Shown here piece after piece: positions 1 through 64,000 of a stretch of DNA of 64,000 nt. Where the stretch lies: contig CAVPXI010000014.1 in assembly GCA_963709585.1 (NCBI GenBank), positions 32,001-96,000 of the forward strand, given 5' to 3'. The position numbers and the translations under genes were made by a program. The notes under the pieces are model-generated. The model ran no database searches, had not been told where the DNA came from, and saw nothing but the letters and a program-made list of their open reading frames with translations. The number at the start of each line of letters is the position of its first letter. Positions within the stretch are counted from its first letter, which is position 1. Source of the stretch: Candidatus Dormiibacterota bacterium. GTDB lineage: Bacteria; Chloroflexota; Dormibacteria; Aeolococcales; Aeolococcaceae.

Positions 1-158
1 GCGATGGCCTGCAACGCCACCACCCCGGCGGCGAGCAATAGATACACGCGCACTGTCGCGAGGACGTGGGGGCGGAACAGCCCGATGATGGCAGCGATCG
101 CACCGCCGAGGGCCAGGATGGTGACGATGAACCCGAGCCGATCGTGGATGAAGAGCAC
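1..158 (-). CDS. Small membrane protein, partial (runs off the window edge)
   Basis: Manual translation from GTG at 158: MLFIHDRLGFIVTILALGGAIAAIIGLFRPHVLATVRVYLLLAAGVVALQAI; two hydrophobic helices; directly downstream of the 167..736 gene. Confidence 0.55.
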   Translation of the reverse strand, partial: MLFIHDRLGFIVTILALGGAIAAIIGLFRPHVLATVRVYLLLAAGVVALQAI

Positions 159-166
159 CGGGGCTC

Positions 167-736
167 TCAGCGCAGGAACGCGATCATGCAGCTTCGCGGC
201 AGCGTGCGGTACAAGCTCGCCAGGATGCTGGGAGGAGGGGTCATGTACGTGTGCGTGAGGAGACCCGTGTGGCGGCGCAACATTCGGCGCCAGTCGCCGG
301 TATCAGCGCCACTCACCTCGATCGCTTCACCATCGCCGATGATGCCGAAGCGAGGCATGATCGCGGCTGCCACCACGTCGATCATCTCCCAGACCTCGTC
401 CTCCTCGGAGAGGACAGTCGTGAGCTCATCCCAGGCTGGCAATGTCACCGATACCTCGTCGTGCCCTCCGTCGCGGAGGTGATGCGCTTCGAGTTCGAGC
501 GTCGTGCCACGCCACAACATGCGCTGCGAATGGACGAGGGGGATACCGCGACCACTTCCCAGCGCGCGTGGACGTTCTGCGAGAGAGGCGCCTCCGGCAG
601 CCAGATCGGCGACCGCGCGCGACAGCGGCCAGGGATCACTATCGCGTACGACATCGCAGGCGAAACGCACGCATGTTGACCCGGTGGTCCCCAGGTGTAC
701 CGACCACGCAGGCAACGTCGCGGGCTGCGTGGTCAT
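167..736 (-). CDS. Hypothetical protein
   Basis: ORF 167..778; ATG at 736 overlaps the upstream stop (ATGA coupling). Confidence 0.6.
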   Translation of the reverse strand: MTTQPATLPAWSVHLGTTGSTCVRFACDVVRDSDPWPLSRAVADLAAGGASLAERPRALGSGRGIPLVHSQRMLWRGTTLELEAHHLRDGGHDEVSVTLPAWDELTTVLSEEDEVWEMIDVVAAAIMPRFGIIGDGEAIEVSGADTGDWRRMLRRHTGLLTHTYMTPPPSILASLYRTLPRSCMIAFLR

Positions 737-1386
737 GACGGCTGGGCCCGTGGCGGCGTGCACATCGTGACCCGCCATGACTGTGACGCGTCGGATAGGC
801 CACCACCGAAAGGAGCACGAATCGCGAAGAGATCGAACACGCCCCAGACGATCGTGGGTGTGGCACTGATGGGCGGATACACAAGCACAGCGGGCTGCGT
901 CTCTCCGGGATCGAGGTGCAGCGTGCAGTTCTGGTCGCTCGGCTCGAGGCTCAGGATGGCGAGGGGAAACATCGGGTGATAGAAATGGCTGAGCGGACCT
1001 GTGGCCGCGGCCTTCGGCGTGTAGTTGACGGCTACCTGCATCGCATTCAGCTGCGGGTCTGATCCTGCTGCACCGTTATTGCGCACCGCGACTCCGACGA
1101 AGGTGAAGTCGCCAAGCGGTTCCAGCGCCTTCCAATCGCTCGCATCCGTCCCGATGGTCTTGATCAGCCCCTTGCCTGATGCGCGGGACACCATGACGAC
1201 CGTCATCGGATCCGGGTTCCTGTAGATCCCGCCATCCGGGCTCGTGTTGATCGTGACATCCGCCAGCGCCTTGCCGCTCTGCGGAAGGCCGAGTGACGTC
1301 AGCGTCAGCGTTGGGGCCGGTCCCGCGCATGCCACCAATACGCTGAGGCAGAGCAGCGCGACAGCCGCAGGCCAGCGGGTGCTCAT
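733..1386 (-). CDS. Lipoprotein of unknown function
   Basis: C-terminal part of ORF 733..2349; starts MSTRWPAAVALLCLSVLVAC (signal peptide plus lipobox LVAC); ATGA overlap with the permease stop. Confidence 0.7.
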   Translation of the reverse strand: MSTRWPAAVALLCLSVLVACAGPAPTLTLTSLGLPQSGKALADVTINTSPDGGIYRNPDPMTVVMVSRASGKGLIKTIGTDASDWKALEPLGDFTFVGVAVRNNGAAGSDPQLNAMQVAVNYTPKAAATGPLSHFYHPMFPLAILSLEPSDQNCTLHLDPGETQPAVLVYPPISATPTIVWGVFDLFAIRAPFGGGLSDASQSWRVTMCTPPRAQPS

Positions 1387-2144
1387 CGACGTCGCAGCAC
1401 GATGCGGCCCAGGGTGACGATGATCGTCGCGCTCGTGATCATCGTCAGGCATGCAGCCACGATCGCTGTTCTGGCATCGAAGGCAGCGACGCCTCCCAGC
1501 GCGCCGGTGAACGCCGAATCCAGGTAGGTGAATGGATCCACCTGTGCCGCGATCCAACGCCAGCCGGCTCGAGGCACGCCGGTGAAGAGACCGCCGAAAA
1601 AGAGGAGCGGCGCGAGCAGCACCACCACATCGATCAGCACCTCCCCCGCTCCACCTCCAGCCGACGACACCACCGAGCCGAGCACGTTGGCCATGAACAG
1701 CACCGCGATCAGGATCACCACAAGCGCGAACGCACCCGGAGCAGTGACCGGCGCCAGCGCGAAGAGCACGATCAGGGTCGGCACCAGTTGGATCACGTCG
1801 ATGATCGTCGAGCCGGCGACCCAACTCAACATTGATCGACCCGGGGAGCGCGGGGTCACCGCGAGCCGGGCGAGCAATCCACTCTCGCGTGCCCTCGCAA
1901 TGCTGATCGCCGATCCCACGGCGCCGGTCATGGCGGTCAGGGTTGTGAGCAGCATCCCGGCCCAGAAGGTGGGAGCATGCCCGAGCAGGAGTGGCAGCGT
2001 CAGTACGAGCGGGATCGCCAGCTTCAACACCAGCGCACGTGGGCGGGCCACGGTGACGAGCAGTTCGCGAACGAACAGGCTTGCCGGCATCACGCGACGC
2101 CATGGGGCGATCGAACCCTGAACCGGAACAGCGGAACTGCTCAT
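1383..2144 (-). CDS. ABC-2 type transporter permease
   Basis: About 6 TM helices; ARESGLLARLAVTP and DPFTY ABC-2 motifs. Confidence 0.85.
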   Translation of the reverse strand: MSSSAVPVQGSIAPWRRVMPASLFVRELLVTVARPRALVLKLAIPLVLTLPLLLGHAPTFWAGMLLTTLTAMTGAVGSAISIARARESGLLARLAVTPRSPGRSMLSWVAGSTIIDVIQLVPTLIVLFALAPVTAPGAFALVVILIAVLFMANVLGSVVSSAGGGAGEVLIDVVVLLAPLLFFGGLFTGVPRAGWRWIAAQVDPFTYLDSAFTGALGGVAAFDARTAIVAACLTMITSATIIVTLGRIVLRRR

Positions 2145-3127
2145 CGTGGTGATACGCCGGCGTTGAAAGCCGATCCGGTGAGCTGACTGAAGGCGTCACT
2201 GAGATCGGGTCTACGGATCCGAACGGCGCGCACCCCTCCGGGCCACCCGTCGACGACGCGCACCACCGCAGCGAGCGCCGCGTCGTCGAGCAGGTCGACA
2301 GTGACAACGCCTCGGGCATACGCGGCGTTGTCGATGCCGAGGAGCACACTCAGGTCGTCCATCCGCGGTTCCGTGGTGCTGTCGATATCCAACTCCACGC
2401 GACGCGCTGTACCGACGCCGGCCAGCAATTGCTCTGGCGTGGCGTCTGCGAGCACGGTTCCTCCATCGAGAAAGATCACGCGGTCGCATGCCTCCGCCAC
2501 GAAGGCGCAGTCGTTGCTGGCGACCAGGGTCGCGCTTCCGCGGCGCGCGCGATTCATGAGCTCCTCGCCCAAGGCACTGATGCCTTCGGCATCCAGACCA
2601 GCAGTGGGTTCATCGAGGAGCGCGAGACGAGGCTCGTGCGCCAGCGCTTGCGCGAGCGCGAGCCGCCGGCGCATCCCGAACGAATACCCGGCAATCGGCT
2701 CGTCCGCAACCGCCGCGAGCCCGAACCGGCGCAGCGCATCCTCGACCAGATCGCCCGTGTTCTCGCGCGCCCACTGCCGGCACCAGAAGTACGTCGCCTG
2801 CCGTCCGGTGAGGCCGGGGTCGTCGAGCACCGCATCAGGAGCGAACCCGATCCAACGGCGGCCGTCACGCGGTCGCGCGGTCCCACACCAGCGCACGATG
2901 CCCCGGCGCGGCCGGGTCGATGTCGCGAGGATGCGCAACAGCGTTGTCTTGCCCGCGCCGTTTGCGCCCATGAGTGCCGTGCGCTCGCCTGGGGCGATGC
3001 AGAGATCGACGGGTCCGACGCCGCGACCATTGCGAAAACGATGCCCGACTCCGGCCGCGTCGAGGATCGGCGCGAGCCGGAGTGGCTGGCCCGGAGCGGT
3101 CTCGTCGACGCGTGGCTGCAGGATCAC
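2141..3127 (-). CDS. ABC transporter ATP-binding protein
   Basis: Walker A GANGAGKT, signature YSFGMRRR, Walker B LLDEP; likely start GTG at 3127. Confidence 0.9.
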   Translation of the reverse strand: MILQPRVDETAPGQPLRLAPILDAAGVGHRFRNGRGVGPVDLCIAPGERTALMGANGAGKTTLLRILATSTRPRRGIVRWCGTARPRDGRRWIGFAPDAVLDDPGLTGRQATYFWCRQWARENTGDLVEDALRRFGLAAVADEPIAGYSFGMRRRLALAQALAHEPRLALLDEPTAGLDAEGISALGEELMNRARRGSATLVASNDCAFVAEACDRVIFLDGGTVLADATPEQLLAGVGTARRVELDIDSTTEPRMDDLSVLLGIDNAAYARGVVTVDLLDDAALAAVVRVVDGWPGGVRAVRIRRPDLSDAFSQLTGSAFNAGVSPR

Positions 3128-3508
3128 AGCGCCGGCGCCAATGTGAGGAGTGTCGCGACCTGCGCCGCGACTTCGGTGGGTTTGAACGGCGTCCGGACGA
3201 GACCCGCGGCTCCCGCATGCATCGCCGGCTCGGCAAGCTGCGGCTGGCGGCCGTCGATGATCGCCAGCCATCCGGCGCTGAGACGGGCGGCCGATGGCAT
3301 TCGCACGATGCCCCGCAATCTGCAGGTCGATCAACCCGACGTCAATCGTGCCGGTGCCGATCGCGTCTTCAAGTGCCTGCGACGTGGCCACAGAAGTCAC
3401 GTCGTGTCCCTCGCGGGCGAGCTTGTGCGAGAGGATGCGCGCGACCGCTGGTTCAGGCGTCGCGATCACGATGCGCCGTTGCGCTCCCGGTCGGAGATCA
3501 GTCGACAT
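3124..3508 (-). CDS. Atypical response-regulator receiver domain protein (one frameshift near 3300)
   Basis: N-half RRIVIATPEP...LAREGHDV...GLIDLQ and C-half AGAAGLVRTPFKP lie in different frames; receiver fold with degenerate acidic pocket and Lys. Confidence 0.6.
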
Positions 3509-3962
3509 GCTGCGATCCCTCGCCACTCCACGCCAGGAGCGGCCATCCGTTCTCGTCGATGTCGCAGATGCGACACATCGCGCCTGCCACGCCGGCGCGC
3601 TCGAGCGACGCGCGTGCCTCGTCAGGTGTCGACTCGCACGATGCCATCAACGAATCGCCGTCCTGGGTGATCTCCCAGCCCAGTTCCTGAAGCACGCCGG
3701 CGGTCCAGCTGACCAGGCCGAGGCGGTTACGCAGACGCTCGCCGAGCGCGCTCACCGCCGCCGACGGGGTGATCACCGCGGCGTCGACGTCGATGCCTGG
3801 ATCCTCCACCCCCTCGAGCTCGTACAGTCGTCGCATCCACTGCGGCCACGGCGGTTCAACGACAGCGCGCAACTCCTCACTCGCAGATCGAAAGAGGTGG
3901 AGCCGCAGCGCCACATGTCCCGCCTCGGGTGTGAGGATGTCGGGCGCATGAGCGTCGCTCAT
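3498..3962 (-). CDS. Hypothetical protein
   Basis: 154-aa ORF translationally coupled within the operon. Confidence 0.65.
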   Translation of the reverse strand: MSDAHAPDILTPEAGHVALRLHLFRSASEELRAVVEPPWPQWMRRLYELEGVEDPGIDVDAAVITPSAAVSALGERLRNRLGLVSWTAGVLQELGWEITQDGDSLMASCESTPDEARASLERAGVAGAMCRICDIDENGWPLLAWSGEGSQHVD

Positions 3963-5386
3963 CCTGTGGAACCACCGAGCTGGCTCGGCTGCGAGTTGAT
4001 GATCTGCTGGTTGTTGATCGTCAACTCCCCACTGATGAGATAGGGCTGACGCGAGTTCTCGCGAATCACGCCCATCACGATCATCATCACGCTGACCACG
4101 ACGCCGAGCCCAAGCAGCAGCGCCTGGCTGCGCCGGCCGATCGCGCCCGGACGCATCTGTTCACGGCTCACCGCGCGAAGGTAGATCGTGAGCGCCCAAA
4201 GCCCGAGGAAGACCATCGCCATGAGCGCGCTCACCTTGTACGGGATGAAGTTACCAAGCGGGTTGAGGAGACCGCCGTCCCAGAAGGGCCGCGCCTCGTG
4301 CCAGGCGACGACATCCGCGTAGGTCGGAGCGAACCACGCCGGCAACGCCGCAAACATGGTGACGAGGAGGAGCACCAGCGCAAGCACTCCCTGGCGACGA
4401 TGATGTGGCGCACCGGACGCGCGCATCCGGCGCCAGAAGTAGGCACTGCCGAGCGTAAAGATCATGCCCAGCAATGTGATCTGGACGAGAAAGACATTGC
4501 TGAGATCGCCGAACATCATGTTGAACCACGCCGGATAGGCGTGCAGCTGGATCTCCTTGGCGTAGGAATACCCAAGCCACGGCTGCAGGAGCGTCACCCC
4601 GAACGCCCACATCGCGCCCCACTGGGCCGCCCAATCCCAGTAGCGCGCCTCACGCAGCTGGACCGGCTCGGCGACAGGCGCCTCGAGTGCCAGCGCGCCG
4701 ACCGATCGCACGGATCGGAGCGGTGCCTGCACGGCGGTGGTCCGCTCGATGTTGCGGTTCAGTCGCCAGTAGCGGAACGCTGCCCCAAATGCGAGGGCGG
4801 CGCCGGCCCACGCGATGTTGCCGACCGTGCGATGGATGGTGAGCGGGATCTCGGTCGGGTTGAGGACTTGATCGAGGAAGTTCGCATCGCCGCCGTTCGG
4901 GGTGAGCATGAACGACGCCACGGCGTCGATGAAGAACATCTGCCACCACTGGGCGAGGTTCAGCACGAAGAGCATGCCCAACCGAGCCGGCCGGTGGACC
5001 CGGAGCCGGTCCCAGTTCGCGTAGAGCGTGTAGAGCAGCACCACTTCGGCGAGAAACGTGAGCGCCTCGGCGAAGAACACCCAGAAGGTGATCTGCTGCA
5101 GCGCGACAAAGAATCGTCCCCAGATCGCTCCAAGGATGATCACCATGAAGAAGATCGCCACTGCGGCGCCGAAGCTGAAGATGTAGACCTCTGTCTTGAG
5201 GAGGCCGTGGCCGAGACGGTCGTGGCGCTCGTCGCCGCTCCGGCGGGCCATCCCGATCGCCTCGCTCACGATGGCGAGGGTCGTCGCGCCGATCAGGAAT
5301 GCGGCAATCTGGATGTGCAGGAGGATCACGACGGCAACGAGCACGCCGTTGGTCAGGAGGTCGCCGGGAATCGGATTCAGAGTCAT
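3959..5386 (-). CDS. Cytochrome bd-type oxidase subunit I (CydA)-like protein lacking a Q-loop
   Basis: LLHIQIA (His19-like), FAEALTFLAE (helix-3 glutamates), SFMLTP, TIHRTVGN (His186-like), C-terminal GVIRENSRQPY (E..RQP motif). Confidence 0.85.
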   Translation of the reverse strand: MTLNPIPGDLLTNGVLVAVVILLHIQIAAFLIGATTLAIVSEAIGMARRSGDERHDRLGHGLLKTEVYIFSFGAAVAIFFMVIILGAIWGRFFVALQQITFWVFFAEALTFLAEVVLLYTLYANWDRLRVHRPARLGMLFVLNLAQWWQMFFIDAVASFMLTPNGGDANFLDQVLNPTEIPLTIHRTVGNIAWAGAALAFGAAFRYWRLNRNIERTTAVQAPLRSVRSVGALALEAPVAEPVQLREARYWDWAAQWGAMWAFGVTLLQPWLGYSYAKEIQLHAYPAWFNMMFGDLSNVFLVQITLLGMIFTLGSAYFWRRMRASGAPHHRRQGVLALVLLLVTMFAALPAWFAPTYADVVAWHEARPFWDGGLLNPLGNFIPYKVSALMAMVFLGLWALTIYLRAVSREQMRPGAIGRRSQALLLGLGVVVSVMMIVMGVIRENSRQPYLISGELTINNQQIINSQPSQLGGSTG

Positions 5387-5396
5387 GGCCGCGGGT

Positions 5397-6575
5397 TCAC
5401 AGGCCGTACAGGCGATTCACGCCGAGTGTCGCCAGAAAGATCACCGCGAAGATGACGAAGATCGCCGGCACGAGGATCTCGGGTCTGCGCGTGGGTCGTC
5501 GCTCCGGTGATCGGTCCAGCACGGGCAGCAGGAACATCGCCGCGGCACCGCCTCCGACGATAATCAGTACGCCGATGGCAATCAGCGGGTCCTGCGGCGT
5601 CAGCACCAGGAACTGGTCGAGCGGAAGATAAAACCACTCGGGCGTGGGCACGTATGTGAGGGTCGCGGGGTTGGCGATCGTGTCGAGTGGTGCACCGCCA
5701 ATGCCGCCCATGATGAAGATGAACAGGATCAGCGCGGCGCTCACCAGCGTATCCTTGAAAAACTGATTCGGGAAGAAGTCAACGGTCTTGTTCGGTGCCG
5801 CATACCGCCGCTCGATACGCTTGGTGGGGTACGGCGGCTCCGCCGCGCGGATGCGCTCCGCGATCTCACGACTGGGATTGCCGGTGCTGGTGTCGTAGTT
5901 GACCCACGCGCCGAACTCGCCATGGCGCCGGAGCAGATAGATATGACCACCGATGAATGCGAAGAGCAGGAATGGAAGCACCCATATGTGAATCGCGAAC
6001 GTCCGCGTGAGCGTGATCGGCCCGACGAAGTCACTGCCTCGCCAGAGCTGCCGCAGACCGTTGCCGATAAACGGAACGTAGTGGAGGATGTTGGTGATGA
6101 CGGTCGCGGTCCAGTACGCGGCGTTGTCCCAAGGGAGCATCGCGCCGGTCGCAGCCAGACCGAGCACGAGAAAGAAAAGGATCACGCCGCTCATCCAGTT
6201 GAGCTCGCGCGGGCGCTTGTAGCTCGCGCTGAGAAACGTCCGCAGGGCGTGGAGCCCGATGACCAGGATCAGCGTGTATGCGCCCCAGAGGTGGAGTCCT
6301 CGAACCCACCCTCCGAAGGGATCGCTCGTCCGCAGGTAGTTGAGGCTCGACCATGCCTGCGTGACCGACGGAACGTAATCCAGCAGCAGAAAGATTCCGG
6401 TGAAGAGCTGCAGCAGGATGAGCACGAGTGTGGCGCTGCCAAGCGTGTACGCCCATCCGCCCTGTTTCGGGACGGCTTCGTACAGCCCCTTGTGGACGAG
6501 CCCCGTGAGGCCGGTGCGCTCGTCAAACCAGCGATACGCGGCCCGCGCGCGGCTCACCGGACTAGATCGATTCAT
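5397..6575 (-). CDS. Cytochrome b (fused b6/subunit IV-type) of a Rieske/cytochrome b complex
   Basis: Four heme His (GLHLWG...GLHALR; AIHIW...GGHIY), SYKRPRELNW, LPWD, Qo motif PEWF. Confidence 0.95.
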   Translation of the reverse strand: MNRSSPVSRARAAYRWFDERTGLTGLVHKGLYEAVPKQGGWAYTLGSATLVLILLQLFTGIFLLLDYVPSVTQAWSSLNYLRTSDPFGGWVRGLHLWGAYTLILVIGLHALRTFLSASYKRPRELNWMSGVILFFLVLGLAATGAMLPWDNAAYWTATVITNILHYVPFIGNGLRQLWRGSDFVGPITLTRTFAIHIWVLPFLLFAFIGGHIYLLRRHGEFGAWVNYDTSTGNPSREIAERIRAAEPPYPTKRIERRYAAPNKTVDFFPNQFFKDTLVSAALILFIFIMGGIGGAPLDTIANPATLTYVPTPEWFYLPLDQFLVLTPQDPLIAIGVLIIVGGGAAAMFLLPVLDRSPERRPTRRPEILVPAIFVIFAVIFLATLGVNRLYGL

Positions 6576-7062
6576 TGAGCTGGTTCTGCACCTCGATCAC
6601 CTCGCGGCCGGTCGTCGGATCGACACTCGTGCGGTGCACCCACTGCGCGAGCGGTTGTGGCGGAGGGCCGCCGATGTTGACACCGTCCATGTTGTAGAGG
6701 CCGCCGTGACACGGACAGAGGAACTGCTCGAGCTGCCCGTCCCAGTGCACGTCGCATTGCATGTGCGTGCAGATGTTGCTGAGTGTCAGCACACTGCCGT
6801 CTTCCTTGCGAACGACATAGACAACACGGTTGGTCGGCGGCGTTGGGAATCCCTGATCGCTCGGCATCGACGCAATCCGAGCCGTCGGCGTGTTGACTGG
6901 AATGCTCTCGATCGAGCCGATACTGACCCAGGCAAGTCGCCGCTTTGCGAAGAGCGGGCTCAGCACAAAGCCGACGGCGGGGATCGACAGCAAGGCTCCG
7001 ATGAGTCCCATGCCCATTCCGGTGCCGAGCACCATGAACTGACGTCGCGAGTACTTCCGCAT
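6562..7062 (-). CDS. Rieske [2Fe-2S] subunit
   Basis: Tat-like SRRQF plus TM anchor; CTHMQC and CPCHGG boxes; GGPPPQPL. Confidence 0.95.
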   Translation of the reverse strand: MRKYSRRQFMVLGTGMGMGLIGALLSIPAVGFVLSPLFAKRRLAWVSIGSIESIPVNTPTARIASMPSDQGFPTPPTNRVVYVVRKEDGSVLTLSNICTHMQCDVHWDGQLEQFLCPCHGGLYNMDGVNIGGPPPQPLAQWVHRTSVDPTTGREVIEVQNQLNESI

Positions 7063-7310
7063 CAGCCGCGTCCTCCTGTGGCGAGCAGGCCAATCACTGC
7101 AGCCAACGCGAGGCCGACCAGGACGAGCAGTCCGACGGTGCTCGCGGCGACGATGAGCAGGGCGGGGCCGTGGTCACCGGCGCGCCAGACGCGGGCGGCT
7201 CCGACCCATGCCCACGTAACACCGGTGAGCAACATCGCGAGCATCGCGATGAGGAGGATCGAGTAGTACCAGGCGGCCTGAAACTGCGCCGCCCGGATCT
7301 CGCCAATCAT
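7062..7310 (-). CDS. Small 2-TM membrane protein (possible accessory subunit)
   Basis: Two hydrophobic helices; stop overlaps the Rieske start. Confidence 0.6.
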   Translation of the reverse strand: MIGEIRAAQFQAAWYYSILLIAMLAMLLTGVTWAWVGAARVWRAGDHGPALLIVAASTVGLLVLVGLALAAVIGLLATGGRG

Positions 7311-7323
7311 CGCTGGCACTCGC

Positions 7324-8575
7324 TCACGGGTAGAGATCCGCCGGTGGTGTGAAGCGCTGCTGCGCCTGTGCCTGGGTCAGCACGCCGTAGACCGCGTAAT
7401 CGCCACGCGCGCCTTCCTTGATCACCCCCATCAGCAACGAGGTCAGGAGAGCGAACGATCCGACCAGCACCAAGACTGGTCGCAACAACCGCGAAGGCCG
7501 CGGCTGTGGCCGGACATCGGTTGGTCGCGTCCCACACGGGCGGACGCCGACGTCGCCAGAGATGGACTGCGGTTGCGATGATCGCGATGCCGATCCCGAC
7601 AAACCGGGCGCCCTCCCATGCAGACGGCAGGATCGCGTCCGGGAGCGACGCGAGGACCATCCCCGCCAGGGACGTCAGGGTCGCCGTTGCGGCGAGAGTC
7701 CGTGAGCGCTGTGCCGCGGGGCGCTCGAGCCAGAGCGCAACGTTGCCGCCGACCAGGATGATGCCAACGAAGACTTCCTGCACCACCATCAACCAGGCCG
7801 TGCCGCCGCTCACGAGGTTCGTGAAGAATCCCGGCTGGGCGCTCTGGAGTACGAAGCTCAGGATCAGACCCTCGATCGGCATGAGCAGTGCGAGCCCCAA
7901 GCCGATCCGTAGATTGAGATGGGCAGCCCAGCCCTGAAATGCGCGTTCCCCGGCATCGGCAGATCGGCGCAGCCGCACCGCCGCATAGGCCGCCAGAAAG
8001 AGCGCCGTCCACGAGATGTTGCCGATCAGGCGATGGACGAGCAACGGCCAGTACGCCGCATTGAGGGTCGCGTCCCACAGGCCTCCGTTGAACGGGGTGA
8101 TCAGGTACGCGTCAAGTCCAACGATCAGGAAGACGAAGAGGGTCTGCAGTCCGGCGACGACCGTGCCGAGGATGGCGTGCGTTCGCGGCGTGAGCCGCCC
8201 CCAGCTGTTCCGGTACCAGGTCAGCAGCGGGGCGATCAGAAAGAAGAGTCCGAACGCGAACGCGAGCAGCGGCAACAGCACGTTGAAGAGCTGGCCGAAC
8301 CCGTTACCCCAGAGGCCGATGAGAAGCACCACGGCAAAGACCGCGAGCGTTGCCCCAAGGCTGAACACGAAGTAGAAGCTGTTCACCGCCGAATGGGCGT
8401 ACCGCCACGGTCGAGGATCATGGGTCGCCAGCGCACGCCACTCCATGACGACGGCCAACGTGATCGCGCCCACCGAGAACTCAGCGACGGCAACGTGCAG
8501 CAGGAAGATGATCCCCACCGGAATGCTGTTGCCGAGCCAGGGAAATTGCGGCGGTGTGACCTGGAGGGCAAGCAT
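7324..8575 (-). CDS. Second CydA-like protein (CydA'-like; one frameshift near 7530)
   Basis: FLLHVAVAEF, AYLITP, LVHRLIGN; C-terminus GVIKEGARGDYAVYG in the next frame (ORF 7324..7602). Confidence 0.8.
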
Positions 8576-8608
8576 TCGATCAAGCTCCACGCCGCTTCCG
8601 ACCACCGT

Positions 8609-10652
8609 CTATGGCAGGGTGGCGTCGGCGGCGTGAACGAGCTCGCCATTCGCAACCTGGCGCCGACCGAGCGAGTCGACAACCGGCGCCGTCACCTCAT
8701 TGAGCACGTGAGGGCACGCGGGCCGGTCAGTGTCTTGCGATGGCGCTTGATGTATGGGACATCCAGCGGGCGCGGTTGTTGCCGGCGGGGGTTCGCTGGC
8801 GCGCATGCGAGCACGGGCTTCCGCGATCCCAGCCTCGGCATGGAGCACCGTCACCTCGCTCGCCTTCAGTGCAATTGCCAGCCGTTCGACCTGCTCCACA
8901 GCCAGACTGCGAAGGAATCCACCGGGGATCCGTTCGATCCGCTCCTGGGCTTCCGGGCTCCACGGAAGATGTGCTCGCTGCTCGCTGCCCGAGGTCGCAC
9001 CGTCAGCACCGAGTGGCGCGCGATGCGGGCCGGCACCGGCGTCGAGTGCCTCGACCTCAGGGAGGACAAAGGGCGCAGCGACATCGGCGGTGATGGCTGG
9101 AAGCCGTCTGGTGCGTGCGGTTTTTTCGACGATCGCCTTCACCCGGCGACGGAGATACCCGGCCGGAAGCTGCTGCAGGAGCGTCCGCGCTTCAAGGGTC
9201 CAGCCGAGCTTGTGACCATCGAAGGTGTCGCTCGCCATCTCGCCCTCGGCGCTCGCGGCACGGGCTACCGCTCCGACATCGATCTGCTCGAACATGTCGC
9301 CATCGCTCCCGCAGACCGGGCATCGCGCGGGCGCGTCGGTCCGGGCCGCGTAACCGCAGGTGCGACAGATCGCACGAGCGCTTTCCGGGGGAGCCTCATC
9401 GAGCATCGCCGCGGTGGCGGCGTCGAGCGCCGAACTGACCTCCTCAATGCGCCGCATCGTCCGCCGATACGGCATGAGGTCGTCAAGCGCCGTGTCCACG
9501 TCTCCCGAGGACACGACGCTGTGCCCTCGTTCGGTGCACCAGCGCAGGACGGCGGTTCGAGCGAGTCCTCGAGCGGCCGCAGGGACACCCTCCATGCGCG
9601 CCTCTGCCTCCGGCGTCCAGACCACGCTCGCCTCGGCTCGGACATCGATCGGGGGGACGTGCGTCCGGTTGCACACCAGCACGTTGCACGCAGCATTGCG
9701 AATCAGGTGATCCGTGTTGCTGCCGAGGTCCATCCCGGGGGGAGAGTGCACGCCGACACGACCGCATACCAGCAACCAGGCATCGCGTTCAGCGGCATAT
9801 CGCGCCACACGCTGAAACGCCTTGCCATCGAGCAGGGTGATCGGCAGCTCAACACCCATTTCCGCGGCCTGCGCCTGGGCGACGCGCAGATGCGAACTCG
9901 TAGATCTGCGCCAGACCACTGTCGATGATCTCCTCGTGTAGCGCCTCCTGCTCTTTGAAACGAAACACCTTGGAGGCCTTCTCAGAGAGGACATCGACGA
10001 TGCCGTTGAACACGCTGTAATGGAGGTACGGGTCGTAGACCGCCACTGCCTCGACCTCTTTCTTGAGTGCCTGGCCGAGCGAAAGCGCGACCTGCAGGCC
10101 GCCGAACGACTGTGGTGATCCGTCGATGGCCACGATGATGCCGCCTTCCATGACGGCGTCCCCGGTACGGCGCACGATCAAAGAGTCCGTCCGGATTCGT
10201 CGCGCTACGCGATCCGCGACGCTGCCGAGACGTGAGTCCTTAACCGCCCCCGTTCCCAGCGCGCCCATGACGACAAGGTCGGGACGGACCTCCTCGATGT
10301 CGGCGACCAGCTCTTCCCAGTTGCGTCCGTCTCGAGCGCGCGCCTCGAATTCGATCTCGCGCTCGAGACAACGATATCGCATCACATCGGTGTAGCTTTC
10401 GCTGATCAGCTGCAATCCCGTGGTGATCAGCGAGTCATGGATCCGGCGTTGCCGGAGGAGCTCCGCCTCGTCCTGGTACTCGTCCGGGAGCGTGTACTCC
10501 ATCTGTTTGAAGCGGTAGTCGTGCATGCGTGCCGCGTAGACGTGCATGCCGATGCAGCGGGACGAGAACGCCTCCGCAAGCTCGAGAGCCACGGTGGTTC
10601 CAGCATCGGAGTGCTCTGAGTTGTCGAGTGCCACGTAGATGCTCTTGTACAT
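8609..10652 (-). CDS. Multidomain universal stress protein: USP-USP, PCP_red repeats, rubredoxin-like knuckle (one frameshift near 9896)
   Basis: MYKSIYVALDNS...GSVADRV; IIVAIDGS...LGSNTDHL; three W(T/S)xEA..L..(V/I/L)P repeats; CRTCGY...CPVCG. Confidence 0.8.
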
Positions 10653-10772
10653 GGACTCCTGTGCCCCATTGACCGCCGACACACAAGCCGCCCTCGGCCC
10701 CGAATGATACAGGATGTCTACCATATGATGTGTCGGGATCCGAGCCCATAGGTGGCTACTGAGGTGACAGAC

Positions 10773-11490
10773 ATGAGCGACTACACCGCACTCAGAAGAT
10801 CATCCGCACCGCTGCCCGGTCTCCCACGAGCCGGGGGCCGGATCTGCGCCCGGTGGATGTCCCGTCCCGCAGGGGGCCCACTGGACGGAAGACGGGCATC
10901 AGGTGGCGCTGAAGACGGCAAACGCGCATGCCGCAGCGAGCCATCTGGAGGCCGAGCGTGCTGCGTCGATGGCGCACGCGGTTGCGGATCAGCGCGCCGG
11001 CGATCGCGGGGTGGACGAGATCAACGAACGCTTCATCGCGCTGATCGGAGGGAAGCTCGGATACGGGCACCCGCTCAGCGGACGCACAGGGACGCTCGAG
11101 TTCACCTGGACGCCCGAGGCGGAAGAACGGCTCAAGGAGGTGCCGGAATTCTGCCGCGAGCTCACCAGGTGGCGAGTTGAATGGACTGCGCACAAGAAGG
11201 GGCTCGGATCCGTGATCACCCCCGACGCCATGGAAACGAAGTACGAGCTCTGGGGCGAGGTCTCACATCGGATTGAGGCGCGCGGCGGCCAGAGCCTCCC
11301 GTGGACCCCGAGCGCGCTCGCGCGTCTGGACCGCGTGCCCGACTTCGTTCGCGGTCAGGTGATCGAGGCAGTGGAGGGCGGGGCTCGGCGGCTGCATCAG
11401 GACCTCGTCGACGACACGGTCCTCGACGACACGATCAGGCGATGGACGGCCACCGGCGACTTCCATGAGGGCCGCTTCGGCTTTCGCTGA
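10773..11490 (+). CDS. PCP reductase (PCP_red) domain protein with N-terminal CP motifs (probable frameshift near 10790)
   Basis: FTWTPEAEERLKEVPEFCR and LPWTPSALARLDRVPDFVRG; frame extends upstream of 10903 as HRCPVSH...GCPVPQG; RBS GAGGTG before ATG at 10773. Confidence 0.7.
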
Positions 11491-11541
11491 CCCGGCTATG
11501 GATTTGCAGACGCAACAAATCACCCCAAGGAGAACGCCCCG

Positions 11542-11820
11542 ATGAGCAACACTCGGCGCGACGCAGAAACTCAGTCTCCCAACCGTCCGGAGGCTACAGG
11601 TGCCCGTGACAACGGAGCTACCGCACTACCCGCATCGATCGACAAAGAGAAAACGCCGGAGTTTCACCCTCAGACCGCGCGTGAGGTCGTCGAAAAGGTC
11701 AAACAAGAGACATCTGAGGGACCAGGCATCGTTGTCAAGGCGAAGGCCGCACTGGAGGAGGTGGATCGTCAGGTGGCCGGCGAGTATGAGAAGCGTGAGG
11801 ATCGCGTCGGGACCGAGTAA
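11542..11820 (+). CDS. Hypothetical hydrophilic protein
   Basis: 92-aa ORF with AGGAG RBS. Confidence 0.6.
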   Translation: MSNTRRDAETQSPNRPEATGARDNGATALPASIDKEKTPEFHPQTAREVVEKVKQETSEGPGIVVKAKAALEEVDRQVAGEYEKREDRVGTE

Positions 11821-11915
11821 AGCGTCTCGGGCTTCATGGAGGCCGCGTTTCTGAGCCCCAGCCGCCGACCGCAGAGCGGCGGAGCGTCGCCAGGCGCCAT
11901 CTCGGTAAACGGGTG

Positions 11916-12020
11916 AGGTCATCCTCGAACACCTCCAGGACGACCCGGTAGCGCTGTCCACCGGGTTCAACTCCACAAGCACGAACCTGGTCCCTCCGAT
12001 GGCCTCAGTCCTTGCGGACG
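11916..12020. repeat. ~105-bp imperfect direct repeat, copy A (copy B at 17970..18074)
   Basis: Direct alignment with ~15 differences, e.g. shared GGTTCAACTCCA, CCTGGTCCCTCCGAT and CTCAGTCCTTGCGGACG. Confidence 0.9.
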
Positions 12021-12285
12021 TTAGCCGCCACTGCAACGGTTCCAGCCGGTGTTTCAGGAGCAGCGCTGATGCTCCCATTCCAGGTGAGCATCCTCGGCAC
12101 GCCAAGCCCCGCCGTCACGCCGACAAACCTGCTCTACAACGTCGTCGCGACACCCGGGGCGCTGCGGCGGTATTGGCGTCAGGGCCAACGCGGTGGTCAC
12201 CTCGCTCGCCCGCTCCTCATCGGGACGCTCCCGGGAGTCGTCATCGGGTCGATCGTTCGTGTTGAGCTTCTGCGCATCGGCTCCG
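12021..12285 (+). pseudogene. Fragment of a TauE/SafE (sulfite exporter) family membrane protein
   Basis: PAGVSGAALMLPFQVSILGTPSPAVTPTNLLYN...GTLPGVVIG; N- and C-termini missing. Confidence 0.7.
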
Positions 12286-12491
12286 TCTCACGGGCTCGAC
12301 ACTGGTGGTCATGGCAGCAGCTGTTGGCTGCGTGGGCGGTATCTACGGCATCAGTGGGGGGTCAATCCTGGCCCCGATTCTCATCGGCGCGGAATGAGGA
12401 GCCGACCGCGGACGATCGGGCCACACCTCCCACGAGCCCTGAAGCTGCACTGGGTAACGCGTGCTGGCCGCGCTCTGGGCGGCTGCACCCG

Positions 12492-13420
12492 TCAAGTCAT
12501 GTGGGCGCCCCACGTCGTCCTGAGCGATTGACCCGGCTCCAGTCGTATCAAGCCATCGCCGCTCTGGAAGGCGTTCGGTGGGCACGTCATCGGCTCGGTG
12601 CCGAGACCGCGACGCCGCCGGCCGGGCTCAAGCGTGTCGCCGGTATATATCTCGAGAATCGGGTAGTGCTCGTCCACCAGAGCTCGACACAGTGTCCATC
12701 GAGCCCTGAGAGGCGGACCCATGCCCGGCCAAACTCGTCACGAGCCAGGTCGGTGAAGGCGAAGTCCACCTGCTGGCTCCCAATCGGCCTGGGCTCGGAG
12801 AAGTCGAACGGCGTGCCGGCCACGGGTTCACTGCCGGTGGGTAACTGGCGGACGGCGTCGGTCAGGATCCGGGTCCCGGCATCGAGCTCCAGCGTGCAGG
12901 CATCGATGAGTTCGGTTCCCGGTGAGAGGTAGGGGTGCTGGCCGCAGCCATACGGGCACGGCGACGCGCCGACGTTGGTGGCCGTGGTCGCCACGACCAA
13001 GCCAGCGTCGCCGAGCTCGTAGGCAACGCTGACATCGAGGCTAAAGGGATACCCCGTCATTGCATGGAGCCTCGTTGCCATCACGACACGGTTCGCTGTC
13101 CGCTCGACCGCGCGCCAGGAACGCCAGCGCAAGAGGCCATGGATGGCGTTGCTCTTCTCCGGCTCGGTCAGCGCCAGCTGGTAGCCGGTCCCATCGAACC
13201 GGTAACGCCCGTCGGCGAGGCGGTTGGGCCACGGAACGAGCACATTGCCGTGCGCCCCATCGCACATGGCGTCGATCGGAAAAGGGTCAAGGACGAGGCG
13301 TCCGCCCACCTCGTACTCGCGGACACCGCCGCCGACCTCGACGATCGTCGCCCGCTGACGCCCACTCGCGATCTCGAACTGCTCACCGGACGGCGCAATC
13401 GTCACCTGAACACTGGCCAT
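12492..13420 (-). CDS. Aldose 1-epimerase family protein (frameshift near 12680)
   Basis: PWPNRLADG, NAIHG, GYPF, GQHPY; C-terminal EPMTCPPNAF in the adjacent frame. Confidence 0.85.
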
Positions 13421-14016
13421 TGCGCCGGCTTACCGTAATCGCTCGTGGAACACCTCGGAGATCAAGCTGCAGAACAGGGCACCGCCCGGCGAACAACTCG
13501 GCTTGGGACGACCGAGACACGGCGACACATCGGGCTCGCGTCGAGGATGGTTGGAACACACACATTAATACAGTACGTGCCCCGATTCGGCGTTCTTGTC
13601 GGACCGGACCCATCTTCGAATCCGGCTGGTCAAGTCCCGGGTAGTGGTGTGAATTCGGTGGACTGCTCACAACGTTCGTGTCCGTCAAATCGGGGCACGC
13701 CCAACGAGGCGATGTCGGCGTCGCTACAGGTTGAGCAGAGGGCCGGATCGAGCCCAAAGTGTTTATGCGTTTCCACTGAGCCAATCGTACCCAGACCGCT
13801 AGGTAGGTCGCGGCGATGTGCGCTCACCGGCCGCCCGCCGCCATTGTGTCGCGCAGCCCGGTTTCTGCGTCGTCGCAGCCGAGGTCAGAGCGACAGGCCG
13901 GCATGCTCGACTTGGTCGGCAGCGCGCCGGGCGCGTCGGTGTGTGACGTTGCCGCCTGTGTAGTGCGGGTACGCGACGCCGGTTTTCAGGTTGTCAGATG
14001 CGGTCATCGTCCAGTA

Positions 14017-14463
14017 CTACCCAGTGCAAGCCGCGATGGTGAACGCGCCACTCACGCTCATCTCATTGTCGGCCTGGAACTTGTAATGCCACGTGCCCAC
14101 TTGCGTCAGCGGACTATAGGTGCCACTGGGATTCACGTTCTGGTACACGATGACGGATGCACCAGTCGGCGGATACACCGTAAGCTGGTAGTAGACGTTA
14201 CCAGCGCCACTCCATGTAATTTCGCCACCGCCAGCGGTACCAACCGGATCACATGCGGTCACAGTGATTGTAGGCGTGACCGGTGCGGGCGTTGAGATAG
14301 GTGTCGCGGTGGGCGTCGGCGCTACTGTCGCGCTGGGAGCCGGCGCTACTGTCGCCCCGACAGTCAGCGCGGGAGTTGGGGAAGCAGTCGGCGCGATTGT
14401 CGAGCCACATGCCGCGAGGCCAAGGGCGGCGATCGCATAGCCGATGGCGATTGTGACTTTCAT
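14017..14463 (-). CDS. Pro/Thr-rich lipoprotein
   Basis: MKVTIAIGYAIAALGLAAC lipobox, PT linker, beta-rich domain with two Cys. Confidence 0.7.
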   Translation of the reverse strand: MKVTIAIGYAIAALGLAACGSTIAPTASPTPALTVGATVAPAPSATVAPTPTATPISTPAPVTPTITVTACDPVGTAGGGEITWSGAGNVYYQLTVYPPTGASVIVYQNVNPSGTYSPLTQVGTWHYKFQADNEMSVSGAFTIAACTG

Positions 14464-14710
14464 TTTCTGCCTCTATCCATTCAACCCATTCAACGCGAAT
14501 ACTTCATCCGCGGTTATGGCATTTATGTGCCGCCGGTCGAGGGCAGCCATGCTGACGAGCCGCCCGCTATGACGCTGTGCGCGTCGGTACGGCGTCGAGA
14601 GGTTCAGGAAGGTGTGGGCCGCTCACCCGCGAGGAACTCGTAGCCTGGCCGTTGGTTCATCAACGACACGATCGGGGTCTGTTCGATGACGGCAACGAAA
14701 TTGACTTCCC

Positions 14711-14884
14711 ATGACTGACCACGACATGCACGGGCTGGGCCGCAATGACATCGCCAAGAAGGTCGACAACGCGGCGCGCAGGGCGGCGGAGTCCCCTGCC
14801 CATTTGAGCGACGAGCTCGCCGGCCTGCTCCGCGAGATCGCCGAGAACCACCGTAAGTTGGAAATGCTTGAACTCCAACGCTGA
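14711..14884 (+). CDS. Putative 57-aa small protein (below the ORF-track cutoff)
   Basis: MTDHDMHGLGRNDIAKKVDNAARRAAESPAHLSDELAGLLREIAENHRKLEMLELQR; GC-rich third positions. Confidence 0.35.
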   Translation: MTDHDMHGLGRNDIAKKVDNAARRAAESPAHLSDELAGLLREIAENHRKLEMLELQR

Positions 14885-14917
14885 AGACCTTATGAGCGGA
14901 GGCCTGCCCCACAGGAC

Positions 14918-14936
14918 TGAACGTCTGTTCTAGAAT
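14918..14936 (+). promoter_or_regulatory. Palindromic operator plus -10 box of a leaderless tetR
   Basis: GAAC-GTCT-GTTC immediately followed by TAGAAT, 6 nt before ATG at 14943. Confidence 0.5.
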
Positions 14937-14942
14937 CTGCAC

Positions 14943-15587
14943 ATGCGTGCAGCACCCGGCGACCTCACCGCCGCAGCCGCAATTCGGGAGACAGCCATGC
15001 GGCTCTTCGCCCAGCGGGGTGCCGCTGCAGTGACCATTCGCGAGATAGCTGCCGAGGCCGGGGTTTCACCCTCGCTGGTCATTCACCACTACGGATCGAA
15101 GGAGGGACTGCGGGACGCCGTCGACAAGCGAGCGATCGCCCTCGTCGACGCGTTGGTTACCGAACTCACGACCTCTTCGAGTGGTGGGCCGAGCGCGTCG
15201 CTGGCGGCAGCCCTCGCCGGGGAACTTGAAGGCGATCCGCTGCTCCCCGCGTACTTGCGACGTCTCCTCATCGACGGCGGCACGCCTGCCGAGACGCTCT
15301 TTCGGCGCCTTTTCGAGGCGGTGCTCTCGGGCTTTGCAACCCTTGAAGCGGCAGGGCTGGTGCGCCCTTCGGCCGACGCCGAAGTCAGAGCCGCCTTCCT
15401 GTTGGTCAATGACCTCGCGGTTGTGCTGCTTCGTGACCAGGTGCACGAGGTCCTCGGCATTGATCCCCTCGCACGCTCGGGCATGGAGCGCTGGACCACC
15501 CAAGTGCTCGACGTCTATTCGCGCGGGGTGCTGACGATCGGTGAGGTCTCCTCCACTGAAACGGATCCGTCTCGTGGGGCCGCGTGA
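14943..15587 (+). CDS. TetR/AcrR family regulator
   Basis: HTH TIREIAAEAGVSPSLVIHHYGSKEGL. Confidence 0.95.
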   Translation: MRAAPGDLTAAAAIRETAMRLFAQRGAAAVTIREIAAEAGVSPSLVIHHYGSKEGLRDAVDKRAIALVDALVTELTTSSSGGPSASLAAALAGELEGDPLLPAYLRRLLIDGGTPAETLFRRLFEAVLSGFATLEAAGLVRPSADAEVRAAFLLVNDLAVVLLRDQVHEVLGIDPLARSGMERWTTQVLDVYSRGVLTIGEVSSTETDPSRGAA

Positions 15588-16501
15588 TGACGGTTGTGGT
15601 GCGCGCGGAGAACCTGACCAAGACCTTTGGGACACACCGTGGCATCGTCGGCGTTGACGTCAGCGTCGCGGAGGGAGAGATCTTCGGGTTCCTTGGCCCG
15701 AACGGGTCCGGCAAGTCAACAACGATCCGTCTCCTGACCGGCCTCTCACGTCCGACGTCGGGCACCGCAAAGGTCTTTGGACTCGACCCCTTCGCCGACG
15801 CTGTCGAGATTCATCGACGCGTCGGTTATCTTCCAGGGGAACTCGCGCTCCACCGTCGCCTGACCGGGCGGCAGCACGTCGACTTCGCTGCCAAGGTCCG
15901 CAGTCTGCAGGACAGAATCTTCCTCGATGAACTGGTGGACCGGTTCCAGGTCGACCTCGAGCGGCCGACCCGCAAGTTGTCCAAGGGCAATCGACAGAAG
16001 ATCGGCATCCTGCTCGCCGTCATGCATCGACCTGAGCTCGTCATCCTCGACGAGCCCACATCGGGACTCGACCCCCTGATGAAGGATGAGTTCGAACGTC
16101 TGATGCGTGAACTGGTCAGCACCGGGGCGACCGTCTTCCTCTCTTCCCACGAACTCGACGAAGTGCAGCGGGTCGCGACGCGCGTGGCGATCATCAAGGA
16201 CGGGCGCCTCGTCGTCACCGACACGGTCGAGGCGCTGCGGCGGCGGGCGCCGCGGACCATCGAGTTCTCCTTCCCAAAGACCGTCGATCCGAGGCCCTTC
16301 GCATCGATCGAGGGCGTTCACGTCGTCGCCGCCACTGGGACACGCATCACGTTGGCGCTCCTCGGTGCTGTTGCTCCCGTCCTTCAAGTCGCTGCCCAGC
16401 TCGATCCGGTCGACGTGGTCGCGCGCCCAGCCGACCTCGACGAACTCTTCCTCACCTACTACCGAGACCAATCCGCGGAGGAGCCCGTCGGTGCGCGCTG
16501 A
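15584..16501 (+). CDS. ABC transporter ATP-binding protein
   Basis: GPNGSGKS, LSKGNRQK, ILDEP. Confidence 0.95.
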   Translation: MMTVVVRAENLTKTFGTHRGIVGVDVSVAEGEIFGFLGPNGSGKSTTIRLLTGLSRPTSGTAKVFGLDPFADAVEIHRRVGYLPGELALHRRLTGRQHVDFAAKVRSLQDRIFLDELVDRFQVDLERPTRKLSKGNRQKIGILLAVMHRPELVILDEPTSGLDPLMKDEFERLMRELVSTGATVFLSSHELDEVQRVATRVAIIKDGRLVVTDTVEALRRRAPRTIEFSFPKTVDPRPFASIEGVHVVAATGTRITLALLGAVAPVLQVAAQLDPVDVVARPADLDELFLTYYRDQSAEEPVGAR

Positions 16502-17279
16502 CATCGCCGTCATCGACCTCCGCTTGCGCCGGCGAGCACTCCTCAGCTACGTGGTCGGGATGGCGCTGTACGCATTGGTCATCGTGGCGCTGTACCCGCA
16601 GTTCAAGGGCGCCACGAGCCTCGACCAACTCACGAAGAACGGGTCGACAGTTGCGGCACTCTTCGGGGCGACGGGGTCACTGACGTCACCGAGCGGATGG
16701 CTCGACGCCAACATCTACGAGAACTTCCTCCCGCTCATCATGCTGCTCATCACCGTGGGCTACGGCGCGTCATGCATTGCCGGACAGGACGAGGACGGCA
16801 TACTGTCGCTTGCCGTGATCCTCCCCATATCGCGACGCGCCGTGGTGCTGCAAAAGGTTGGAGCGTTGACGGTGCAGGCGCTGCTGCTGGCGATCGCAAC
16901 CATGGGGTGCATCCTCATCGGCAGACAGTTCGATCTCTCCTTCCCGTTCACGCATCTCGCCGGCTTGAGCCTTGGCGTCGCGCTCCTCGGTGTCGACTTC
17001 GGGCTGTGCGCGGTCGCCGTCGGGTCGATCACCGGTAGCCGCGGGACTGCGCTCGGCGTCACCGCGACGCTGGCCGCCACGTCATATCTGGCGAGCTCAC
17101 TTGCGCCGGTGATCGGATGGATTCGCCCAGCTCGGTACGCTTCGCTCTTCTACTGGTCAGTCGGAAACCAGCAGCTCGCCGACGGTCTCAGCCTCGCGTC
17201 CGTTGGGGTGCTGATCTCCGTGGGGGCCCTCCTGACGCTGGCCGCCGTTGTCGGATTCCAGAGGCTCGACCTTCACTGA
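16491..17279 (+). CDS. ABC transporter permease
   Basis: Hydrophobic C-terminal part of ORF 16107..17279 from GTG at 16491; IAGQDEDG motif. Confidence 0.85.
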   Translation: MRADIAVIDLRLRRRALLSYVVGMALYALVIVALYPQFKGATSLDQLTKNGSTVAALFGATGSLTSPSGWLDANIYENFLPLIMLLITVGYGASCIAGQDEDGILSLAVILPISRRAVVLQKVGALTVQALLLAIATMGCILIGRQFDLSFPFTHLAGLSLGVALLGVDFGLCAVAVGSITGSRGTALGVTATLAATSYLASSLAPVIGWIRPARYASLFYWSVGNQQLADGLSLASVGVLISVGALLTLAAVVGFQRLDLH

Positions 17280-17494
17280 TTCAATCAAGACGGTCTGTAT
17301 CGCAGCCAGGCGGCGCCAACTCTCGCCCGCATCGGCTCGGTCGCCAAGGCGATGTGGACAGCGCTCCGTCAGCGACCGCCGATGGCGGCCGGCTGCGCCA
17401 TCTGGAGTGGATGTACAACGACGGCGCCACGTGTTCGCGAGTGAGAGAAAGCGCCCTGGCGCCGCCGCATTGGAGGAAATGGGGCTGATGCTTC

Positions 17495-17701
17495 CTAGCT
17501 GCTGAGACCGTGGCTGATGTTGGAGAACACGTTGTTCACCTGATGGCCGACCGTCGTGAGGATGACGATGACCACGATCGCAATGAGGACGAGGATTAGG
17601 GCGTACTCCACCATCCCCTGTCCACGCTCGTCCGAACCGTCGAGCGCCTCTTCCAGTCGCGTCAACGCGAACTCACGGCAGCGGATGACCGAGGATTGCA
17701 T
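17495..17701 (-). CDS. Flp family type IVb pilin
   Basis: ERGQGMVEYALILVLIAIVVI Flp motif (G-cleavage, E+5, Y); RBS AGGAG. Confidence 0.9.
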   Translation of the reverse strand: MQSSVIRCREFALTRLEEALDGSDERGQGMVEYALILVLIAIVVIVILTTVGHQVNNVFSNISHGLSS

Positions 17702-17969
17702 GGCTTCTCCTGAGCACTGATGATTTGAGATCACAATGCAAGACCGACTTGAAAGCCGCTGAAATACTCAGTGACAAGGGCTCGTACCACCAGGCAACCC
17801 CGCGTGACGAGGATGTGACGTCGTGCCCGGGTCCCCTGGGTTCGAACAAGGCTGGGAGCAACCGGGGCAAAAGGCCTCGACGTGCTGGTTAACCCTATGC
17901 GAGAGGTGATGCGTGCACACGGTCTATGCCGTCAGGAGCGCATAGACGAGGAACGCGTAGGCGATGGGC

Positions 17970-18074
17970 AGGCCATCTGGAGCACCTACATGACGACCTG
18001 TTAGCGCCGTCCACCAGGTTCAACTCCATAAGCACGTACCTGGTCCCTCCGATAGCGCTCAGTCCTTGCGGACG
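17970..18074. repeat. ~105-bp imperfect direct repeat, copy B
   Basis: Aligns with 11916..12020. Confidence 0.9.
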
Positions 18075-18390
18075 AGCGGACTGGAGGGAAGCCGGCTATG
18101 TCAAGCATCAGGCGGACGCGCCGCACACCGTCAAGCATCTCTTGGACCTGCGGTGTCAAGTATGTGCCGGACTTCTACACTGCTCTCCGGCAGCCAAAAC
18201 TGTAAGCGCTATGTATGCGCTGGACTGCCACAATCTCTAGGAATGAGCAGCGGTAACCGGCCTCAACTGTGGGGAATGATGCCTTTTGCTGGAAAAGCCA
18301 TCATTCCCGTTTAGAGCACTACACCCCGTGGCGCGTAGGCGCCCAACACCCCTCGCAACCGCCTCCACGCGAACTCAACTTGCGCGTCCG

Positions 18391-18439
18391 TCGGGGAGAC
18401 AGGACTCGAACCTGCGACCCCCTGGTCCCCCAGACCAGT
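18391..18439 (-). repeat. att-like copy 1 of the tRNA-Pro 3' half
   Basis: Matches 39629..39676 apart from one extra C. Confidence 0.95.
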
Positions 18440-18596
18440 CCTCATTTCCCGATGAATGCTGAGTTCGATTTAGAGTAGTTTTATGCGGAATTGGTCGGAA
18501 TGACGACTAGTCCCTCCGTGTTGGAAAGCGCTGGAATCGACTGCAACTGCATGGAATCCGGGCGACCCGGTGCGGGTTGAGGTTCGCAACCAGCGG

Positions 18597-18923
18597 TCAG
18601 GCCCATTCGTGGTCGACGAGATCTCGAAGAGCCGGAAGATCTGTGGCGAGGTACTCCCAGACGCGTTCCATCGCAACACCCATGTAAGCGTGAGCCACCA
18701 CGTTACGAAAGCCGACGATGGCCCGCCATGGAATAGCTGGATGGCGTTCCTTGAGGTCATCGGAGAGCCGGCCGGCGGCATCGGCAAGAACCTCCATCCG
18801 TCGGACTACGGCGTCTTGCAGCAAGTGTTCGGCGAGAAAAGCTTCTCGGCCGCGAGCCGAGTATTGAGCAAGAAGGTCGAGGCACTCAGCGATGAAGCCC
18901 AGCAGCTCATTATCGGTGCTCAC
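18597..18923 (-). CDS. HepT-like HEPN ribonuclease toxin (DUF86)
   Basis: DAVVRRMEVLADAA...IPWRAIVGFRNVVAHAY (RxxxxH). Confidence 0.9.
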   Translation of the reverse strand: MSTDNELLGFIAECLDLLAQYSARGREAFLAEHLLQDAVVRRMEVLADAAGRLSDDLKERHPAIPWRAIVGFRNVVAHAYMGVAMERVWEYLATDLPALRDLVDHEWA

Positions 18924-19442
18924 AGCACGCGTGCTTCACGCAAGAAGTCGTGTACGAGCCCGGATATCCTGAATGCCCGCCTCATCGATGACATCAACGG
19001 ACCGTCGGACGATGCCGACGCACGCTTCCCTGAATTCATCGAGCGCCGCGAAGTACGCCGCGCCCTTGAGGTCGGGGCGCACGGTGACCATGAGGTCCAC
19101 ATCGCTCTCGGCCCGAGCGGTGCCCCGCGCGACGGAGCCGACGACACGAACCTGCTGAATACCACGCGCTGTAGCGGCGGCACGGATCCTCCCGTTGAGG
19201 CGGCGCAGTTCCTCGGTCGACGGCGGGGTGGCAAGCCCGGGAATGATGGTCGTCGTCAAGGACCTCCCTGTGGCGGTGGCGAAGCGCTCGAGGAAGGACA
19301 GCGTGTGCGAGGGTCCGCTGCCGCTCTCGGCGCGTGCGATCACGGATTGGGTCGTCCCCATGCGTGCTGCGAGAGCAGCCTGGGAGAGCCCGGCGGCGCG
19401 CCGGTTGGCGCGGAGCGCCACGTAAAGCGGGTCATGCGGCAT
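18920..19442 (-). CDS. XRE-HTH fused to MNT nucleotidyltransferase antitoxin (frameshift near the 3' end)
   Basis: GLSQAALAARMGTTQSVIARAE HTH; GSVARG...SDVDL; tail ...FLREARVL in the neighbouring frame. Confidence 0.85.
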
Positions 19443-19450
19443 GGAGCCAG

Positions 19451-19468
19451 TATCGCATATTTGCGATA
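19451..19468. promoter_or_regulatory. Palindromic operator over the TA promoter
   Basis: TATCGCA-TATT-TGCGATA perfect 7-bp inverted repeat overlapping -10 GATACT, 6 nt before ATG. Confidence 0.7.
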
Positions 19469-19698
19469 ATCAGCGCCCGTAGGTTCTGGACTAGAAGCCG
19501 GGGCGAGATACCCAGGTGGCATCGATGTTCCGGCTCGCCCCTGGCGTTCGAAGGGCACGTCGCCACCGAAACCGACCTTTCCGAGGCTTAGTCCCGACCT
19601 GGGCCGTCCCTTTGATCTCCATCGACGGATTCCAATTGTGGGTATGCGGCTCCGTGGCTTACCGGCCGACCCCCCATCCAGGCTGAGAGACTCTGCCG

Positions 19699-20247
19699 AT
19701 GGCCGACGTTCCACCTGGACTCATCTTGCAATGGCTGACCGAACCGAGCATGGTCAACGCGCGTACGCGCCGTCAGCTTCTCAGCTGCTGGCGCGATGTC
19801 GTAAATGCCGGAGGGGCGGTCGGCTTTCCGTTCTTGCCGGTGGAGGACGCGCAAGTCCTGCCGGCAGTCGATGCCATGGTTGACTCGCTCAACCCGCTGG
19901 TCAACCGGCTACTGCTCGCGACCGTGGGCGAATCGTTGGCCGGTTGGCTGCTCTTGGCTGGCAACACGGCGAAGGTCACGGCTCACTGGGCGCGGGTGCT
20001 GAGAGTGCAGACCGCCATCGCTCACCGCGGGACGGGCATCGGCCGGAGCATGATGACTGAAGTGTCTCGCGCCGCTCGAGACGACATGGGCCTCCAGCAG
20101 CTGCATCTGGAGCTGAGAGCGGGCCTCGGATTGGAATCCTTCTACGGCGCCTGCGGCTGGCGGGAGGTCGGCAGATGGCCCGCTGCGCTGCGACTGAGCG
20201 AAGACGACTACCGCGACGAGGTGCTCATGGTTCTGAAGTTACAGTGA
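19699..20247 (+). CDS. GNAT family N-acetyltransferase
   Basis: NAGGAVGF, HRGTGIGRSMM acetyl-CoA motif, FY..CGWREVG. Confidence 0.9.
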   Translation: MADVPPGLILQWLTEPSMVNARTRRQLLSCWRDVVNAGGAVGFPFLPVEDAQVLPAVDAMVDSLNPLVNRLLLATVGESLAGWLLLAGNTAKVTAHWARVLRVQTAIAHRGTGIGRSMMTEVSRAARDDMGLQQLHLELRAGLGLESFYGACGWREVGRWPAALRLSEDDYRDEVLMVLKLQ

Positions 20248-20358
20248 TGGAGCTCGACACTATACGCTGCAGAGTAGTGGCGGCCACCATATAGTGTCGG
20301 CAATGGCAGCAACGTGAGTCGCCAGTCGTCTTACGTTGCAACCATTTGGGCGCCGCCG

Positions 20359-20406
20359 TCGGGGAGACAGGACTCGAACCTGCGACCCCTGGTCCCCCAG
20401 ACTAGT
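20359..20406 (-). repeat. att-like copy 2 of the tRNA-Pro 3' half
   Basis: 48 bp, one mismatch to 39629..39676. Confidence 0.95.
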
Positions 20407-20690
20407 CCTCGTTTCCGAGAGCGTAACCGAGTTCAGAATGTGTGGTTTCGTGGCGGATTGGTGGAATGACGACTAGTGCAGGTGCGATGGAATCGATTGG
20501 AATTCCGTCAACACACACGCACACGTACTGCACATTGCTTCCCTCCCCCTCCGCTCTGTACTTTGGGCACTCTGGCGGCCGTCGGGCGCGCCGAGCCTCT
20601 AAAGTCCATGAATCTGGTGACAGGACACTCGTGTGAGCGACGCGGCTGTCCTTCGAGATCTCTCGAGCCGTACCTGCGAATGTAGGTGAA

Positions 20691-21197
20691 CTATGGCGGC
20701 GCCGACCCGCGCTGACGGAAGCGCGCCGGCGGCTCGACGCCGATCGATGGAGGACCTTGCGCTTCTTCGTTCACGCACACATATGCGGTCAGCCACCACT
20801 CCTCTCGCACCTCGTCGATCTCTCCCTCACCAACAACAAAGCAGGTGTTGAGCCACCGATACGACTCCACCTCGGTAGTCAGTTCAATGCGGACTGTGAC
20901 CGCACGCCGACGCCCGCCTGCTTGCTCATCGACGCTCTGGCCATGGATGGAGATGAGAATGTCCTTGCCCTCCCTGGTAGTGAGGAAGCCACGGAGGTTC
21001 GGCGTCCAAACGCCGTCGTCCCGACGCCGAGGATAGTTGGCCCATATCAGCGTTCCTTCGATGTCGCCGGTTACTTCTCCCCCTCCGTGGCCGAAGCCAA
21101 GCGCTTCCTCGCCTCGCTCGGGACTTCCGCCATAGGGCTGGTGCCAGCTGGCGCGGGAGTACTGCATCGTGATCTTGCAGAGCGGTTCGATGCGCAT
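20691..21197 (-). CDS. DUF3237-like protein
   Basis: G..TGDIEG, YRWLNTCFVVGEG C-terminal signature. Confidence 0.6.
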   Translation of the reverse strand: MRIEPLCKITMQYSRASWHQPYGGSPERGEEALGFGHGGGEVTGDIEGTLIWANYPRRRDDGVWTPNLRGFLTTREGKDILISIHGQSVDEQAGGRRRAVTVRIELTTEVESYRWLNTCFVVGEGEIDEVREEWWLTAYVCVNEEAQGPPSIGVEPPARFRQRGSAPP

Positions 21198-21441
21198 CAA
21201 TGGACCCTCCTTCGTAACCCGTTGATCCTGCGCCTCACGTCCCATTGAAAGCAGCGAGCGAGCCTCGTGAGTGAATAGACATCGAAGTGAAGGCGACGAC
21301 ACCTTGCAACGAGCTTCGCCGCGAGCGGTGATCGCGAATACCACGAGTGCAACTGTCACCCCATCCCGCGTGGCGGATCCGAGCTGTACGCGGGTCGCGG
21401 AATTCGCTGGTAGTTCAGGCGCGGCTCACTTCCCCCGGTCT

Positions 21442-22059
21442 TCAGTCGGCCGAGGCCGTTGCATACGCCGGGCGCCCGCTAGGCCGATAGACCTGGATCA
21501 TTACCCCGCTCGGAGTGGACCGGGAGTCGATCAGCTCGAGCGCCGTGTCCGGGCCCCTGTCGGGGAATAGCCGCGTGCCCTGGCCGAGGATCACGGGGTA
21601 GGTGAGCAGGGTGATCTCGTCGACAAGCTGGTTGTCGAACAGCCAGCGGACGAGGCTACCGCTGCCGTGCACCTGCAGCTCACCCGCGGGCTTGGCTTTC
21701 AGGTCGCCGATGGCTGCCGCGACGTCTCCGGAAAGGACGGTCGTATCCGTCCATTGCGGGTCGGTGAGCGTGGTGGATGCCACGTACTTGGGCTTCGAGT
21801 TCAAGGCCCCCCCGATGGGACTCTGCCGCATCGCCTCAATTGCTCCCCAGGAGCCGGCAAAGGTCTCATAGGTCAACCGCCCGAACAGGAACGCGTCGGC
21901 GCGCTGCATGGACTCGGTGAGGAACGCAGTTGCCTCGTTGTCGAACAGCGGCCCGGCCCACCCGCCGCGCTCGAATCCGCCTCTGCGGTCCTCGTCTGTC
22001 CCGCCGAGCCCCTGCATCACTCCATCGACGGAGATGTGCGTGATGGTCGTCAGTCTCAT
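21442..22059 (-). CDS. Dihydrofolate reductase-like (RibD C-terminal) protein
   Basis: SVDGVMQ, LFGRLTYE, VHGSGSL, PVILGQGTRLF. Confidence 0.9.
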   Translation of the reverse strand: MRLTTITHISVDGVMQGLGGTDEDRRGGFERGGWAGPLFDNEATAFLTESMQRADAFLFGRLTYETFAGSWGAIEAMRQSPIGGALNSKPKYVASTTLTDPQWTDTTVLSGDVAAAIGDLKAKPAGELQVHGSGSLVRWLFDNQLVDEITLLTYPVILGQGTRLFPDRGPDTALELIDSRSTPSGVMIQVYRPSGRPAYATASAD

Positions 22060-22081
22060 GGGTTTCTTCCCCTTTTCCAAC

Positions 22082-22140
22082 TAGTTGAGCTTTCAACTAT
22101 GCGTTGTAGTGACATTACCAGATTTGATTGAAATGTCAAC
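22082..22140. promoter_or_regulatory. Two MarR-type palindromic operators in a divergent intergenic region
   Basis: TAGTTGA-GCTT-TCAACTA (22082..22099) and TTGA-AATG-TCAA (~22128..22139). Confidence 0.65.
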
Positions 22141-22171
22141 CAACAGGCGGAACTGCTGGTAGGCTGGGGAT

Positions 22172-22687
22172 ATGGCCGGGACCCGGTGGCTGAGCGAGGA
22201 CGAGCAGCGGACCTGGCGGACGTTCGTAATGGCCACCAAGCTGCTGTTCGATCAGCTGGAACAGGAGCTCGACGAGCAGACGGACGTTCCGAGTCACTAC
22301 TACGAGGTCCTGGCCCGCCTCGCGGAGGTCCCCCAGCGACGGCTGCGGATGAGCGACCTGGCCGACCTGTCCCAGTCGTCGCGCAGCCGGCTGTCCCACT
22401 CCATCGCCCGGCTGGAGTCGCTCGGCTGGATCCGGCGCGAGGCCTGTCAGACGGACCGCCGGGGAGCCTTTGCCGTGCTCACCGACGAGGGCTTCTCCGC
22501 CCTCGAGGCTGCCGCCCCGGTGCACGTGGAGGGTGCGCGCAGGCACCTGTTCGACCAACTCGACGTTGAGCAGCTCGAGGAGCTGCGGCGGATCAGCGAG
22601 CGAGTGCTCGAGCACCTGGTGGCCGTCAAAGAATTGTCCCCCGAGGAACTGGGACGGCTCGGCATGCCCCTCCAGCCACGCAGCTAG
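22172..22687 (+). CDS. MarR family regulator
   Basis: LRMSDLA...SRSRLSH...DRRG winged helix. Confidence 0.95.
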   Translation: MAGTRWLSEDEQRTWRTFVMATKLLFDQLEQELDEQTDVPSHYYEVLARLAEVPQRRLRMSDLADLSQSSRSRLSHSIARLESLGWIRREACQTDRRGAFAVLTDEGFSALEAAAPVHVEGARRHLFDQLDVEQLEELRRISERVLEHLVAVKELSPEELGRLGMPLQPRS

Positions 22688-22783
22688 CTATCGCCAGCCC
22701 ACGCCGGGATGAACACATCGCCCACAGCAATCGGGTCGAACGCGTGCCACTGAGAGCGCCTTTGGAATAGGCGTCGACGGCAC

Positions 22784-22814
22784 CGATGACTTGTTCCGCC
22801 ATGCGTCGTCTCTA
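22784..22814 (+). promoter_or_regulatory. SigG/ECF56-like promoter
   Basis: CGATGA-N18-GTCTCTA upstream of the DHFR-like gene. Confidence 0.55.
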
Positions 22815-22856
22815 CCGGTGATGAGATGGGACGTTACACACGGGGAGGTCAGTTGA

Positions 22857-23456
22857 ATGTCTAGATCTGTGCTCTATATGTCGATGTCACTTGACGGCTT
22901 TATCGCCGGCCCCAACGACCATTCGGGAAACCCCGGAGGCGACGACTTCATGCGTCTGCACCGGTGGTATGGGTTTGCCTCGGACGCTGGGCCGACCGCC
23001 GAGACCGTTGATGGGTCGGGGATTGGCCGGCAATTTCTCGATGAAGGCAACGAGACGGGTGCGGTCCTCGCCGGTCGCAATACCGTGGAGCAGGTCGATC
23101 ACTGGGGCGGCGACCACCACGACGGCGTTCCAATCTTCGTAGCCAGTCACAGGCCGCCGGGATCGTCGGTCGCGAAGTACCCATTGGTGACGTACGTGAC
23201 GGATGGGATCGTCAGCGCGATGTCACAGGCGAAGGCCGCTGCAGGTGCCCGCGACGTGCTGGTCCATGGTGCATACACGGCACAGACGGCACTTGCGGCA
23301 GACGTGCTCGATGAGTTGCAGATTCACCAGGTGCCGGTGCTGTTCGGTAGCGGCCGCCGACTATTCGACGTGTTGCCGACTAGGGTCGAGTTGGAGATCG
23401 TTCGAGTGATCGACACTCCAGAGGCCACGCACATCCGCTACCGCATTGTGAGGTAA
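22857..23456 (+). CDS. Dihydrofolate reductase-like (RibD C-terminal) protein
   Basis: MSLDGFIAGPND, VHGA, PVLFGSGRRLF. Confidence 0.9.
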   Translation: MSRSVLYMSMSLDGFIAGPNDHSGNPGGDDFMRLHRWYGFASDAGPTAETVDGSGIGRQFLDEGNETGAVLAGRNTVEQVDHWGGDHHDGVPIFVASHRPPGSSVAKYPLVTYVTDGIVSAMSQAKAAAGARDVLVHGAYTAQTALAADVLDELQIHQVPVLFGSGRRLFDVLPTRVELEIVRVIDTPEATHIRYRIVR

Positions 23457-23843
23457 TGCGGCACTTCGGATTGGATGTCGAGGAGAACCTGTGGGCACAG
23501 TAATGATGCCCCAACGTGGTGTCGGTGGACGGCTAATCGCCAACGGGCTGCGCTTGTTGCGACCAGCCTCAACTCGAGATCCGATGGCCCAAAACTTCAA
23601 TGCCGTCCTGGGATGGCACACCGCCTCACGCACACGTACATGAGACGTACAAGCTAGGTGCACAATGCGCGAGCTTTTATCATCCAGGTGACACAGGGCA
23701 AGGTGGAACCGACGATTGACGATCGTCTTCAGGCGCGGCGCTGACACGGCAGAGTATCCCGCGAGCCTCAGTGAGCAAGTGGCGGTCGAGTGTGGAACCG
23801 GGCACGTGATGTCACCCAATAGCTTGTGCACCACGGGGAGTTC

Positions 23844-24413
23844 ATGATTCACGATGAGCCCGACACCTACATCCTCTGGCACTGTGCCAGCCTCGCGAGC
23901 AGTGAATACGCGTCCGTGAGCAACCGGGACAATGGTCACCGTCTCCAGGGGTTGACGGTCATGCCACTCGAGTATCGTCCTTGTCACATCGACTACGCAG
24001 TTGCGGTCGACGCAGCCTGGTCGCCGAACTTCGTGACGGCCACCATCACCACACCAACTCAGATTCGAACTCGTCATCTCGAGCGCGATGCAAATGGGCA
24101 CTGGCGACTCGACGGGGAGGCAGCGGCTTACCTCGATGGATGCACCGATGTCGACCTTGGCTGGACGCCATCCACCAACACGGTTCCGATACGCCGCTTG
24201 GACCTTGCAGTAGGAGACACGGAAACTATAAGCGCCGCCTGGATGCGGTTCCCAGAGCTCGATGTCGTCGTGAGTTCACAGCGGTATACACGGCTCGCTG
24301 ATGACTGTTGGCGCTACCAATCGGGGCAATACGACTTCGCCTTGACCACCGACGTTGTGACCGGGCTGGTCTTGGCATACGGCGACGACCTCTGGCGCGC
24401 TGTCGCTCGATGA
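23844..24413 (+). CDS. Putative glycolipid-binding domain protein (DUF1089)
   Basis: LDGCTDVDLGWTPSTNTVPIRRL, QRYTRL. Confidence 0.85.
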   Translation: MIHDEPDTYILWHCASLASSEYASVSNRDNGHRLQGLTVMPLEYRPCHIDYAVAVDAAWSPNFVTATITTPTQIRTRHLERDANGHWRLDGEAAAYLDGCTDVDLGWTPSTNTVPIRRLDLAVGDTETISAAWMRFPELDVVVSSQRYTRLADDCWRYQSGQYDFALTTDVVTGLVLAYGDDLWRAVAR

Positions 24414-24564
24414 AACGCAGCTAGGCACCAGTGACGCCACGGCGCGCTAGGTTCACCGTCCTGCTTCTGGCCGCAGCCTGTCTGATCGCAAGAGAACGCT
24501 AGTCGATTCGCCGACCAAGAGATGCCGGTGGGACCTCGCCGCGAACTCGCATTGCGCGTCCGAG

Positions 24565-24612
24565 TCGGGCAGACAGGACTCGAACCTGCGACCCCTGGTC
24601 CCCCACACCAGT
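24565..24612 (-). repeat. att-like copy 3 of the tRNA-Pro 3' half
   Basis: 48 bp, two mismatches to 39629..39676. Confidence 0.95.
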
Positions 24613-25186
24613 GCTTATTTAGCTCCCACTAATCGAGGTCAGAAATAGTGGTTTCGTCGGAATTTGGTTGGAATGACTACCAGAGCAGGAGTGATGGATT
24701 CCCTTGGAATCGAGTGGACATCCAGAACGGGTGAGCTGCTTCTGCCGTGCCCACCACTCTCTCGACTTTGTACATTCTCGTCGACCAGCGGCGGCTAGAG
24801 CCGGTGGCGCGCGCCATCATCTGACAGGACGCTCGTCTGGTCGACGCTCGCCCCCATCTAGGCGGCCCACGGCGAAAGCTGGGGATCGAGCATGGAGCCT
24901 TATACGCTCGCCGGGTAGCCGGCACTGTCACGCACTTGAGGGCCGACCTCCCCGCTTATGGCGCAATCCGTCGCGCCACATCAGCGAGTGGTCCCTTCGT
25001 TCGGCGTGTTGCGGTCGGTAACACGGTTGGGGGATTCGTCGCTTGGGACCGCACGCCGGAACACGAAAGCCATTCTTATGGGCGCGCTCGCCCGCGTACG
25101 CTTCGCGTCGACGGTCAGGGCGCTCCCCAAAACTGCTCTTCCCGCCCTCCGTGAGCGCGCTCGACGCGCGCCCTGCGCGCGGCGCG

Positions 25187-25606
25187 TCAGCGTTCCGGGA
25201 CCAGGAGCAACGGAATGGTTGTCCGGGCCGCGACGTCAGCCGCAACGCTTCCAACGAACAGCCTCCCGAGATGGTGCGGCTTTGGGAGGCCGAGAATGAG
25301 GATGTCCGTTGTCGAATTGAGCCCTTCATGCACGACAGCTTGGGCAAGATTTTCCGCGCTGGTCGCACGCGTGGTCACGACGCGGGTCGTGACCCCCCGG
25401 CTACGCAACTCGGCGATTGCGTTGCCGACGGGCTCTCTCGGCTCAGTGTTGTCGTCAAGCCAGATCGCCGTGTCGACGTTGGTATTCAGCTCGTCGGCGT
25501 GGAAGATCTCGACCGTGGCGCCACTCGCTGCGGCGAGCTCGCCTGCGATCCTCGTTGCTTCGCTCGATGTGTCAACGTCGACAGCAAGTAGAAGGTGGCT
25601 GATCAT
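25187..25606 (-). CDS. Universal stress protein
   Basis: HLLLAVD...ILILG...GSVAADVAARTTIPLLLVP. Confidence 0.85.
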   Translation of the reverse strand: MISHLLLAVDVDTSSEATRIAGELAAASGATVEIFHADELNTNVDTAIWLDDNTEPREPVGNAIAELRSRGVTTRVVTTRATSAENLAQAVVHEGLNSTTDILILGLPKPHHLGRLFVGSVAADVAARTTIPLLLVPER

Positions 25607-27524
25607 TCGTCGTCTCCTTCGCGTGTTGTGGCCAGAAGGCGGTGGGAATGCACCGCATGGACGTGCGCCTGATCAATCTCCCACGCGGCATCGATCAATC
25701 CGACATGGCTGAACGCCTGGGGGAAGTTGCCAAGCAACTCCCCGGTCCGGCTGTCGATCTCCTCGGCGAGAAGCCCGACATCATTGGTGAGGCCCGAAAG
25801 CCGTACGAACAGAGCCTGAGCACGATCGATCTCCCCCACTCGGGCGAGACACGAGGCGAGCCAGAAGGAACAGATGACGAACGCGCCTTCCTTGCCGGCT
25901 AGCCCGTCAGCGTTGAGGCCCGCATCACTCCGATAGCGGAGCACAAGCCCATCTTCAGTGAGATCTCGAGCGATCGCCTCGATGGTGGCCTTCATCCGTA
26001 CGTCAGTTGCGGGCAGGAATCCGACAAGCGGCATGAGTAGGGCGGAAGCGTCGAGTTCATCGGAGTCGAATGCTTGGGCATAGGCGCCGCGTGCGCTACT
26101 CCAGCCGCGCGTCAGCACGGCGTCGCGAATGCGACTACGCTCGATTGCCCACGCGTCGGCCTTTGCGTACTCCCCGAGCTTTGGTGCGAGCCGCACGGCG
26201 CGGTCGAGCGCCGTCCAGCAGAGGACTTTGGAGGAAAGGTGGTGGCGAGGGTCACCACGCATCTCCCACATCCCCGCGTCGGGTTGCTCCCAACATCGCG
26301 CGGCCGCGTCGGCGAGTTCCCGCCGCGAACCGCTGGATTTCCGGGTGGAGGTCTCCAAGGCGAGCCTGGTAACGATGCAGCATGTCGAGCAGCTCGCCGT
26401 AGACGTCGAGTTGCGTCTGCACCCACGCGCCGTTGCCGACGCGCACCGGCTTTGAGTTGCGCCACCCGGCGAGGTGGGGCAACTCGCGCTCACTCAGGTC
26501 GTGCTCCCCACCGACCCCATACATGATCTGCAGTGAAGAGTCAGCCCCGGCACCCCCACCCGCCGAGCTGGTCATGAACGACACGAAGTCGGTGGCCTCG
26601 ACCGGACAGGTGCCGAGATAGAGCGCCTGCAAGGTGAGGCTCGCATCTCGTATCCACGCATAGCGATAGTCCCAGTTGCGCTCACCACCGACTGTTTCGG
26701 GCAGCGATGTCGTGGGTGCGGCGACCATTGCGCCGGTTGGACGGTATGTCAATCCCTTGAGGACTCGCGAACTGAAGCGTACGAGATCCCGATGCTTTCC
26801 CCGGTAGAGGTCATGCAGCGCCTCCCACGAGCGCCAGGATTCGAGCGTGTCAGCGATCCGCGCCTGAACGTCTGTCGCGGGAGTTGGCTGTGGCGCTGCG
26901 CTCTCGACCGCCGCCCAACGCAGCGAGAATCCGACGTTGTCGCCGGATCCCACCGGAAAGGTCGAGTGCATCGTCGCGCCCTCGATCGTGACTGGCACCG
27001 CCGAGTTGATCGCGAGCTGGTTGGGACCGCCAAAGGTCCGCCCGCCCTCCTGGGTCATGCGGAACAACGGCCGAACCAGCCCATACTCCGGTCGCGGCGC
27101 AAGCTCCATGATCATGTCAACTCGTCCGGACACACCCTCCACATTGCGCAGTACCTCATGCGGCGCACGCAGCCCGAGGTCGTGGCCGCGCTGCCCGGCG
27201 TCGGCGGCCATGATGTCGACGATCCGTACGGTGCCTGAAGTCGGTCACGAACGTCGTCTCCAACGCGAGCGTTGCCGGCAGGTAGCGCCGTTGCACTTGG
27301 AAGCTCGTCACCGGGCGGAGTGACCAGTGCCCAGCGCGAGGATCCAGGATGCGCGCAAAGACCGCTGGGCTATCGAAGCGGGGCAAGCACAACCAGTCGA
27401 TCGACCCCTCGCTGCTCACGAGCGATGCAGACGAGCAGTCGGACAGGAATCCGTAATCGGCGATCGCGATGCCGTTATCAGGAGCGGTGTCCGACGGGTC
27501 TGACGGCGGTGACGTCGAGGTCAT
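25603..27524 (-). CDS. Glycoside hydrolase family 15 (glucoamylase/trehalase-like); frameshifts near 27240 and 26320
   Basis: IDWLCLPRFDS, AAPTTSLPE..GGERNWDYRYAWIRD, QLDVYGE, LLAEE..LGNFPQAFSH spread over three frames. Confidence 0.85.
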
Positions 27525-27528
27525 TTGA

Positions 27529-28887
27529 CTACCGTGTCGCCGGGGCCTCGACCGGCGGGCGCCCCGCGAGGACCTGACGGCGCAGGGCTTTGAGCGTGGC
27601 GACGAAAATCTCTGAGAAGGTCGGGAACGGCTGGATGGTGTCGCGCAGCACGTCGAGCGTTACGCGGGCTCGAATGGCCAGCGTGGCCTGTTGGAGCCAC
27701 TCGCCTGCCTCGGGCCCCAGAGCGTAGGCTCCCGTCAGCCGGTCGCCATCGCTCAGGAGGGTCAGGAAGCCGTTGGATTGGGTGCGGGTGTACGTGGCCG
27801 TCTTGGCCACCTCGGAGAGTGCTGTCGTGGCGGTGAACCGGGCGTCGCTCGCGCCCACCGAAGCAGCTTGCGGGTCCGTGTAGACGACAGAGGGCATGGC
27901 CTCATAGTTCGCCTCGCGTGCCTCGCCAAGGATATTGGCAGCGACCACTTCGCCCTGGTACTTGCCCACGTGGGTCAGCAGGCGCACGCCAGTCACGTCA
28001 CCGATTGCCCACAGCCGCTCCCCGGCACGCAACTGGGCGTCGACCGGGATGCTGCCGTGCGCGTCGGCCTGGATACCAACCGTGTCGAGGCCGATTCCTT
28101 CCGATCGCGGACGTCTGCCCGTGGCGATGAGCAGTTCGTCGCCACGCAACTCGCGGCCGTCGCCGAGCGTCAGGACGTAGTTGTCGCCGTCGCGCCGGGC
28201 CGCCGTGACCTTGACGCCCAATATCACCTCGACACCATCACTGCGCAAGACTTCGCTGAGCGCCTCACCCAGCGGCGCCGCCTCGTGGGCCAGCACATGC
28301 GAGGCTCCCTCGACGAGAGCGACCTCGCCGCCGAGGCGTCGCACCGCCTGAGCCATCTCGACGCCGACCGGCCCGCCGCCGAGCACGAGCAGACGGCGAG
28401 GGACGGCCTTTATGCCAGTCACTCCGCGGTTGGTCCAGACGCCAGGCAACTCCGACAATCCCGGGATTGGTGGCATGACCGGATCAGATCCGGTCGCCAC
28501 GACTATGTGGTTGGCGGTATGACGCGCGCCATCCACCTCGACAACACCCACTCCGGCGAGTTGGCCAATACCGCGCAGCAGTTCAATGCTCTTGGATGCC
28601 AGCCAGCGCACCTGGCCGGCATCGGAGTAGTCGGAAACCATGTAATCGCGCCACGCGAGCGCCGCGGCAACGTCAACTTCGGCGCTTGCCGCCGCTTCGC
28701 GAGCCTCGTGAACCGCCTCCCCGGGGCGCAGCAGCGTCTTGGACGGGATACACGCCCAGTACGAGCACTCTCCACCCACCAGAGCTCGCTCCACAAGCGC
28801 AACCCGAAGGCCGCCGTCCGCCAGCTCACCCGCACAGTGCTCGCCCGGCGAACCGCCGCCTATGACAATGACGTCATAGCTGCTCAC
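27529..28887 (-). CDS. Pyridine nucleotide-disulfide oxidoreductase (LpdA/MerA-like class I)
   Basis: GGGSPG FAD motif, [13 protein letters not shown] redox disulfide, GGGPVGVE. Confidence 0.9.
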
Positions 28888-29069
28888 GTTCGCGCTGCCA
28901 GGCTACCCTCGCTGGAGCCCCCTGCCTGCTCCTTAACCATGTACTCCGCATACCAGTCCGGCCAATCCGGGTCCGGATGCCCAATCTTCGCTTCATGGCG
29001 GCCATGCGCGTCCGCCGCCCGTCGAAGGGCCGCAGCCAGATCGGCCGCGGAATCGTACGTCGTTGCCAC
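28884..29069 (-). CDS. Small conserved protein (usually the C-terminal extension of VOC proteins)
   Basis: [12 protein letters not shown]...[11 protein letters not shown] motif; RBS GGAGG. Confidence 0.7.
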
Positions 29070-29155
29070 AGGTATACCTCCGTCTTTATCAAGAAACTGG
29101 GCTTGGTGACTCGCTCACCGCTGCCGCACTGGCCGGCAAGCAACCTCTGTCGCGC

Positions 29156-29599
29156 CTACCGCCCCGGACGGCGCGTGGTGACCTCTTGGATAAACCAGCG
29201 GTTGCCGTCGGGATCGCTAAACGAGGCAAACGAGCCGTAGCTTTTGTGTTCCGGCGCCGGACCAGACGCCCGTCCGTCAGTCCCTGAGTGGTGGAAGACT
29301 CCCCCCGCGTCGTGGAACACATCGCTCACATCGACTCCGCAGGCGGCCACCTCGCCGCGGGCCGCCTCGATATCCGTGACGACAAGTTGCATGCCCTCAG
29401 CTGATCCGGGCGCGGCCGAGGTCACCTCGGTGCCAAAGATCAGCGAGCATGACGAGCCCCGAGGCGTCAGCTGCACCACCCGAAAGCCACCTTCGCCAGC
29501 GACGTCGGCATCAAGCCGCCAACCTAGCGACTGATAGAAACGCTTGGCCCTGTCCACGTCGGACACCGGCACGACCACCACCTCAAGCTTCATGTCCAC
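29156..29599 (-). CDS. VOC/glyoxalase family protein
   Basis: MKLEVVVVPVSDVDRAKRFY...FSDPDGNRWFIQE. Confidence 0.9.
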   Translation of the reverse strand: MDMKLEVVVVPVSDVDRAKRFYQSLGWRLDADVAGEGGFRVVQLTPRGSSCSLIFGTEVTSAAPGSAEGMQLVVTDIEAARGEVAACGVDVSDVFHDAGGVFHHSGTDGRASGPAPEHKSYGSFASFSDPDGNRWFIQEVTTRRPGR

Positions 29600-29929
29600 C
29601 GCTGCACCTCCTCGTGCCTGAAGCCCGCAGCCATCACCTCGGTCAGCGGAGCTGGTTGTGGCGACACAATAGCCACCAGCCATCGCATGAGTTGAGGGCG
29701 CCGATCTACCGAGGTACTCGGCGGCCGGGTGGTCTTCGGCCCCGAACCCACCAATGTCACCCTCGGCAACAGCTTCATCATCATCAGTGGCGGTGGAGGC
29801 CCCACCGAGGATTCGCTCACAGTCACCCTTGAGACGCCAAGTAACCCGGGACCGGGTTAGCAGCTTCCTCAATCACCGTTCGACTAACCGATCGTGGGCG
29901 CAGTCCTGAATGGTCACGGTCGACGGGGC

Positions 29930-30403
29930 TTACTCCGAGGCGATAACCGCAGCGTGAATCAGCTTCGTCAATTCATGCACTTCGCGAGTGAGCGTCGTGT
30001 TCAAGTCGACCATCCCCGTGAGCCTTAGCTCGACGTCCCTGATCTGTCGCTCCTGGGCCTCGAGATTCGCAAGCGTCGCTTCGAGGTTCCGCTCGGATCG
30101 ATTAGTTGAGGCCCCAACCAGGAAGCCGATATAGAGTTCCGCGACCGTGGTGACAAGGTTGAGTGGAAAGTTGAAGCCAGTTGACGTGAACCAGGCGGGA
30201 AGCCAAGTTCCACTGGCAATCTTCGCTCCACCAACTGCGAACAGCAGTGTCCAGCCGACCACGAGGACGATCCAGATGGCGATATTGGTGGGCGTCCCCA
30301 TCCCGTAGCTGACCTTGTCGGCAACCCGTTGGAACAGTGAAATTCGCTCAGGTGGCGTAGCGGGGGTTTCCCCGCGGGGCTTGAGGACCGTGCTCTTAGG
30401 CAT
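29930..30403 (-). CDS. DUF1003-like membrane protein
   Basis: FQRVADKV, two TM helices, FPLNL, coiled-coil tail. Confidence 0.65.
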   Translation of the reverse strand: MPKSTVLKPRGETPATPPERISLFQRVADKVSYGMGTPTNIAIWIVLVVGWTLLFAVGGAKIASGTWLPAWFTSTGFNFPLNLVTTVAELYIGFLVGASTNRSERNLEATLANLEAQERQIRDVELRLTGMVDLNTTLTREVHELTKLIHAAVIASE

Positions 30404-31022
30404 GTCATCTCCTTGTGCTCATAGGTCTGCATGGCTCTTCCTTAGCCACGCAGACCCGGAAACCGCAGGATGGCAGAGCAGGTAACAAGATCGGACCCGG
30501 AATCATTGCCCCCGGAGTTATGCCTGCAGGCAGCCTCCGACCAGCCTTTGCCATCGAGCGCTAGCCATCCGCGACGGTGAGCGCGATCGCTATGTGGTCG
30601 GTCCCATGGCGCGAGGATCTGTGAGATCGGAGTTGCCTTCGTGGCCTGGCGAAATCGTCGGCAACGCGTACGGTAGCGGGGCCGAACGCCTCGACGTGGC
30701 GGGGCGATTTGGACGGCGGTCGTCGAGGCGACCCGATTGCTTGACTTGGCAACCGTGCGGGCGTAGCGTCGTCGGCGACAGAGGCCGACCTCGGAGTCTG
30801 ACCGAGCTGGCGCGGTGCGAGCTGAATGGCGACCGGGCGATCGACCTCGCGAGGTGGCGGGATGGTCGGCATGCTCGCATCCCGGAGGGGGGACGGCACG
30901 GTCGCGTCCGTGCACCGCCCCTGGATCCCGAACGGACGTCGTTCGTGAGGAATAGCGTCCGTCTGGCCGGTGACGAACTCAAGTGTCGCTGTATCTATTT
31001 CTGGCAATCGCGAGTATGAGGA

Positions 31023-32274
31023 GTGGACATGTCTGTCGAAGCACGAACCACGGGTGTCGGTCGAGTCACAATCGATAGCGACGACGCCGAGGAAGTCAGG
31101 CCATTTCACATCGAGGTGTCCAACGAGGACCTCGCTGATCTTCGTCGGCGCATCGCGGCAACGCGGTGGCCCGATCGCGAGACCGTCACGGACGACTCAC
31201 AGGGTGTACGGCTGGAGGTGATGCAAGACCTCGCCCGTTACTGGGCAACGGATTACGACTGGCGCAAGTGTGAGGCGAGACTCACTGCACTTCCCCATTT
31301 CGTCACAACGATCGACGGGCTCGACATCCATTTCATTCATGTCCGATCCCAGCGCGAGGACGCGCTGCCGCTGATAGTGACGCACGGATGGCCCGGCTCG
31401 ATCATCGAGCAGATGAAGATCATCGAGCCGCTCACCAATCCCACTTCGCATGGCGCTAGCGCCGAGGATGCGTTCCATCTGGTGATCCCGTCGCTCCCGG
31501 GCTACGGGTTCTCCGGCAAGCCGACGACGACCGGGTGGGATCCCGCCCGCACCGCGCGTGCCTGGGTCGTTCTCATGAAGCGTCTCGGCTACGACAAGTT
31601 CGTTGCCCAAGGCGGCGACTGGGGTGCGGCGGTCACCCAGGCCATGGGTGAGCAGGCCGCTCCGGAGCTGCTCGGGATCCACTCCAACATGCCCGGTACC
31701 GCCCCACTCGACATTGTGCCGGGATTCGAGCGCGGCGACCCGCCGCCGTCAGGTCTCTCGGCCGAAGAGACACGCGCGTACGAGCAGTTGCGCACTTTCT
31801 ATACGAAGCACGTCGCCTACGCACAGATCATGGCAACGCGCCCGCAAACGTTGTACGGGCTGGCGGACTCCCCTGCCGATCTCGCATCGTTCATTCTCGA
31901 CCATGGGGACGGCACCGGACAGCCCGGGCTCGTGGAGAAAGTCCTTCAGGGACAACCCGTTGGCGATCTCACTCGGGACGACATCCTCGACAACATCACC
32001 CTCTATTGGCTGACGAACACGGGGATATCCTCGGCTCGAACTCTATTGGGAGAACAAGGCCGACTTCTTCAACGCAAAAAACATCACCATCCCGTTTGCG
32101 ATCAGCGTCTTCCCCGATGAGCTCTACGCGGCGCCGCGGAGTTGGGCCGAGCGTGCGTATCCCAAGAACCTCATTCACTTCAAGGAGCTCGACCGAGGCG
32201 GTCACTTCGCTGCATGGGAGCAGCCACAACTGTTCTGCGAGGAGATGCGCGAGTTGTTCCGGTCGCTGCGCTGA
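31023..32274 (+). CDS. Epoxide hydrolase (frameshift near 32040)
   Basis: HGWPGS, QGGDWG; C-terminal [10 protein letters not shown] in the next frame. Confidence 0.9.
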
Positions 32275-32574
32275 TGGAAGTTCAGTAATCACATTGGGAT
32301 AGCGATCTCCCTGCCCAACACGATCGTGAGGGCCCCATGAGTTCGGGTGGCTGGGACGGATTTCCACGACGCCGGTGCATCCGTCACCACCCCTCGGGGC
32401 GCAATGGTCCTAAAACCTCGTCTTCGCTGCCGTCGCAATCGTCATCACCTTGTTTGGCGCAGCGGTGATCTTCGATGCGCCACTGTCCTTTGACATTCCG
32501 TTCTTCATCCTCTCCCTCGTACTCGCCATCGCCGAGATCTTCTCGCTAGGCTTGGTACTCGTCGCTCTGGTTCG

Positions 32575-32935
32575 CACGCGGGCGGAAGGTGTCTTCACTT
32601 GCGTCGACGTCTCACCCGCGTCCGAGACATTCGAGAACTTCCGGGGGTCCGTGGCGCACACCTTGTGATTGGACGTAGAGCGGGTCTCCGTGTTCGGGTT
32701 TCTGCGTGTAGCGGACGTCTCCGAGCGTGGTGCCGTCCGGAAGAATGATCTGCCAATCGGCGCTGGCCGCGGGAAGCAGTGTCCCGCGCAGTTCCGGTCC
32801 GCTGAATGTCCCGCCGGTCAGTGGAACGATGCGCCGCTGACCGGCGGAGATCTGGCCGACGTCTTGGGGGTCGCCAACGGTCGCTTCCAACCGGTAGACG
32901 AGGTCCACGCGAGGATCAGGACGACGACTGTTCAC
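32575..32935 (-). pseudogene. DUF3237 family protein, frameshifted and truncated
   Basis: RRIVPLTGGTFSGP...ADWQ; homology continues out of frame as DVDASEDTFR, then stops. Confidence 0.7.
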
Positions 32936-33061
32936 GGCCTCACTCCTGATTTGGTCGCGGTCGCTTTCAAGATTTGAGCGGCGATGCCAGCGGCCAGCGT
33001 GGTCAGGGCGGTCTGAGCGAAGGCCCGACCTAAGAGGCGGCTCGCCCGGGTCGGCAATGCG

Positions 33062-33697
33062 TCAGGCCCCTGCGATCAGCGACCGCGCTTCTGCCGGGCC
33101 GACTACGAGATCGTGAAGGTCCCCGCCCACCTCTAGTCGGCTCGACTGCTTGATCCCGCCGAGCTTCATCGGCTCGAAGCCGGCCGTCCGGATCAACCGC
33201 TCGACCACGTCGCTCCCACGGTCGTCGTCGGTTACGTAGAACAGAACGGCGGGTTCGGATGATCGGTTGCTCGAGGACTCGAAGAGATCGGCCGACATGG
33301 TGCCAAACGCCATGGCCAACCGTGCCCCGCTCGGCAACCACCCGGCGATCGTCTCGCCAGATGATTGCCCTTGTGGTAGGAGCCGCACAACCTTCCCTTG
33401 CGCGTCGAGGCCGACCGGGTTGCTCGGAGCGATGAGGGACTTGTCGCCCAGCGCGTCGGCGATCTCGTCGATGACGTCCTTCAGCACGGAGAACCGCAGC
33501 GCGAGGATGACAGCGTCGGCTCCCTGCAGCGCGCTCCGGTTGTCGACCGCCACGACAGCAGTCTCGCCGATCTCCTCAGCGAGCCTTCGTGCCGACTCGT
33601 TGTCGGCGCTGGAGAGCTGCAGGGCCTCCCCACCGGAGGCGAGCTGACGGGCGATGGCCGATCCGATCCCTCCGGTGCCGACGATGGCGGTGGTCAT
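33062..33697 (-). CDS. NADP oxidoreductase (NADPH-dependent F420 reductase-like)
   Basis: MTTAIVGTGGIG, SNP, AFGT, DD..AGFEP. Confidence 0.85.
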   Translation of the reverse strand: MTTAIVGTGGIGSAIARQLASGGEALQLSSADNESARRLAEEIGETAVVAVDNRSALQGADAVILALRFSVLKDVIDEIADALGDKSLIAPSNPVGLDAQGKVVRLLPQGQSSGETIAGWLPSGARLAMAFGTMSADLFESSSNRSSEPAVLFYVTDDDRGSDVVERLIRTAGFEPMKLGGIKQSSRLEVGGDLHDLVVGPAEARSLIAGA

Positions 33698-33871
33698 GAT
33701 CGAAACCTCCTCAGCGTCACCGCGCTGACGACAGGGGCTTGGGACCACGGCGGTCCATCAGGCTCACGGGGTCTCTGTGAGGGCTGGGGAACGGCGGAAG
33801 ATGCTGTCCGGACGATGGTCCTTGGCGTGCCGAAGTGCCATCCGGCTCCGACTCAAGCAGGGAACTCACCC

Positions 33872-34336
33872 TTACTCCTCGACGGACGGGCTTGATGGCC
33901 AGTGCGGGGGCACCCAGTCCCCCCTTGGGTCGATGGTTTGGCCCACTTCGATCAGATGACCGTCGGGATCGCGGATGTAGCAACGGATTTCGTATTGGTG
34001 CTGTTTCGGCGGCGTCAGGAATTGAGCACCCCGGGCGCTCCATTCGGCATACACGGACTTGATGTCTTTGACTCGAATGTTGAGGAAGCTGCTGACCCGG
34101 TCGGGTTCGGCAGGCGTCTCCAGGGTGACCGCAGGCTTGTCGTCGGTTGGGCCTCCGCCGACGTTGATGATGATCCAGCTGTTGGCTAGGGCGACATAGG
34201 TCAGCCCTCCGGGGCCGGAGAAGGCCAGTGCGCCTCCGAGCACTTCGGTGTAGAAGCGCCGGGAGCGCTCGACATCGTCGGAGACGATGAAGTGGGCCAG
34301 CACGATGCCCTCTGGGGGCGGCGGGAGCTCGGTCAT
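33872..34336 (-). CDS. VOC family protein
   Basis: HFIVSDDVERSRRFY...IRDPDGHLIEVGQ. Confidence 0.9.
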   Translation of the reverse strand: MTELPPPPEGIVLAHFIVSDDVERSRRFYTEVLGGALAFSGPGGLTYVALANSWIIINVGGGPTDDKPAVTLETPAEPDRVSSFLNIRVKDIKSVYAEWSARGAQFLTPPKQHQYEIRCYIRDPDGHLIEVGQTIDPRGDWVPPHWPSSPSVEE

Positions 34337-34339
34337 CTT

Positions 34340-34731
34340 CTACCTCCACTGGTTGGGTTTAGGGTCGAGTTGCGCTCCGGGCGCTCGTGAATGGAACACC
34401 CCACTGACCGTGCCTCGCCGGCTGACAAGTTCGTCGCGCCCGGCTTCGATGTCAGACACGAGCAGGTACAGGCAATGGGCCGATCCGGGTGACGCCCTCG
34501 TGATGTGGGTGCCGAACTGCACAGAACACTGCGATCCAGGTGGCGTGAATTGCATGACCCGGAAGCCGTTGTCGAAGGAGAAGTCGGCGTCAACCTCCAG
34601 CCGAAGCCGGCGTAGAACGCCTTGGAGCGATCGGGCGTCGGCCAGGGGATAACGACCGCCTCCAGCTTGAGATCGGTCGGCTCGCTGCTCGGCGACCCGC
34701 CGGGTGCGCTCTGTCCAACGAGGGTGCTCAT
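34340..34731 (-). pseudogene. VOC family paralogue, frameshifted and C-terminally truncated
   Basis: LKLEAVVIP..KAFY..GWRL / FRVMQFTPPGS..LYLLVSDIEA in different frames; DPDGN motif absent. Confidence 0.7.
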
Positions 34732-34945
34732 CCCGCCGTCCTCTGTCTGGTCCCGAAAGGATTGTCGCACCCAGGCGAATGCCTTGCACCTGAAACATCC
34801 CTCGCGCTCGGGGTTCGACGTCGTTTCAGCGCACGGGGGTCGAATGGCGATGCACTGCACGTCTCAACTTTTCCGCCCGGACCGCGAGCAGTTCGAGTTT
34901 CCTATGGTCGAGAACCCGAGCGGAGGGGCGCCTCGACACCCATGG

Positions 34946-35560
34946 TCAACGTTTGATGCCGATGCTCTTGCCTTCGGTGTATCGGATCGGCTCCTCCAGT
35001 GTGTCGACGAGGAATTGATCCCGGTCTCCGCGTTCCCATGCCTCCCTCAACCCCGGAGCCGCCAAGTCGAAGTCGGGGCGAATTTTCTTGAACACACCCC
35101 TCAGATCTACGTGGAGCTCTGCCATCGTGGGCCGGCCCCAGTACCAGTATCCGTTGTAGATCTTGAAGATTTTGAGTCCGGGCTCGAGGACGAACGTGTG
35201 GGGGATCATCGGATCGTGCGGCTCATCCGTGAACTCTTTGATGGCCAGATCCTTCTGGACGACCCGATCGGGGTCCGACAAGAACGGCCACGTGGCGCCC
35301 AGCGCGTCCCGGAACTCATTGATGTTCAGCTGAGTGTCGGTCGAGATGAGGGCCAATCGCGTGTAAGCATTCCTGAACTCGGGATATACGCTGACCAATT
35401 GCCGCACGAACTGATGCTCTTTGGGATCGAAGCCGCCACGGGACAGATGGAGCACCATTGGGTTGCCCCCCTGGAGCTCCGACAGGGATCGCCGCCGGCC
35501 GGATTGATCGGCGAGCTCGTAGTCGGGAAACGTCTCACCTTCACGGATGTCGCTGCGCAT
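34946..35560 (-). CDS. Redoxin (AhpC/TSA-like) protein, active-site Cys replaced by Asp
   Basis: FPDYEL, RGGFDPKEH, FLSDP, YNGYWYWGRP. Confidence 0.85.
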   Translation of the reverse strand: MRSDIREGETFPDYELADQSGRRRSLSELQGGNPMVLHLSRGGFDPKEHQFVRQLVSVYPEFRNAYTRLALISTDTQLNINEFRDALGATWPFLSDPDRVVQKDLAIKEFTDEPHDPMIPHTFVLEPGLKIFKIYNGYWYWGRPTMAELHVDLRGVFKKIRPDFDLAAPGLREAWERGDRDQFLVDTLEEPIRYTEGKSIGIKR

Positions 35561-35728
35561 GTGGCCTCCAAACTTCAAACGATCTGGTGCAAAGATCTCA
35601 CGCGAGCCCAGCCGATGTTGAGTCGGTTGCGCCTGTCCCTCGCTCTTACTGGACTGCGATGAGTCCGCTCTTTTAGTCGTCTTTGTTGATGCCCAAGGTC
35701 GCTGCAATCCCCAGTCGACGCGCAACTC

Positions 35729-36553
35729 TCAAACGGGCGGTTCGATGTCGTCGTAGATTCGGGCGGCCGCCAGCAAACCGTCCGGACCTCGCTCATAGAC
35801 GCTAATTCCAGCTTGCGGTGTCAGGTCATGACTGCCCCATCGAACACAGTTGAATTCCAGGGCGCAACGTACGCCGTCGTCGGTCACGGTGCACTGCTCG
35901 AGTTTGAGCCCACCACCTGCCTTGAAGCACTCGGCGAAATACGAACGCAGCTCACTCGTGCCATGGTGTAGATAGTGCGGACCGATCAACTCGCGGAAGT
36001 ACCCATCTGGGGCGAACGCGCTCACGATGGAGTCGAGATCTCCGGCGCTTAGCGCGGCTAGATATCGGCCCACAACGCCACTCAGCTGGGTGTTTGCCGG
36101 CTTGAGCAGGGGGCGCCTGATGTGACGCTGTCCGTCGACCGGCCATTGGCTGCAATAGGTGCGGAACACGACCGCCAGTTCATCAGCGGACTCTGCAACG
36201 ACGGCTATCGGCCAATCCACCGGCTGACCTGCGTAGTCGTCCAGGTGCGCTAGCAGCTCCACGACGGCCCGCCCGCCAATACAGATGGTGGCTACGGTTT
36301 CGATGCGGACGTGGCGCTCAGCCCACAACAATTGATTGTTGCGGACAAACCGTCGAAGCTGTCGATGACCGCGCACTTCCCCCTCCCGGGGGTCGTAAAT
36401 CGCCACTTGGCCGGGCCATATTTCTTCTAGCTCGTGAGCGCGCCCGGTCTCGAGGGCGTTGAAGTACTGCTGGACGGGATCAGCAAGGCCCTCGGACCGT
36501 CTCTGGCGGCGGGCGAGTTCAACGGCACTAACGAAGTCTGGAAACCATGGCAT
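35729..36553 (-). CDS. Tandem SnoaL/NTF2-like protein
   Basis: Two NTF2-like repeats; ends AARIYDD. Confidence 0.8.
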   Translation of the reverse strand: MPWFPDFVSAVELARRQRRSEGLADPVQQYFNALETGRAHELEEIWPGQVAIYDPREGEVRGHRQLRRFVRNNQLLWAERHVRIETVATICIGGRAVVELLAHLDDYAGQPVDWPIAVVAESADELAVVFRTYCSQWPVDGQRHIRRPLLKPANTQLSGVVGRYLAALSAGDLDSIVSAFAPDGYFRELIGPHYLHHGTSELRSYFAECFKAGGGLKLEQCTVTDDGVRCALEFNCVRWGSHDLTPQAGISVYERGPDGLLAAARIYDDIEPPV

Positions 36554-36616
36554 TTTGCCGTCCAGGGTACCGTCTCTTCTGGCAGAGCGATGGGACGGTC
36601 AACCCGCCGGCGTGGC

Positions 36617-37567
36617 TTACAAACGCGAGACGAGGTCAGCCACGATCTCCGCCGCTGGTCGTAGCTGCCTGGCGAGCGCGACGCTCTGTCCGGCCCACAT
36701 GGAGAGCGCTTCAATGTCACCGGTGGTGCCAACCATCGGGGGCGCTGGCTCGTAGCGGACGATTGCTTCGCCCGAAGCGAAGTGCGCGATGACATCACCC
36801 GCTCCGGGCCGACTCTCCAGAGGCGGGCGGCCCGCGGCCTCCCAGATCTCGGCCGTCGAGTTTCGGAGCGCGCGATGGGGCGAGTCCGGCCAATCGACGT
36901 CATAGAGGTCGGGGTACCACTCCGCGTCGGTCTCGACGGCGTTGATCAGGCGAGTGCGGTAGTCCTGGTGAATGGGCATCTCGTGGGCAAGCAGAAACTG
37001 GGTACCCACCCACGCCGCCTGAGCGCCTAAGGCGAGGACAGCGGCCACACCGCGAGCGTCCCCGATCCCACCGGCCGCGATCACCGGCACCGGCGCCACC
37101 GCGTCCACGACGGCGGGCACCAACGGGAGCGTCGCAATCTGACTCCCCACGTGCCCCCCAGCCTCCCAACCCTGCGCCACGATGACATCAGCTCCGCGGG
37201 CGACCGCTCGCCGCGCCTCTCGGGCGCTTCCGACCGTACACAGAACAAGTCCGCCGGCATCGTGGACCCGCTCGATGTAGCCAGCGGGATCTCCCAGAAA
37301 CAGTGACACGATCCGCAAACCGGCCTCCAGGGCTTGATCGAGGCGACGGTGCTGATCGGAGGTGAGAACAAGGTTGCCGCAGAAGGGACGATCGGTGAGC
37401 GCCGCCGTCTCGCGAACCACGTCTCCTGCCGGGTCGGACCACGTGAGCGTCACCATGCCGAGCCCGCCGGCATTCGAGACCGCTGCCGCCAGTTCGGGCA
37501 CCGCCACCATCGCCGCCAAGACAATCGGTTGTTCAATCCCGAGCAGTTCGCAGACCGGCGTCCGCAT
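36617..37567 (-). CDS. Nitronate monooxygenase family protein
   Basis: AVSNAGGLG, QGWEAGGH, AAGGIGDARG, AGQSV. Confidence 0.9.
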   Translation of the reverse strand: MRTPVCELLGIEQPIVLAAMVAVPELAAAVSNAGGLGMVTLTWSDPAGDVVRETAALTDRPFCGNLVLTSDQHRRLDQALEAGLRIVSLFLGDPAGYIERVHDAGGLVLCTVGSAREARRAVARGADVIVAQGWEAGGHVGSQIATLPLVPAVVDAVAPVPVIAAGGIGDARGVAAVLALGAQAAWVGTQFLLAHEMPIHQDYRTRLINAVETDAEWYPDLYDVDWPDSPHRALRNSTAEIWEAAGRPPLESRPGAGDVIAHFASGEAIVRYEPAPPMVGTTGDIEALSMWAGQSVALARQLRPAAEIVADLVSRL

Positions 37568-37628
37568 TACTGCCCCCTACCCTTTCGATCCAGGCCGTCC
37601 TCCATGCGAACGGACAGATCCATGTCTT

Positions 37629-38231
37629 CTAGGACACGTACGATGTGGGCATCGACTTAGCGGCGCGTTTGTTCCAACCGTGGAAGCTCGAGTAGTCGCC
37701 TTCGTCCCAGGCCCCGCGCAATCCCGGTTTGCTCAGGTCCCAGTCGGGGCGGAACTCACTCGACGCAGCGCACAAGTCGGACCACAAGTCGTAAAACGAC
37801 GGGCGTCCCCAGAACCAGTAGCCGTTGTAGATGGAGTGGATAAGGAGTCCAGGCTTGAGGACGAGCGTGTGGGGAATCATCGGATCGTGCTCGGGGTCGG
37901 TGTATTCCTGGATGTCGAGGTCCTTTTGGATCGTCCGAGCTGGGTCCGAGAGAAAGGTCCATTGGGCACCCACTGAAGCACGGAACTCCTGCAGGGTGTG
38001 GTGGTCATCGGTGGCGATGGTGACGACCTGGGTATAGGCAACGGCGATTTTCGAATAGTTCGCTGCGAGCTCCAGGTGCTGCTGGTGTTCCTTCGGACAG
38101 TAATTGCCTCGCGCCAGCGTGAGGATCATCGGATCGTCACCTTGGAGTTCACTGAGTGTGCGAACGATGTTGGTGTGATCGGGCAACGAGTAGTCGGGGA
38201 ACACGCCGCCTGGTCTTATGTCGGATCGCAT
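37629..38231 (-). CDS. Redoxin (AhpC/TSA-like) protein
   Basis: RGNYCPKEH, FLSDP, YNGYWFWGRP. Confidence 0.85.
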   Translation of the reverse strand: MRSDIRPGGVFPDYSLPDHTNIVRTLSELQGDDPMILTLARGNYCPKEHQQHLELAANYSKIAVAYTQVVTIATDDHHTLQEFRASVGAQWTFLSDPARTIQKDLDIQEYTDPEHDPMIPHTLVLKPGLLIHSIYNGYWFWGRPSFYDLWSDLCAASSEFRPDWDLSKPGLRGAWDEGDYSSFHGWNKRAAKSMPTSYVS

Positions 38232-38540
38232 GGATGACCCTCTTTCACTCGACCGATGCCTGCCGGGAATCTCAGTGTCGGTTGGGTTGGTCGCCGGGTG
38301 GCGCATCTCGCCGGGAGACCACCCGCCCTGCCACCGGCGTGGCAACTCCAAAGATTGCGCCACCCGACATGAGATGTCCATAGGGGATCAGAAGACCGCC
38401 GTCGCGAGGTGCGATTCGGGGGTCCGCAACGAGAACGGCTGCTCCAGAAGGGCTGCGGCGTTAGCGATAGATCCCGTCGCGTCGCCCGCTGTCTCAATCG
38501 CGTACTTGTGCAGGCCACGGGTGGCTGTCCACGGGCTTGG

Positions 38541-39302
38541 TCAGCCCCCGGCTGCGCGGCCCCCGTCGATACGGAGCGTCGCACCAGTGACGAACTTGGC
38601 GCGTTCGAGGTAGAGAACCCCGTCGACCACGTCGCTGACCTCGCCCACTCGTCCCAGGGGATGTCGTTTAGCCAGCTCATGGTACGAAGCCGGGTCGTGA
38701 AGTGGGGTCTCGATGATGCCGAGCGCCACCGCATTGACTCGGACGCCCCGTCCGGCGTACTCGGTGGCCAGAGAGCGTGTCACCGCCTCCAGCCCGCCCT
38801 TGGTCAGGGAGGAAAGGGCCGATGGTTCCCTTGCGTCCGCGTGCTCCACGAGGCTGGTACTGACGTTGACGACGTGGCCTCCACCCTGGGAGACCATCTG
38901 CGCGATGGCGCGCTGGGTCATGTGGAAGAACCCGGTGAGGTTGACCGACGTGATCGCCATGTAATCGTCGAGCGTGTAATCGGTGAACGCCTTCCCGATG
39001 TAGATACCTGCGTTGTTGATCAGCGTATCGATCCGACCGAACCGATCGAGCCCCTGCCGGACCACAAGTTCGGCGGTCTCGGCATGCGCGATGTCTCCGG
39101 GTATCATCAGCACATCCGGTGTCGCGGACGGCTCGACGGAAAGCGCCGTACCCACTACGGCATAACCCGCCGCGGTGAAAGCGGCAGCGATGCCTGCACC
39201 GATCCCTTTCGACGCCCCGGTGACGATCGCCACCTTCTTCTCCGCTCGTGACGCACCATGCTCCGGCTCTGACGCCGGCGTTGCGCTTACGGAAGATGTC
39301 AT
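38541..39302 (-). CDS. SDR family oxidoreductase
   Basis: TGASKGIG, NNAG, RVNAV, FVTG..IDGG. Confidence 0.9.
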   Translation of the reverse strand: MTSSVSATPASEPEHGASRAEKKVAIVTGASKGIGAGIAAAFTAAGYAVVGTALSVEPSATPDVLMIPGDIAHAETAELVVRQGLDRFGRIDTLINNAGIYIGKAFTDYTLDDYMAITSVNLTGFFHMTQRAIAQMVSQGGGHVVNVSTSLVEHADAREPSALSSLTKGGLEAVTRSLATEYAGRGVRVNAVALGIIETPLHDPASYHELAKRHPLGRVGEVSDVVDGVLYLERAKFVTGATLRIDGGRAAGG

Positions 39303-39628
39303 CGACGCTCTCCTTCACTCCTTGGGACCTGGCCGGGTCGCCGCCCTCAGACGTATAGGAGCTTGACACTCGGGTGCGCGCGTGTGCGTAGTGGCCATTC
39401 GCGGCAGGGTTTTGCGGTCAGCCGAGCCGTACGGACCACCCGACCTCACCTGGCGGTCTACCTCAGCGGTTATCGTCCGCCGAGAGTCGCGCGACTTATA
39501 GTGGTTTTGCAGGAAAGAACATCAATCAGGGAATGAGTACTAGTCCCTGCAAAGTGACTGATCCCCGCAGGTTGGAATCGGCTGCAACTGAGTGGACATG
39601 GCTTCACTGCAGTGGAAGGGGCTGCGAA

Positions 39629-39702
39629 TCGGGGAGACAGGACTCGAACCTGCGACCCCTGGTCCCCCAGACCAGTACTCTAACCATCTGAGCTACTCCC
39701 CG
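39629..39702 (-). tRNA. tRNA-Pro(GGG)
   Basis: CGGGGAGTAGCTCAGATGGTTAGAGTACTGGTCTGGGGGACCAGGGGTCGCAGGTTCGAGTCCTGTCTCCCCGA; full cloverleaf; anticodon loop CT-GGG-GG; CCA not encoded. Confidence 0.97.
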
Positions 39703-39752
39703 AGGCGCGCTCAGCGACTCTAGCGCGCCAGGCCCACGCGGCAGAAAATGCC

Positions 39753-41162
39753 TCAGTCGTCGCTCTCGTCGCGGTGACGGGTCACGATCCGGAGCCGCAC
39801 CCCGGCGAAGCCGAAGACGGCACGGATTCGGTTCTCGAGATAGCGCTGATACGCGAAGTGCATCAGCTCGGGGTCGTTGACGAAGAGCACGATCGTCGGC
39901 ACCGGGCTTCGCGCTTGCGTGGCGTAGAGGATCTTGAGGCGCCGACCTTTGTGGGTTCGAGGCGGATGCTCATCGAGCGCATTGCGAATGAGATTGTTGA
40001 GCGCCGGTGTCGGGATGTGGATCGCTCGCGCGTCGGCGACCGCCAGCACCGCCGGCATCACGCGCTTGAGGTTGCGACGCTCGGTGGCCGACAGGGTGAG
40101 CACCGGAACGCCCGGAACGAACGAGAACGAGTCCTGGAGCTTCTTCAGGAATCCCGGGTCGACCCGATCCTCGTGCTTCACCAGATCCCACTTGTTCGCA
40201 GCCACGACCAGGCCGGCGCCGGCCTCCACCGCATACCCGGCGATGTGCCGGTCCTGAGCGCTCGCTCCCTCCGACGCGTCGATCACCAGAACACCAACGT
40301 CGCTGCGTTGCAGGGCGCGGAGCGATCGCAGCAGGCTGTAGCGCTCGACGTTCTCGGTGACGATGCCCCGCCGCCGGATGCCCGCCGTATCGACGAGCCG
40401 GATCTTCCGCCCATCGAGCGAAACCACGGTGTCGACGACGTCGCGCGTCGTTCCCGCGACCGGCGACACCAGCGCGCGCTCCGAGCCGACCAGCCCGTTG
40501 AGCAGGGAGGACTTTCCGGTGTTAGGCCGGCCGATGATCGCGACGCTCACCTCGCCCGCCGCAGGCTCGGTCCCCGCAGCCCCGTTCTCGGGAAGCTCGG
40601 CAACGAAGCGATCGAGCAGATCACCGGTGTCTGTCCCCTGGAGCGCCGAGATCAGGAGCGGATCGCCGAGCCCGAGCCGGTACAGCTCGTCGGCGCGATA
40701 GCGGTCGACCTGGCTGTCGGCCTTGTTGCCCACCAGGATCACCGGCCGCCCCCCGCGCCGCAGCGCCTGGGCGATCTCCTCGTCCAGCGCGGTCACGCCG
40801 TCACGGACGTCGACCATGAAGCAGCAGACGTCAGCTTCGGTGATCGCCATCTCCGCCTGCTCCCGGGTCGCCCGCGTCAGGGCGGCGATGTCAGGGGCGG
40901 CGTCGCGCGGCAGGGGCACGTCCAGCCCGGCGGTGTCCACGACCGTGAAGCGCTTGCCGCCCCACTCCACCACGCCATATAGACGGTCGCGCGTCAGCCC
41001 GGCGAACGCGTCCACGATCGCTCGCCGAGTGCCCGTGAGCCGGTTGAACAGCGTGGACTTGCCGACATTGGGACGGCCGACGATCGCCACCACGCCCACT
41101 GCCGGCGCAATCGGATCCGCCTCATCGCGGCGACGCCGGCGAGTGGCGCCGGCCGGGCTCAT
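39753..41162 (-). CDS. der: Ribosome biogenesis GTPase Der
   Basis: Two GTPase domains (GRPNVGKS/DTAG/NKAD; GRPNTGKS/DTAG/NKWD) plus KH-like tail YQRYLENRIR. Confidence 0.97.
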   Translation of the reverse strand: MSPAGATRRRRRDEADPIAPAVGVVAIVGRPNVGKSTLFNRLTGTRRAIVDAFAGLTRDRLYGVVEWGGKRFTVVDTAGLDVPLPRDAAPDIAALTRATREQAEMAITEADVCCFMVDVRDGVTALDEEIAQALRRGGRPVILVGNKADSQVDRYRADELYRLGLGDPLLISALQGTDTGDLLDRFVAELPENGAAGTEPAAGEVSVAIIGRPNTGKSSLLNGLVGSERALVSPVAGTTRDVVDTVVSLDGRKIRLVDTAGIRRRGIVTENVERYSLLRSLRALQRSDVGVLVIDASEGASAQDRHIAGYAVEAGAGLVVAANKWDLVKHEDRVDPGFLKKLQDSFSFVPGVPVLTLSATERRNLKRVMPAVLAVADARAIHIPTPALNNLIRNALDEHPPRTHKGRRLKILYATQARSPVPTIVLFVNDPELMHFAYQRYLENRIRAVFGFAGVRLRIVTRHRDESDD

Positions 41163-41611
41163 TTCCCCCCGCCGGGGACCGGCGAGATGTCCATCGCGAT
41201 CTGCGCGAACGGGGCTCCCTCGGTTTCCAGCGCGAAGGCGTTGAAATCCTCCGCGCCCGCCTGGGTGGTCCGGCAGATGATGTAGACGTAGTCGAGCCAC
41301 GCCCGGTCGGTGTCGAACTGTGAGGGCCGCGCCGGGTGATCGGGGTGGCTGTGCCAGATGCCGGCGATGTCGAGCCCCCGCGATCGCGCGTCGCGATCCG
41401 CCTGCATGAAGTCAACGGGGTCGAGGTCGTAGCGATCGGCGCTGCGCTCGGTCCACATATTGCGTGCCGACGTCGCGTCGACGATGAGCATGCGCGTCCC
41501 GTCGCGCCGTCCGAGCAGAACGCCGCAACCCTCGTTGGGGTAGGCGGCGACGGCAAGGTCGCGAACGCGCTGCGCCGCGGCGGGCGCGATCGTCGCGAAA
41601 CGCAGGTTCAA
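41159..41611 (-). CDS. M67/JAB metallopeptidase (Mec-like)
   Basis: YPNEGCG, WHSHPDHPARPSQFD JAMM motif. Confidence 0.9.
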   Translation of the reverse strand: MNLRFATIAPAAAQRVRDLAVAAYPNEGCGVLLGRRDGTRMLIVDATSARNMWTERSADRYDLDPVDFMQADRDARSRGLDIAGIWHSHPDHPARPSQFDTDRAWLDYVYIICRTTQAGAEDFNAFALETEGAPFAQIAMDISPVPGGGK

Positions 41612-42570
41612 CGCCCGGACCGCCGGTACAGCCCCGTGGAGAGGTAGCGATCGCCTCCGTCCGGCAGCACGGTGACGATCACCCCTCGGCCGATCCGCCG
41701 CGCGATCTCGCCGCAGGCCCAGAGTGCCGCGCCGCTCGAATGCCCGGCGAGGATCCCCTCGGCGCGGGCGAGCTTCCGGGCGAGGTCGTACGCGGGCTCG
41801 GTCTCGACGCCGAGGTCCTCGTCGGCGAGCGAGGGGTCATAGATCCCGGGCACGATCGACGTCTCCATGTGCTTCAGGCCTTCGAGGCCGTGCCACGGCT
41901 CGGCGGGCTGCACGCTGATGCACTGCACGTCCGGGTTCATCGCCTTGAGACGCCGGGTCACGCCCATGAAGGTCCCGCTCGTCCCCAGCGCGGCGACAAA
42001 ATGGGTCACGGTGCCGCCGGTCTGCTCCCAGATCTCGGCGCCCGTGCCATCGTAGTGCGCACGCCAGTTGGCATCGTTGTTGTACTGGTCGGGCATGAAG
42101 AACCGGTCCGGGTTCTCGTCATACATGGCGCGAACAAGCCGGATGGCACCGTCGCTTCCCTCGAGCGGATCGCTGTACTCGACCTCGGCCCCAAATGCGC
42201 TGACCAACTGGCGGCGCTCCTCACTCACGTTGCCGGGCATCACCAGGCGTACCCGATATCCCTTCGCTGCTCCGATCATCGCGTACGCGATGCCGGTGTT
42301 GCCGCTGGTGCTGTCCATGATGATGCGCTCTCGAGTGAGCCTCCCGGATCGCTCGCCATCCTCGATCATGCGCAGCGCGGGCCGATCCTTCACCGACCCG
42401 CCGGGGTTGAGGAACTCCGCCTTGGCGTACACGGCCACGTCCGGGCACTCCTCCTCGAACATGCGAACCCGGAGCAGCGGCGTGTTGCCGATACGTTCGG
42501 TGATCGTCTCCCCCATCTCCCTCGGCACGAGCGTCAACGCCGGCTTCGCCGGCGGCTGCGGCGTGGTCAC
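41608..42570 (-). CDS. cysM: Cysteine synthase (CysM-like)
   Basis: NPGGSVKDR, TSGNTG, GTSGT, DGGDRYLS. Confidence 0.9.
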   Translation of the reverse strand: MTTPQPPAKPALTLVPREMGETITERIGNTPLLRVRMFEEECPDVAVYAKAEFLNPGGSVKDRPALRMIEDGERSGRLTRERIIMDSTSGNTGIAYAMIGAAKGYRVRLVMPGNVSEERRQLVSAFGAEVEYSDPLEGSDGAIRLVRAMYDENPDRFFMPDQYNNDANWRAHYDGTGAEIWEQTGGTVTHFVAALGTSGTFMGVTRRLKAMNPDVQCISVQPAEPWHGLEGLKHMETSIVPGIYDPSLADEDLGVETEPAYDLARKLARAEGILAGHSSGAALWACGEIARRIGRGVIVTVLPDGGDRYLSTGLYRRSGR

Positions 42571-42575
42571 GCCCC

Positions 42576-42800
42576 TCAGCTCGCTGCGGCTCCCTGTGCG
42601 ACCCGGAACCCCGCAGAACCGCGCCGCTGGTCCGCGATCACCGCGATGACGGCCTCAGAGCGGACGAGGAACGGCCCGTCCTCGCCCGGAAGCTCGACAA
42701 ACGCCGCGCCACCGTCGGAGGCGTTGAGTTTGGCGATGATCTCCTCGACGGTGAGCTTTACCGAGAGGTCACCACCGTTGGCGAGACGAACGTGTGCCAT
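42576..42800 (-). CDS. Small hypothetical protein
   Basis: 74-aa ORF with GGAGG RBS. Confidence 0.65.
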   Translation of the reverse strand: MAHVRLANGGDLSVKLTVEEIIAKLNASDGGAAFVELPGEDGPFLVRSEAVIAVIADQRRGSAGFRVAQGAAAS

Positions 42801-42848
42801 AGCCTCCCTAGAGTACCGGGTCGGCGTGCTCCCGGTCCCGATCCGCCG

Positions 42849-44078
42849 TCAAGCGGCCGACGCGGCGACCATCGCGGAGTCGAACTCCGCCTTCAGGTCA
42901 TCGATGTGCTCGATGCCGACGCTGATGCGCACCAGTCCATCGCCGATGCCGAGCGCGGCACGCTGTTGCGGGGACAGCGCCCGGTGTGAGGTGCTCGCCG
43001 GGTAGCTCACCGTGGTGGCGACATCGCCGAGGCTCGGCGCCAGGCGGATCCCATCGAGACCTCGGATGAAGGCATCCGCGGCTCGTGCGCCGCCGCGAAG
43101 GTCGATGCTGAGCATCGGTCCCCGGCCGCGGGGCAACAGCCGGTCGGCAAGCTCCGCATCCTGGGCGCCGCGTCTCCCGGGGTAATGCACCGCCGCGAGC
43201 TCGCCGCGATCCGCGAAGAACTCGGCGAGCGCCGCGGCGTTCTCGCTGCAGCGCTCGATGCGCAGCCCCGCCGTGCGCAAACCGCGGAGCGCGAGCCACG
43301 CATCGAACGGGGAGAGCGTGCACCCGAGCAGCCGGGCGTTGGCGTCGAGCCAGTCGCTCGCCTCGTGCTCGGTAGCGACGAGGAGGATGCCGCCGCTCAC
43401 GTCGCTGTGGCCGGCGAGGTGCTTGGTGAGGCTGTGCATCACCAGGTCGGCGCCGTGCGCGATCGGCTGGAAGAGGAACGGCGGTGTGAAGGTCGAGTCC
43501 ACGACGCATGCGGCGCCGGCCTGATGCGCCGCGGCAGCGATGGCGGGGACGTCGATGACGCCGATCAGCGGGTTGGTGATCACCTCGGTGACCACGGCGG
43601 CGACGTCGGGACCGAGCACGGCCGCGCACAGCTCGCCGTGACTTCCGCCGCCATTGACGGGGATGTCGACGGTCGACGTCCGCACGCCGAGGTTACCGAG
43701 CGGTCCGGCAAGGAGCGAATCCGTGCCTCCGTAGCAGGGCCGCACCACCACGACCCGCGGGCGCGACGGTGTGACCACGAGCGTCACCGCCAGCAGCAGC
43801 GCCGCCTGGCCGCTCGAGGTCACCCGCGCCACCGGCGCGGCGCGTCCCGGAACCGTCTCGAGCTCGATGATCGCCTCCTCGAGGCGCTGCGGATTGCCGC
43901 CGCCATAGCGGCGGTAGGCGTTCCGCCCCTCCATCGCCTCGTCGACCGACGGGAGATCGGCGTACGCACGCACCGAGGCGAGGCTCATCGGCGCAACCAG
44001 GTCGACGCCGTCGCCGGTGTCGCCACGGCCGAGCCCCGCCCTGGCAGTCGATGTGGTCGGATCGACGCGCCTGGTCAC
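42849..44078 (-). CDS. Cys/Met metabolism PLP-dependent enzyme (cystathionine gamma-synthase/lyase-like)
   Basis: VVDSTF, HSLTKHLAGHSDV, APSLG, RISVGIE. Confidence 0.9.
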   Translation of the reverse strand: MTRRVDPTTSTARAGLGRGDTGDGVDLVAPMSLASVRAYADLPSVDEAMEGRNAYRRYGGGNPQRLEEAIIELETVPGRAAPVARVTSSGQAALLLAVTLVVTPSRPRVVVVRPCYGGTDSLLAGPLGNLGVRTSTVDIPVNGGGSHGELCAAVLGPDVAAVVTEVITNPLIGVIDVPAIAAAAHQAGAACVVDSTFTPPFLFQPIAHGADLVMHSLTKHLAGHSDVSGGILLVATEHEASDWLDANARLLGCTLSPFDAWLALRGLRTAGLRIERCSENAAALAEFFADRGELAAVHYPGRRGAQDAELADRLLPRGRGPMLSIDLRGGARAADAFIRGLDGIRLAPSLGDVATTVSYPASTSHRALSPQQRAALGIGDGLVRISVGIEHIDDLKAEFDSAMVAASAA

Positions 44079-44080
44079 GA

Positions 44081-46764
<2,684 letters not shown>

Positions 46765-46866
46765 GCCCGAAGCCTAGTGGGGCGGCCACTCGGGCTGCAT
46801 CCGTTGTAGCCTTGCGCAGCGAACTCTCGTCGTTCCACTCCACGTCTTTCCAGGAGGTCGCCCGTC

Positions 46867-47346
46867 ATGGCCGTTCGAGTCCTGCCCGCTGGGACCATCG
46901 GGATTCCCCTGAACCCCGTACCCGCGCCCGAGCCCCCGCCGCTCGAGGTCGAGGACGACGTCCCGACGCTCCACCTCGTGGGTCGCAGCGAGCAACGCCT
47001 CGCCCAGGCGCTCTTCCAGACCGAGGGCGTCGACGAGCCCGAAAGCCCGGACACAGTCCGCGCGTTGCGCCTGCTGGCGATGGACAACCTCGTCGACATC
47101 ATCCAGTTGCGAGAGGTCGTCGAGGAGCGCGATGCCCAGGTGGCCGCGCTCACCGGCGAGGTCGACATGTGGCGGGCTCGCGCCCTCGAGGAGCATGCCC
47201 ATCGGGGCGTCGAACAGCGCGAGGCCGCGCGCCGCGAGCGCGACCTGATCACCGTGCTGCACAGCGAGCTGGTCCGCAACGAGGTCCTGTCCGGGGAGCT
47301 GGCCTGGCGCCGCACGCCCTGGTTCCGTCGCATCGGCCGGCACTGA
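46867..47346 (+). CDS. Hypothetical coiled-coil protein
   Basis: 159-aa ORF with AGGAGG RBS; basic/aromatic C-terminus RRTPWFRRIG. Confidence 0.65.
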   Translation: MAVRVLPAGTIGIPLNPVPAPEPPPLEVEDDVPTLHLVGRSEQRLAQALFQTEGVDEPESPDTVRALRLLAMDNLVDIIQLREVVEERDAQVAALTGEVDMWRARALEEHAHRGVEQREAARRERDLITVLHSELVRNEVLSGELAWRRTPWFRRIGRH

Positions 47347-48231
47347 TCAGGACGCGCTCGTCTCCGCCACCGTCCTCGGGCGCACCTGCTCCTCGCTGAT
47401 CTCCCACAGCCGCCTCGCCAGGGTCGGATCCTGCGACTGCCGGCTCGACACGGCGAGCGCCTTGTCCTCGTAGTAGCCGCCACTCTGGTTCGACACGTCG
47501 GGGGAATCGGCGAGCCAGACCAGGGTTTGTGCCGCCTTCCTGGGGCTTCGCGAGAACGGCGCGATGATCACCATCGCCGTGCCCATGAGCGCGCCGTTGT
47601 TGCGGTTGAAACCGGTCGCCACCAGGCCGGGATGGAAGCAGTACGCGGTCACGCCGGTTCCCTCGAGGCGGCGCGCCAGCTCGCGGGTGAACATGATGTT
47701 GGCCAGCTTGGTCTCGCCGTAGCGGGTGAACCCGCGGCCTCTCCACGACCGCTCCGCGTTGAGGTCGTCGAACGGAATGAGCTTTCCCTTGTGCGCATCG
47801 GACGATGTGGTGATGATGCGCGCGGGTGCGGACTGCTTGAGCCGGTCGAGGAGCAGGGTGGTGAGCAGGAACGGCGCGAGGTGGTTGAGCGCCCAGGTGC
47901 GCTCGATGCCGTCGACGGTCAGCGTGCGCGTGGTGAACATCGCACCGGCGTTGTTGACCAGGACATCGATGCGCGGGTAGCGTTCCAGCGCCTCGCTCGT
48001 CAGCGCGCGTACTGACGCCTGCGAGGTCAGGTCGGCGTGGAGCAGGTCGACCTTTGATCCTCCGTCCGCTTCGATGCTCTCCACCGCCGCAGCGCCGCGT
48101 GCGTGGTCGCGCGCGACGATCGCCAGCTGCGCGCCGCGCTGGGCCAGCGCCTGCGCTGCTGCCAGCCCGATTCCCCGCGTGGCGCCGGTGATCAGGATGC
48201 GCTTGTCCCTCACTCCGGTCCACTCAGTCAT
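47347..48231 (-). CDS. SDR family oxidoreductase (retinol dehydrogenase-like)
   Basis: TGATRGIG, NNAG, NHLAPF, YGETK. Confidence 0.92.
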   Translation of the reverse strand: MTEWTGVRDKRILITGATRGIGLAAAQALAQRGAQLAIVARDHARGAAAVESIEADGGSKVDLLHADLTSQASVRALTSEALERYPRIDVLVNNAGAMFTTRTLTVDGIERTWALNHLAPFLLTTLLLDRLKQSAPARIITTSSDAHKGKLIPFDDLNAERSWRGRGFTRYGETKLANIMFTRELARRLEGTGVTAYCFHPGLVATGFNRNNGALMGTAMVIIAPFSRSPRKAAQTLVWLADSPDVSNQSGGYYEDKALAVSSRQSQDPTLARRLWEISEEQVRPRTVAETSAS

Positions 48232-48265
48232 CGCCCGAGAAGCCTATCAGGGGGCGGGGATCGAC

Positions 48266-49753
48266 TCAGGCGTTGCTGGGAAACGCCAGATCCACCCTGC
48301 CAGGCCCGGGTTCCGGCCAGCGCGAGGTGACCACCTTGGTGCGCGTGTAGAAATGGATCCCGTCCGGTCCATACATGTGCGTATCGCCGAACAGCGACGC
48401 CTTCCATCCCCCCAAGCTGTAGTACGCGACCGGCACCGGGATCGGCACGTTGATGCCGACCATGCCGACCTGCACCTCGAACTGGAACTTGCGCGCCGCG
48501 CCACCGTCGCGCGTGAACAAGGCCACCCCGTTTCCGTACTGATTGTCATTAACCAGGCGGATCGCCTCGTCGTATGTGTCCACGCGCACCACCGAGAGCA
48601 CCGGGCCGAAGATCTCGTCGTCGTAGACCCTGGAGCCGGGGGTGACCCGATCCACGAGCGAGGGTCCGAGAAAGAAGCCGTCGCCATCAGGCGTGTTGGC
48701 GCGCCCGTCGACCACGAGGCGGGCACCACCCAGCGACTGCGCCTCGAGGTAGGTCGCCACCTTGTCTCGATGCTCGCGGGTGACGAGCGGTCCCATCTCC
48801 GAGGTCGGATCGTCGCCCGCGCCGACCTTGACGGCAGGAATGCGCGCCGCGATCGCCGCAACCAGACGCTCGCCGATGTCGCCGACCGCGACCACCGTCG
48901 AGATCGCCATGCAGCGCTCGCCGGCGGACCCGTATCCCGCGGACACCGCCGCGTCGGCAGCGGCGTCGAGGTCGGCGTCGGGCAGGACCACCATGTGGTT
49001 CTTCGCGCCGCCCAGCGCCTGGACACGCTTGCCGTTGCGCGTCCCGGTCTCGTAGATGTGCCGCGCGACCGGCGTCGAGCCGACGAACGAGAGCGCCGCA
49101 ACGTCAGGGTGGTCGAGCAGGCGGTCCACCGCCTCGCGTGCCCCTTGGACTACCGAGAACACCCCGTCGGGAAGTCCCGCGCGGCTCCACAGGTCGGCGA
49201 AGAACAGCGACGGCGACGGGTCCTTCTCGCTCGGCTTGAGGATGAACGTGTTCCCACACGCGATCGCGTTCGCGAACATCCACATCGGAACCATCGCCGG
49301 GAAGTTGAAGGGCGTGATGCCCGCGACCACGCCGAGTGGCTGCCGGATCGAGTACACGTCGACACCGCGTGACGGCTGCTCCGAGAACCCGCCCTTGAGC
49401 AGGTGGGGAACGCCGCACGCGAACTCGACGTTCTCGATGCCGCGAGCCACCTCGCCCCGGGCGTCGGAGAGCACCTTGCCGTGCTCCGAGGTGACGATCG
49501 CCGCGAGGTCGTCGCGATGCCGGTCCAGCAGGTCGCGGAAGGCGAACAGGACCGTCGTCCGCTGCGAGAGCGACGCGGCGCGCCACTCCCGGAACGCTCC
49601 GGCGGCGGTTTCGACGGCGGCGTCGACCTCCGCCGCGGAAGCCAGATCCACCGCGCCGGTCTGCTCCCCGGTGGCCGGGTTGAAGACCGGCCCACGCGTG
49701 CCGGAGGTCCCGGCGACCACCTGGCCACCGATCCAGTGACTGATCCGCTTCAA
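48266..49753 (-). CDS. mmsA: CoA-acylating methylmalonate-semialdehyde dehydrogenase
   Basis: ITPFNFPAMVPMWM, GGAKNH, GERCMA, EIFGP; TTG start at 49753. Confidence 0.92.
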   Translation of the reverse strand: MKRISHWIGGQVVAGTSGTRGPVFNPATGEQTGAVDLASAAEVDAAVETAAGAFREWRAASLSQRTTVLFAFRDLLDRHRDDLAAIVTSEHGKVLSDARGEVARGIENVEFACGVPHLLKGGFSEQPSRGVDVYSIRQPLGVVAGITPFNFPAMVPMWMFANAIACGNTFILKPSEKDPSPSLFFADLWSRAGLPDGVFSVVQGAREAVDRLLDHPDVAALSFVGSTPVARHIYETGTRNGKRVQALGGAKNHMVVLPDADLDAAADAAVSAGYGSAGERCMAISTVVAVGDIGERLVAAIAARIPAVKVGAGDDPTSEMGPLVTREHRDKVATYLEAQSLGGARLVVDGRANTPDGDGFFLGPSLVDRVTPGSRVYDDEIFGPVLSVVRVDTYDEAIRLVNDNQYGNGVALFTRDGGAARKFQFEVQVGMVGINVPIPVPVAYYSLGGWKASLFGDTHMYGPDGIHFYTRTKVVTSRWPEPGPGRVDLAFPSNA

Positions 49754-50565
49754 GCGGCCATTGTCGCCTTCTCGAGGGTGCGAGCGGTGAGCACCTCGGC
49801 GAGATGCCGCTTGTACTCGGCGGTTGCCCGGACGTCCCCGGTCGGGTCGATATCCGACCCGCTCTGCGCTGCCGCATCTGCCGCCGAGGCGCCGCCGGCA
49901 AGCGCCTGCTCGACCGCCGCTCCCCGACGCGGCGTCCTTGCCAGGTTCACGTAGCCCACGCGCCACGACGAACCGGTCTCCTGCACCGCAACCCCGGCGA
50001 TCGCCCAGTCGTAGAGCCGGCGGCGGAACTTGGTGTAGGCGAACCGCCCGGTCGTCACCGGGAAGCGCACCGCGGTCACCACCTCGTCGTGCTCGAGCGC
50101 GGTCGTGAAGATGTCGCGGAAGAAATCGCGCGCCTGGTGGCGACGCTTGTTGGTGACGATCTCGGCATCGAGCATCAGTGCGAGCGTGTTGTAGTCGCCG
50201 GCCGCGTCGCCATGCGCCATCACGCCGCCGATGGTCCCGAGATTGCGCACCTGGTTGTCGCCGACATCATTGGCCATCTCCACGAGAATCGGCAAGGTCT
50301 CGCGCAGGATTGCGTTGCGCTGGATGTCGACGTGACGCACCAGCGCACCGATCTCCACGCTGCCGTTGTCGCGGCGAACTTCGTTGAGCCCGGGAATCTT
50401 CTGAATGTCGATCAACGCGGTCGGCTGGCTCAGGCGAAGCCGCATCAGCGGGATGAGGCTCTGACCGCCCGCGATGACCTTGGCGTCGGCGCCGTATTTC
50501 GTCAGCAGCGATTGGGCTTCGTCGACCGAGCCCGGTCGCGCGTACTCGAATGCCGCGGTGATCAT
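49750..50565 (-). CDS. Xanthine/CO dehydrogenase family FAD subunit (CoxM-like)
   Basis: AGGQSL, QVRNLGTIGG. Confidence 0.92.
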   Translation of the reverse strand: MITAAFEYARPGSVDEAQSLLTKYGADAKVIAGGQSLIPLMRLRLSQPTALIDIQKIPGLNEVRRDNGSVEIGALVRHVDIQRNAILRETLPILVEMANDVGDNQVRNLGTIGGVMAHGDAAGDYNTLALMLDAEIVTNKRRHQARDFFRDIFTTALEHDEVVTAVRFPVTTGRFAYTKFRRRLYDWAIAGVAVQETGSSWRVGYVNLARTPRRGAAVEQALAGGASAADAAAQSGSDIDPTGDVRATAEYKRHLAEVLTARTLEKATMAA

Positions 50566-52901
50566 GCGCGTGCCTCCTTGATCATCGACCAGAGGCGATC
50601 CGGACGGGCCGGCATCTCCACGTGTTTGATGCCGAACGGCGCCAGCGCGTCGGTGATCCCGTTGATCACCGCGATGCTCGACGCGATCGTTCCGGCTTCG
50701 CCGATGCCCTTGACACCCAGCTCGTTGGTCGGGCTCGGGGTCACCGTCCGATCCAGCTCGAAGTGCGGCATCTCCGCCATGGTCGGAACGAGGTAGTCGA
50801 GCATGGTGCCGGTGAGCATCTGCCCGGTCTCATCATCGTACTGCACCTCCTCGAACAGCGCCTGGGAGATGCCCTGGGCGATCCCGCCGTGGAGCTGCCC
50901 GTCGACCACCATCGGGTTGATGACGTTGCCGCAGTCGTCGACCGCGACGTAGCGATCGATGGTCACGGCCCCGGTCTCGGGATCGACTTCGACGGCGCAG
51001 ATGTGGCAGCCGAACGGCCAGACGAAGTTCGGCGGATCGAAATACGACACCGCCTCGAGCCCGTGCTCCATGCCTTCGGGAAGACCGGCGCCGTACGAGG
51101 CAAACGCCAGCTCAGCCAGGGCTTTCGCCTCGCCCGGGTTGCCGCGCACGAAGTAGCGCCCCTGGTCGACGACGATATCCTCTTCGGACGCCTCGAACGC
51201 ATGCGCGGCCAGCTTCTTTGCCTTATCGACGACCTTGTGGCACGACGCCATGATCGCCATGCCGCCGACTGCGAGGCTGCGCGATCCGTAGGTGCCGTAG
51301 CCGAACGGGGTGTCACCGGTGTCACCGTGGTGGATCTCCACCGAGTCGTAGGGGACACCGAGCGTGTCGGCGACGATCTGCGCGAACGTCGTCTCGTGGC
51401 CCTGGCCGTGGGAGTGCGTTCCCACCGACACGGTCACCGACCCCGTCGGATGCACCCGCACCATCGAGGATTCGACTAGTGCGACACCGGCCGCGGGCGC
51501 CGTCGCCGCGCTCGGACCGATCCCGCAGATCTCGACGTAGGTGCTGAACCCGATCCCCGTGTATCGGCCCTTCGCCCGCAATTCCTCCTGGCGCTTGCGC
51601 AGCGCCGGGTAGTCGATGTTGGCCATCGCGCGATCCATCGACTTCGCGTAGTCGCCGGAGTCGTACACGAGGCCGAAGTTGTTGGTGTGCGGGAAGCTCT
51701 TGATGAAGTTCTTGCGCCGGACCTCTGCCGGGTCCATGCCGATCTCGAGCGCGACGAGGTCGACGATTCGCTCGACCAGATGCGTGGCTTCGGGGCGCCC
51801 GGCGCCGCGATACGGATCGGTCGACATGCGGTTGGTGAAGATACCGATGCTCCGCGCGTTGATCGCCTTCCACTCGTAGCATCCGCCACCGAGCAGGCAC
51901 GCGACCACCTGGAAGGCACTGAAGACTCCGTGGTACGCGCCAATGTCGAGCAATTGCGTGAACTTCAGACCCAGCAGCGTGCCGTCGCGATTTGCTGCCA
52001 CCTCCACGTCGAAGATCTGCCCGCGTCCGTGCGTCGTGGCCTGCAAGCTCTCGGTACGGTCCTCGATCCACTTCACGGGTCGCTCAATGATTTTCGACGC
52101 CGCAGTGGCGAGGTATTCCTCCGGGTACGGCCGGATCTTCGACCCGAATCCCCCACCGACGTCGTGGCTGACGACCCGGAACTGCAACTCGGGCACGCCG
52201 AGCGCACCACCTACGAAGAGCCGCACGAAGTGGGGCACCTGCGTCGACGTCCACAACGTCACGCGGTTGTCGTAGGGAACGTAGTCGGCGACGCAGCCTC
52301 GCGTCTCCATCGGCGTGGGGAACACCCGCTGCTGGCCGATCCGCTGCTTGAGAACGATCTCAGCCTCGGCGAAGACGGCGTCGATGTCGCCGGCGGGAAA
52401 CGCGGCGTCCCACCCGATGTTATCGGGTCGATCGCTCTTCACCAGCGGGCTGCCCGGCGCCATCGCCTTCTCCATGTCCATGACGGCTGGGAGGGGCTCG
52501 TAGTCGACTACGACCAGCTGGGCTGCATCGTCTGCGAGGTATCGATCCTCAGCGATCACCACCGCGACCGGCTCGCCGGCGTAGGCGACCTCGTCTGCCG
52601 CGATGGGGAACTGCTCGGGCACCTGCTTCTTGTCGGGGACAAAGGAGTTGCTGACCGGCAGCGGCCCGAGGATGACGCCTTTGAAGTCGGCGGCGGTGAG
52701 CACCGCCACGACCCCTTTCGCCGCCCGCGCCCCGGACGTGTCGATCGAGCGGATGCGAGCGTGCGCGTGCGGGCTGCGCACGATCGACATGTGCGCCATG
52801 TTCACGAGGTTGACGTCGTCGATGAAGTTGCCGTGCCCGGTGATGAGCTTGGGATCCTCACGACGCTGGATGCGCGCCCCGATCATGGAGGTGACAGCCA
52901 C
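50562..52901 (-). CDS. Molybdopterin hydroxylase large subunit (form II CoxL-like)
   Basis: RREDPKL, VGGGFGSK, PYRGAGRPEA, GQGHET, KGIGEAG. Confidence 0.92.
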   Translation of the reverse strand: MAVTSMIGARIQRREDPKLITGHGNFIDDVNLVNMAHMSIVRSPHAHARIRSIDTSGARAAKGVVAVLTAADFKGVILGPLPVSNSFVPDKKQVPEQFPIAADEVAYAGEPVAVVIAEDRYLADDAAQLVVVDYEPLPAVMDMEKAMAPGSPLVKSDRPDNIGWDAAFPAGDIDAVFAEAEIVLKQRIGQQRVFPTPMETRGCVADYVPYDNRVTLWTSTQVPHFVRLFVGGALGVPELQFRVVSHDVGGGFGSKIRPYPEEYLATAASKIIERPVKWIEDRTESLQATTHGRGQIFDVEVAANRDGTLLGLKFTQLLDIGAYHGVFSAFQVVACLLGGGCYEWKAINARSIGIFTNRMSTDPYRGAGRPEATHLVERIVDLVALEIGMDPAEVRRKNFIKSFPHTNNFGLVYDSGDYAKSMDRAMANIDYPALRKRQEELRAKGRYTGIGFSTYVEICGIGPSAATAPAAGVALVESSMVRVHPTGSVTVSVGTHSHGQGHETTFAQIVADTLGVPYDSVEIHHGDTGDTPFGYGTYGSRSLAVGGMAIMASCHKVVDKAKKLAAHAFEASEEDIVVDQGRYFVRGNPGEAKALAELAFASYGAGLPEGMEHGLEAVSYFDPPNFVWPFGCHICAVEVDPETGAVTIDRYVAVDDCGNVINPMVVDGQLHGGIAQGISQALFEEVQYDDETGQMLTGTMLDYLVPTMAEMPHFELDRTVTPSPTNELGVKGIGEAGTIASSIAVINGITDALAPFGIKHVEMPARPDRLWSMIKEARA

Positions 52902-52903
52902 GG

Positions 52904-53431
52904 TCAGTCCTCCACCGGAGCAGCGGCGGATCCGACCAGCTCACGCGCCGTCTCACCGGCGCCGCCCTTCATCGCCTCGGACGCGGATCGCACCGCCTTC
53001 CTGATGTTCTCGTAGCCGGTGCAGCGACACAGGTTGCCCTCCAGTCCCCGCTCGATCTCCTCGTCGGTGGGCGATGGGTTCTGCTTCAGGAGATAGGCGG
53101 CAGCCATGAGGAACCCAGGAGTGCAGAAGCCGCACTGCAGCCCGTGCTCGTTCCAGAACGCCTGCTGCACGGGATGGAGGGTGCCATCCTCGGCAAGCCC
53201 CTCGACGGTCGTGACCTGGCGCCCGTCTGCCTGGACCGCGAAGACGCTGCACGATTTCACCGCCTCGCCGTCGATCAGAACTGTGCAGGCCCCGCACTGG
53301 CTGGTATCGCAGGCAATGTGGGTTCCGGTGAGACCGGCCACCTCGCGCAGGTAGTGCACAAGGAGCAGACGGGGCTCGACGTAGTCCTCCCTCAGCCTTC
53401 CGTTGATAGTCAGCGCGACGGGCTGCGTCAT
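52904..53431 (-). CDS. 2Fe-2S subunit (CoxS-like)
   Basis: CDTSQCGAC, QCGFCTPG, NLCRCTGY. Confidence 0.93.
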   Translation of the reverse strand: MTQPVALTINGRLREDYVEPRLLLVHYLREVAGLTGTHIACDTSQCGACTVLIDGEAVKSCSVFAVQADGRQVTTVEGLAEDGTLHPVQQAFWNEHGLQCGFCTPGFLMAAAYLLKQNPSPTDEEIERGLEGNLCRCTGYENIRKAVRSASEAMKGGAGETARELVGSAAAPVED

Positions 53432-53720
53432 GGAATTCCTCCCGGACCGAAAGGCAAACGCGTTAGGCCTCATGCTGGCATTCGCTCAGGGGAAGGGTCA
53501 AGCGCGTTGATCGCGTAGTGCCTGCCCGCAAATACAGGGCGGAACCAGCCTGGTGATGCCGCGGCTGCGAGGTGTGGACAATTGGAGCCTGTCAGGTGCG
53601 GCCAATCGCCGGGGGCAACCCGTCAGAAGTGCCGTTTGGTCGGCGCGTCTGTGGACATGACCTCGGCGAAAGTCCACAATGGCGCCCACCTATCCAGTTC
53701 GCAGGCTTTGGGGGTCTCGC

Positions 53721-54710
53721 ATGGGTCGCTCGCTCAACCTCTCGCGTCGCGCAGGCATCGCACTCCTCGTTCCCACGGCGCTGCTCGCGGCCTGCGGTGG
53801 TTCGGGGGGCACGTCCACGCCTACGCCCGCGAGCTCGGCGGCGGGCCCAGCGGCCCAGGCCAGCATCGCGGCCGAAGTCCCCGCGGCAGTCAAGGCAGCA
53901 GCGCCTCTCCAGATCGCGACCGACGCCACCTACGCCCCGAACGAATTCGTCGACCCGAGCACCGGCAACATCGTGGGATGGGACCCCGAGCTTGCCAAAG
54001 ACGTCTGCGCCGTGCTCGGGGTGGCCTGCACCATCAACAACGTCACCTTCTCGGACATCATCCCTGCGTTGCTCGAGAGCCCGGCGAAGTATCAGATGGC
54101 CTTCTCGAGCTTCACACCCACCAGTGCGCGCGAAGCTAAGGGCATCGACTTCATCACGTACTACCAGGCCGGTGAGGCGTGGATCGTGAAGGCGGGAGGC
54201 GCCTCCATCTCGTCCGCGGCCGACATGTGCGGACACACGGTTGCCGTCGAGTCGGGCACCACCGAGGAGCTCGATGCGTGGGGATACATGGGAATGAAGC
54301 CCGGCGGTGCCACGATCCCGGGTGATACGGACCATTGCAAAGCCGCCGGAAAGCAGGACATCAGCGTGCTCAGCTACGGGACGCAAACCCAGGCGAACTC
54401 CGCGCTGCTGTCGGGCCGCGCCGACTTCGGTTGGCTCGACCAGCCGGTCGCCGACTACCAGGTCAAGACGTTGGCGGGCAAGCTCAAGATCGGTGGAACC
54501 GCGTGCAGCGTCTCGCCGTACGGGGTCGCAATGGTGAAGTCGACTGGGCTCGAGCAGGCGGTCACGGACGCGATCAAGTACCTCATCGACAACAACTTCT
54601 ACACGAAGCTGCTCAACACCTGGGGTGTCGCGGATGGCGCGATCGCCAGCTCGGCAGTGACGCTGAATAACAACAGCTCGGTTGGCGCCAGCTGCGTCCC
54701 GTCGTACTGA
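53721..54710 (+). CDS. Amino-acid ABC transporter substrate-binding lipoprotein
   Basis: LLAAC lipobox; ATDATYAPNEF SBP family 3 motif. Confidence 0.9.
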   Translation: MGRSLNLSRRAGIALLVPTALLAACGGSGGTSTPTPASSAAGPAAQASIAAEVPAAVKAAAPLQIATDATYAPNEFVDPSTGNIVGWDPELAKDVCAVLGVACTINNVTFSDIIPALLESPAKYQMAFSSFTPTSAREAKGIDFITYYQAGEAWIVKAGGASISSAADMCGHTVAVESGTTEELDAWGYMGMKPGGATIPGDTDHCKAAGKQDISVLSYGTQTQANSALLSGRADFGWLDQPVADYQVKTLAGKLKIGGTACSVSPYGVAMVKSTGLEQAVTDAIKYLIDNNFYTKLLNTWGVADGAIASSAVTLNNNSSVGASCVPSY

Positions 54711-54774
54711 GGTCGTTCGTCCACGCGGAATCGCACTGTGAGCACCAAGATGCGGCCGTGAGCGAACGATTGTC

Positions 54775-55752
54775 GTGACCGCGAGCGAACCCATCGCCTC
54801 GAGTGGGAGGAGACGGCCTGAGGCCATCAAAGCGATCCCGCTGCGCCACCCGTGGCGCTGGGTCTTCGCGGTGTTGGTCCTCGGGCTTGCGGCCGCAGCC
54901 CTGTACACCTTTGCCGCCGCGCCCACCCTGGACTGGCGCGTCGTCGGTCAATACCTGTTCTTTCCGCGAATCATCCAAGGGATCGTCGTCACTCTCGAGC
55001 TGACGGTCATCGCGATGGCGATCGGGGTCAGCCTCGGCGTGCTCCTTGCCGTCATGCGGCTCTCGGTGAATCCGGTGCTGTCGAGCGTGAGCTGGTTCTA
55101 CATCTGGTTCTTCCGCGGAACGCCGGTGCTGGTCCAGATCTTCTTCTGGTACAACCTCGCGCTCATCCTTCCTCATCTGACGATCGGTATCCCATTCACT
55201 CACATCGAATGGATCGGCACCACCAACCAGATCGTCTCCCCGTTCCTCGCCGCCATCCTCGGACTGGGACTCAACGAAGCAGCATATATGTCGGAAATCG
55301 TTCGAGCCGGCATCATCTCCGTGGATCAGGGGCAGACCGAGGCGGCGCAGGCGCTCGGGATGACACGTGTACACGTGATGCGCAGGATCGTGCTCCCCCA
55401 GGCGATGCGCGTCGTGCTCCCACCGACCGGCAACGAGACCATCTCGATGCTCAAGACTTCGTCGCTCGCATCGATCGCCACCGTCGGTGAGCTCTTCTAC
55501 GTGCAGGAGCAGATCGCGAGTGCAACCTTCAACGTCGTCGAGCTGCTCGTGGTCGCCAGCATCTGGTACCTGGTGATGACGTCCATCCTCACCTTCGGTC
55601 AGTATTACCTGGAGCGGTATTTCGCTCGTGGATCGGCACACCAGCTGCCGCTCACCCCGCTGCAGCGATTCCGGCGGATGTTGCTCCACTCGCACATCCC
55701 GCCTCCCGAAGCGGCGGTCGAACCCACTTCCGTCTACACCCGGCATACGTGA
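54775..55752 (+). CDS. Amino-acid ABC transporter permease
   Basis: [27 protein letters not shown]. Confidence 0.93.
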
Positions 55753-55762
55753 TGATCGCCTG

Positions 55763-56527
55763 ATGAGCGGGCCGATGGTTCGTGCCGAAGCTGTCCATAA
55801 GTCGTACGGCCGCCTCGAGGTGCTCCGCGGTATCGACCTGGAGGTCGCGCCCCGGGAGGTGATGTGCATCGTTGGGCCGTCCGGTTCCGGCAAGAGCACG
55901 TTCCTGCGCTGCATCAACCATCTCGAGAAGATCGACGCGGGCAGGCTGTCGGTGGACGGTGAGCTGGTCGGGTACCGCGAGCACGGCGACAAGATCTACG
56001 AGCTCCCCGAGCGTGAGGTCTGCCGAAAGCGGGCGGAGATCGGGATGGTGTTCCAGCGCTTCAATCTGTTTCCGCACATGACCGCGCTCGAAAACATCAT
56101 GGAAGCGCCGGTTCGCGTGAAGAAGGATGCGCAGAAAGTCGCCGCGGAACGAGGACGAGCACTGCTCGACCGGGTCGGGCTTGCCGACAAGGTGGACGTC
56201 TATCCGAACCAGCTCTCCGGTGGTCAACAGCAGCGGGTCGCAATCGCGCGCGCACTCGCCATGCAACCGAAGCTCATGCTCTTCGACGAGCCGACGTCGG
56301 CGCTCGACCCGGAGTTGGTCGGCGACGTCCTCGACGTGATGCGCGGTCTCGCCCAGGACGGGATGACCATGGTCGTCGTCACCCACGAGATGGGGTTCGC
56401 TCGCGAGGTCGGCGATGCGCTCGTCTTCATGGACGGCGGCGTGATCGTCGAGTCCGGAAACCCCCGCGAGATGCTCGCCAATCCCCAGCACGAGCGGACC
56501 AAGTCCTTTCTCTCAAAGGTCCTGTAA
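55763..56527 (+). CDS. Amino-acid ABC transporter ATP-binding protein
   Basis: [25 protein letters not shown]. Confidence 0.95.
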
Positions 56528-56602
56528 GGCTGCAATGCACGCGGTTCGATTTCAGGAATACGGATTGACGGGCCGGGGCAAGCCTCGGGCGCAACTCGTC
56601 CC

Positions 56603-57028
56603 ATGACCACGCTGGGCGGCGTCATTCTGCTGATCGGGCGGATCCTCTTCGTCGCGCTGTTCGTCACCGCGGCGCGCGGACACATCCACAACCACCCTCG
56701 CTACGTCGCGGGATCCGGCAAGAAACTGCCGTTCCCCGTCCTCGCCGGGTGGCCCGCGGGCGTGTGGCTGCTGGTCGCCGATCTCTCGATCGTCGTCGGG
56801 ATCTGGCCCGACATCGGTGCCCTGATGATCGCCCTGTTTCTGATCCCGGCGGCGGTGGTCTTCCACCCGTTCTGGAGCGAGACCGATCCAGTCGCGCGCC
56901 GCACCCACGAGTCGAGCTTCTACCGGGACATGTCGCTGCTCGGCGCTGCGCTCGCGCTCTTCGCGCTGTTCACAGACGTGGGCCACGTGCCCTTCGCGCT
57001 CACCGGCCCCGCCCTCACCCTGCGGTAG
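56603..57028 (+). CDS. DoxX family membrane protein
   Basis: LIGRIL, FHPFW, FYRDMSLLG. Confidence 0.85.
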   Translation: MTTLGGVILLIGRILFVALFVTAARGHIHNHPRYVAGSGKKLPFPVLAGWPAGVWLLVADLSIVVGIWPDIGALMIALFLIPAAVVFHPFWSETDPVARRTHESSFYRDMSLLGAALALFALFTDVGHVPFALTGPALTLR

Positions 57029-57038
57029 CCGCGGCGCG

Positions 57039-58777
57039 TCAGAGCTCCGGCGCCTCGGTCACGATCATCGTCTCGCCTCTGACGACCCGGCCGCCGCGAG
57101 ACCACGAGGCGACAGCGGCGATCAGACAGACCACCAGCGAGAAGGTGAAGGCCTGGTGCAGGCCGGCCGCGAACGGACCCGAGATCAACTCCGGGAAGAA
57201 CTGCCGGCCGGTGAGCGCCGAGGCATTCGCCACCGACAGCTGCGAGAGAACGTGGGTGCCAACCAGCGACTGGATGGGGTTGTAGCCGAGGAACGCCGCG
57301 AACAGGATCGACACAGGAGGCAGGTGGCCGACGTGCACCGCCACCGCCGTCGGCACGCCGTGCGCCTCGAGCCCGGCGGTCATGGTGGTGGAAAGTGTCG
57401 CCGCCAGCCCGGTGATCATCAGCGTGAAGAAGATGCCGATCGAGAGCACCTGCGCCGAGCTCTGGAAGGTCGCGTTCATGCCGCCGCCGGCGCCGCGGTC
57501 CGCGGGCGGCAGGCTGTTCATGACGCCGGCGCGGTTTGGCGCTGCGAACGCGCCCATCGAGAGCCCGTTGAGGAAGAGGATGAGCGCGAACAGCTGATAC
57601 GGGAAATCGATCGGCAGCAGTTGCAGGAACGCGAAGCTTGGCGGCGGCGCCGATCATCCCCCCGGTCGCGAACGGCCGTGACCCGAAGCGGTCCGACAGG
57701 TAGCCGGACAGCGGACCGGCGAGCAGGAACCCGACGGTCAGCGGGATCATGTAGATGCCCGCCCACAGCGGCGTCGAGGTGAAGCTGTAGCCGTGCTCCG
57801 GCAACCAGATTCCCTGCAGCCAGATGATCAGCATGAACATGAGCCCGCCGCGGCCGACGGCTGCGAGAAAGCTCGACAGGGTGCCGAACGTGAACGCGCG
57901 AATGCGGAACAACCCGAGACGGAACATCGGGTTCACGACGCGACTCTCGACGACCGCAAACCCGGCGAGGAACGCGGCGCCAAGCGCGAGCGCCGAGAGC
58001 ACGAACGGGCTCGTCCATCCCATCGGGTAGGATTTGTACGGCTCGATGCCGTAAGTGATGCCGATCATCACCAGGATCAGACCGATCGCGAAGGTCAGGT
58101 TGCCGAGCCAGTCGATCGGGAACTCGGCGCCGGACCCCGCGCTCCTCCAGCTTGAGATAGGCCCAGACGGTGCCGAAGAGGCCGAACGGGACCGAGACGA
58201 GGAATACGAGCCGCCAGTTGATCGGGGCGAGCAGCCCACCGAGAACGAGCCCGATGAACACCCCGCTGATACCGGCGATGTTGTTGATGCCCAGCGCGAG
58301 GCCGCGCTGGTTGGTCGGGAAGGCATCGGTGAGAATCGCCGCCGAGTTGCCGATCAGGCAGGCGGCACCGATGCCCTGGACCACCCGGAACACCATCAGC
58401 CAGACCGCGCCGGGGGGTCCCGTCATCCAGTCGATGGTCAGCAGCAGCGATGCGCCGGTGTAGATGACGAAGCCGAGGTTGTAGATGCGCACCCGCCCGA
58501 CGATGTCGCCGAGGCGTCCGAGCCCCACCACTAGGACGCTGCTGACGATCAGGAAGCCGAGGATCATCCAGAGCAGGTAGAAGCTGTTCGCCGGGGCGAG
58601 CGGGTTCAGGTCGATGCCGCGAAAGATGTCGGGCATCGCGATCAACATGATCGAGGCATCGATGGTGGCGAGCAGCACGCCGACTGTCGTGTTGGAGAGC
58701 GCGACCCACTTGTAGCCGTCACCGCGCGCTCCATGACCGGTGGTGACGGTGCGCCCGGTGTCGCTGGTCGTCGCTAT
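57039..58777 (-). CDS. 14-TM MFS transporter (frameshifts near 58135 and 57635; start uncertain)
   Basis: YKWVALSNTT, GRLGDIVGR, IDWLG, SDRFGSR, PNRAGVMNS over three frames. Confidence 0.8.
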
Positions 58778-58820
58778 GGGGTCGCCTCGATCACCCCACG
58801 AGTTCTGGCAGGGCAGCGCG

Positions 58821-60067
58821 TCAGCGCGACGCGGCTGCGATGCGCGAACTCAAGCGCCGTTCGGGGTCGCGCACCCCGGGGATGAAGAGAATGCCGCACA
58901 GGGCGAGGGCCACACACCCGCCGATCAACATCGTCGCGCGCGTCCCGATGACACCCGCGGCCGCGCCGCTGACCAGCACGCCGAGCGGGCTGAGGCTGAG
59001 CGACACCAGCCAGTCCACCGACGAGGCGCGGCCGAGCAGTTCCGGCGGCACCAGTTCCTGCATGATCGGGCTCCAGAGGACGTTGCCGTACATCAGAGCC
59101 CCGGTGACCAGGAAGGCGCTCGCACCGGCGATCCAGATGTTCGGCGCGAGCGAGAGCACGACGATCGCGCCGGCCGATACCCCATAACCAACCCACATCG
59201 ATGTGATGCGCAGGCGTGGCGCGCCAAGTTTCGCTACAAGGAGTGCCGACATGCCGCCGCCGACCCCGCCGGCCGCGAGAACCAGTCCGAGCGCAATCGG
59301 TCCCTGACGGAGCACGTTGCGTATGAGCAACGGAACGAGGACGCCGAGCGGAGAGAACGCCGCGAAGTTCGCCAGTCCGGCACACGCGATCGTCACCCAC
59401 AGCCACCGCTGCGACCGGACGTAGCGCAGTCCCTCGCGCGCGTCGGCGAGCGGCGAATGGCCGGACGGCTCGGGGCGCGGCCGGCTCGCCATCGCAAGCA
59501 CGCAGCCGGCACTGACGGCGAAGCTCACCGCGTCGATCGCGAACGCCCATTGGTATCCGAGCGCAGCGACGGCCAGCCCGCCGAGCGCCGGCCCGATTAG
59601 CAGCTGCGCCACGGTCTGACTCGTGTGGTTGAGCGCGCTGCCCTGGACGAGCAGTTCGGCGGGGAGGATCTCCGGGGTCACGGCGGTCGCCGCCGGATAG
59701 AAGAGCGCGTCAGCAGCGCCAAAGACGGCCGAGATGACGACGAGCTCCCAGACGTGAAGCGCGCCGAGTCCGACAAGAAGGGCGATGGCCGCGACCGCCA
59801 CGCCACGAGTGGTATCCGAGGCGAGCATCGCCAAGCGGCGTGGCACGCGGTCGACGATCATCCGGCGACCAGCAGGAGGACCGTCGGCAGCAGTCTCGCT
59901 GCCAGGACGAGCGAGAGTGCGAGTGGATTGTCGTCGATGCGCAGCGTCTCCAGGGCGAGTGCGACGGTGTAGACACCGTCGCCGACCAGCGAGATGCTCT
60001 GTCCGGACCAAAGCAACGCGAAGTCGCGGTGGCGCAGCGCCGCGGGCGTTCGAACCCGGGGGTTCAC
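58821..60067 (-). CDS. MFS transporter, DHA3-like (frameshift near 59865)
   Basis: LRHRDFALLWSGQSISLVGD; DRVPRR; QELVPPELLGR. Confidence 0.85.
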
Positions 60068-60252
60068 CGGCCCGTGACGAGTGCCACTCTCACGATGAAC
60101 GGCAGGGCGGACATCATTTTCGGCACAGCGATAGAGTAGGCGGACGCAGATCGTGCCTCAGCGCCCGGGCATTTGGCCTTGCCCGGGCGGCAAACATTGC
60201 CGATTGTGCTACAACCTTACAGGAACTCGCACCACTCAGCGGGAGGCGCACC

Positions 60253-60696
60253 GTGCCACGTTCAGGTCCCCGACGAAAGCAGATCGTGCTGATCGCCCAC
60301 GACAACAAGAAGCCGGACATGCTGGAGTGGGCGCGCTTCAACCGCGATACGCTGGCGCGCCACGACCTCCTTGGCACCGGCACGACCGGGTCGATGGTTG
60401 CGAATGAGCTGGGTCTGCCCGTGCACCGATTTCTCACCGGTCCGCTCGGTGGTGATCAGCAGGTCGGGGCAGCGATCGCGGAAGGACGGATCGACGTGAT
60501 CATCTTCTTCTGGGATCCGCTCGAACCGCACCCCCACGACGTCGACGTCAAGGCACTCCTGCGCATCGCGGTGGTGCACAACATCCCAATGGCCTGCAAC
60601 CGTGCGACTGCCGACTTCATCCTTTCGAGCCCGCTGATCGACGAGGTCTACCCGAGATCGCTCGACCCGGTCGGAGCCGTCCTCCCGACCGCATAA
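60253..60696 (+). CDS. mgsA: Methylglyoxal synthase
   Basis: IAHDNKK, GTGTTG, GPLGGDQQ, FFWDPL..PHDVDVKALLR. Confidence 0.96.
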   Translation: MPRSGPRRKQIVLIAHDNKKPDMLEWARFNRDTLARHDLLGTGTTGSMVANELGLPVHRFLTGPLGGDQQVGAAIAEGRIDVIIFFWDPLEPHPHDVDVKALLRIAVVHNIPMACNRATADFILSSPLIDEVYPRSLDPVGAVLPTA

Positions 60697-61352
60697 ACAC
60701 TGTCCTCGGCAGCGGTCGCGTGCTCGATCAGCCAGGACGTTGCGCTCTCCAGGTGGTGCCGTATGACGGCCTCCGCGACCTCCGGCCTGCCCGCCTCAAT
60801 GGCCTCGAGCAGCGCGTCGTGCTCGCCCGCCAGCTGGCCAACCGACGCATAACCCTGGATCAGCTGCGCCAGGCAGAGGAGGATCTCGACCTCGAGATTC
60901 CTGTGCGCGCGAATGAGGCGAGCGTTGCCGGCTCCAACCACCAGCGCACGATGGAAGGCGAGGTCAGCCTCGACGACGGCGCGCTGCGACGAACTCGGAC
61001 CGAGACGATGGTGCTGCGCGAGGGCGGTCCGCGCGGCGTCGGGGACCCCGCGGCGTGCTGCGAGCATTCGCGAGGCCTGAACCTCGAGTGCGGTACGCAA
61101 CTCGTAGATCTCCGCGAGATCACGGGCGGCGAGCGCCCGAACGAAGACGCCGCGGTTGCGCGACTTGACCAGCAGGCCCCTGCGCACCAGTCCGTCGAAG
61201 GCGGCTCGAAGCGTGTTGCGGCCGACGTCGAACTCCTCGGCGAGTGCGATCTCACCGAGATGTTCGCCAGGCTTGAAGCGGCCGTCGAGCACCTGACGCT
61301 CGAGCGCATCCTCGAGCGTCTCGACGCGTGAGGTCGTCTGCCGGCGAATCAT
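60648..61352 (-). CDS. GntR (FadR/FCD) family regulator
   Basis: PGEHLGEIALAEEFDVGRNTLRAA HTH; DLAFH FCD motif. Confidence 0.92.
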   Translation of the reverse strand: MIRRQTTSRVETLEDALERQVLDGRFKPGEHLGEIALAEEFDVGRNTLRAAFDGLVRRGLLVKSRNRGVFVRALAARDLAEIYELRTALEVQASRMLAARRGVPDAARTALAQHHRLGPSSSQRAVVEADLAFHRALVVGAGNARLIRAHRNLEVEILLCLAQLIQGYASVGQLAGEHDALLEAIEAGRPEVAEAVIRHHLESATSWLIEHATAAEDSVYAVGRTAPTGSSDLG

Positions 61353-61403
61353 CGCCGTGCGCAAACCTGGCCGGTCGCGGCCTTCAGATGGGTGGAGGCT
61401 CGG

Positions 61404-61556
61404 CTAGACGCGGGCGCGGTCGCGGCAGCGACGGCAGACGCCTTCACTGGTTCCGAAGGCATCGCGATGGGAGATCGGCTCGCCGCACGAACGGCACGAC
61501 CGCCCCGTCTCCATGCCGTACAGGGCTCTCAGCGTGAGCCAGAATATTGTTGTCAT
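61404..61556 (-). CDS. 50-aa zinc-finger microprotein (below the ORF-track cutoff)
   Basis: MTTIFWLTLRALYGMETGRSCRSCGEPISHRDAFGTSEGVCRRCRDRARV; GGAG RBS; CxxC-x16-CxxC. Confidence 0.7.
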   Translation of the reverse strand: MTTIFWLTLRALYGMETGRSCRSCGEPISHRDAFGTSEGVCRRCRDRARV

Positions 61557-61589
61557 CTCAATTGCTCCAGGGGGATTGATCCTGTAGCA

Positions 61590-61604
61590 GATTGTAGCAC
61601 AATC
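61590..61604. promoter_or_regulatory. Palindromic GntR-type operator / extended -10
   Basis: GATTGT-AGC-ACAATC; 14/15 match at 60202..60216 upstream of mgsA. Confidence 0.5.
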
Positions 61605-61620
61605 CTAGGCCTGACGCCTC

Positions 61621-62766
61621 TCAGCCTGTGCTGGCGCCACCGGCCACCCCGGCTGACGCGGGTGCGCCGTTCGCGGCGACCCGCAACCCGGTCGCCGGAT
61701 TGAAGATGTGGAGACGCCGGGGTGGCGCCGCCAGGGTGACCGAATCGCCGACCTTCAGGGTGTTGTCGGCGTTGATGATCGCCACCACGTCGCGTCCCTC
61801 GCTGGTGCCGTGGATGAGCTCGTCGTTGCCGAGGAATTCGACGACGTCGACCACGACGGTCACGCTCAGGCCGGGCCCGGAGAGCGCGACGAGGTCGAGG
61901 TGCTCGGGCCGGAAGCCAACGGTCACCGAGTCCAGGCCGAGGTCGCGCAGCAGTGCCGACTCGGTGTCGTCCGGCTTCATCTCGGCGCCCTCGCCGGTGA
62001 GACGGACCACCCCACCCTCCTGCGAGACCTTGAGGTCGATGAAATTCATCGACGGCGACCCGATGAAGCCGGCGACGAACCGATTCTGGGGGAGCTCGTA
62101 CAGGTCCTTGGGGGTCCCCGCCTGCTGCAGGACACCCTCGTTGATCACCGCGATCCGGTCGCCCATGGTCATCGCCTCGACCTGGTCGTGGGTGACGTAG
62201 ATCATCGTGGCCTCGAGGCGGGTGTGCATGCGCGCGATCTCGGCGCGGGTCTGGACGCGCAGCTTCGCGTCCAGGTTCGAGAGCGGCTCGTCCATCAGGA
62301 ACACGGCGGGCTCGCGAACGATGGCGCGCCCGAGGGCGACGCGCTGGCGTTGCCCGCCGGACAGCTGCCCGGGCTTGCGATCCAGGAAGCGCTCGAGGTC
62401 GAGGATGCGCGCCGCCTCCACCACCGCCTTGTCAATGTCCGCCTTGGGCGTCTTGCGCAGCTGCAGGCCGAATGCCATGTTGTCGCGCACGCTCATGTGC
62501 GGGTAGAGCGCGTAGCTCTGGAAGACCATGGCGATGTCGCGATCGCGCGGCGGCAGGTTGTTGACGACGCGATCCCCGATGCGTACCTGGCCGCTGGTGA
62601 TCTCCTCGAGCCCCGCGATCATGCGCAGTGCCGTGGTCTTGCCACATCCCGACGGTCCGACCAGGCACACGAACTCGCCGTCATGAATATCGAGGTTGAG
62701 CTTGTTGACCGCGAGCGCGCCGCCGTCGTAGCGCTTGGTCAGATCAACGAGGACTACGCCGGCCAT
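61621..62766 (-). CDS. Sugar ABC transporter ATP-binding protein (MalK/UgpC-like)
   Basis: GPSGCGKT, LSGGQRQR, DEPLSNLDAKLR, TOBE tail. Confidence 0.95.
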   Translation of the reverse strand: MAGVVLVDLTKRYDGGALAVNKLNLDIHDGEFVCLVGPSGCGKTTALRMIAGLEEITSGQVRIGDRVVNNLPPRDRDIAMVFQSYALYPHMSVRDNMAFGLQLRKTPKADIDKAVVEAARILDLERFLDRKPGQLSGGQRQRVALGRAIVREPAVFLMDEPLSNLDAKLRVQTRAEIARMHTRLEATMIYVTHDQVEAMTMGDRIAVINEGVLQQAGTPKDLYELPQNRFVAGFIGSPSMNFIDLKVSQEGGVVRLTGEGAEMKPDDTESALLRDLGLDSVTVGFRPEHLDLVALSGPGLSVTVVVDVVEFLGNDELIHGTSEGRDVVAIINADNTLKVGDSVTLAAPPRRLHIFNPATGLRVAANGAPASAGVAGGASTG

Positions 62767-62776
62767 GACACGCTCC

Positions 62777-63694
62777 TCATTTGACCGCCCCGGCGAGCAC
62801 GCCACGGACGAAATACCGCTGGAAGGCAAAGAACACGATCAAGGGAATGACGATCGAGATCATCGCCCCCGTGGAGATGATGTAGTAGTTGTTGGCCAGA
62901 GCTCGGGTCTGCCCGTAGAGGAACATCGTCAGCGTGATGTGGGTGCTGGCCCCCAGGAAGACGAGCGCGACGAGCAGGTCGTTCCAGACCCAGATGAACT
63001 GGAAGATGGCAAGCGACGCCAGCGCGGGAATGCCGATCGGCAACACGACCTTCCGGAACAGCGTCCACTCCCCCGCTCCGTCGATCCGTCCCGCTTCCAG
63101 GAGATCATGCGGGATGCCCGAGTAGAAGTTGCGCATCAGGAAGATACCGAACGGCAAGCCGAAGGCCACGTGGAAGATGACCGTGCCGATCACCGAACCG
63201 AAAAAGTGCAGCCCTGTGGCGGTGTCAACAACCTTGTACAGGCTGGCGACCGGGATCAGCGCCATCTGCAGCGGCAGGACGAGCATCGCGACGATGAGGA
63301 GAAACACGAGAGTCCGTCCCCGCCATCTGCCGAACACGAGCGAATACGCGGTGAGGCTCGAGATCAGGGTCACAAGGACCGTGACCGGCACCGTGATCGC
63401 GATCGATGTTGTCAGCGAATCGAGCACGCCACCCGCTTTGAACCCCGCGGACAACAGCCCCTGGTAGTTGGAGAACGTCAATTGCGCCGGTGCGGTGAGC
63501 ACCGTCCACCATCCGGATTGCTCGAACGCGCTGTTGGGCCGGAGCGAGATGATCGCGATGCCGATCGAGGGCACCAGCCAGAAGATCGCAATGGCCGCGA
63601 GGGCGACGTTGAGGACGATGCGCGACGGGCGCAGACGGAAGCGCTGCCGCTTCGCCTGAGCAGCGACCGGCAACGACGCAGCCTGCACGCTCAT
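62777..63694 (-). CDS. Carbohydrate ABC transporter permease
   Basis: EAGRIDGA EAA loop, WVWNDL. Confidence 0.92.
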   Translation of the reverse strand: MSVQAASLPVAAQAKRQRFRLRPSRIVLNVALAAIAIFWLVPSIGIAIISLRPNSAFEQSGWWTVLTAPAQLTFSNYQGLLSAGFKAGGVLDSLTTSIAITVPVTVLVTLISSLTAYSLVFGRWRGRTLVFLLIVAMLVLPLQMALIPVASLYKVVDTATGLHFFGSVIGTVIFHVAFGLPFGIFLMRNFYSGIPHDLLEAGRIDGAGEWTLFRKVVLPIGIPALASLAIFQFIWVWNDLLVALVFLGASTHITLTMFLYGQTRALANNYYIISTGAMISIVIPLIVFFAFQRYFVRGVLAGAVK

Positions 63695-64000
63695 CCGCGG
63701 ATCCTCTTGAGGTTGAACAGCATCGCCGGAACGACCAGGATGAACAGCACCACGGCAAGCGCGGCGGCGAGTCCCTGGCCCGTCGTAGTCTCGAAGTCGT
63801 TGTAGATGTCCACCGCGATCGTGGCCGCCCCTGACTGCGATGACGGCGCCGCCATGTTCAGGATGATGTCGAAGATCTTGAGGACGTTGATGAGCATTGT
63901 GACGAATACCACGACGAGCACCGGCATCAGCATCGGCACGGTCACCCGGCGCAGGGTCTGCCACTCACTGGCACCGTCGATCTGCGCAGCCTCGAGCACC
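63691..64000 (-). CDS. Carbohydrate ABC transporter permease, partial
   Basis: LEAAQIDGA, LKIFD; runs off the window edge. Confidence 0.88.
   Translation of the reverse strand, partial: VLEAAQIDGASEWQTLRRVTVPMLMPVLVVVFVTMLINVLKIFDIILNMAAPSSQSGAATIAVDIYNDFETTTGQGLAAALAVVLFILVVPAMLFNLKRIRG

Follow-up and report, generated by a model that had tools for sequence, protein, structure and literature searches.

The window analysed here, a 64,000-nucleotide stretch of DNA from a soil-dwelling member of the Dormibacteria, contains a tightly packed set of five minus-strand genes that encode a Rieske protein and a cytochrome b together with two paralogous proteins related to CydA, subunit I of cytochrome bd oxidase. 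That the CydA/CydA' pair is functionally coupled to the Rieske/cytochrome b unit, as first claimed in a first-pass annotation of this DNA, is strongly supported by genome comparison, because the four genes are linked in 94/94 loci, no cytochrome c is conserved in 160 loci, and 12 module-bearing genomes have no cytochrome c matches. We propose that the proteins may form a quinol-to-oxygen supercomplex, in which the Rieske cluster would reduce haem b558 of CydA, a reading that we regard as evenly poised.

The gene run and its reading frames

In order of transcription, the ORF list gives CydA', an 85-aa membrane protein, Rieske, cytochrome b and CydA, with intergenic gaps of -14 to +10 nt among the five. 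This bears out the single coupled operon described in the first-pass annotation. The features of the region are as follows.

10903..11490, plus strand: 195-aa protein with two PCP_red repeats, divergently transcribed (Pfam)
8609..10724, minus strand: gene that opens the packed run; it encodes two universal-stress domains together with a rubredoxin-like motif and PCP_red repeats (Pfam)
7324..8605 without an extra base (ORF as read 8605..7307), minus strand: CydA', the 'b'-type bd-like subunit (PF01654, 8e-10)
7062..7319, minus strand: 85-aa protein with two hydrophobic stretches (ORF; no family match)
6562..7062, minus strand: Rieske [2Fe-2S] protein, 166 aa (PF00355, 2.8e-11)
5397..6575, minus strand: cytochrome b, 392 aa (PF00033, 1.2e-41)
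3959..5386, minus strand: CydA, the 'a'-type bd-like subunit, 475 aa (hhalign to canonical CydA; AlphaFold2; Foldseek)
3498..3962, minus strand: soluble 154-aa protein, family unassigned (ORF)
1383..3526, minus strand: short ORF and ABC ATPase, then an ABC-2 permease at 2144..1383 (Pfam ABC_tran, ABC2_membrane)

The start of the 154-aa gene overlaps the CydA stop by 4 nt, and this protein is kept 3' of CydA in most Dormibacteria loci, where the 85-aa protein also has a weak homologue at the equivalent position. Neither of these two proteins has a Pfam or NCBIfam match, and no NCBIfam model reaches its cut-off for any module protein. The 8609..10724 gene is a single 681-aa ORF in relatives (G004, G014) and is also kept upstream of the module in the distant loci L111-L117 and L123. 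The divergent PCP_red protein stays next to the module in distant loci as well as in Dormibacteria. A promoter scan gave nothing above shuffles.

The absence of a nearby cydB or CxxCH cytochrome c gene, also claimed earlier, is upheld. Pfam found no CydB (PF02322) among the operon and flanking ORFs; the only CydB of the genome is in a canonical cydA-cydB pair on another contig. Of the 88 CxxCH-bearing six-frame ORFs genome-wide, one dubious ORF of 96 aa lies in the window. CxxCH is absent from all module proteins, and both CydA and CydA' are missing from the genome's list of CxxCH ORFs.

CydA' seems truncated because the window has one extra base at about position 7525, which breaks the frame after about residue 361. 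This base is missing from three congeners, from a 97.7%-identical assembly (L023) and from contigs of 4/4 sequencing runs, which come from one study, may include the source sample and are therefore not fully independent. When it is removed, CydA' has about 425 aa, ending ...MGVIKEGARGDYAVYGVL... (IKE..R), with both Glu and Arg of the E..R motif retained. An extra base near 9896, missing in L023 and in contigs of the 4/4 runs, splits the 681-aa gene into two overlapping ORFs. A further one near 3287 joins the short ORF and the ABC ATPase into one ORF; the two are in different frames in L023 and G004, and the one covering contig lacks the base. Three single extra bases within 10.5 kb, all in genes and all missing from near-identical DNA, have the pattern of assembly indels. 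The broken frame could be read as a sign that the module is decaying in this genome, with CydA' a frameshifted pseudogene, but given that the base is missing from the 97.7%-identical assembly and from the contigs of the runs, and that the two other extra bases also strike genes and are likewise missing elsewhere, we consider this extremely improbable and have rejected it.

The Rieske/cytochrome b unit and the bd-like pair

The Rieske protein has a twin-arginine N-terminus (SRRQF) and the cluster boxes CTHMQC and CPCHGG, the cluster and disulphide residues being C98, H100, C103, C116, C118 and H119. The boxes are retained in 98-99 of 102 rows, and the closest solved relatives are b6f-type Rieske proteins. 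Cytochrome b fuses a b6-like N-terminal part with one resembling subunit IV, the two being split in some relatives, and has the haem ligands H95/H109 and H196/H211. Its best solved match is cytochrome b6 (3.6e-44), in an alignment that is gap-free across helix D. This alignment confirms what had been noted from the sequence at the outset: a b6-like helix-D spacing (14 residues between H196 and H211), no haem-ci Cys (replaced by Thr, with Cys at position 44 in 0/97 non-gap rows), and PEWF as the Qo motif, which is retained across the family rows. With four His, a PEWY-type motif and the Rieske boxes, the two proteins are, as judged from these motifs, of the bc1/b6f kind. A gene for cytochrome c1, f or a di-haem c subunit was sought through the CxxCH motif, which occurs in no gene of the operon and in no conserved gene of the 160 related loci. 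The unit therefore resembles cytochrome b6f and the Firmicute-type b6c in its best solved match, its helix-D spacing and its b6f-type Rieske protein, and differs from them in lacking the haem-ci Cys, in the fusion of the b6 and subunit-IV parts, in having PEWF for PEWY and in having no cytochrome f/c subunit. A 982-aa open frame in one relative (G025), considered as a cytochrome b-CydA fusion, was rejected as an off-frame overlap in GC-rich DNA.

CydA and CydA' share 30% identity (E 3e-21). At E<=0.01 Pfam gives no match for CydA, nor do solved-structure chains at E<=1 by phmmer or by profile. Its family profile matches the genome's canonical CydA (hhalign 92%, E 6e-7) over the first five helices only, with H24, E107/E114 and H185 aligned. 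Helix counts were taken from AlphaFold2 models, which have ten long helices, at moderate confidence, for both CydA (pLDDT 70, pTM 0.72) and CydA' (pLDDT 74, pTM 0.78). The Foldseek top 10 are all bd oxidase subunit I chains for either model. Sequence profiles and predicted models together place both proteins in the cytochrome bd superfamily, with the subunit I fold.

The functional residues of CydA are H24, E107, E114, H185, M291 and E443-x2-RQP (E443, R446). We take H24, E107, H185, M291 and E443 to be equivalent to E. coli H19, E99, H186, M393 and E445, in part after the Murali preprint. Among 104 'a' rows, H24 is kept in 102, E107 in 101, H185 in 103, M291 in 102, E443 in 102 and R446 in 99; at E114, the second channel glutamate, 28 of the 104 rows have Gln. 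CydA' has H36, H190 and E396-x2-R-G-D, with E396 kept in Dormibacteria. Both proteins thus retain the two haem His that the first-pass annotation assigned to them (H24/H185 and H36/H190). It had further been claimed that only CydA has the helix-3 glutamates and the E..RQP motif. The first part stands, E107 and E114 being invariant in the CydA family alignment and missing in the CydA' family; the second is to be corrected in that the frame-corrected CydA' also keeps the Glu and Arg, followed by G-D where CydA has QP.

Canonical quinol oxidases of this superfamily carry a quinol-binding Lys/Glu motif in the Q-loop between helices 6 and 7. This TM6-TM7 loop has about 90 residues, including ...QPIKLAAME..., in the canonical CydA of this genome, whereas in the module's CydA it has 18 residues, GYSYAKEIQLHAYPAWFNMM, and is equally short in CydA'. 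Both proteins are accordingly without a Q-loop, as had been noted from the start, and are predicted to have no quinol-binding site. A tree of the superfamily, proposed earlier as a check on their placement, puts CydA and CydA' outside the canonical quinol oxidases, among Q-loop-less relatives. Some more distant relatives (5/38 scanned) have a C-terminal cytochrome c domain; these haem-c-fused proteins are in other clades of the tree, and the long proteins make up a clade of their own with 33 rows.

Conservation of the module and relation to known systems

Where a related locus extends 3.7 kb or more upstream of 'a', the genes run in the order bd-like b, Rieske, cytochrome b and bd-like a, without exception (94/94 loci). 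The complete four-gene set is present in 106 of 160 loci, contig ends having cut off the rest, and the conserved loci reach down to about 30% identity, one such cluster being named Ktedonobacterales. No CxxCH gene is conserved in the 160 loci (80 + 80); the CxxCH ORFs in the two sets (18 and 16) are DnaJ, stress-protein and off-frame ORFs. The synteny that the first-pass annotation had asked about is thus conserved, and the always co-encoded cytochrome c that it named as grounds against its own reading is not found in these loci. The other ground that it named, grouping with canonical quinol oxidases together with an intact quinol site, is likewise not borne out by the tree and the short loops. 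In the window's genus, only 4/24 other genomes have the gene, so that the module is dispensable.

Family f2 comprises 12 module-bearing genomes, 84-93% complete, one of them a single contig. Searches of these for cytochrome c and its maturation gave PF01578 in 0/12, PF00034 in 0/12, PF13442 in 0/12 and ResB in 0/5, and none of the 12 has a strong PF00033 match other than the cytochrome b of the module. Given that these module-bearing genomes have no cytochrome c or maturation match, an obligatory role for cytochrome c as acceptor is excluded. The presence of the module in 12 related genomes without such matches is, on these domain searches, what is new here. The window's own genome encodes a CcsA-like gene, an ORF with three CxxCH motifs, a 175-aa monohaem lipoprotein ORF and three cupredoxins, and by this gene content it makes c-type cytochromes elsewhere. 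It also has two [NiFe]-hydrogenase large-subunit genes.

Bd-like families that lack the Q-loop and use alternative donors have been described by Murali, Gennis and Hemp (bioRxiv 10.1101/2021.01.16.426971). In the parts of that preprint available to us, the OR-N family has two paralogous CydA-like subunits with proton-channel glutamates only in 'a'; OR-N3, OR-N4 and OR-N5 have ten helices and the N1/N2 types 14, and N5a/b are noted in Chloroflexi; the genome collection searched here puts the present organism in a large phylum with 68 families. A link of N5a/b to Rieske and cytochrome b genes is absent from the preprint's main text, which mentions neither Rubrobacter nor petA. On these described features the module is assigned to the OR-N kind, from its predicted lack of a quinol site, the absence of a haem c motif, the a/b paralogue pair with channel glutamates only in 'a', and the operon with an alternative electron donor. 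The ten helices of both models, at moderate confidence, agree with OR-N3/N4/N5. In OR-C, by contrast, subunit I has a CxxCH haem c motif, which neither CydA nor CydA' contains. Canonical CydAB (6RKO, 5DOQ, 7OY2, 9R2G) shares with the pair its fold (by Foldseek) and the haem-ligand and active-site residues in helices 1-5, helix 7 and the last loop, but the pair has no Q-loop, a CydA paralogue in place of CydB, and ten helices. In the haem-c-fused relatives, the fused haem c can replace cytochrome c1, whereas the operon studied here offers the Rieske protein no haem c partner.

The available text of PMC12342949 describes a Nitrospirales OR-N5 type that adjoins alternative complex III and not a Rieske/cytochrome b pair. 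A parallel in gene content is found in Nitrospira, where complex III copy 1 clusters with bd-like oxidases 1 and 2 and a III + IV supercomplex has been proposed (Mundinger et al. 2019, PMC6606698). There too, as far as the part of the article consulted describes it, genes for Rieske and cytochrome b that lack a cytochrome c subunit of their own stand beside bd-like proteins; that region, however, has several c-type cytochromes, and its bd-like proteins are said to be of the N1/N2 types. The idea of a complex III + bd-like supercomplex, or of alternative donors, is therefore already published in the accessible parts of the Murali preprint and PMC6606698. The arrangement itself appears already to have been catalogued by genome surveys. 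In the literature available to us, a search turned up no account of this Dormibacterota operon. In the SoxM and SoxLN-CbsAB systems of Sulfolobus, a Rieske protein delivers to a non-c acceptor, a copper or haem-b protein, within an oxidase supercomplex; the route proposed here would be similar, but those systems have haem-copper oxidases in place of a bd-like pair.

The electron path and its alternatives

In the proposed supercomplex, (mena)quinol would be oxidised at the Qo site of the b6-type Rieske/cytochrome b unit, with one electron returning via the two b haems to the quinone pool and the other passing to the Rieske cluster on the outer membrane face. Since no cytochrome c1/f is present, the acceptor of the Rieske head would be the b558-like, His/Met-ligated haem in the 'a'-type CydA, reached at a contact site formed by the short conserved loop that would stand in for the quinol-binding Q-loop. 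The electron would then move to a two-haem oxygen-reducing site in helices 1-4 of CydA, and CydA' would be the paralogous partner that replaces CydB. The gene content, the close linkage, the conservation of the ligands and the lack of both Q-loop and haem c are observed, whereas the physical contact, the transfer from Rieske to haem and O2 as the acceptor are the parts that we infer. Entry of single electrons at the outer face, in this part of the superfamily, agrees with the C-terminal cytochrome c domain of some distant relatives.

Against this reading stand the Gln at E114 in 28 of 104 rows, the moderate confidence of the AlphaFold2 models and the dispensability of the gene within the genus. 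Copper proteins argue against direct transfer. Each of the 12/12 genomes lacking cytochrome c matches has 2-4 cupredoxins, family f2 also encodes CuA haem-copper oxidases, and in one genome (G037) both COX2 proteins retain the CuA motif and lack haem c, and so need an outer-face donor; the Rieske protein may thus reduce a copper protein and not CydA. The two halves of the module could then be separate, co-expressed units with a mobile carrier between them, either a lipoprotein cupredoxin or, where made, a monohaem cytochrome c, delivering to CydA/CydA' and/or the CuA oxidases. The c-type and cupredoxin genes of the window's genome would suit this reading, as would a lipoprotein cupredoxin with a C-x2-H-x2-M copper site that is 0.9-6 kb from CydA in 10/160 loci and, in L090, directly 3' on the same strand. 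That gene, however, belongs to a single subgroup and usually lies on the opposite strand, 150/160 loci lack a conserved carrier gene in the module, and four-gene linkage this strict at deep divergence would exceed what is usual for co-regulated separate complexes. We consider a mobile carrier unlikely.

A related alternative makes CydA/CydA' a haem-b stand-in for cytochrome c1/f, a fixed relay from Rieske to cupredoxin and on to the CuA oxidases, and not a terminal oxidase. Family f2, with only the module's strong cytochrome b and yet two CuA-type oxidases to feed, would suit such a relay; CydA', with H36, H190 and in Dormibacteria E396, may hold more haems than one oxidase site needs, and CbsA of Sulfolobus is a haem-b protein beside a Rieske/cytochrome b unit. 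A relay would not need the oxygen-site set H24, E107, E443 and R446, which is kept in 99-102 of 104 'a' rows, and we regard it as quite unlikely. It is also conceivable, if improbable, that the complex is real and its acceptor is NO or peroxide, or that electrons flow in reverse from an outer-face donor into the quinone pool. The Gln in place of E114 in some rows and the stress-protein gene at the operon start would be in keeping with this, and the accessible parts of PMC10839748 and PMC12342949 contain no measured acceptor for an OR-N enzyme; but the module-bearing genomes are those of aerobes with haem-copper oxidases, the active-site residues are as in O2-reducing bd enzymes, and no gene for an alternative-substrate enzyme is linked. 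The supercomplex with direct transfer from Rieske to CydA remains our preferred reading. Its extension to the Dormibacteria without cytochrome c matches is offered only tentatively: there the module would be the sole complex III, the bd-like haem-b protein would replace c1 as direct Rieske acceptor, and a haem-c-free chain would combine the Q cycle and O2 reduction in one supercomplex, perhaps also feeding CuA oxidases via cupredoxin.

In the parts of the literature available to us, no Q-loop-less bd-like enzyme has been purified, and the electron donor is an open question (10.1101/2021.01.16.426971, PMC10839748, PMC12342949). Among genomic cases, the module makes the clearest argument for one answer: its four genes always stay together, they come with no haem c, and there are host genomes without signs of cytochrome c. 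The five-gene cassette is compact enough for experimental expression. If the Rieske protein directly reduces a bd-like b haem, then Q-cycle quinol oxidation and copper-free O2 reduction would be combined in one machine. Its energy yield per electron should exceed that of ordinary cytochrome bd, and this would bear on the persistence of soil Dormibacteria.

The gene run and its reading frames

The Rieske and cytochrome b genes lie in a minus-strand run of nine ORFs, extending from 10724 to 1383 with intergenic gaps of -29 to +10 nt. They are flanked by two bd-like genes, here called CydA and CydA'.

Features of the run and its divergent neighbour, with Pfam assignments marked:
8609..10724, minus, first of the nine ORFs: stress-protein gene with two Usp domains, a rubredoxin-like motif and PCP_red repeats (Pfam)
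7324..8605, minus, second: CydA' (Pfam)
7062..7319, minus, third: 85-aa protein with two hydrophobic stretches
6562..7062, minus, fourth: Rieske protein (Pfam)
5397..6575, minus, fifth: cytochrome b (Pfam)
3959..5386, minus, sixth: CydA
after CydA, minus, seventh: 154-aa protein, no Pfam or NCBIfam match
minus, eighth: ABC ATPase (Pfam)
ending at 1383, minus, ninth: ABC-2 permease (Pfam)
10903..11490, plus, divergent from the run: two-repeat PCP_red protein

When the window is aligned with a 97.7%-identical assembly (L023), there are exactly three indels over 10,538 aligned columns. All are one additional base in the window, at ~9896, ~7525 and ~3287, and each alters a reading frame. The first splits the stress-protein gene, which is one 681-aa ORF in two other genomes (G004 and G014); the second costs CydA' its final ~65 residues; and the third fuses two ORFs downstream of CydA. 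Contigs from four soil runs of a single study, the source sample possibly among them, lack the base at ~7527 in 4/4 and that at ~9895 in 4/4, and the base at ~3285 is missing from the 1/1 contig covering it. The intact form clearly exists, and the three extra bases are probably assembly errors. A pseudogene reading of CydA' was set aside, since its extra base is missing from both L023 and the soil-run contigs. Intact CydA' has ~425 aa, with the C-terminal part ...LLMGVIKEGARGDYAVYGVL..., and the intact stress protein carries its Usp-Usp-rubredoxin-like-PCP_red arrangement in 681 aa. Given that the extra bases are probably assembly indels, further genes in the genome may be similarly disrupted. 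About 7 kb beyond the window end (contig 14, 102956-104268), a haem-copper oxidase subunit I gene appears as two fragments and contains an in-frame TGA; this break may be a further assembly error.

The stress protein and the PCP_red protein remain next to the module as far out as the distant relatives L111-L117 and L123. The PCP_red domain is known otherwise from the C-terminus of the protochlorophyllide reductase B subunit, and that the flanking proteins handle or sense tetrapyrroles for the bd-like/Rieske complex is only a guess. On the other side (1383..3962, minus), CydA is followed by the 154-aa protein, a short ORF and the two ABC genes, the stop of one overlapping the start of the next. 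This set is kept in most Dormibacteria loci and not in distant loci, and its members might be assembly or export factors.

The window is GC-rich (~0.62-0.70), and nearly every named relative of its proteins comes from a 'Candidatus Dormibacteraeota/Dormibacteria' assembly. Between 40001 and 50000 the G+C rises to 0.69-0.705, against 0.61-0.68 in the rest; an M20 peptidase and an aldehyde dehydrogenase are among the large ORFs of this stretch, and nothing out of the ordinary was seen. A 96-aa ORF (37081..37371, minus) without a Pfam match shares its first 45 residues identically with an ORF on contig 13 (196275-196541), and may be a piece of a repeated element. Elsewhere in the genome, contigs 16 and 13 carry two [NiFe]-hydrogenase large-subunit genes, which fits the hydrogen oxidation reported for the Dormibacteria group.

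The bd-like pair and the Rieske/cytochrome b unit

CydA' matches PF01654 at 8e-10. CydA is matched by no Pfam or NCBIfam model, and a sequence search found no solved chain for it. Its place in the bd superfamily rests on its similarity to CydA' (30% identity, E 3e-21); on the alignment of its family profile with the genome's canonical CydA at 92% probability, where H24, E107/E114 and H185 land on the canonical His, Glu/Glu and His; on AlphaFold2 models with ten long helices in both proteins (pLDDT 70 and pTM 0.72 for CydA, 74 and 0.78 for CydA'); and on Foldseek searches of the PDB, in which the top ten matches for each model are bd oxidase subunit I chains (E 4e-6 to 2e-4 for CydA and 6e-7 to 9e-5 for CydA').

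Across 104 'a'-type (CydA family) sequences taken from related loci, H24 is conserved in 102, E107 in 101, H185 in 103, M291 in 102, E443 in 102 and R446 in 99, with 67 sequences having Glu and 28 having Gln at position 114. The conserved positions coincide with the three haem ligand sets of canonical CydA and with its active-site Glu, E443 corresponding to E. coli E445. The E. coli CydA numbering includes H19, E99, E107, H186 and M393 (Murali, Gennis and Hemp, bioRxiv 10.1101/2021.01.16.426971). The first-pass annotation had held that CydA retains the haem His and helix-3 glutamates and has no Q-loop, and that CydA' keeps both His and has lost the glutamates. All of this is borne out: the helix 6-7 stretch of CydA is just 18 residues, with conserved Y275, K277 and M291, and in the 'b'-type (CydA') family H36 is found in 86/86 non-gap rows and H190 in 93/98, with no helix-3 glutamates in the 'b'-type sequences. 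'b'-type E396 is retained in Dormibacteria, but in just 54/96 rows overall.

The cytochrome b has its best solved match in cytochrome b6 (3.6e-44). The alignment is gap-free across helix D, which puts 14 residues between H196 and H211; the b6-like His spacing, the missing haem ci Cys and the PEWF motif noted at first pass are all confirmed for the window's protein. The haem-ci position is Thr in the window and Cys in 0/97 non-gap rows across the relatives, and PEWF is retained in them. The N-terminus of the Rieske protein is of the twin-arginine kind; the protein carries the boxes CTHMQC and CPCHGG, and its relatives are b6f-type. In many distant relatives (metagenome loci L119-L190) the cytochrome b matches as two pieces and the extracted gene has only ~260 aa, which suggests that the b6 and subunit IV parts are split there, in contrast to the fused 392-aa gene of the window.

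Conservation of the module

Among 1.84 billion representative proteins, 453 matched at E<=1e-3 and just 39 at E<=1e-30. An 89-row tree, with the genome's canonical CydA as outgroup, places CydA and CydA' together in a single clade of 37 rows whose members have 388-484 aa; in this placement, proposed as a check, both fall outside the canonical quinol oxidases. Two other clades stand apart from theirs, one of 33 rows, mostly long proteins, and one of 15 rows with most of the haem-c-bearing proteins.

Related loci were taken from two scans, one of relatives with one genome per species (best 80 of 148) and one of metagenomes, queried with the outermost sequences on the CydA branch (best 80 of 249). 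The best 80 of the 148 all bear Dormibacteria-type labels or what we read as mislabels, and among the outermost sequences one cluster is named Ktedonobacterales. All four genes (CydA', Rieske, cytochrome b and CydA) are present in 106 of these 160 loci, and in 94/94 of those where 3.7 kb or more of sequence is available upstream of 'a'. Within the phylum as defined by the collection, 21 of 301 sampled genomes carry the CydA gene (E<=1e-30; the tally includes one unpublished genome), of which 16 come from the 33 of the same class, one is the window's own genome and the remaining 4 lie elsewhere. In the window's own genus it is found in only 4 of 24 other genomes.

Cytochrome c and a proposed route of the electrons

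The module had been described as free of cytochrome c, and this stands for the operon but not for the cell. Neither set of 80 loci has a conserved CxxCH ORF; the 18 and 16 CxxCH ORFs found trace to DnaJ, to the Cys motif that the stress protein itself carries, and to off-frame ORFs. The window's genome contains a CcsA-like gene, a second cytochrome b (contig 18) adjoining an ORF with three CxxCH motifs and a haem-copper oxidase, and, just beyond the window end (contig 14, 100738-101265), a 175-aa CxxCH lipoprotein ORF beside the fragmented haem-copper oxidase subunit I gene. Judging from these genes, the organism does make c-type cytochromes.

The situation differs in family f2, a sister family in Dormibacteria. 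In its 12 module-bearing genomes (84-93% complete; one, G037, a single 2.5-Mb contig), the CcsA/CcmC/CcmF family PF01578 and the cytochrome c families PF00034 and PF13442 were each matched in 0/12, and ResB in 0/5. The searches are capable of detection, since among 14 control genomes they matched PF01578 in 9, PF00034 in 9, PF13442 in 7 and ResB in 6. The absence is a consistent pattern, not proof, given that the genomes are incomplete. The module's cytochrome b is the sole strong PF00033 match in 12/12. On this gene content, in family f2 at least, the Rieske cluster must pass its electron to an acceptor that is not a cytochrome c.

The constant partner of the Rieske/cytochrome b unit is the CydA/CydA' pair. 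Given this pairing, the full bd-type haem and active-site set of CydA and its missing quinol site, the most economical route would take the first electron of quinol to the Rieske cluster, then to haem b558 of CydA, and on through the di-haem site to O2, the second electron being returned via the b haems. We give this reading about an even chance. A real alternative is that a cupredoxin carries the Rieske electron, either to CydA or past it to CuA oxidases, in which case the bd-like pair could be a c1-like relay. All 12 family f2 genomes (among G025-G040, with module loci such as L016, L191 and L192) have 2-4 cupredoxin genes and one or two haem-copper oxidases each, and both COX2 proteins of G037 retain the CuA motif and lack haem c. 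A lipoprotein cupredoxin copy lies 0.9-6 kb from CydA in 10/160 loci, mostly on the opposite strand.

Systems of this kind are already catalogued, and the window's operon is one more member, its function predicted from sequence. According to the preprint (bioRxiv 10.1101/2021.01.16.426971), the Q-loop-less family OR-N has a/b paralogue pairs; its types N3-N5 have ten helices, and N5a/b is recorded from Chloroflexi. In Nitrospirales, according to PMC12342949, OR-N5 adjoins alternative complex III, whereas the module here has Rieske/cytochrome b. For Nitrospira moscoviensis a supercomplex of complex III and a bd-like protein is proposed, with cytochromes c nearby (PMC6606698). The present analysis adds the frameshift correction, the 94/94 synteny count, the residue census, and a whole family in which the module occurs alongside cupredoxins and no machinery for cytochrome c was detected. 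On gene content, family f2 looks like a bacterial lineage whose respiration dispenses with haem c.

Follow-up and report, generated by a model that had tools for sequence, protein, structure and literature searches.

The window, by which we mean the whole stretch of 64,000 nucleotides that was analysed, lies on contig C14 and contains a single tRNA gene according to ARAGORN, an intact tRNA-Pro(GGG), and Rfam concurs. To the left of this gene the DNA is divided into units by partial copies of the tRNA (here referred to as "O"), accompanied by further blocks designated P and P' arms. The features, with cargo genes assigned by Pfam, are as follows.

1-18390: right 18.4 kb of unit 0, of lower G+C (whole unit C14:18016-50390, 32.4 kb, behind the O copy at C14:17964)
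18194-18390, plus strand: family-A P arm, the 197-nt end block of unit 0, non-coding, with sharp bounds (alignments of 10 and 22 copies)
18391-18439, minus strand: O copy 1, with a 1-nt insertion, at the junction of units 0 (32.4 kb) and 1 (repeat search, alignment)
18440-18540, plus strand: P' arm of unit 1, in which GGAAT repeats occur and the 15-nt motif lies at 18497-18511 (repeat family and arm alignments)
18597-20247: cargo of unit 1
18597-18923, minus strand: HepT-like toxin
18936-19442, minus strand: HTH+MNT antitoxin
19699-20247, plus strand: GNAT acetyltransferase
20359-20406, minus strand: O copy 2, at the junction of units 1 and 2 (repeat search, alignment, pattern search)
20407-20510, plus strand: P' arm of unit 2, with the motif at 20463-20477 and the inverted motif at 20401-20415 (repeat and arm comparison)
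20691-24413: cargo of unit 2, namely a DUF3237-like protein (weak match), RibD_C, MarR, a second RibD_C and a glycolipid-binding protein
24565-24612, minus strand: O copy 3, at the junction of units 2 and 3 (repeat search, alignment, pattern search)
24613-24715, plus strand: P' arm of unit 3, with the motif at 24670-24684 (repeat and arm comparison)
24716-39474: cargo of unit 3, a mosaic
39475-39627, plus strand: family-B P arm of unit 3, with the motif GGAATGAGTACTAGT at 39530-39544 (arm comparison)
39628-39703, minus strand: intact tRNA-Pro(GGG) (ARAGORN; Rfam tRNA, 63.1 bits)
39753-41300, minus strand: der (EngA) GTPase, the first core gene past the tRNA and the fixed edge of the array (Pfam; conserved flank)

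A repeat search of the window returned one family of four members (18378-18446, 20346-20414, 24552-24620 and 39616-39684), spaced by 1968, 4206 and 15064, and in alignment the O identity block covers 44-49 nt, from the 3' end of the tRNA to the anticodon stem. Because this 3' part of the tRNA is the repeated core, the tRNA serves as attB or the tRNA-side att site. All O copies in the window have the same sense as the tRNA; the first-pass annotation had described three such copies, at 18391, 20359 and 24565, and ARAGORN, the repeat search and alignment agree with it. A 37-nt core pattern (at most 3 mismatches) gave 3 matches against 0.00 expected from 100 shuffles, and missed O copy 1 only because of its 1-nt insertion. 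The additional unit predicted on the left proved to be real, with one O copy at C14:17964, 14 kb to the left of where the window begins, and another, truncated, at C14:13450-13490. In fact, the array is larger than first described: C14 holds four partial copies and the tRNA, and contig C13 holds 17 partial copies, extending across 200 kb, and a tRNA, all in one orientation on each contig. On the other side of the tRNA, the der flank is kept at 80-89% identity in eight relatives. On the left of the tRNA the G+C content is 0.59-0.67, and the 10 kb on the right have 0.67-0.72. As in genomic islands at tRNA genes, an intact tRNA and same-sense 3' copies bound each unit, presence varies among relatives, and composition is unlike that of the core.

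The cargo differs from unit to unit. Unit 0 encodes ABC transporters, cytochrome b/Rieske proteins, a cytochrome bd-like protein and Usp, together with PCP_red-domain proteins, an aldose epimerase, TetR and Flp pilin. Unit 1 (1.9 kb) consists of the toxin-antitoxin pair and the GNAT gene, and unit 2 was found in relatives as fragments only. Unit 3 encodes Usp, a GH15/trehalase-like protein, Pyr_redox, glyoxalases and epoxide hydrolase, as well as F420 oxidoreductase, two AhpC proteins, SnoaL, NMO and SDR. Its internal breakpoint at 34361 bears no att relic, so other recombination reshapes units too. The units range from 1.9 to 41 kb and are multigenic, with genes running in either direction and MarR, TetR and sigma regulators of their own.

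Pfam found no integrase, excisionase, relaxase or phage protein among the 69 ORFs of window positions 1-46.8 kb, and six-frame searches of the genome with PF00589, PF00239 and PF12728 gave zero matches in the window at E<=1. C13 and C14:1-72 kb have no PF00589 match (E<=1) and no tblastn match (E<=10) to the cognate integrase of relatives described below. The best match in the whole genome was 30% identical. The 243 ORFs of C13 and C14:1-32 kb include one IS110 transposase and no other transposase or recombinase. Moreover, neither six-frame HMM searches nor tblastn revealed integrase coding remnants at any of the 21 partial-copy junctions of the assembly. The earlier description of the units as carrying cargo only, free of integrase, excisionase, relaxase and phage genes, is therefore borne out by Pfam, six-frame HMM searches and tblastn, and no decayed integrase was seen inside the units. 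Islands are expected to contain a tyrosine integrase each, which here is true of only a minority of the relatives' units. With the integrase absent from this metagenome-assembled genome (MAG; 88.8% complete and available except for 8 kb), action in trans has no demonstrated source here. We also considered and rejected a Dehalococcoides-type ssrA genomic island, which has the serine recombinase DsiB in ssrA: the target here is tRNA-Pro, and the PF00239 matches of the genome lie on contig C4 only.

In 8 of the 42 genomes of the genus, a 332-aa Xer-like tyrosine integrase lies about 120 nt away from either the tRNA or the repeat. These integrases are 87-100% identical, with every frame open; PF00589 is their sole Pfam match, and the closest solved structures are XerA and XerD. 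In genome G019 the gene (2205410-2206408, 332 aa) starts 122 nt past an internal O and lies inside a unit, after the fifth partial copy counted from the tRNA. In G008 it starts about 85-125 nt past the intact tRNA, depending on the choice of start codon, and heads the first unit, a 90-kb element that also encodes a helicase and ParA. Carriers of the integrase in relatives are this plasmid-like 90-kb element and a 7.6-kb cargo island. Since the cognate enzyme adjoins the repeat or the tRNA in these eight genomes, it is plausible that the integrase is supplied in trans.

The arms tie the units of the window to the integrase-bearing elements. The P' arm (72-123 nt) is common to 27 junctions and then gives way to unrelated cargo; it contains GGAAT at +48, +58, +84 and +94 (2.25 per 140-nt arm against 0.12 in the background), and a canonical P' arm terminates the 90-kb integrase element of G008. 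The family-B P arm shows homology to the 120 nt that separate O from the integrase start codon in integrase-bearing units, and the integrase-type, B and A P arms have invariant columns in common, just upstream of that start codon. In the family-A P arm, which contains the near-palindrome GGGGAATGATGCCTTTTGC-TGG-AAAAGCCATCATTCCC, homology ends at 193-226 nt in 8 of 11 C13 matches, and alignment shows the same sharp outer edge beside unrelated cargo across several genomes. A consensus fold of 22 family-A copies supported no conserved structure (covariation term -0.29 kcal/mol). The 15-nt motif GGAATGAnnACTAGT has 44 matches in the arrays and 13 in the remaining 3.2 Mb; 40 of the 44 are at most 220 nt from an anchored O, and 3 more are at an O missed by the anchor. 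Its offsets relative to O are fixed at +57, -99 and -6 (inverted) at nearly all junctions, and in unit 1 the inverted motif straddles the O/P' border (18434-18448). The motif resembles the core and is a putative binding site. The shared P-arm motif is missing from the P arms of units 1 and 2, thus conserved ends at both sides are not universal among the units.

The first-pass annotation interpreted the locus as an integron-like gene-capture platform. In a true platform of that kind, a dedicated integrase, fixed on the tRNA side, would capture promoterless cassettes at a primary site and a platform promoter would express them. The locus does share with integrons recombinase-less units with conserved ends, a single site and presumably a single tyrosine recombinase, and in five of the eight integrase-positive genomes the integrase directly adjoins a tRNA-type match. 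However, the array is not an integron. The intI/attI/Pc platform is absent: the window has no integrase, the tRNA-adjacent units of C14, C13 and G012 have none either, and where the enzyme is found it belongs to units, namely the internal one of G019, which already contradicts a platform-fixed integrase, and the 90-kb one of G008. The junctions are direct repeats of tRNA identity that restore the target gene, flanked by arms, and not the structure-conserved imperfect palindromes of attC hairpins. Instead of mostly single, promoterless, co-oriented genes, the units are multigenic, are read in both directions and come with regulators of their own. We therefore consider such a platform very improbable.

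Evidence on movement comes from relatives. A 142-nt query (P-arm end, O and P' arm) gave 2-13 matches in each of 24 of 24 sampled genomes of the same genus, and exactly one match, at the O segment, in 11 of 16 genomes of the sister family. In the single-contig genome G019, the 70 kb next to the tRNA contain 10 partial copies, and one lies farther out. Content at the locus is strongly variable among relatives, contrary to what a fixed array would display. Unit 1 recurs in three other species (G057, G052 and G009) at 94-95% identity, far above the 80-84% of their core flank; in G057 and G052 an O copy lies at either end of it, in G052 its homology starts and stops exactly at the two O copies, and its neighbours differ in all four genomes. 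The tRNA-proximal 5.1 kb of unit 3 (34361-39480) occurs at 94-97% identity in G012, G010, G023 and C13. In G012 it is tRNA-adjacent too and 97% identical, against 85% for the adjoining core; on C13 it ranks second and in G010 fourth. In soil-metagenome contigs, units 1 and 2 are joined through O to a different unit. Assembled metagenome contigs gave no convincing joint for an excised circle or an empty site; one backward joint, from 20398 to 18382 (run X2; shorter side 36 letters), falls in repeated sequence, and its geometry is not circle-like.

As the genome is a MAG with repeats of 150-350 nt, a length prone to misjoins, both the repeats and the order in which they stand might come from collapsed or chimeric metagenome assembly. 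C13 terminates in a der fragment, and its duplicate of the tRNA and the start of der is only 85-87% identical to C14, so two populations may be mixed and C13 may represent a second, co-binned one. Nevertheless, the same architecture is present in single-contig G019 and other few-contig assemblies, the O boundaries of unit 1 are identical in independent assemblies, and metagenome contigs from four runs of one study cover the array junctions. We regard an artefact as extremely unlikely.

A more serious alternative, though still an unlikely one, is that the units are fixed, decayed islands, formerly autonomous, whose integrase was deleted and which site-specific recombination no longer moves, and that their spread among species and changes of rank reflect DNA uptake and RecA-dependent exchange, for which the invariant tRNA, the O copies and arms of 80-90% similarity would provide the homology. 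Decay does occur: in G019 a 136-nt integrase remnant (87.5% identity) is fused to a truncated P' arm, that is, a deleted junction. The P arms that lack an integrase show homology to the sequence preceding the integrase gene, as expected of deletion derivatives, the breakpoints in the mosaic of unit 3 are not att sites, the GH15/trehalase-like gene of that unit is broken into three ORFs (25603-27524), and the cognate integrase is absent from 34 of the 42 genus genomes. The 75-nt tRNA and 150-350-nt junctions could act as portable homology, which would yield the same identity discontinuities. On the other hand, unit 1 in G052 shares just the 48-nt O with its new surroundings, a poor substrate for homologous recombination; the family-A arm keeps its sharp edge beside unrelated cargo in 8 of 11 C13 copies and several genomes; the fixed offsets of the motif fit selection on cis sites better than drift in dead scars; and integrase remnants are lacking at all 21 junctions of this assembly.

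As the probable explanation we thus favour a tandem accretion array of which the region forms the tRNA-proximal part, made up mostly of non-autonomous units that resemble cis-mobilizable elements (CIMEs) and would be moved in trans. One family of integrative elements would have inserted serially into the 3' half of tRNA-Pro(GGG), with crossover likely in or near the anticodon loop, each insertion restoring the tRNA and leaving, at the distal end of the unit just added, a partial copy O. The putative catalyst is the compact Xer-like tyrosine integrase, carried by a minority of elements. The four units in and around the window are non-autonomous and recombinase-less, have kept O, the arms and the repeated 15-nt motif, and could be excised, moved and integrated by the integrase of a co-resident element; alternatively, they may be carried along when a neighbouring autonomous element excises through outer O sites. 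The part of the earlier interpretation that saw related, non-autonomous units stacked at tRNA-derived att sites holds.

Several known systems are comparable. CIMEs of the Streptococcus ICESt1/CIME type are att-flanked units without recombination or transfer genes, in tandem with autonomous elements; those described are generally single or few per site, and experiments reportedly showed their excision by the ICE integrase. The present units likewise lack recombination and transfer genes, and the integrase-bearing element has att sites and arms akin to theirs (the P' arm of G008 and the P-arm columns), whereas up to 17 stand in a row here and the helper is absent from the assembly. Islander tDNA islands are similarly delimited by an intact tDNA and a same-sense 3' fragment, and anticodon-centred sites are a recognised class (Hudson et al., PMC4383910). 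As described there, Islander demands an integrase per island and reports, under that rule, only 125 tandems of at least two and 4 of at least three among 3919 islands (PMC4383910). It would call none of the present units.

Close precedents are the tycheposon islands of Prochlorococcus and the ssrA islands of Dehalococcoides; Dehalococcoides, like Dormibacterota, has been placed in or near the Chloroflexi group. Tycheposon islands are described as additive by a few tRNA genes, newer elements pushing older ones outward, with scattered partial tRNAs, fragmented integrases and adaptive metabolic cargo (10.1101/2020.12.28.424599). According to that account they were found by a screen for elements with an integrase, and they have integration and replication modules in common, whereas most units here are cleanly bounded and integrase-less; the likeness is one of island architecture only. 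The ssrA islands also stand, many head-to-tail, behind one small-RNA gene, whose 3' end recurs as a direct repeat that closes each island, with extra conserved bases beside the repeat, and their content varies by strain (McMurdie et al. 2011, PMC3146451). Fifteen without an integration module are reported there against 16 with one, the former proposed as cis-mobilizable elements moved by accretion. In the same description, however, the target is tmRNA with a 20-bp T-loop repeat and the enzyme a CcrB-like serine recombinase within a six-gene module (PMC3146451). Here the target is tRNA-Pro(GGG) with 44-49 nt to the anticodon stem, a 332-aa Xer-like tyrosine recombinase is the cognate enzyme, no unit in the assembly has an integrase, and the arms, of about 100 nt and 150-200 nt, exceed those of the ssrA islands in length and contain a repeated motif. 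The stack in this uncultured soil Dormibacterota would thus be a large, well-preserved case of a known mode of collecting foreign genes.

To the left of its only tRNA gene, the window is divided by partial copies of that gene. Three copies of the 3' part of tRNA-Pro(GGG) (here referred to as O), flanked by arms termed P and P', delimit units 1, 2 and 3, and repeat positions and alignment confirm the same-sense copies and the division into units described in the first-pass annotation. The features concerned are the following.

39628-39703, minus strand: tRNA-Pro(GGG), the sole tRNA gene of the window (ARAGORN, Rfam)
Starts at 18391, 20359 and 24565, same sense as the tRNA: three O copies (find-repeats and alignment)
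18194-18390: family A P arm, 197 nt, with sharp bounds
Family B P arm, about 150 nt; the arm at the window's tRNA belongs to this class
Unit 1 cargo: HepT/MNT and GNAT (Pfam)
Unit 2 cargo: two RibD_C genes, MarR and a glycolipid-binding protein (Pfam)
Unit 3 cargo: redox and detoxification genes, with a GH15 gene in three ORFs (Pfam)

The O copies are 44-49 nt long, reaching from the acceptor end to the anticodon stem, and the start-to-start spacings of the copies and the tRNA are 1968, 4206 and 15064 nt. A 37-nt core pattern allowing up to three mismatches gave three matches, compared with 0.00 expected from 100 shuffles; it missed copy 1 because of a 1-nt insertion. On the left side of the tRNA G+C stays at 0.59-0.67 throughout, and over the 10 kb on the right side it is 0.67-0.72, der being the first gene past the tRNA on this core side. 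A further unit to the left had been predicted and was found: the window's contig (C14, of which the window covers 32001-96000) carries an O at C14:17964 and a truncated O at C14:13450, and therefore window positions 1-18390 are the right part of a 32.4-kb unit (unit 0). In this unit, genes for cytochrome b, a Rieske protein and a cytochrome bd-like subunit are clustered (window 3959-11490) with proteins that join Usp, rubredoxin-like and repeated PCP_red domains, an unusual combination.

We compared the locus with related Dormibacterota genomes, using a 142-nt query that runs from the end of one arm through O into the following arm. All 24 sampled genomes of the same genus gave 2-13 matches each, and 15 of 16 genomes in the sister family matched, 11 of the 16 exactly once, at the O segment (this tally takes in G027 and G036, both marked as unpublished). 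In G019, a single 3.34-Mb contig, ten partial copies lie within the 70 kb that follow the tRNA at 2177129, one additional copy lies at 2330517, and a 332-aa tyrosine recombinase starts 122 nt past the partial copy at 2205244. A 345-aa homologue in G008 starts about 85-125 nt past the intact tRNA, depending on the start codon. Such homologues, with 87-100% identity and open frames throughout, are present in 8 of the 42 genus genomes; five adjoin a tRNA-type match, one is internal and two are unplaced. PF00589 is the only domain of this integrase, its nearest solved relatives are XerA and XerD, and close relatives in the species-representative collection come from Dormibacterota only. The unit headed by it in G008 (90 kb) encodes a Cro-like regulator, an AAA_30/RecD/TraI-like helicase and ParA, and that in G019 (7.6 kb) a Crp-like regulator, a sigma-70 factor and an aldehyde dehydrogenase. 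Also common in the genus (G043, G021, G023, G001, G020, G006, G041, G016 and G055) is a second integrase lineage, which shares about 40% identity with the tRNA-Pro integrase and has open frames 343-448 aa long.

In the source assembly the window's units carry cargo without a recombinase. The Pfam scan of 69 ORFs in window 1-46.8 kb yielded cargo genes only, with no integrase, excisionase, relaxase or phage protein (0/69). Searched in six frames with PF00589, the whole assembly yielded 13 matches, most of which adjoin another tRNA gene (Ser, Leu, Thr, Gln, Gly, Lys or Ala) and none of which lies in the window or on the 212-kb contig C13. Matches to PF00239 (serine recombinase) were confined to contig C4 of the assembly, and the six-frame search found no PF12728 (excisionase) in the window. 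With the cognate integrase as tblastn query, the best match in this assembly had 30% identity, and the arrays were empty at E<=10. The claim that the units lack integrase, excisionase, relaxase and phage genes is therefore upheld by Pfam, six-frame HMM and tblastn searches; the six-frame search for decayed integrase genes, which the first-pass annotation had proposed as a check, and tblastn with the cognate protein found no relics in this assembly's arrays. As for the cargo itself, the GH15/trehalase-like gene of unit 3 (window 25603-27524) comprises three overlapping ORFs, TREH_N and two GH15 pieces, a split most likely caused by frameshifts; its homologue on C13 (L036:15935-17879) was called as two ORFs.

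C13 carries 17 partial O copies in a single orientation, one of just 22 nt. Its end (C13:211509-212147, L040; compared with window 39628-40268) holds a second tRNA-Pro(GGG) and 563 nt of der. This der piece has only 85-87% identity to der on C14, and therefore C13 may belong to a second, co-binned population; the window contents are unaffected either way. The second tRNA/der copy represents either two haplotypes or populations of a hypervariable array or a duplicated locus. In G008 a second der copy, of 2 kb, was likewise seen on its contig C3. Among the 243 ORFs on C13 and C14:1-32 kb, one IS110 transposase is the sole recombinase or transposase; this IS110-family gene is intact (C13:147132-148391, L037:7132-8391) and lies within a 3.6-kb unit. 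A 36.6-kb unit contains an ImmA/IrrE-HTH regulator and a 54-aa excisionase-like HTH_17 ORF (C13:170885-174332, L038), the latter found by six-frame search as a PF12728 match at C13:174183; the assembly's arrays showed no other regulatory relics of an autonomous element. Metabolic modules in the C13 array include a NiFe hydrogenase cluster, pyruvate:ferredoxin oxidoreductase, aldehyde dehydrogenase and G6PD/6PGD, and further cargo comprises P-type ATPases, many regulators and stress proteins. The NiFe-hydrogenase-like cluster (Fer4_22, NAD_binding_1, Oxidored_q6 and NiFeSe_Hases; C13:28987-33652, L031:8987-13652) lies in a 41-kb unit beside pyruvate:ferredoxin oxidoreductase, aldehyde dehydrogenase, GAPDH and malic enzyme, so that central energy-metabolism modules stand on a putatively mobile unit.

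The junctions are built alike. In the window's orientation the order is X-[O]-P'...unit...P-[O]-tRNA 5' half. The P' arm consists of 72-123 nt common to nearly all units, followed by unrelated cargo (27 matches), and contains GGAAT at +48, +58, +84 and +94 (2.25 per 140-nt arm vs 0.12 in the background). The P arms fall into three classes: integrase type, family B and family A. Homology to the window's family A arm ends at 193-226 nt in 8 of 11 C13 copies. All three classes have the invariant columns TTTTGC.GGAAA...CTA..CCC.G in common, which in integrase-bearing units sit directly upstream of the integrase start codon. Moreover, the 15-nt motif GGAATGAnnACTAGT has 44 matches in the arrays vs 13 in the other 3.2 Mb; 40 of the 44 are within 220 nt of an anchored O, and three more are at an O that the anchor missed. 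Its offsets from O are constant, at +57, -99 and, inverted, -6, the last spanning the O/P' border. Since the tRNA itself has a similar sequence where the inverted copy lies, the motif is read as a predicted copy of a core-type binding site.

The family A arm and 21 further copies (alignment A3) have a sharp outer boundary beside unrelated cargo in several genomes, and the arm holds a near-perfect palindrome of 36-40 bp. We dropped a structured RNA gene as its explanation: the tRNA was Rfam's only hit across the window at gathering score, and 17900-18700 had no meaningful match at E<=1; RNAalifold on the 22 copies gave a covariation term of -0.29; and on visual inspection of three copies, their variants disrupt the long hairpin more frequently than they preserve it by compensation. 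A peptide gene was also dropped, the 23-codon ORF of the arm being frameshifted in at least two copies of A3. The arm is putatively protein-binding DNA. The first-pass annotation had proposed an integron-like platform for the array; where the integrase sits in G019, and what kind of sites and units these are, contradict a fixed platform of that type.

As that annotation had suggested checking, unit content and order vary among relatives. Unit 1 is nearly complete in G057, G052 and G009 at 94-95% identity, and the 5.7-kb core flank of these genomes has just 80-84% identity to the source genome. It is flanked by O at both ends in G057 and G052, and in G052 the match begins precisely with the first base of one O and stops with the last base of the following one; the G009 contig starts inside the unit, so only the tRNA-side O is visible. 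The four genomes differ in its neighbours on the left and on the right. The tRNA-proximal 5.1 kb of unit 3 is also tRNA-adjacent in G012 (97% identity; adjoining core 85%), has rank 4 from the tRNA in G010 (94%) and rank 2 on C13 (97%), where a 12.7-kb unit without an integrase separates it from the tRNA. We also aligned assembled Logan contigs to window 16000-27000 in search of junctions. In contigs from four soil-metagenome runs of one study, units 1 and 2 are joined across O to a different unit, one that is the neighbour in G052 and G009 too. Among the listed joints of these assembled contigs in 16000-27000 there was no O-to-O skip of unit 1 or 2, and one backward joint, 20398 to 18382 (X2, side 36), lies within repeats and is unconvincing as a circle. 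These contigs thus showed no product of excision.

Decay and mosaicism are seen as well. No other genome was found to contain unit 3 in full, and a breakpoint recurs within it at 34361, where no att relic was seen; unit 2 occurs elsewhere only in pieces. In G019 a 136-nt integrase remnant (87.5% identity) is fused directly to a truncated P' arm, which makes it a deleted junction. There (G019:C1:2324478-2324585, L027) the N-terminal remnant is joined to a P' arm starting about 40 nt in, showing that junction deletion merges two units; such deletion probably explains very long units without internal repeats. Between this remnant region and window 17700-18440, blastn at word size 7 found cargo homology only.

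From sequence comparison, we read the array as an accretion array, grown by repeated site-specific integration of one element family at tRNA-Pro(GGG), the window units being non-autonomous members. We think it fairly probable that these units are still substrates of an integrase supplied in trans or hitch-hikers on composite excision. Three observations argue for this. First, conservation of the ends extends to constant motif positions and to a sharp outer boundary that they share beside varied cargo. Second, the arms are homologous to the integrase-proximal arm. Third, discrete units recur across species with exact O boundaries. The main rival, which we regard as rather unlikely, is that the units are dead remnants and that homologous recombination exchanges them, with the tRNA, O and arm repeats as its substrates; this would account for the decay and mosaicism, but fits less well with unit 1 in G052, where the 48-nt O is the only shared flank. 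Going beyond accretion by site-specific integration, we put forward tentatively a true cassette system, in which the genus would keep 50-200 kb of accessory genes in reserve at tRNA-Pro(GGG) as recombinase-less 2-40 kb units with standard ends (O, three phased copies of the core-like 15-nt motif and the sharply bounded 197-nt arm), routinely excised, exchanged between species and re-inserted by the transient, domain-poor, Xer-like integrase of a plasmid-like helper. If so, most cells would hold the library without the enzyme, and this would be integron-like gene capture of independent origin, with tRNA-derived sites.

Dormibacterota are abundant and uncultured, and to our knowledge they are known from metagenomes only. 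The array seems to be the genus's main hypervariable locus and, on C13, carries whole metabolic modules; it is therefore a likely exchange route for adaptive functions among these soil bacteria. Its clean anatomy makes it a directly testable system for mobilisation of recombinase-less units: the integrase is small, the core is 48 nt long, the arms bear motifs, and one unit, of 1.9 kb, has crossed species. Such arrays also break up MAG assemblies. A full-text literature search found no description of Dormibacterota mobile elements or of the tRNA-Pro(GGG) locus; among the papers listed, Dormibacterota and integrase are apparently co-mentioned only incidentally, and those listed on tandem tRNA islands without integrase include nothing on Dormibacterota.

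Island finders that demand an integrase per island would miss the whole array. Islander, which requires each island to have its own integrase, records just 4 tandems of three or more among 3919 islands (PMC4383910). The closest precedent is the ssrA islands of Dehalococcoides, a tandem series in which repeats of the tmRNA 3' end close the islands; 16 of them have an integration module and 15 lack one, the latter being proposed as CIMEs, and that system differs in its serine recombinase and target (PMC3146451). The tycheposon islands of Prochlorococcus are alike, with additive growth at tRNAs and scattered partial tRNAs (bioRxiv 10.1101/2020.12.28.424599). The present locus is genuine: in a phylum that has received little study, it is an accretion array, large and well preserved, whose units mostly lack an integrase; the kind of array is already known, and this one adds a member to it.
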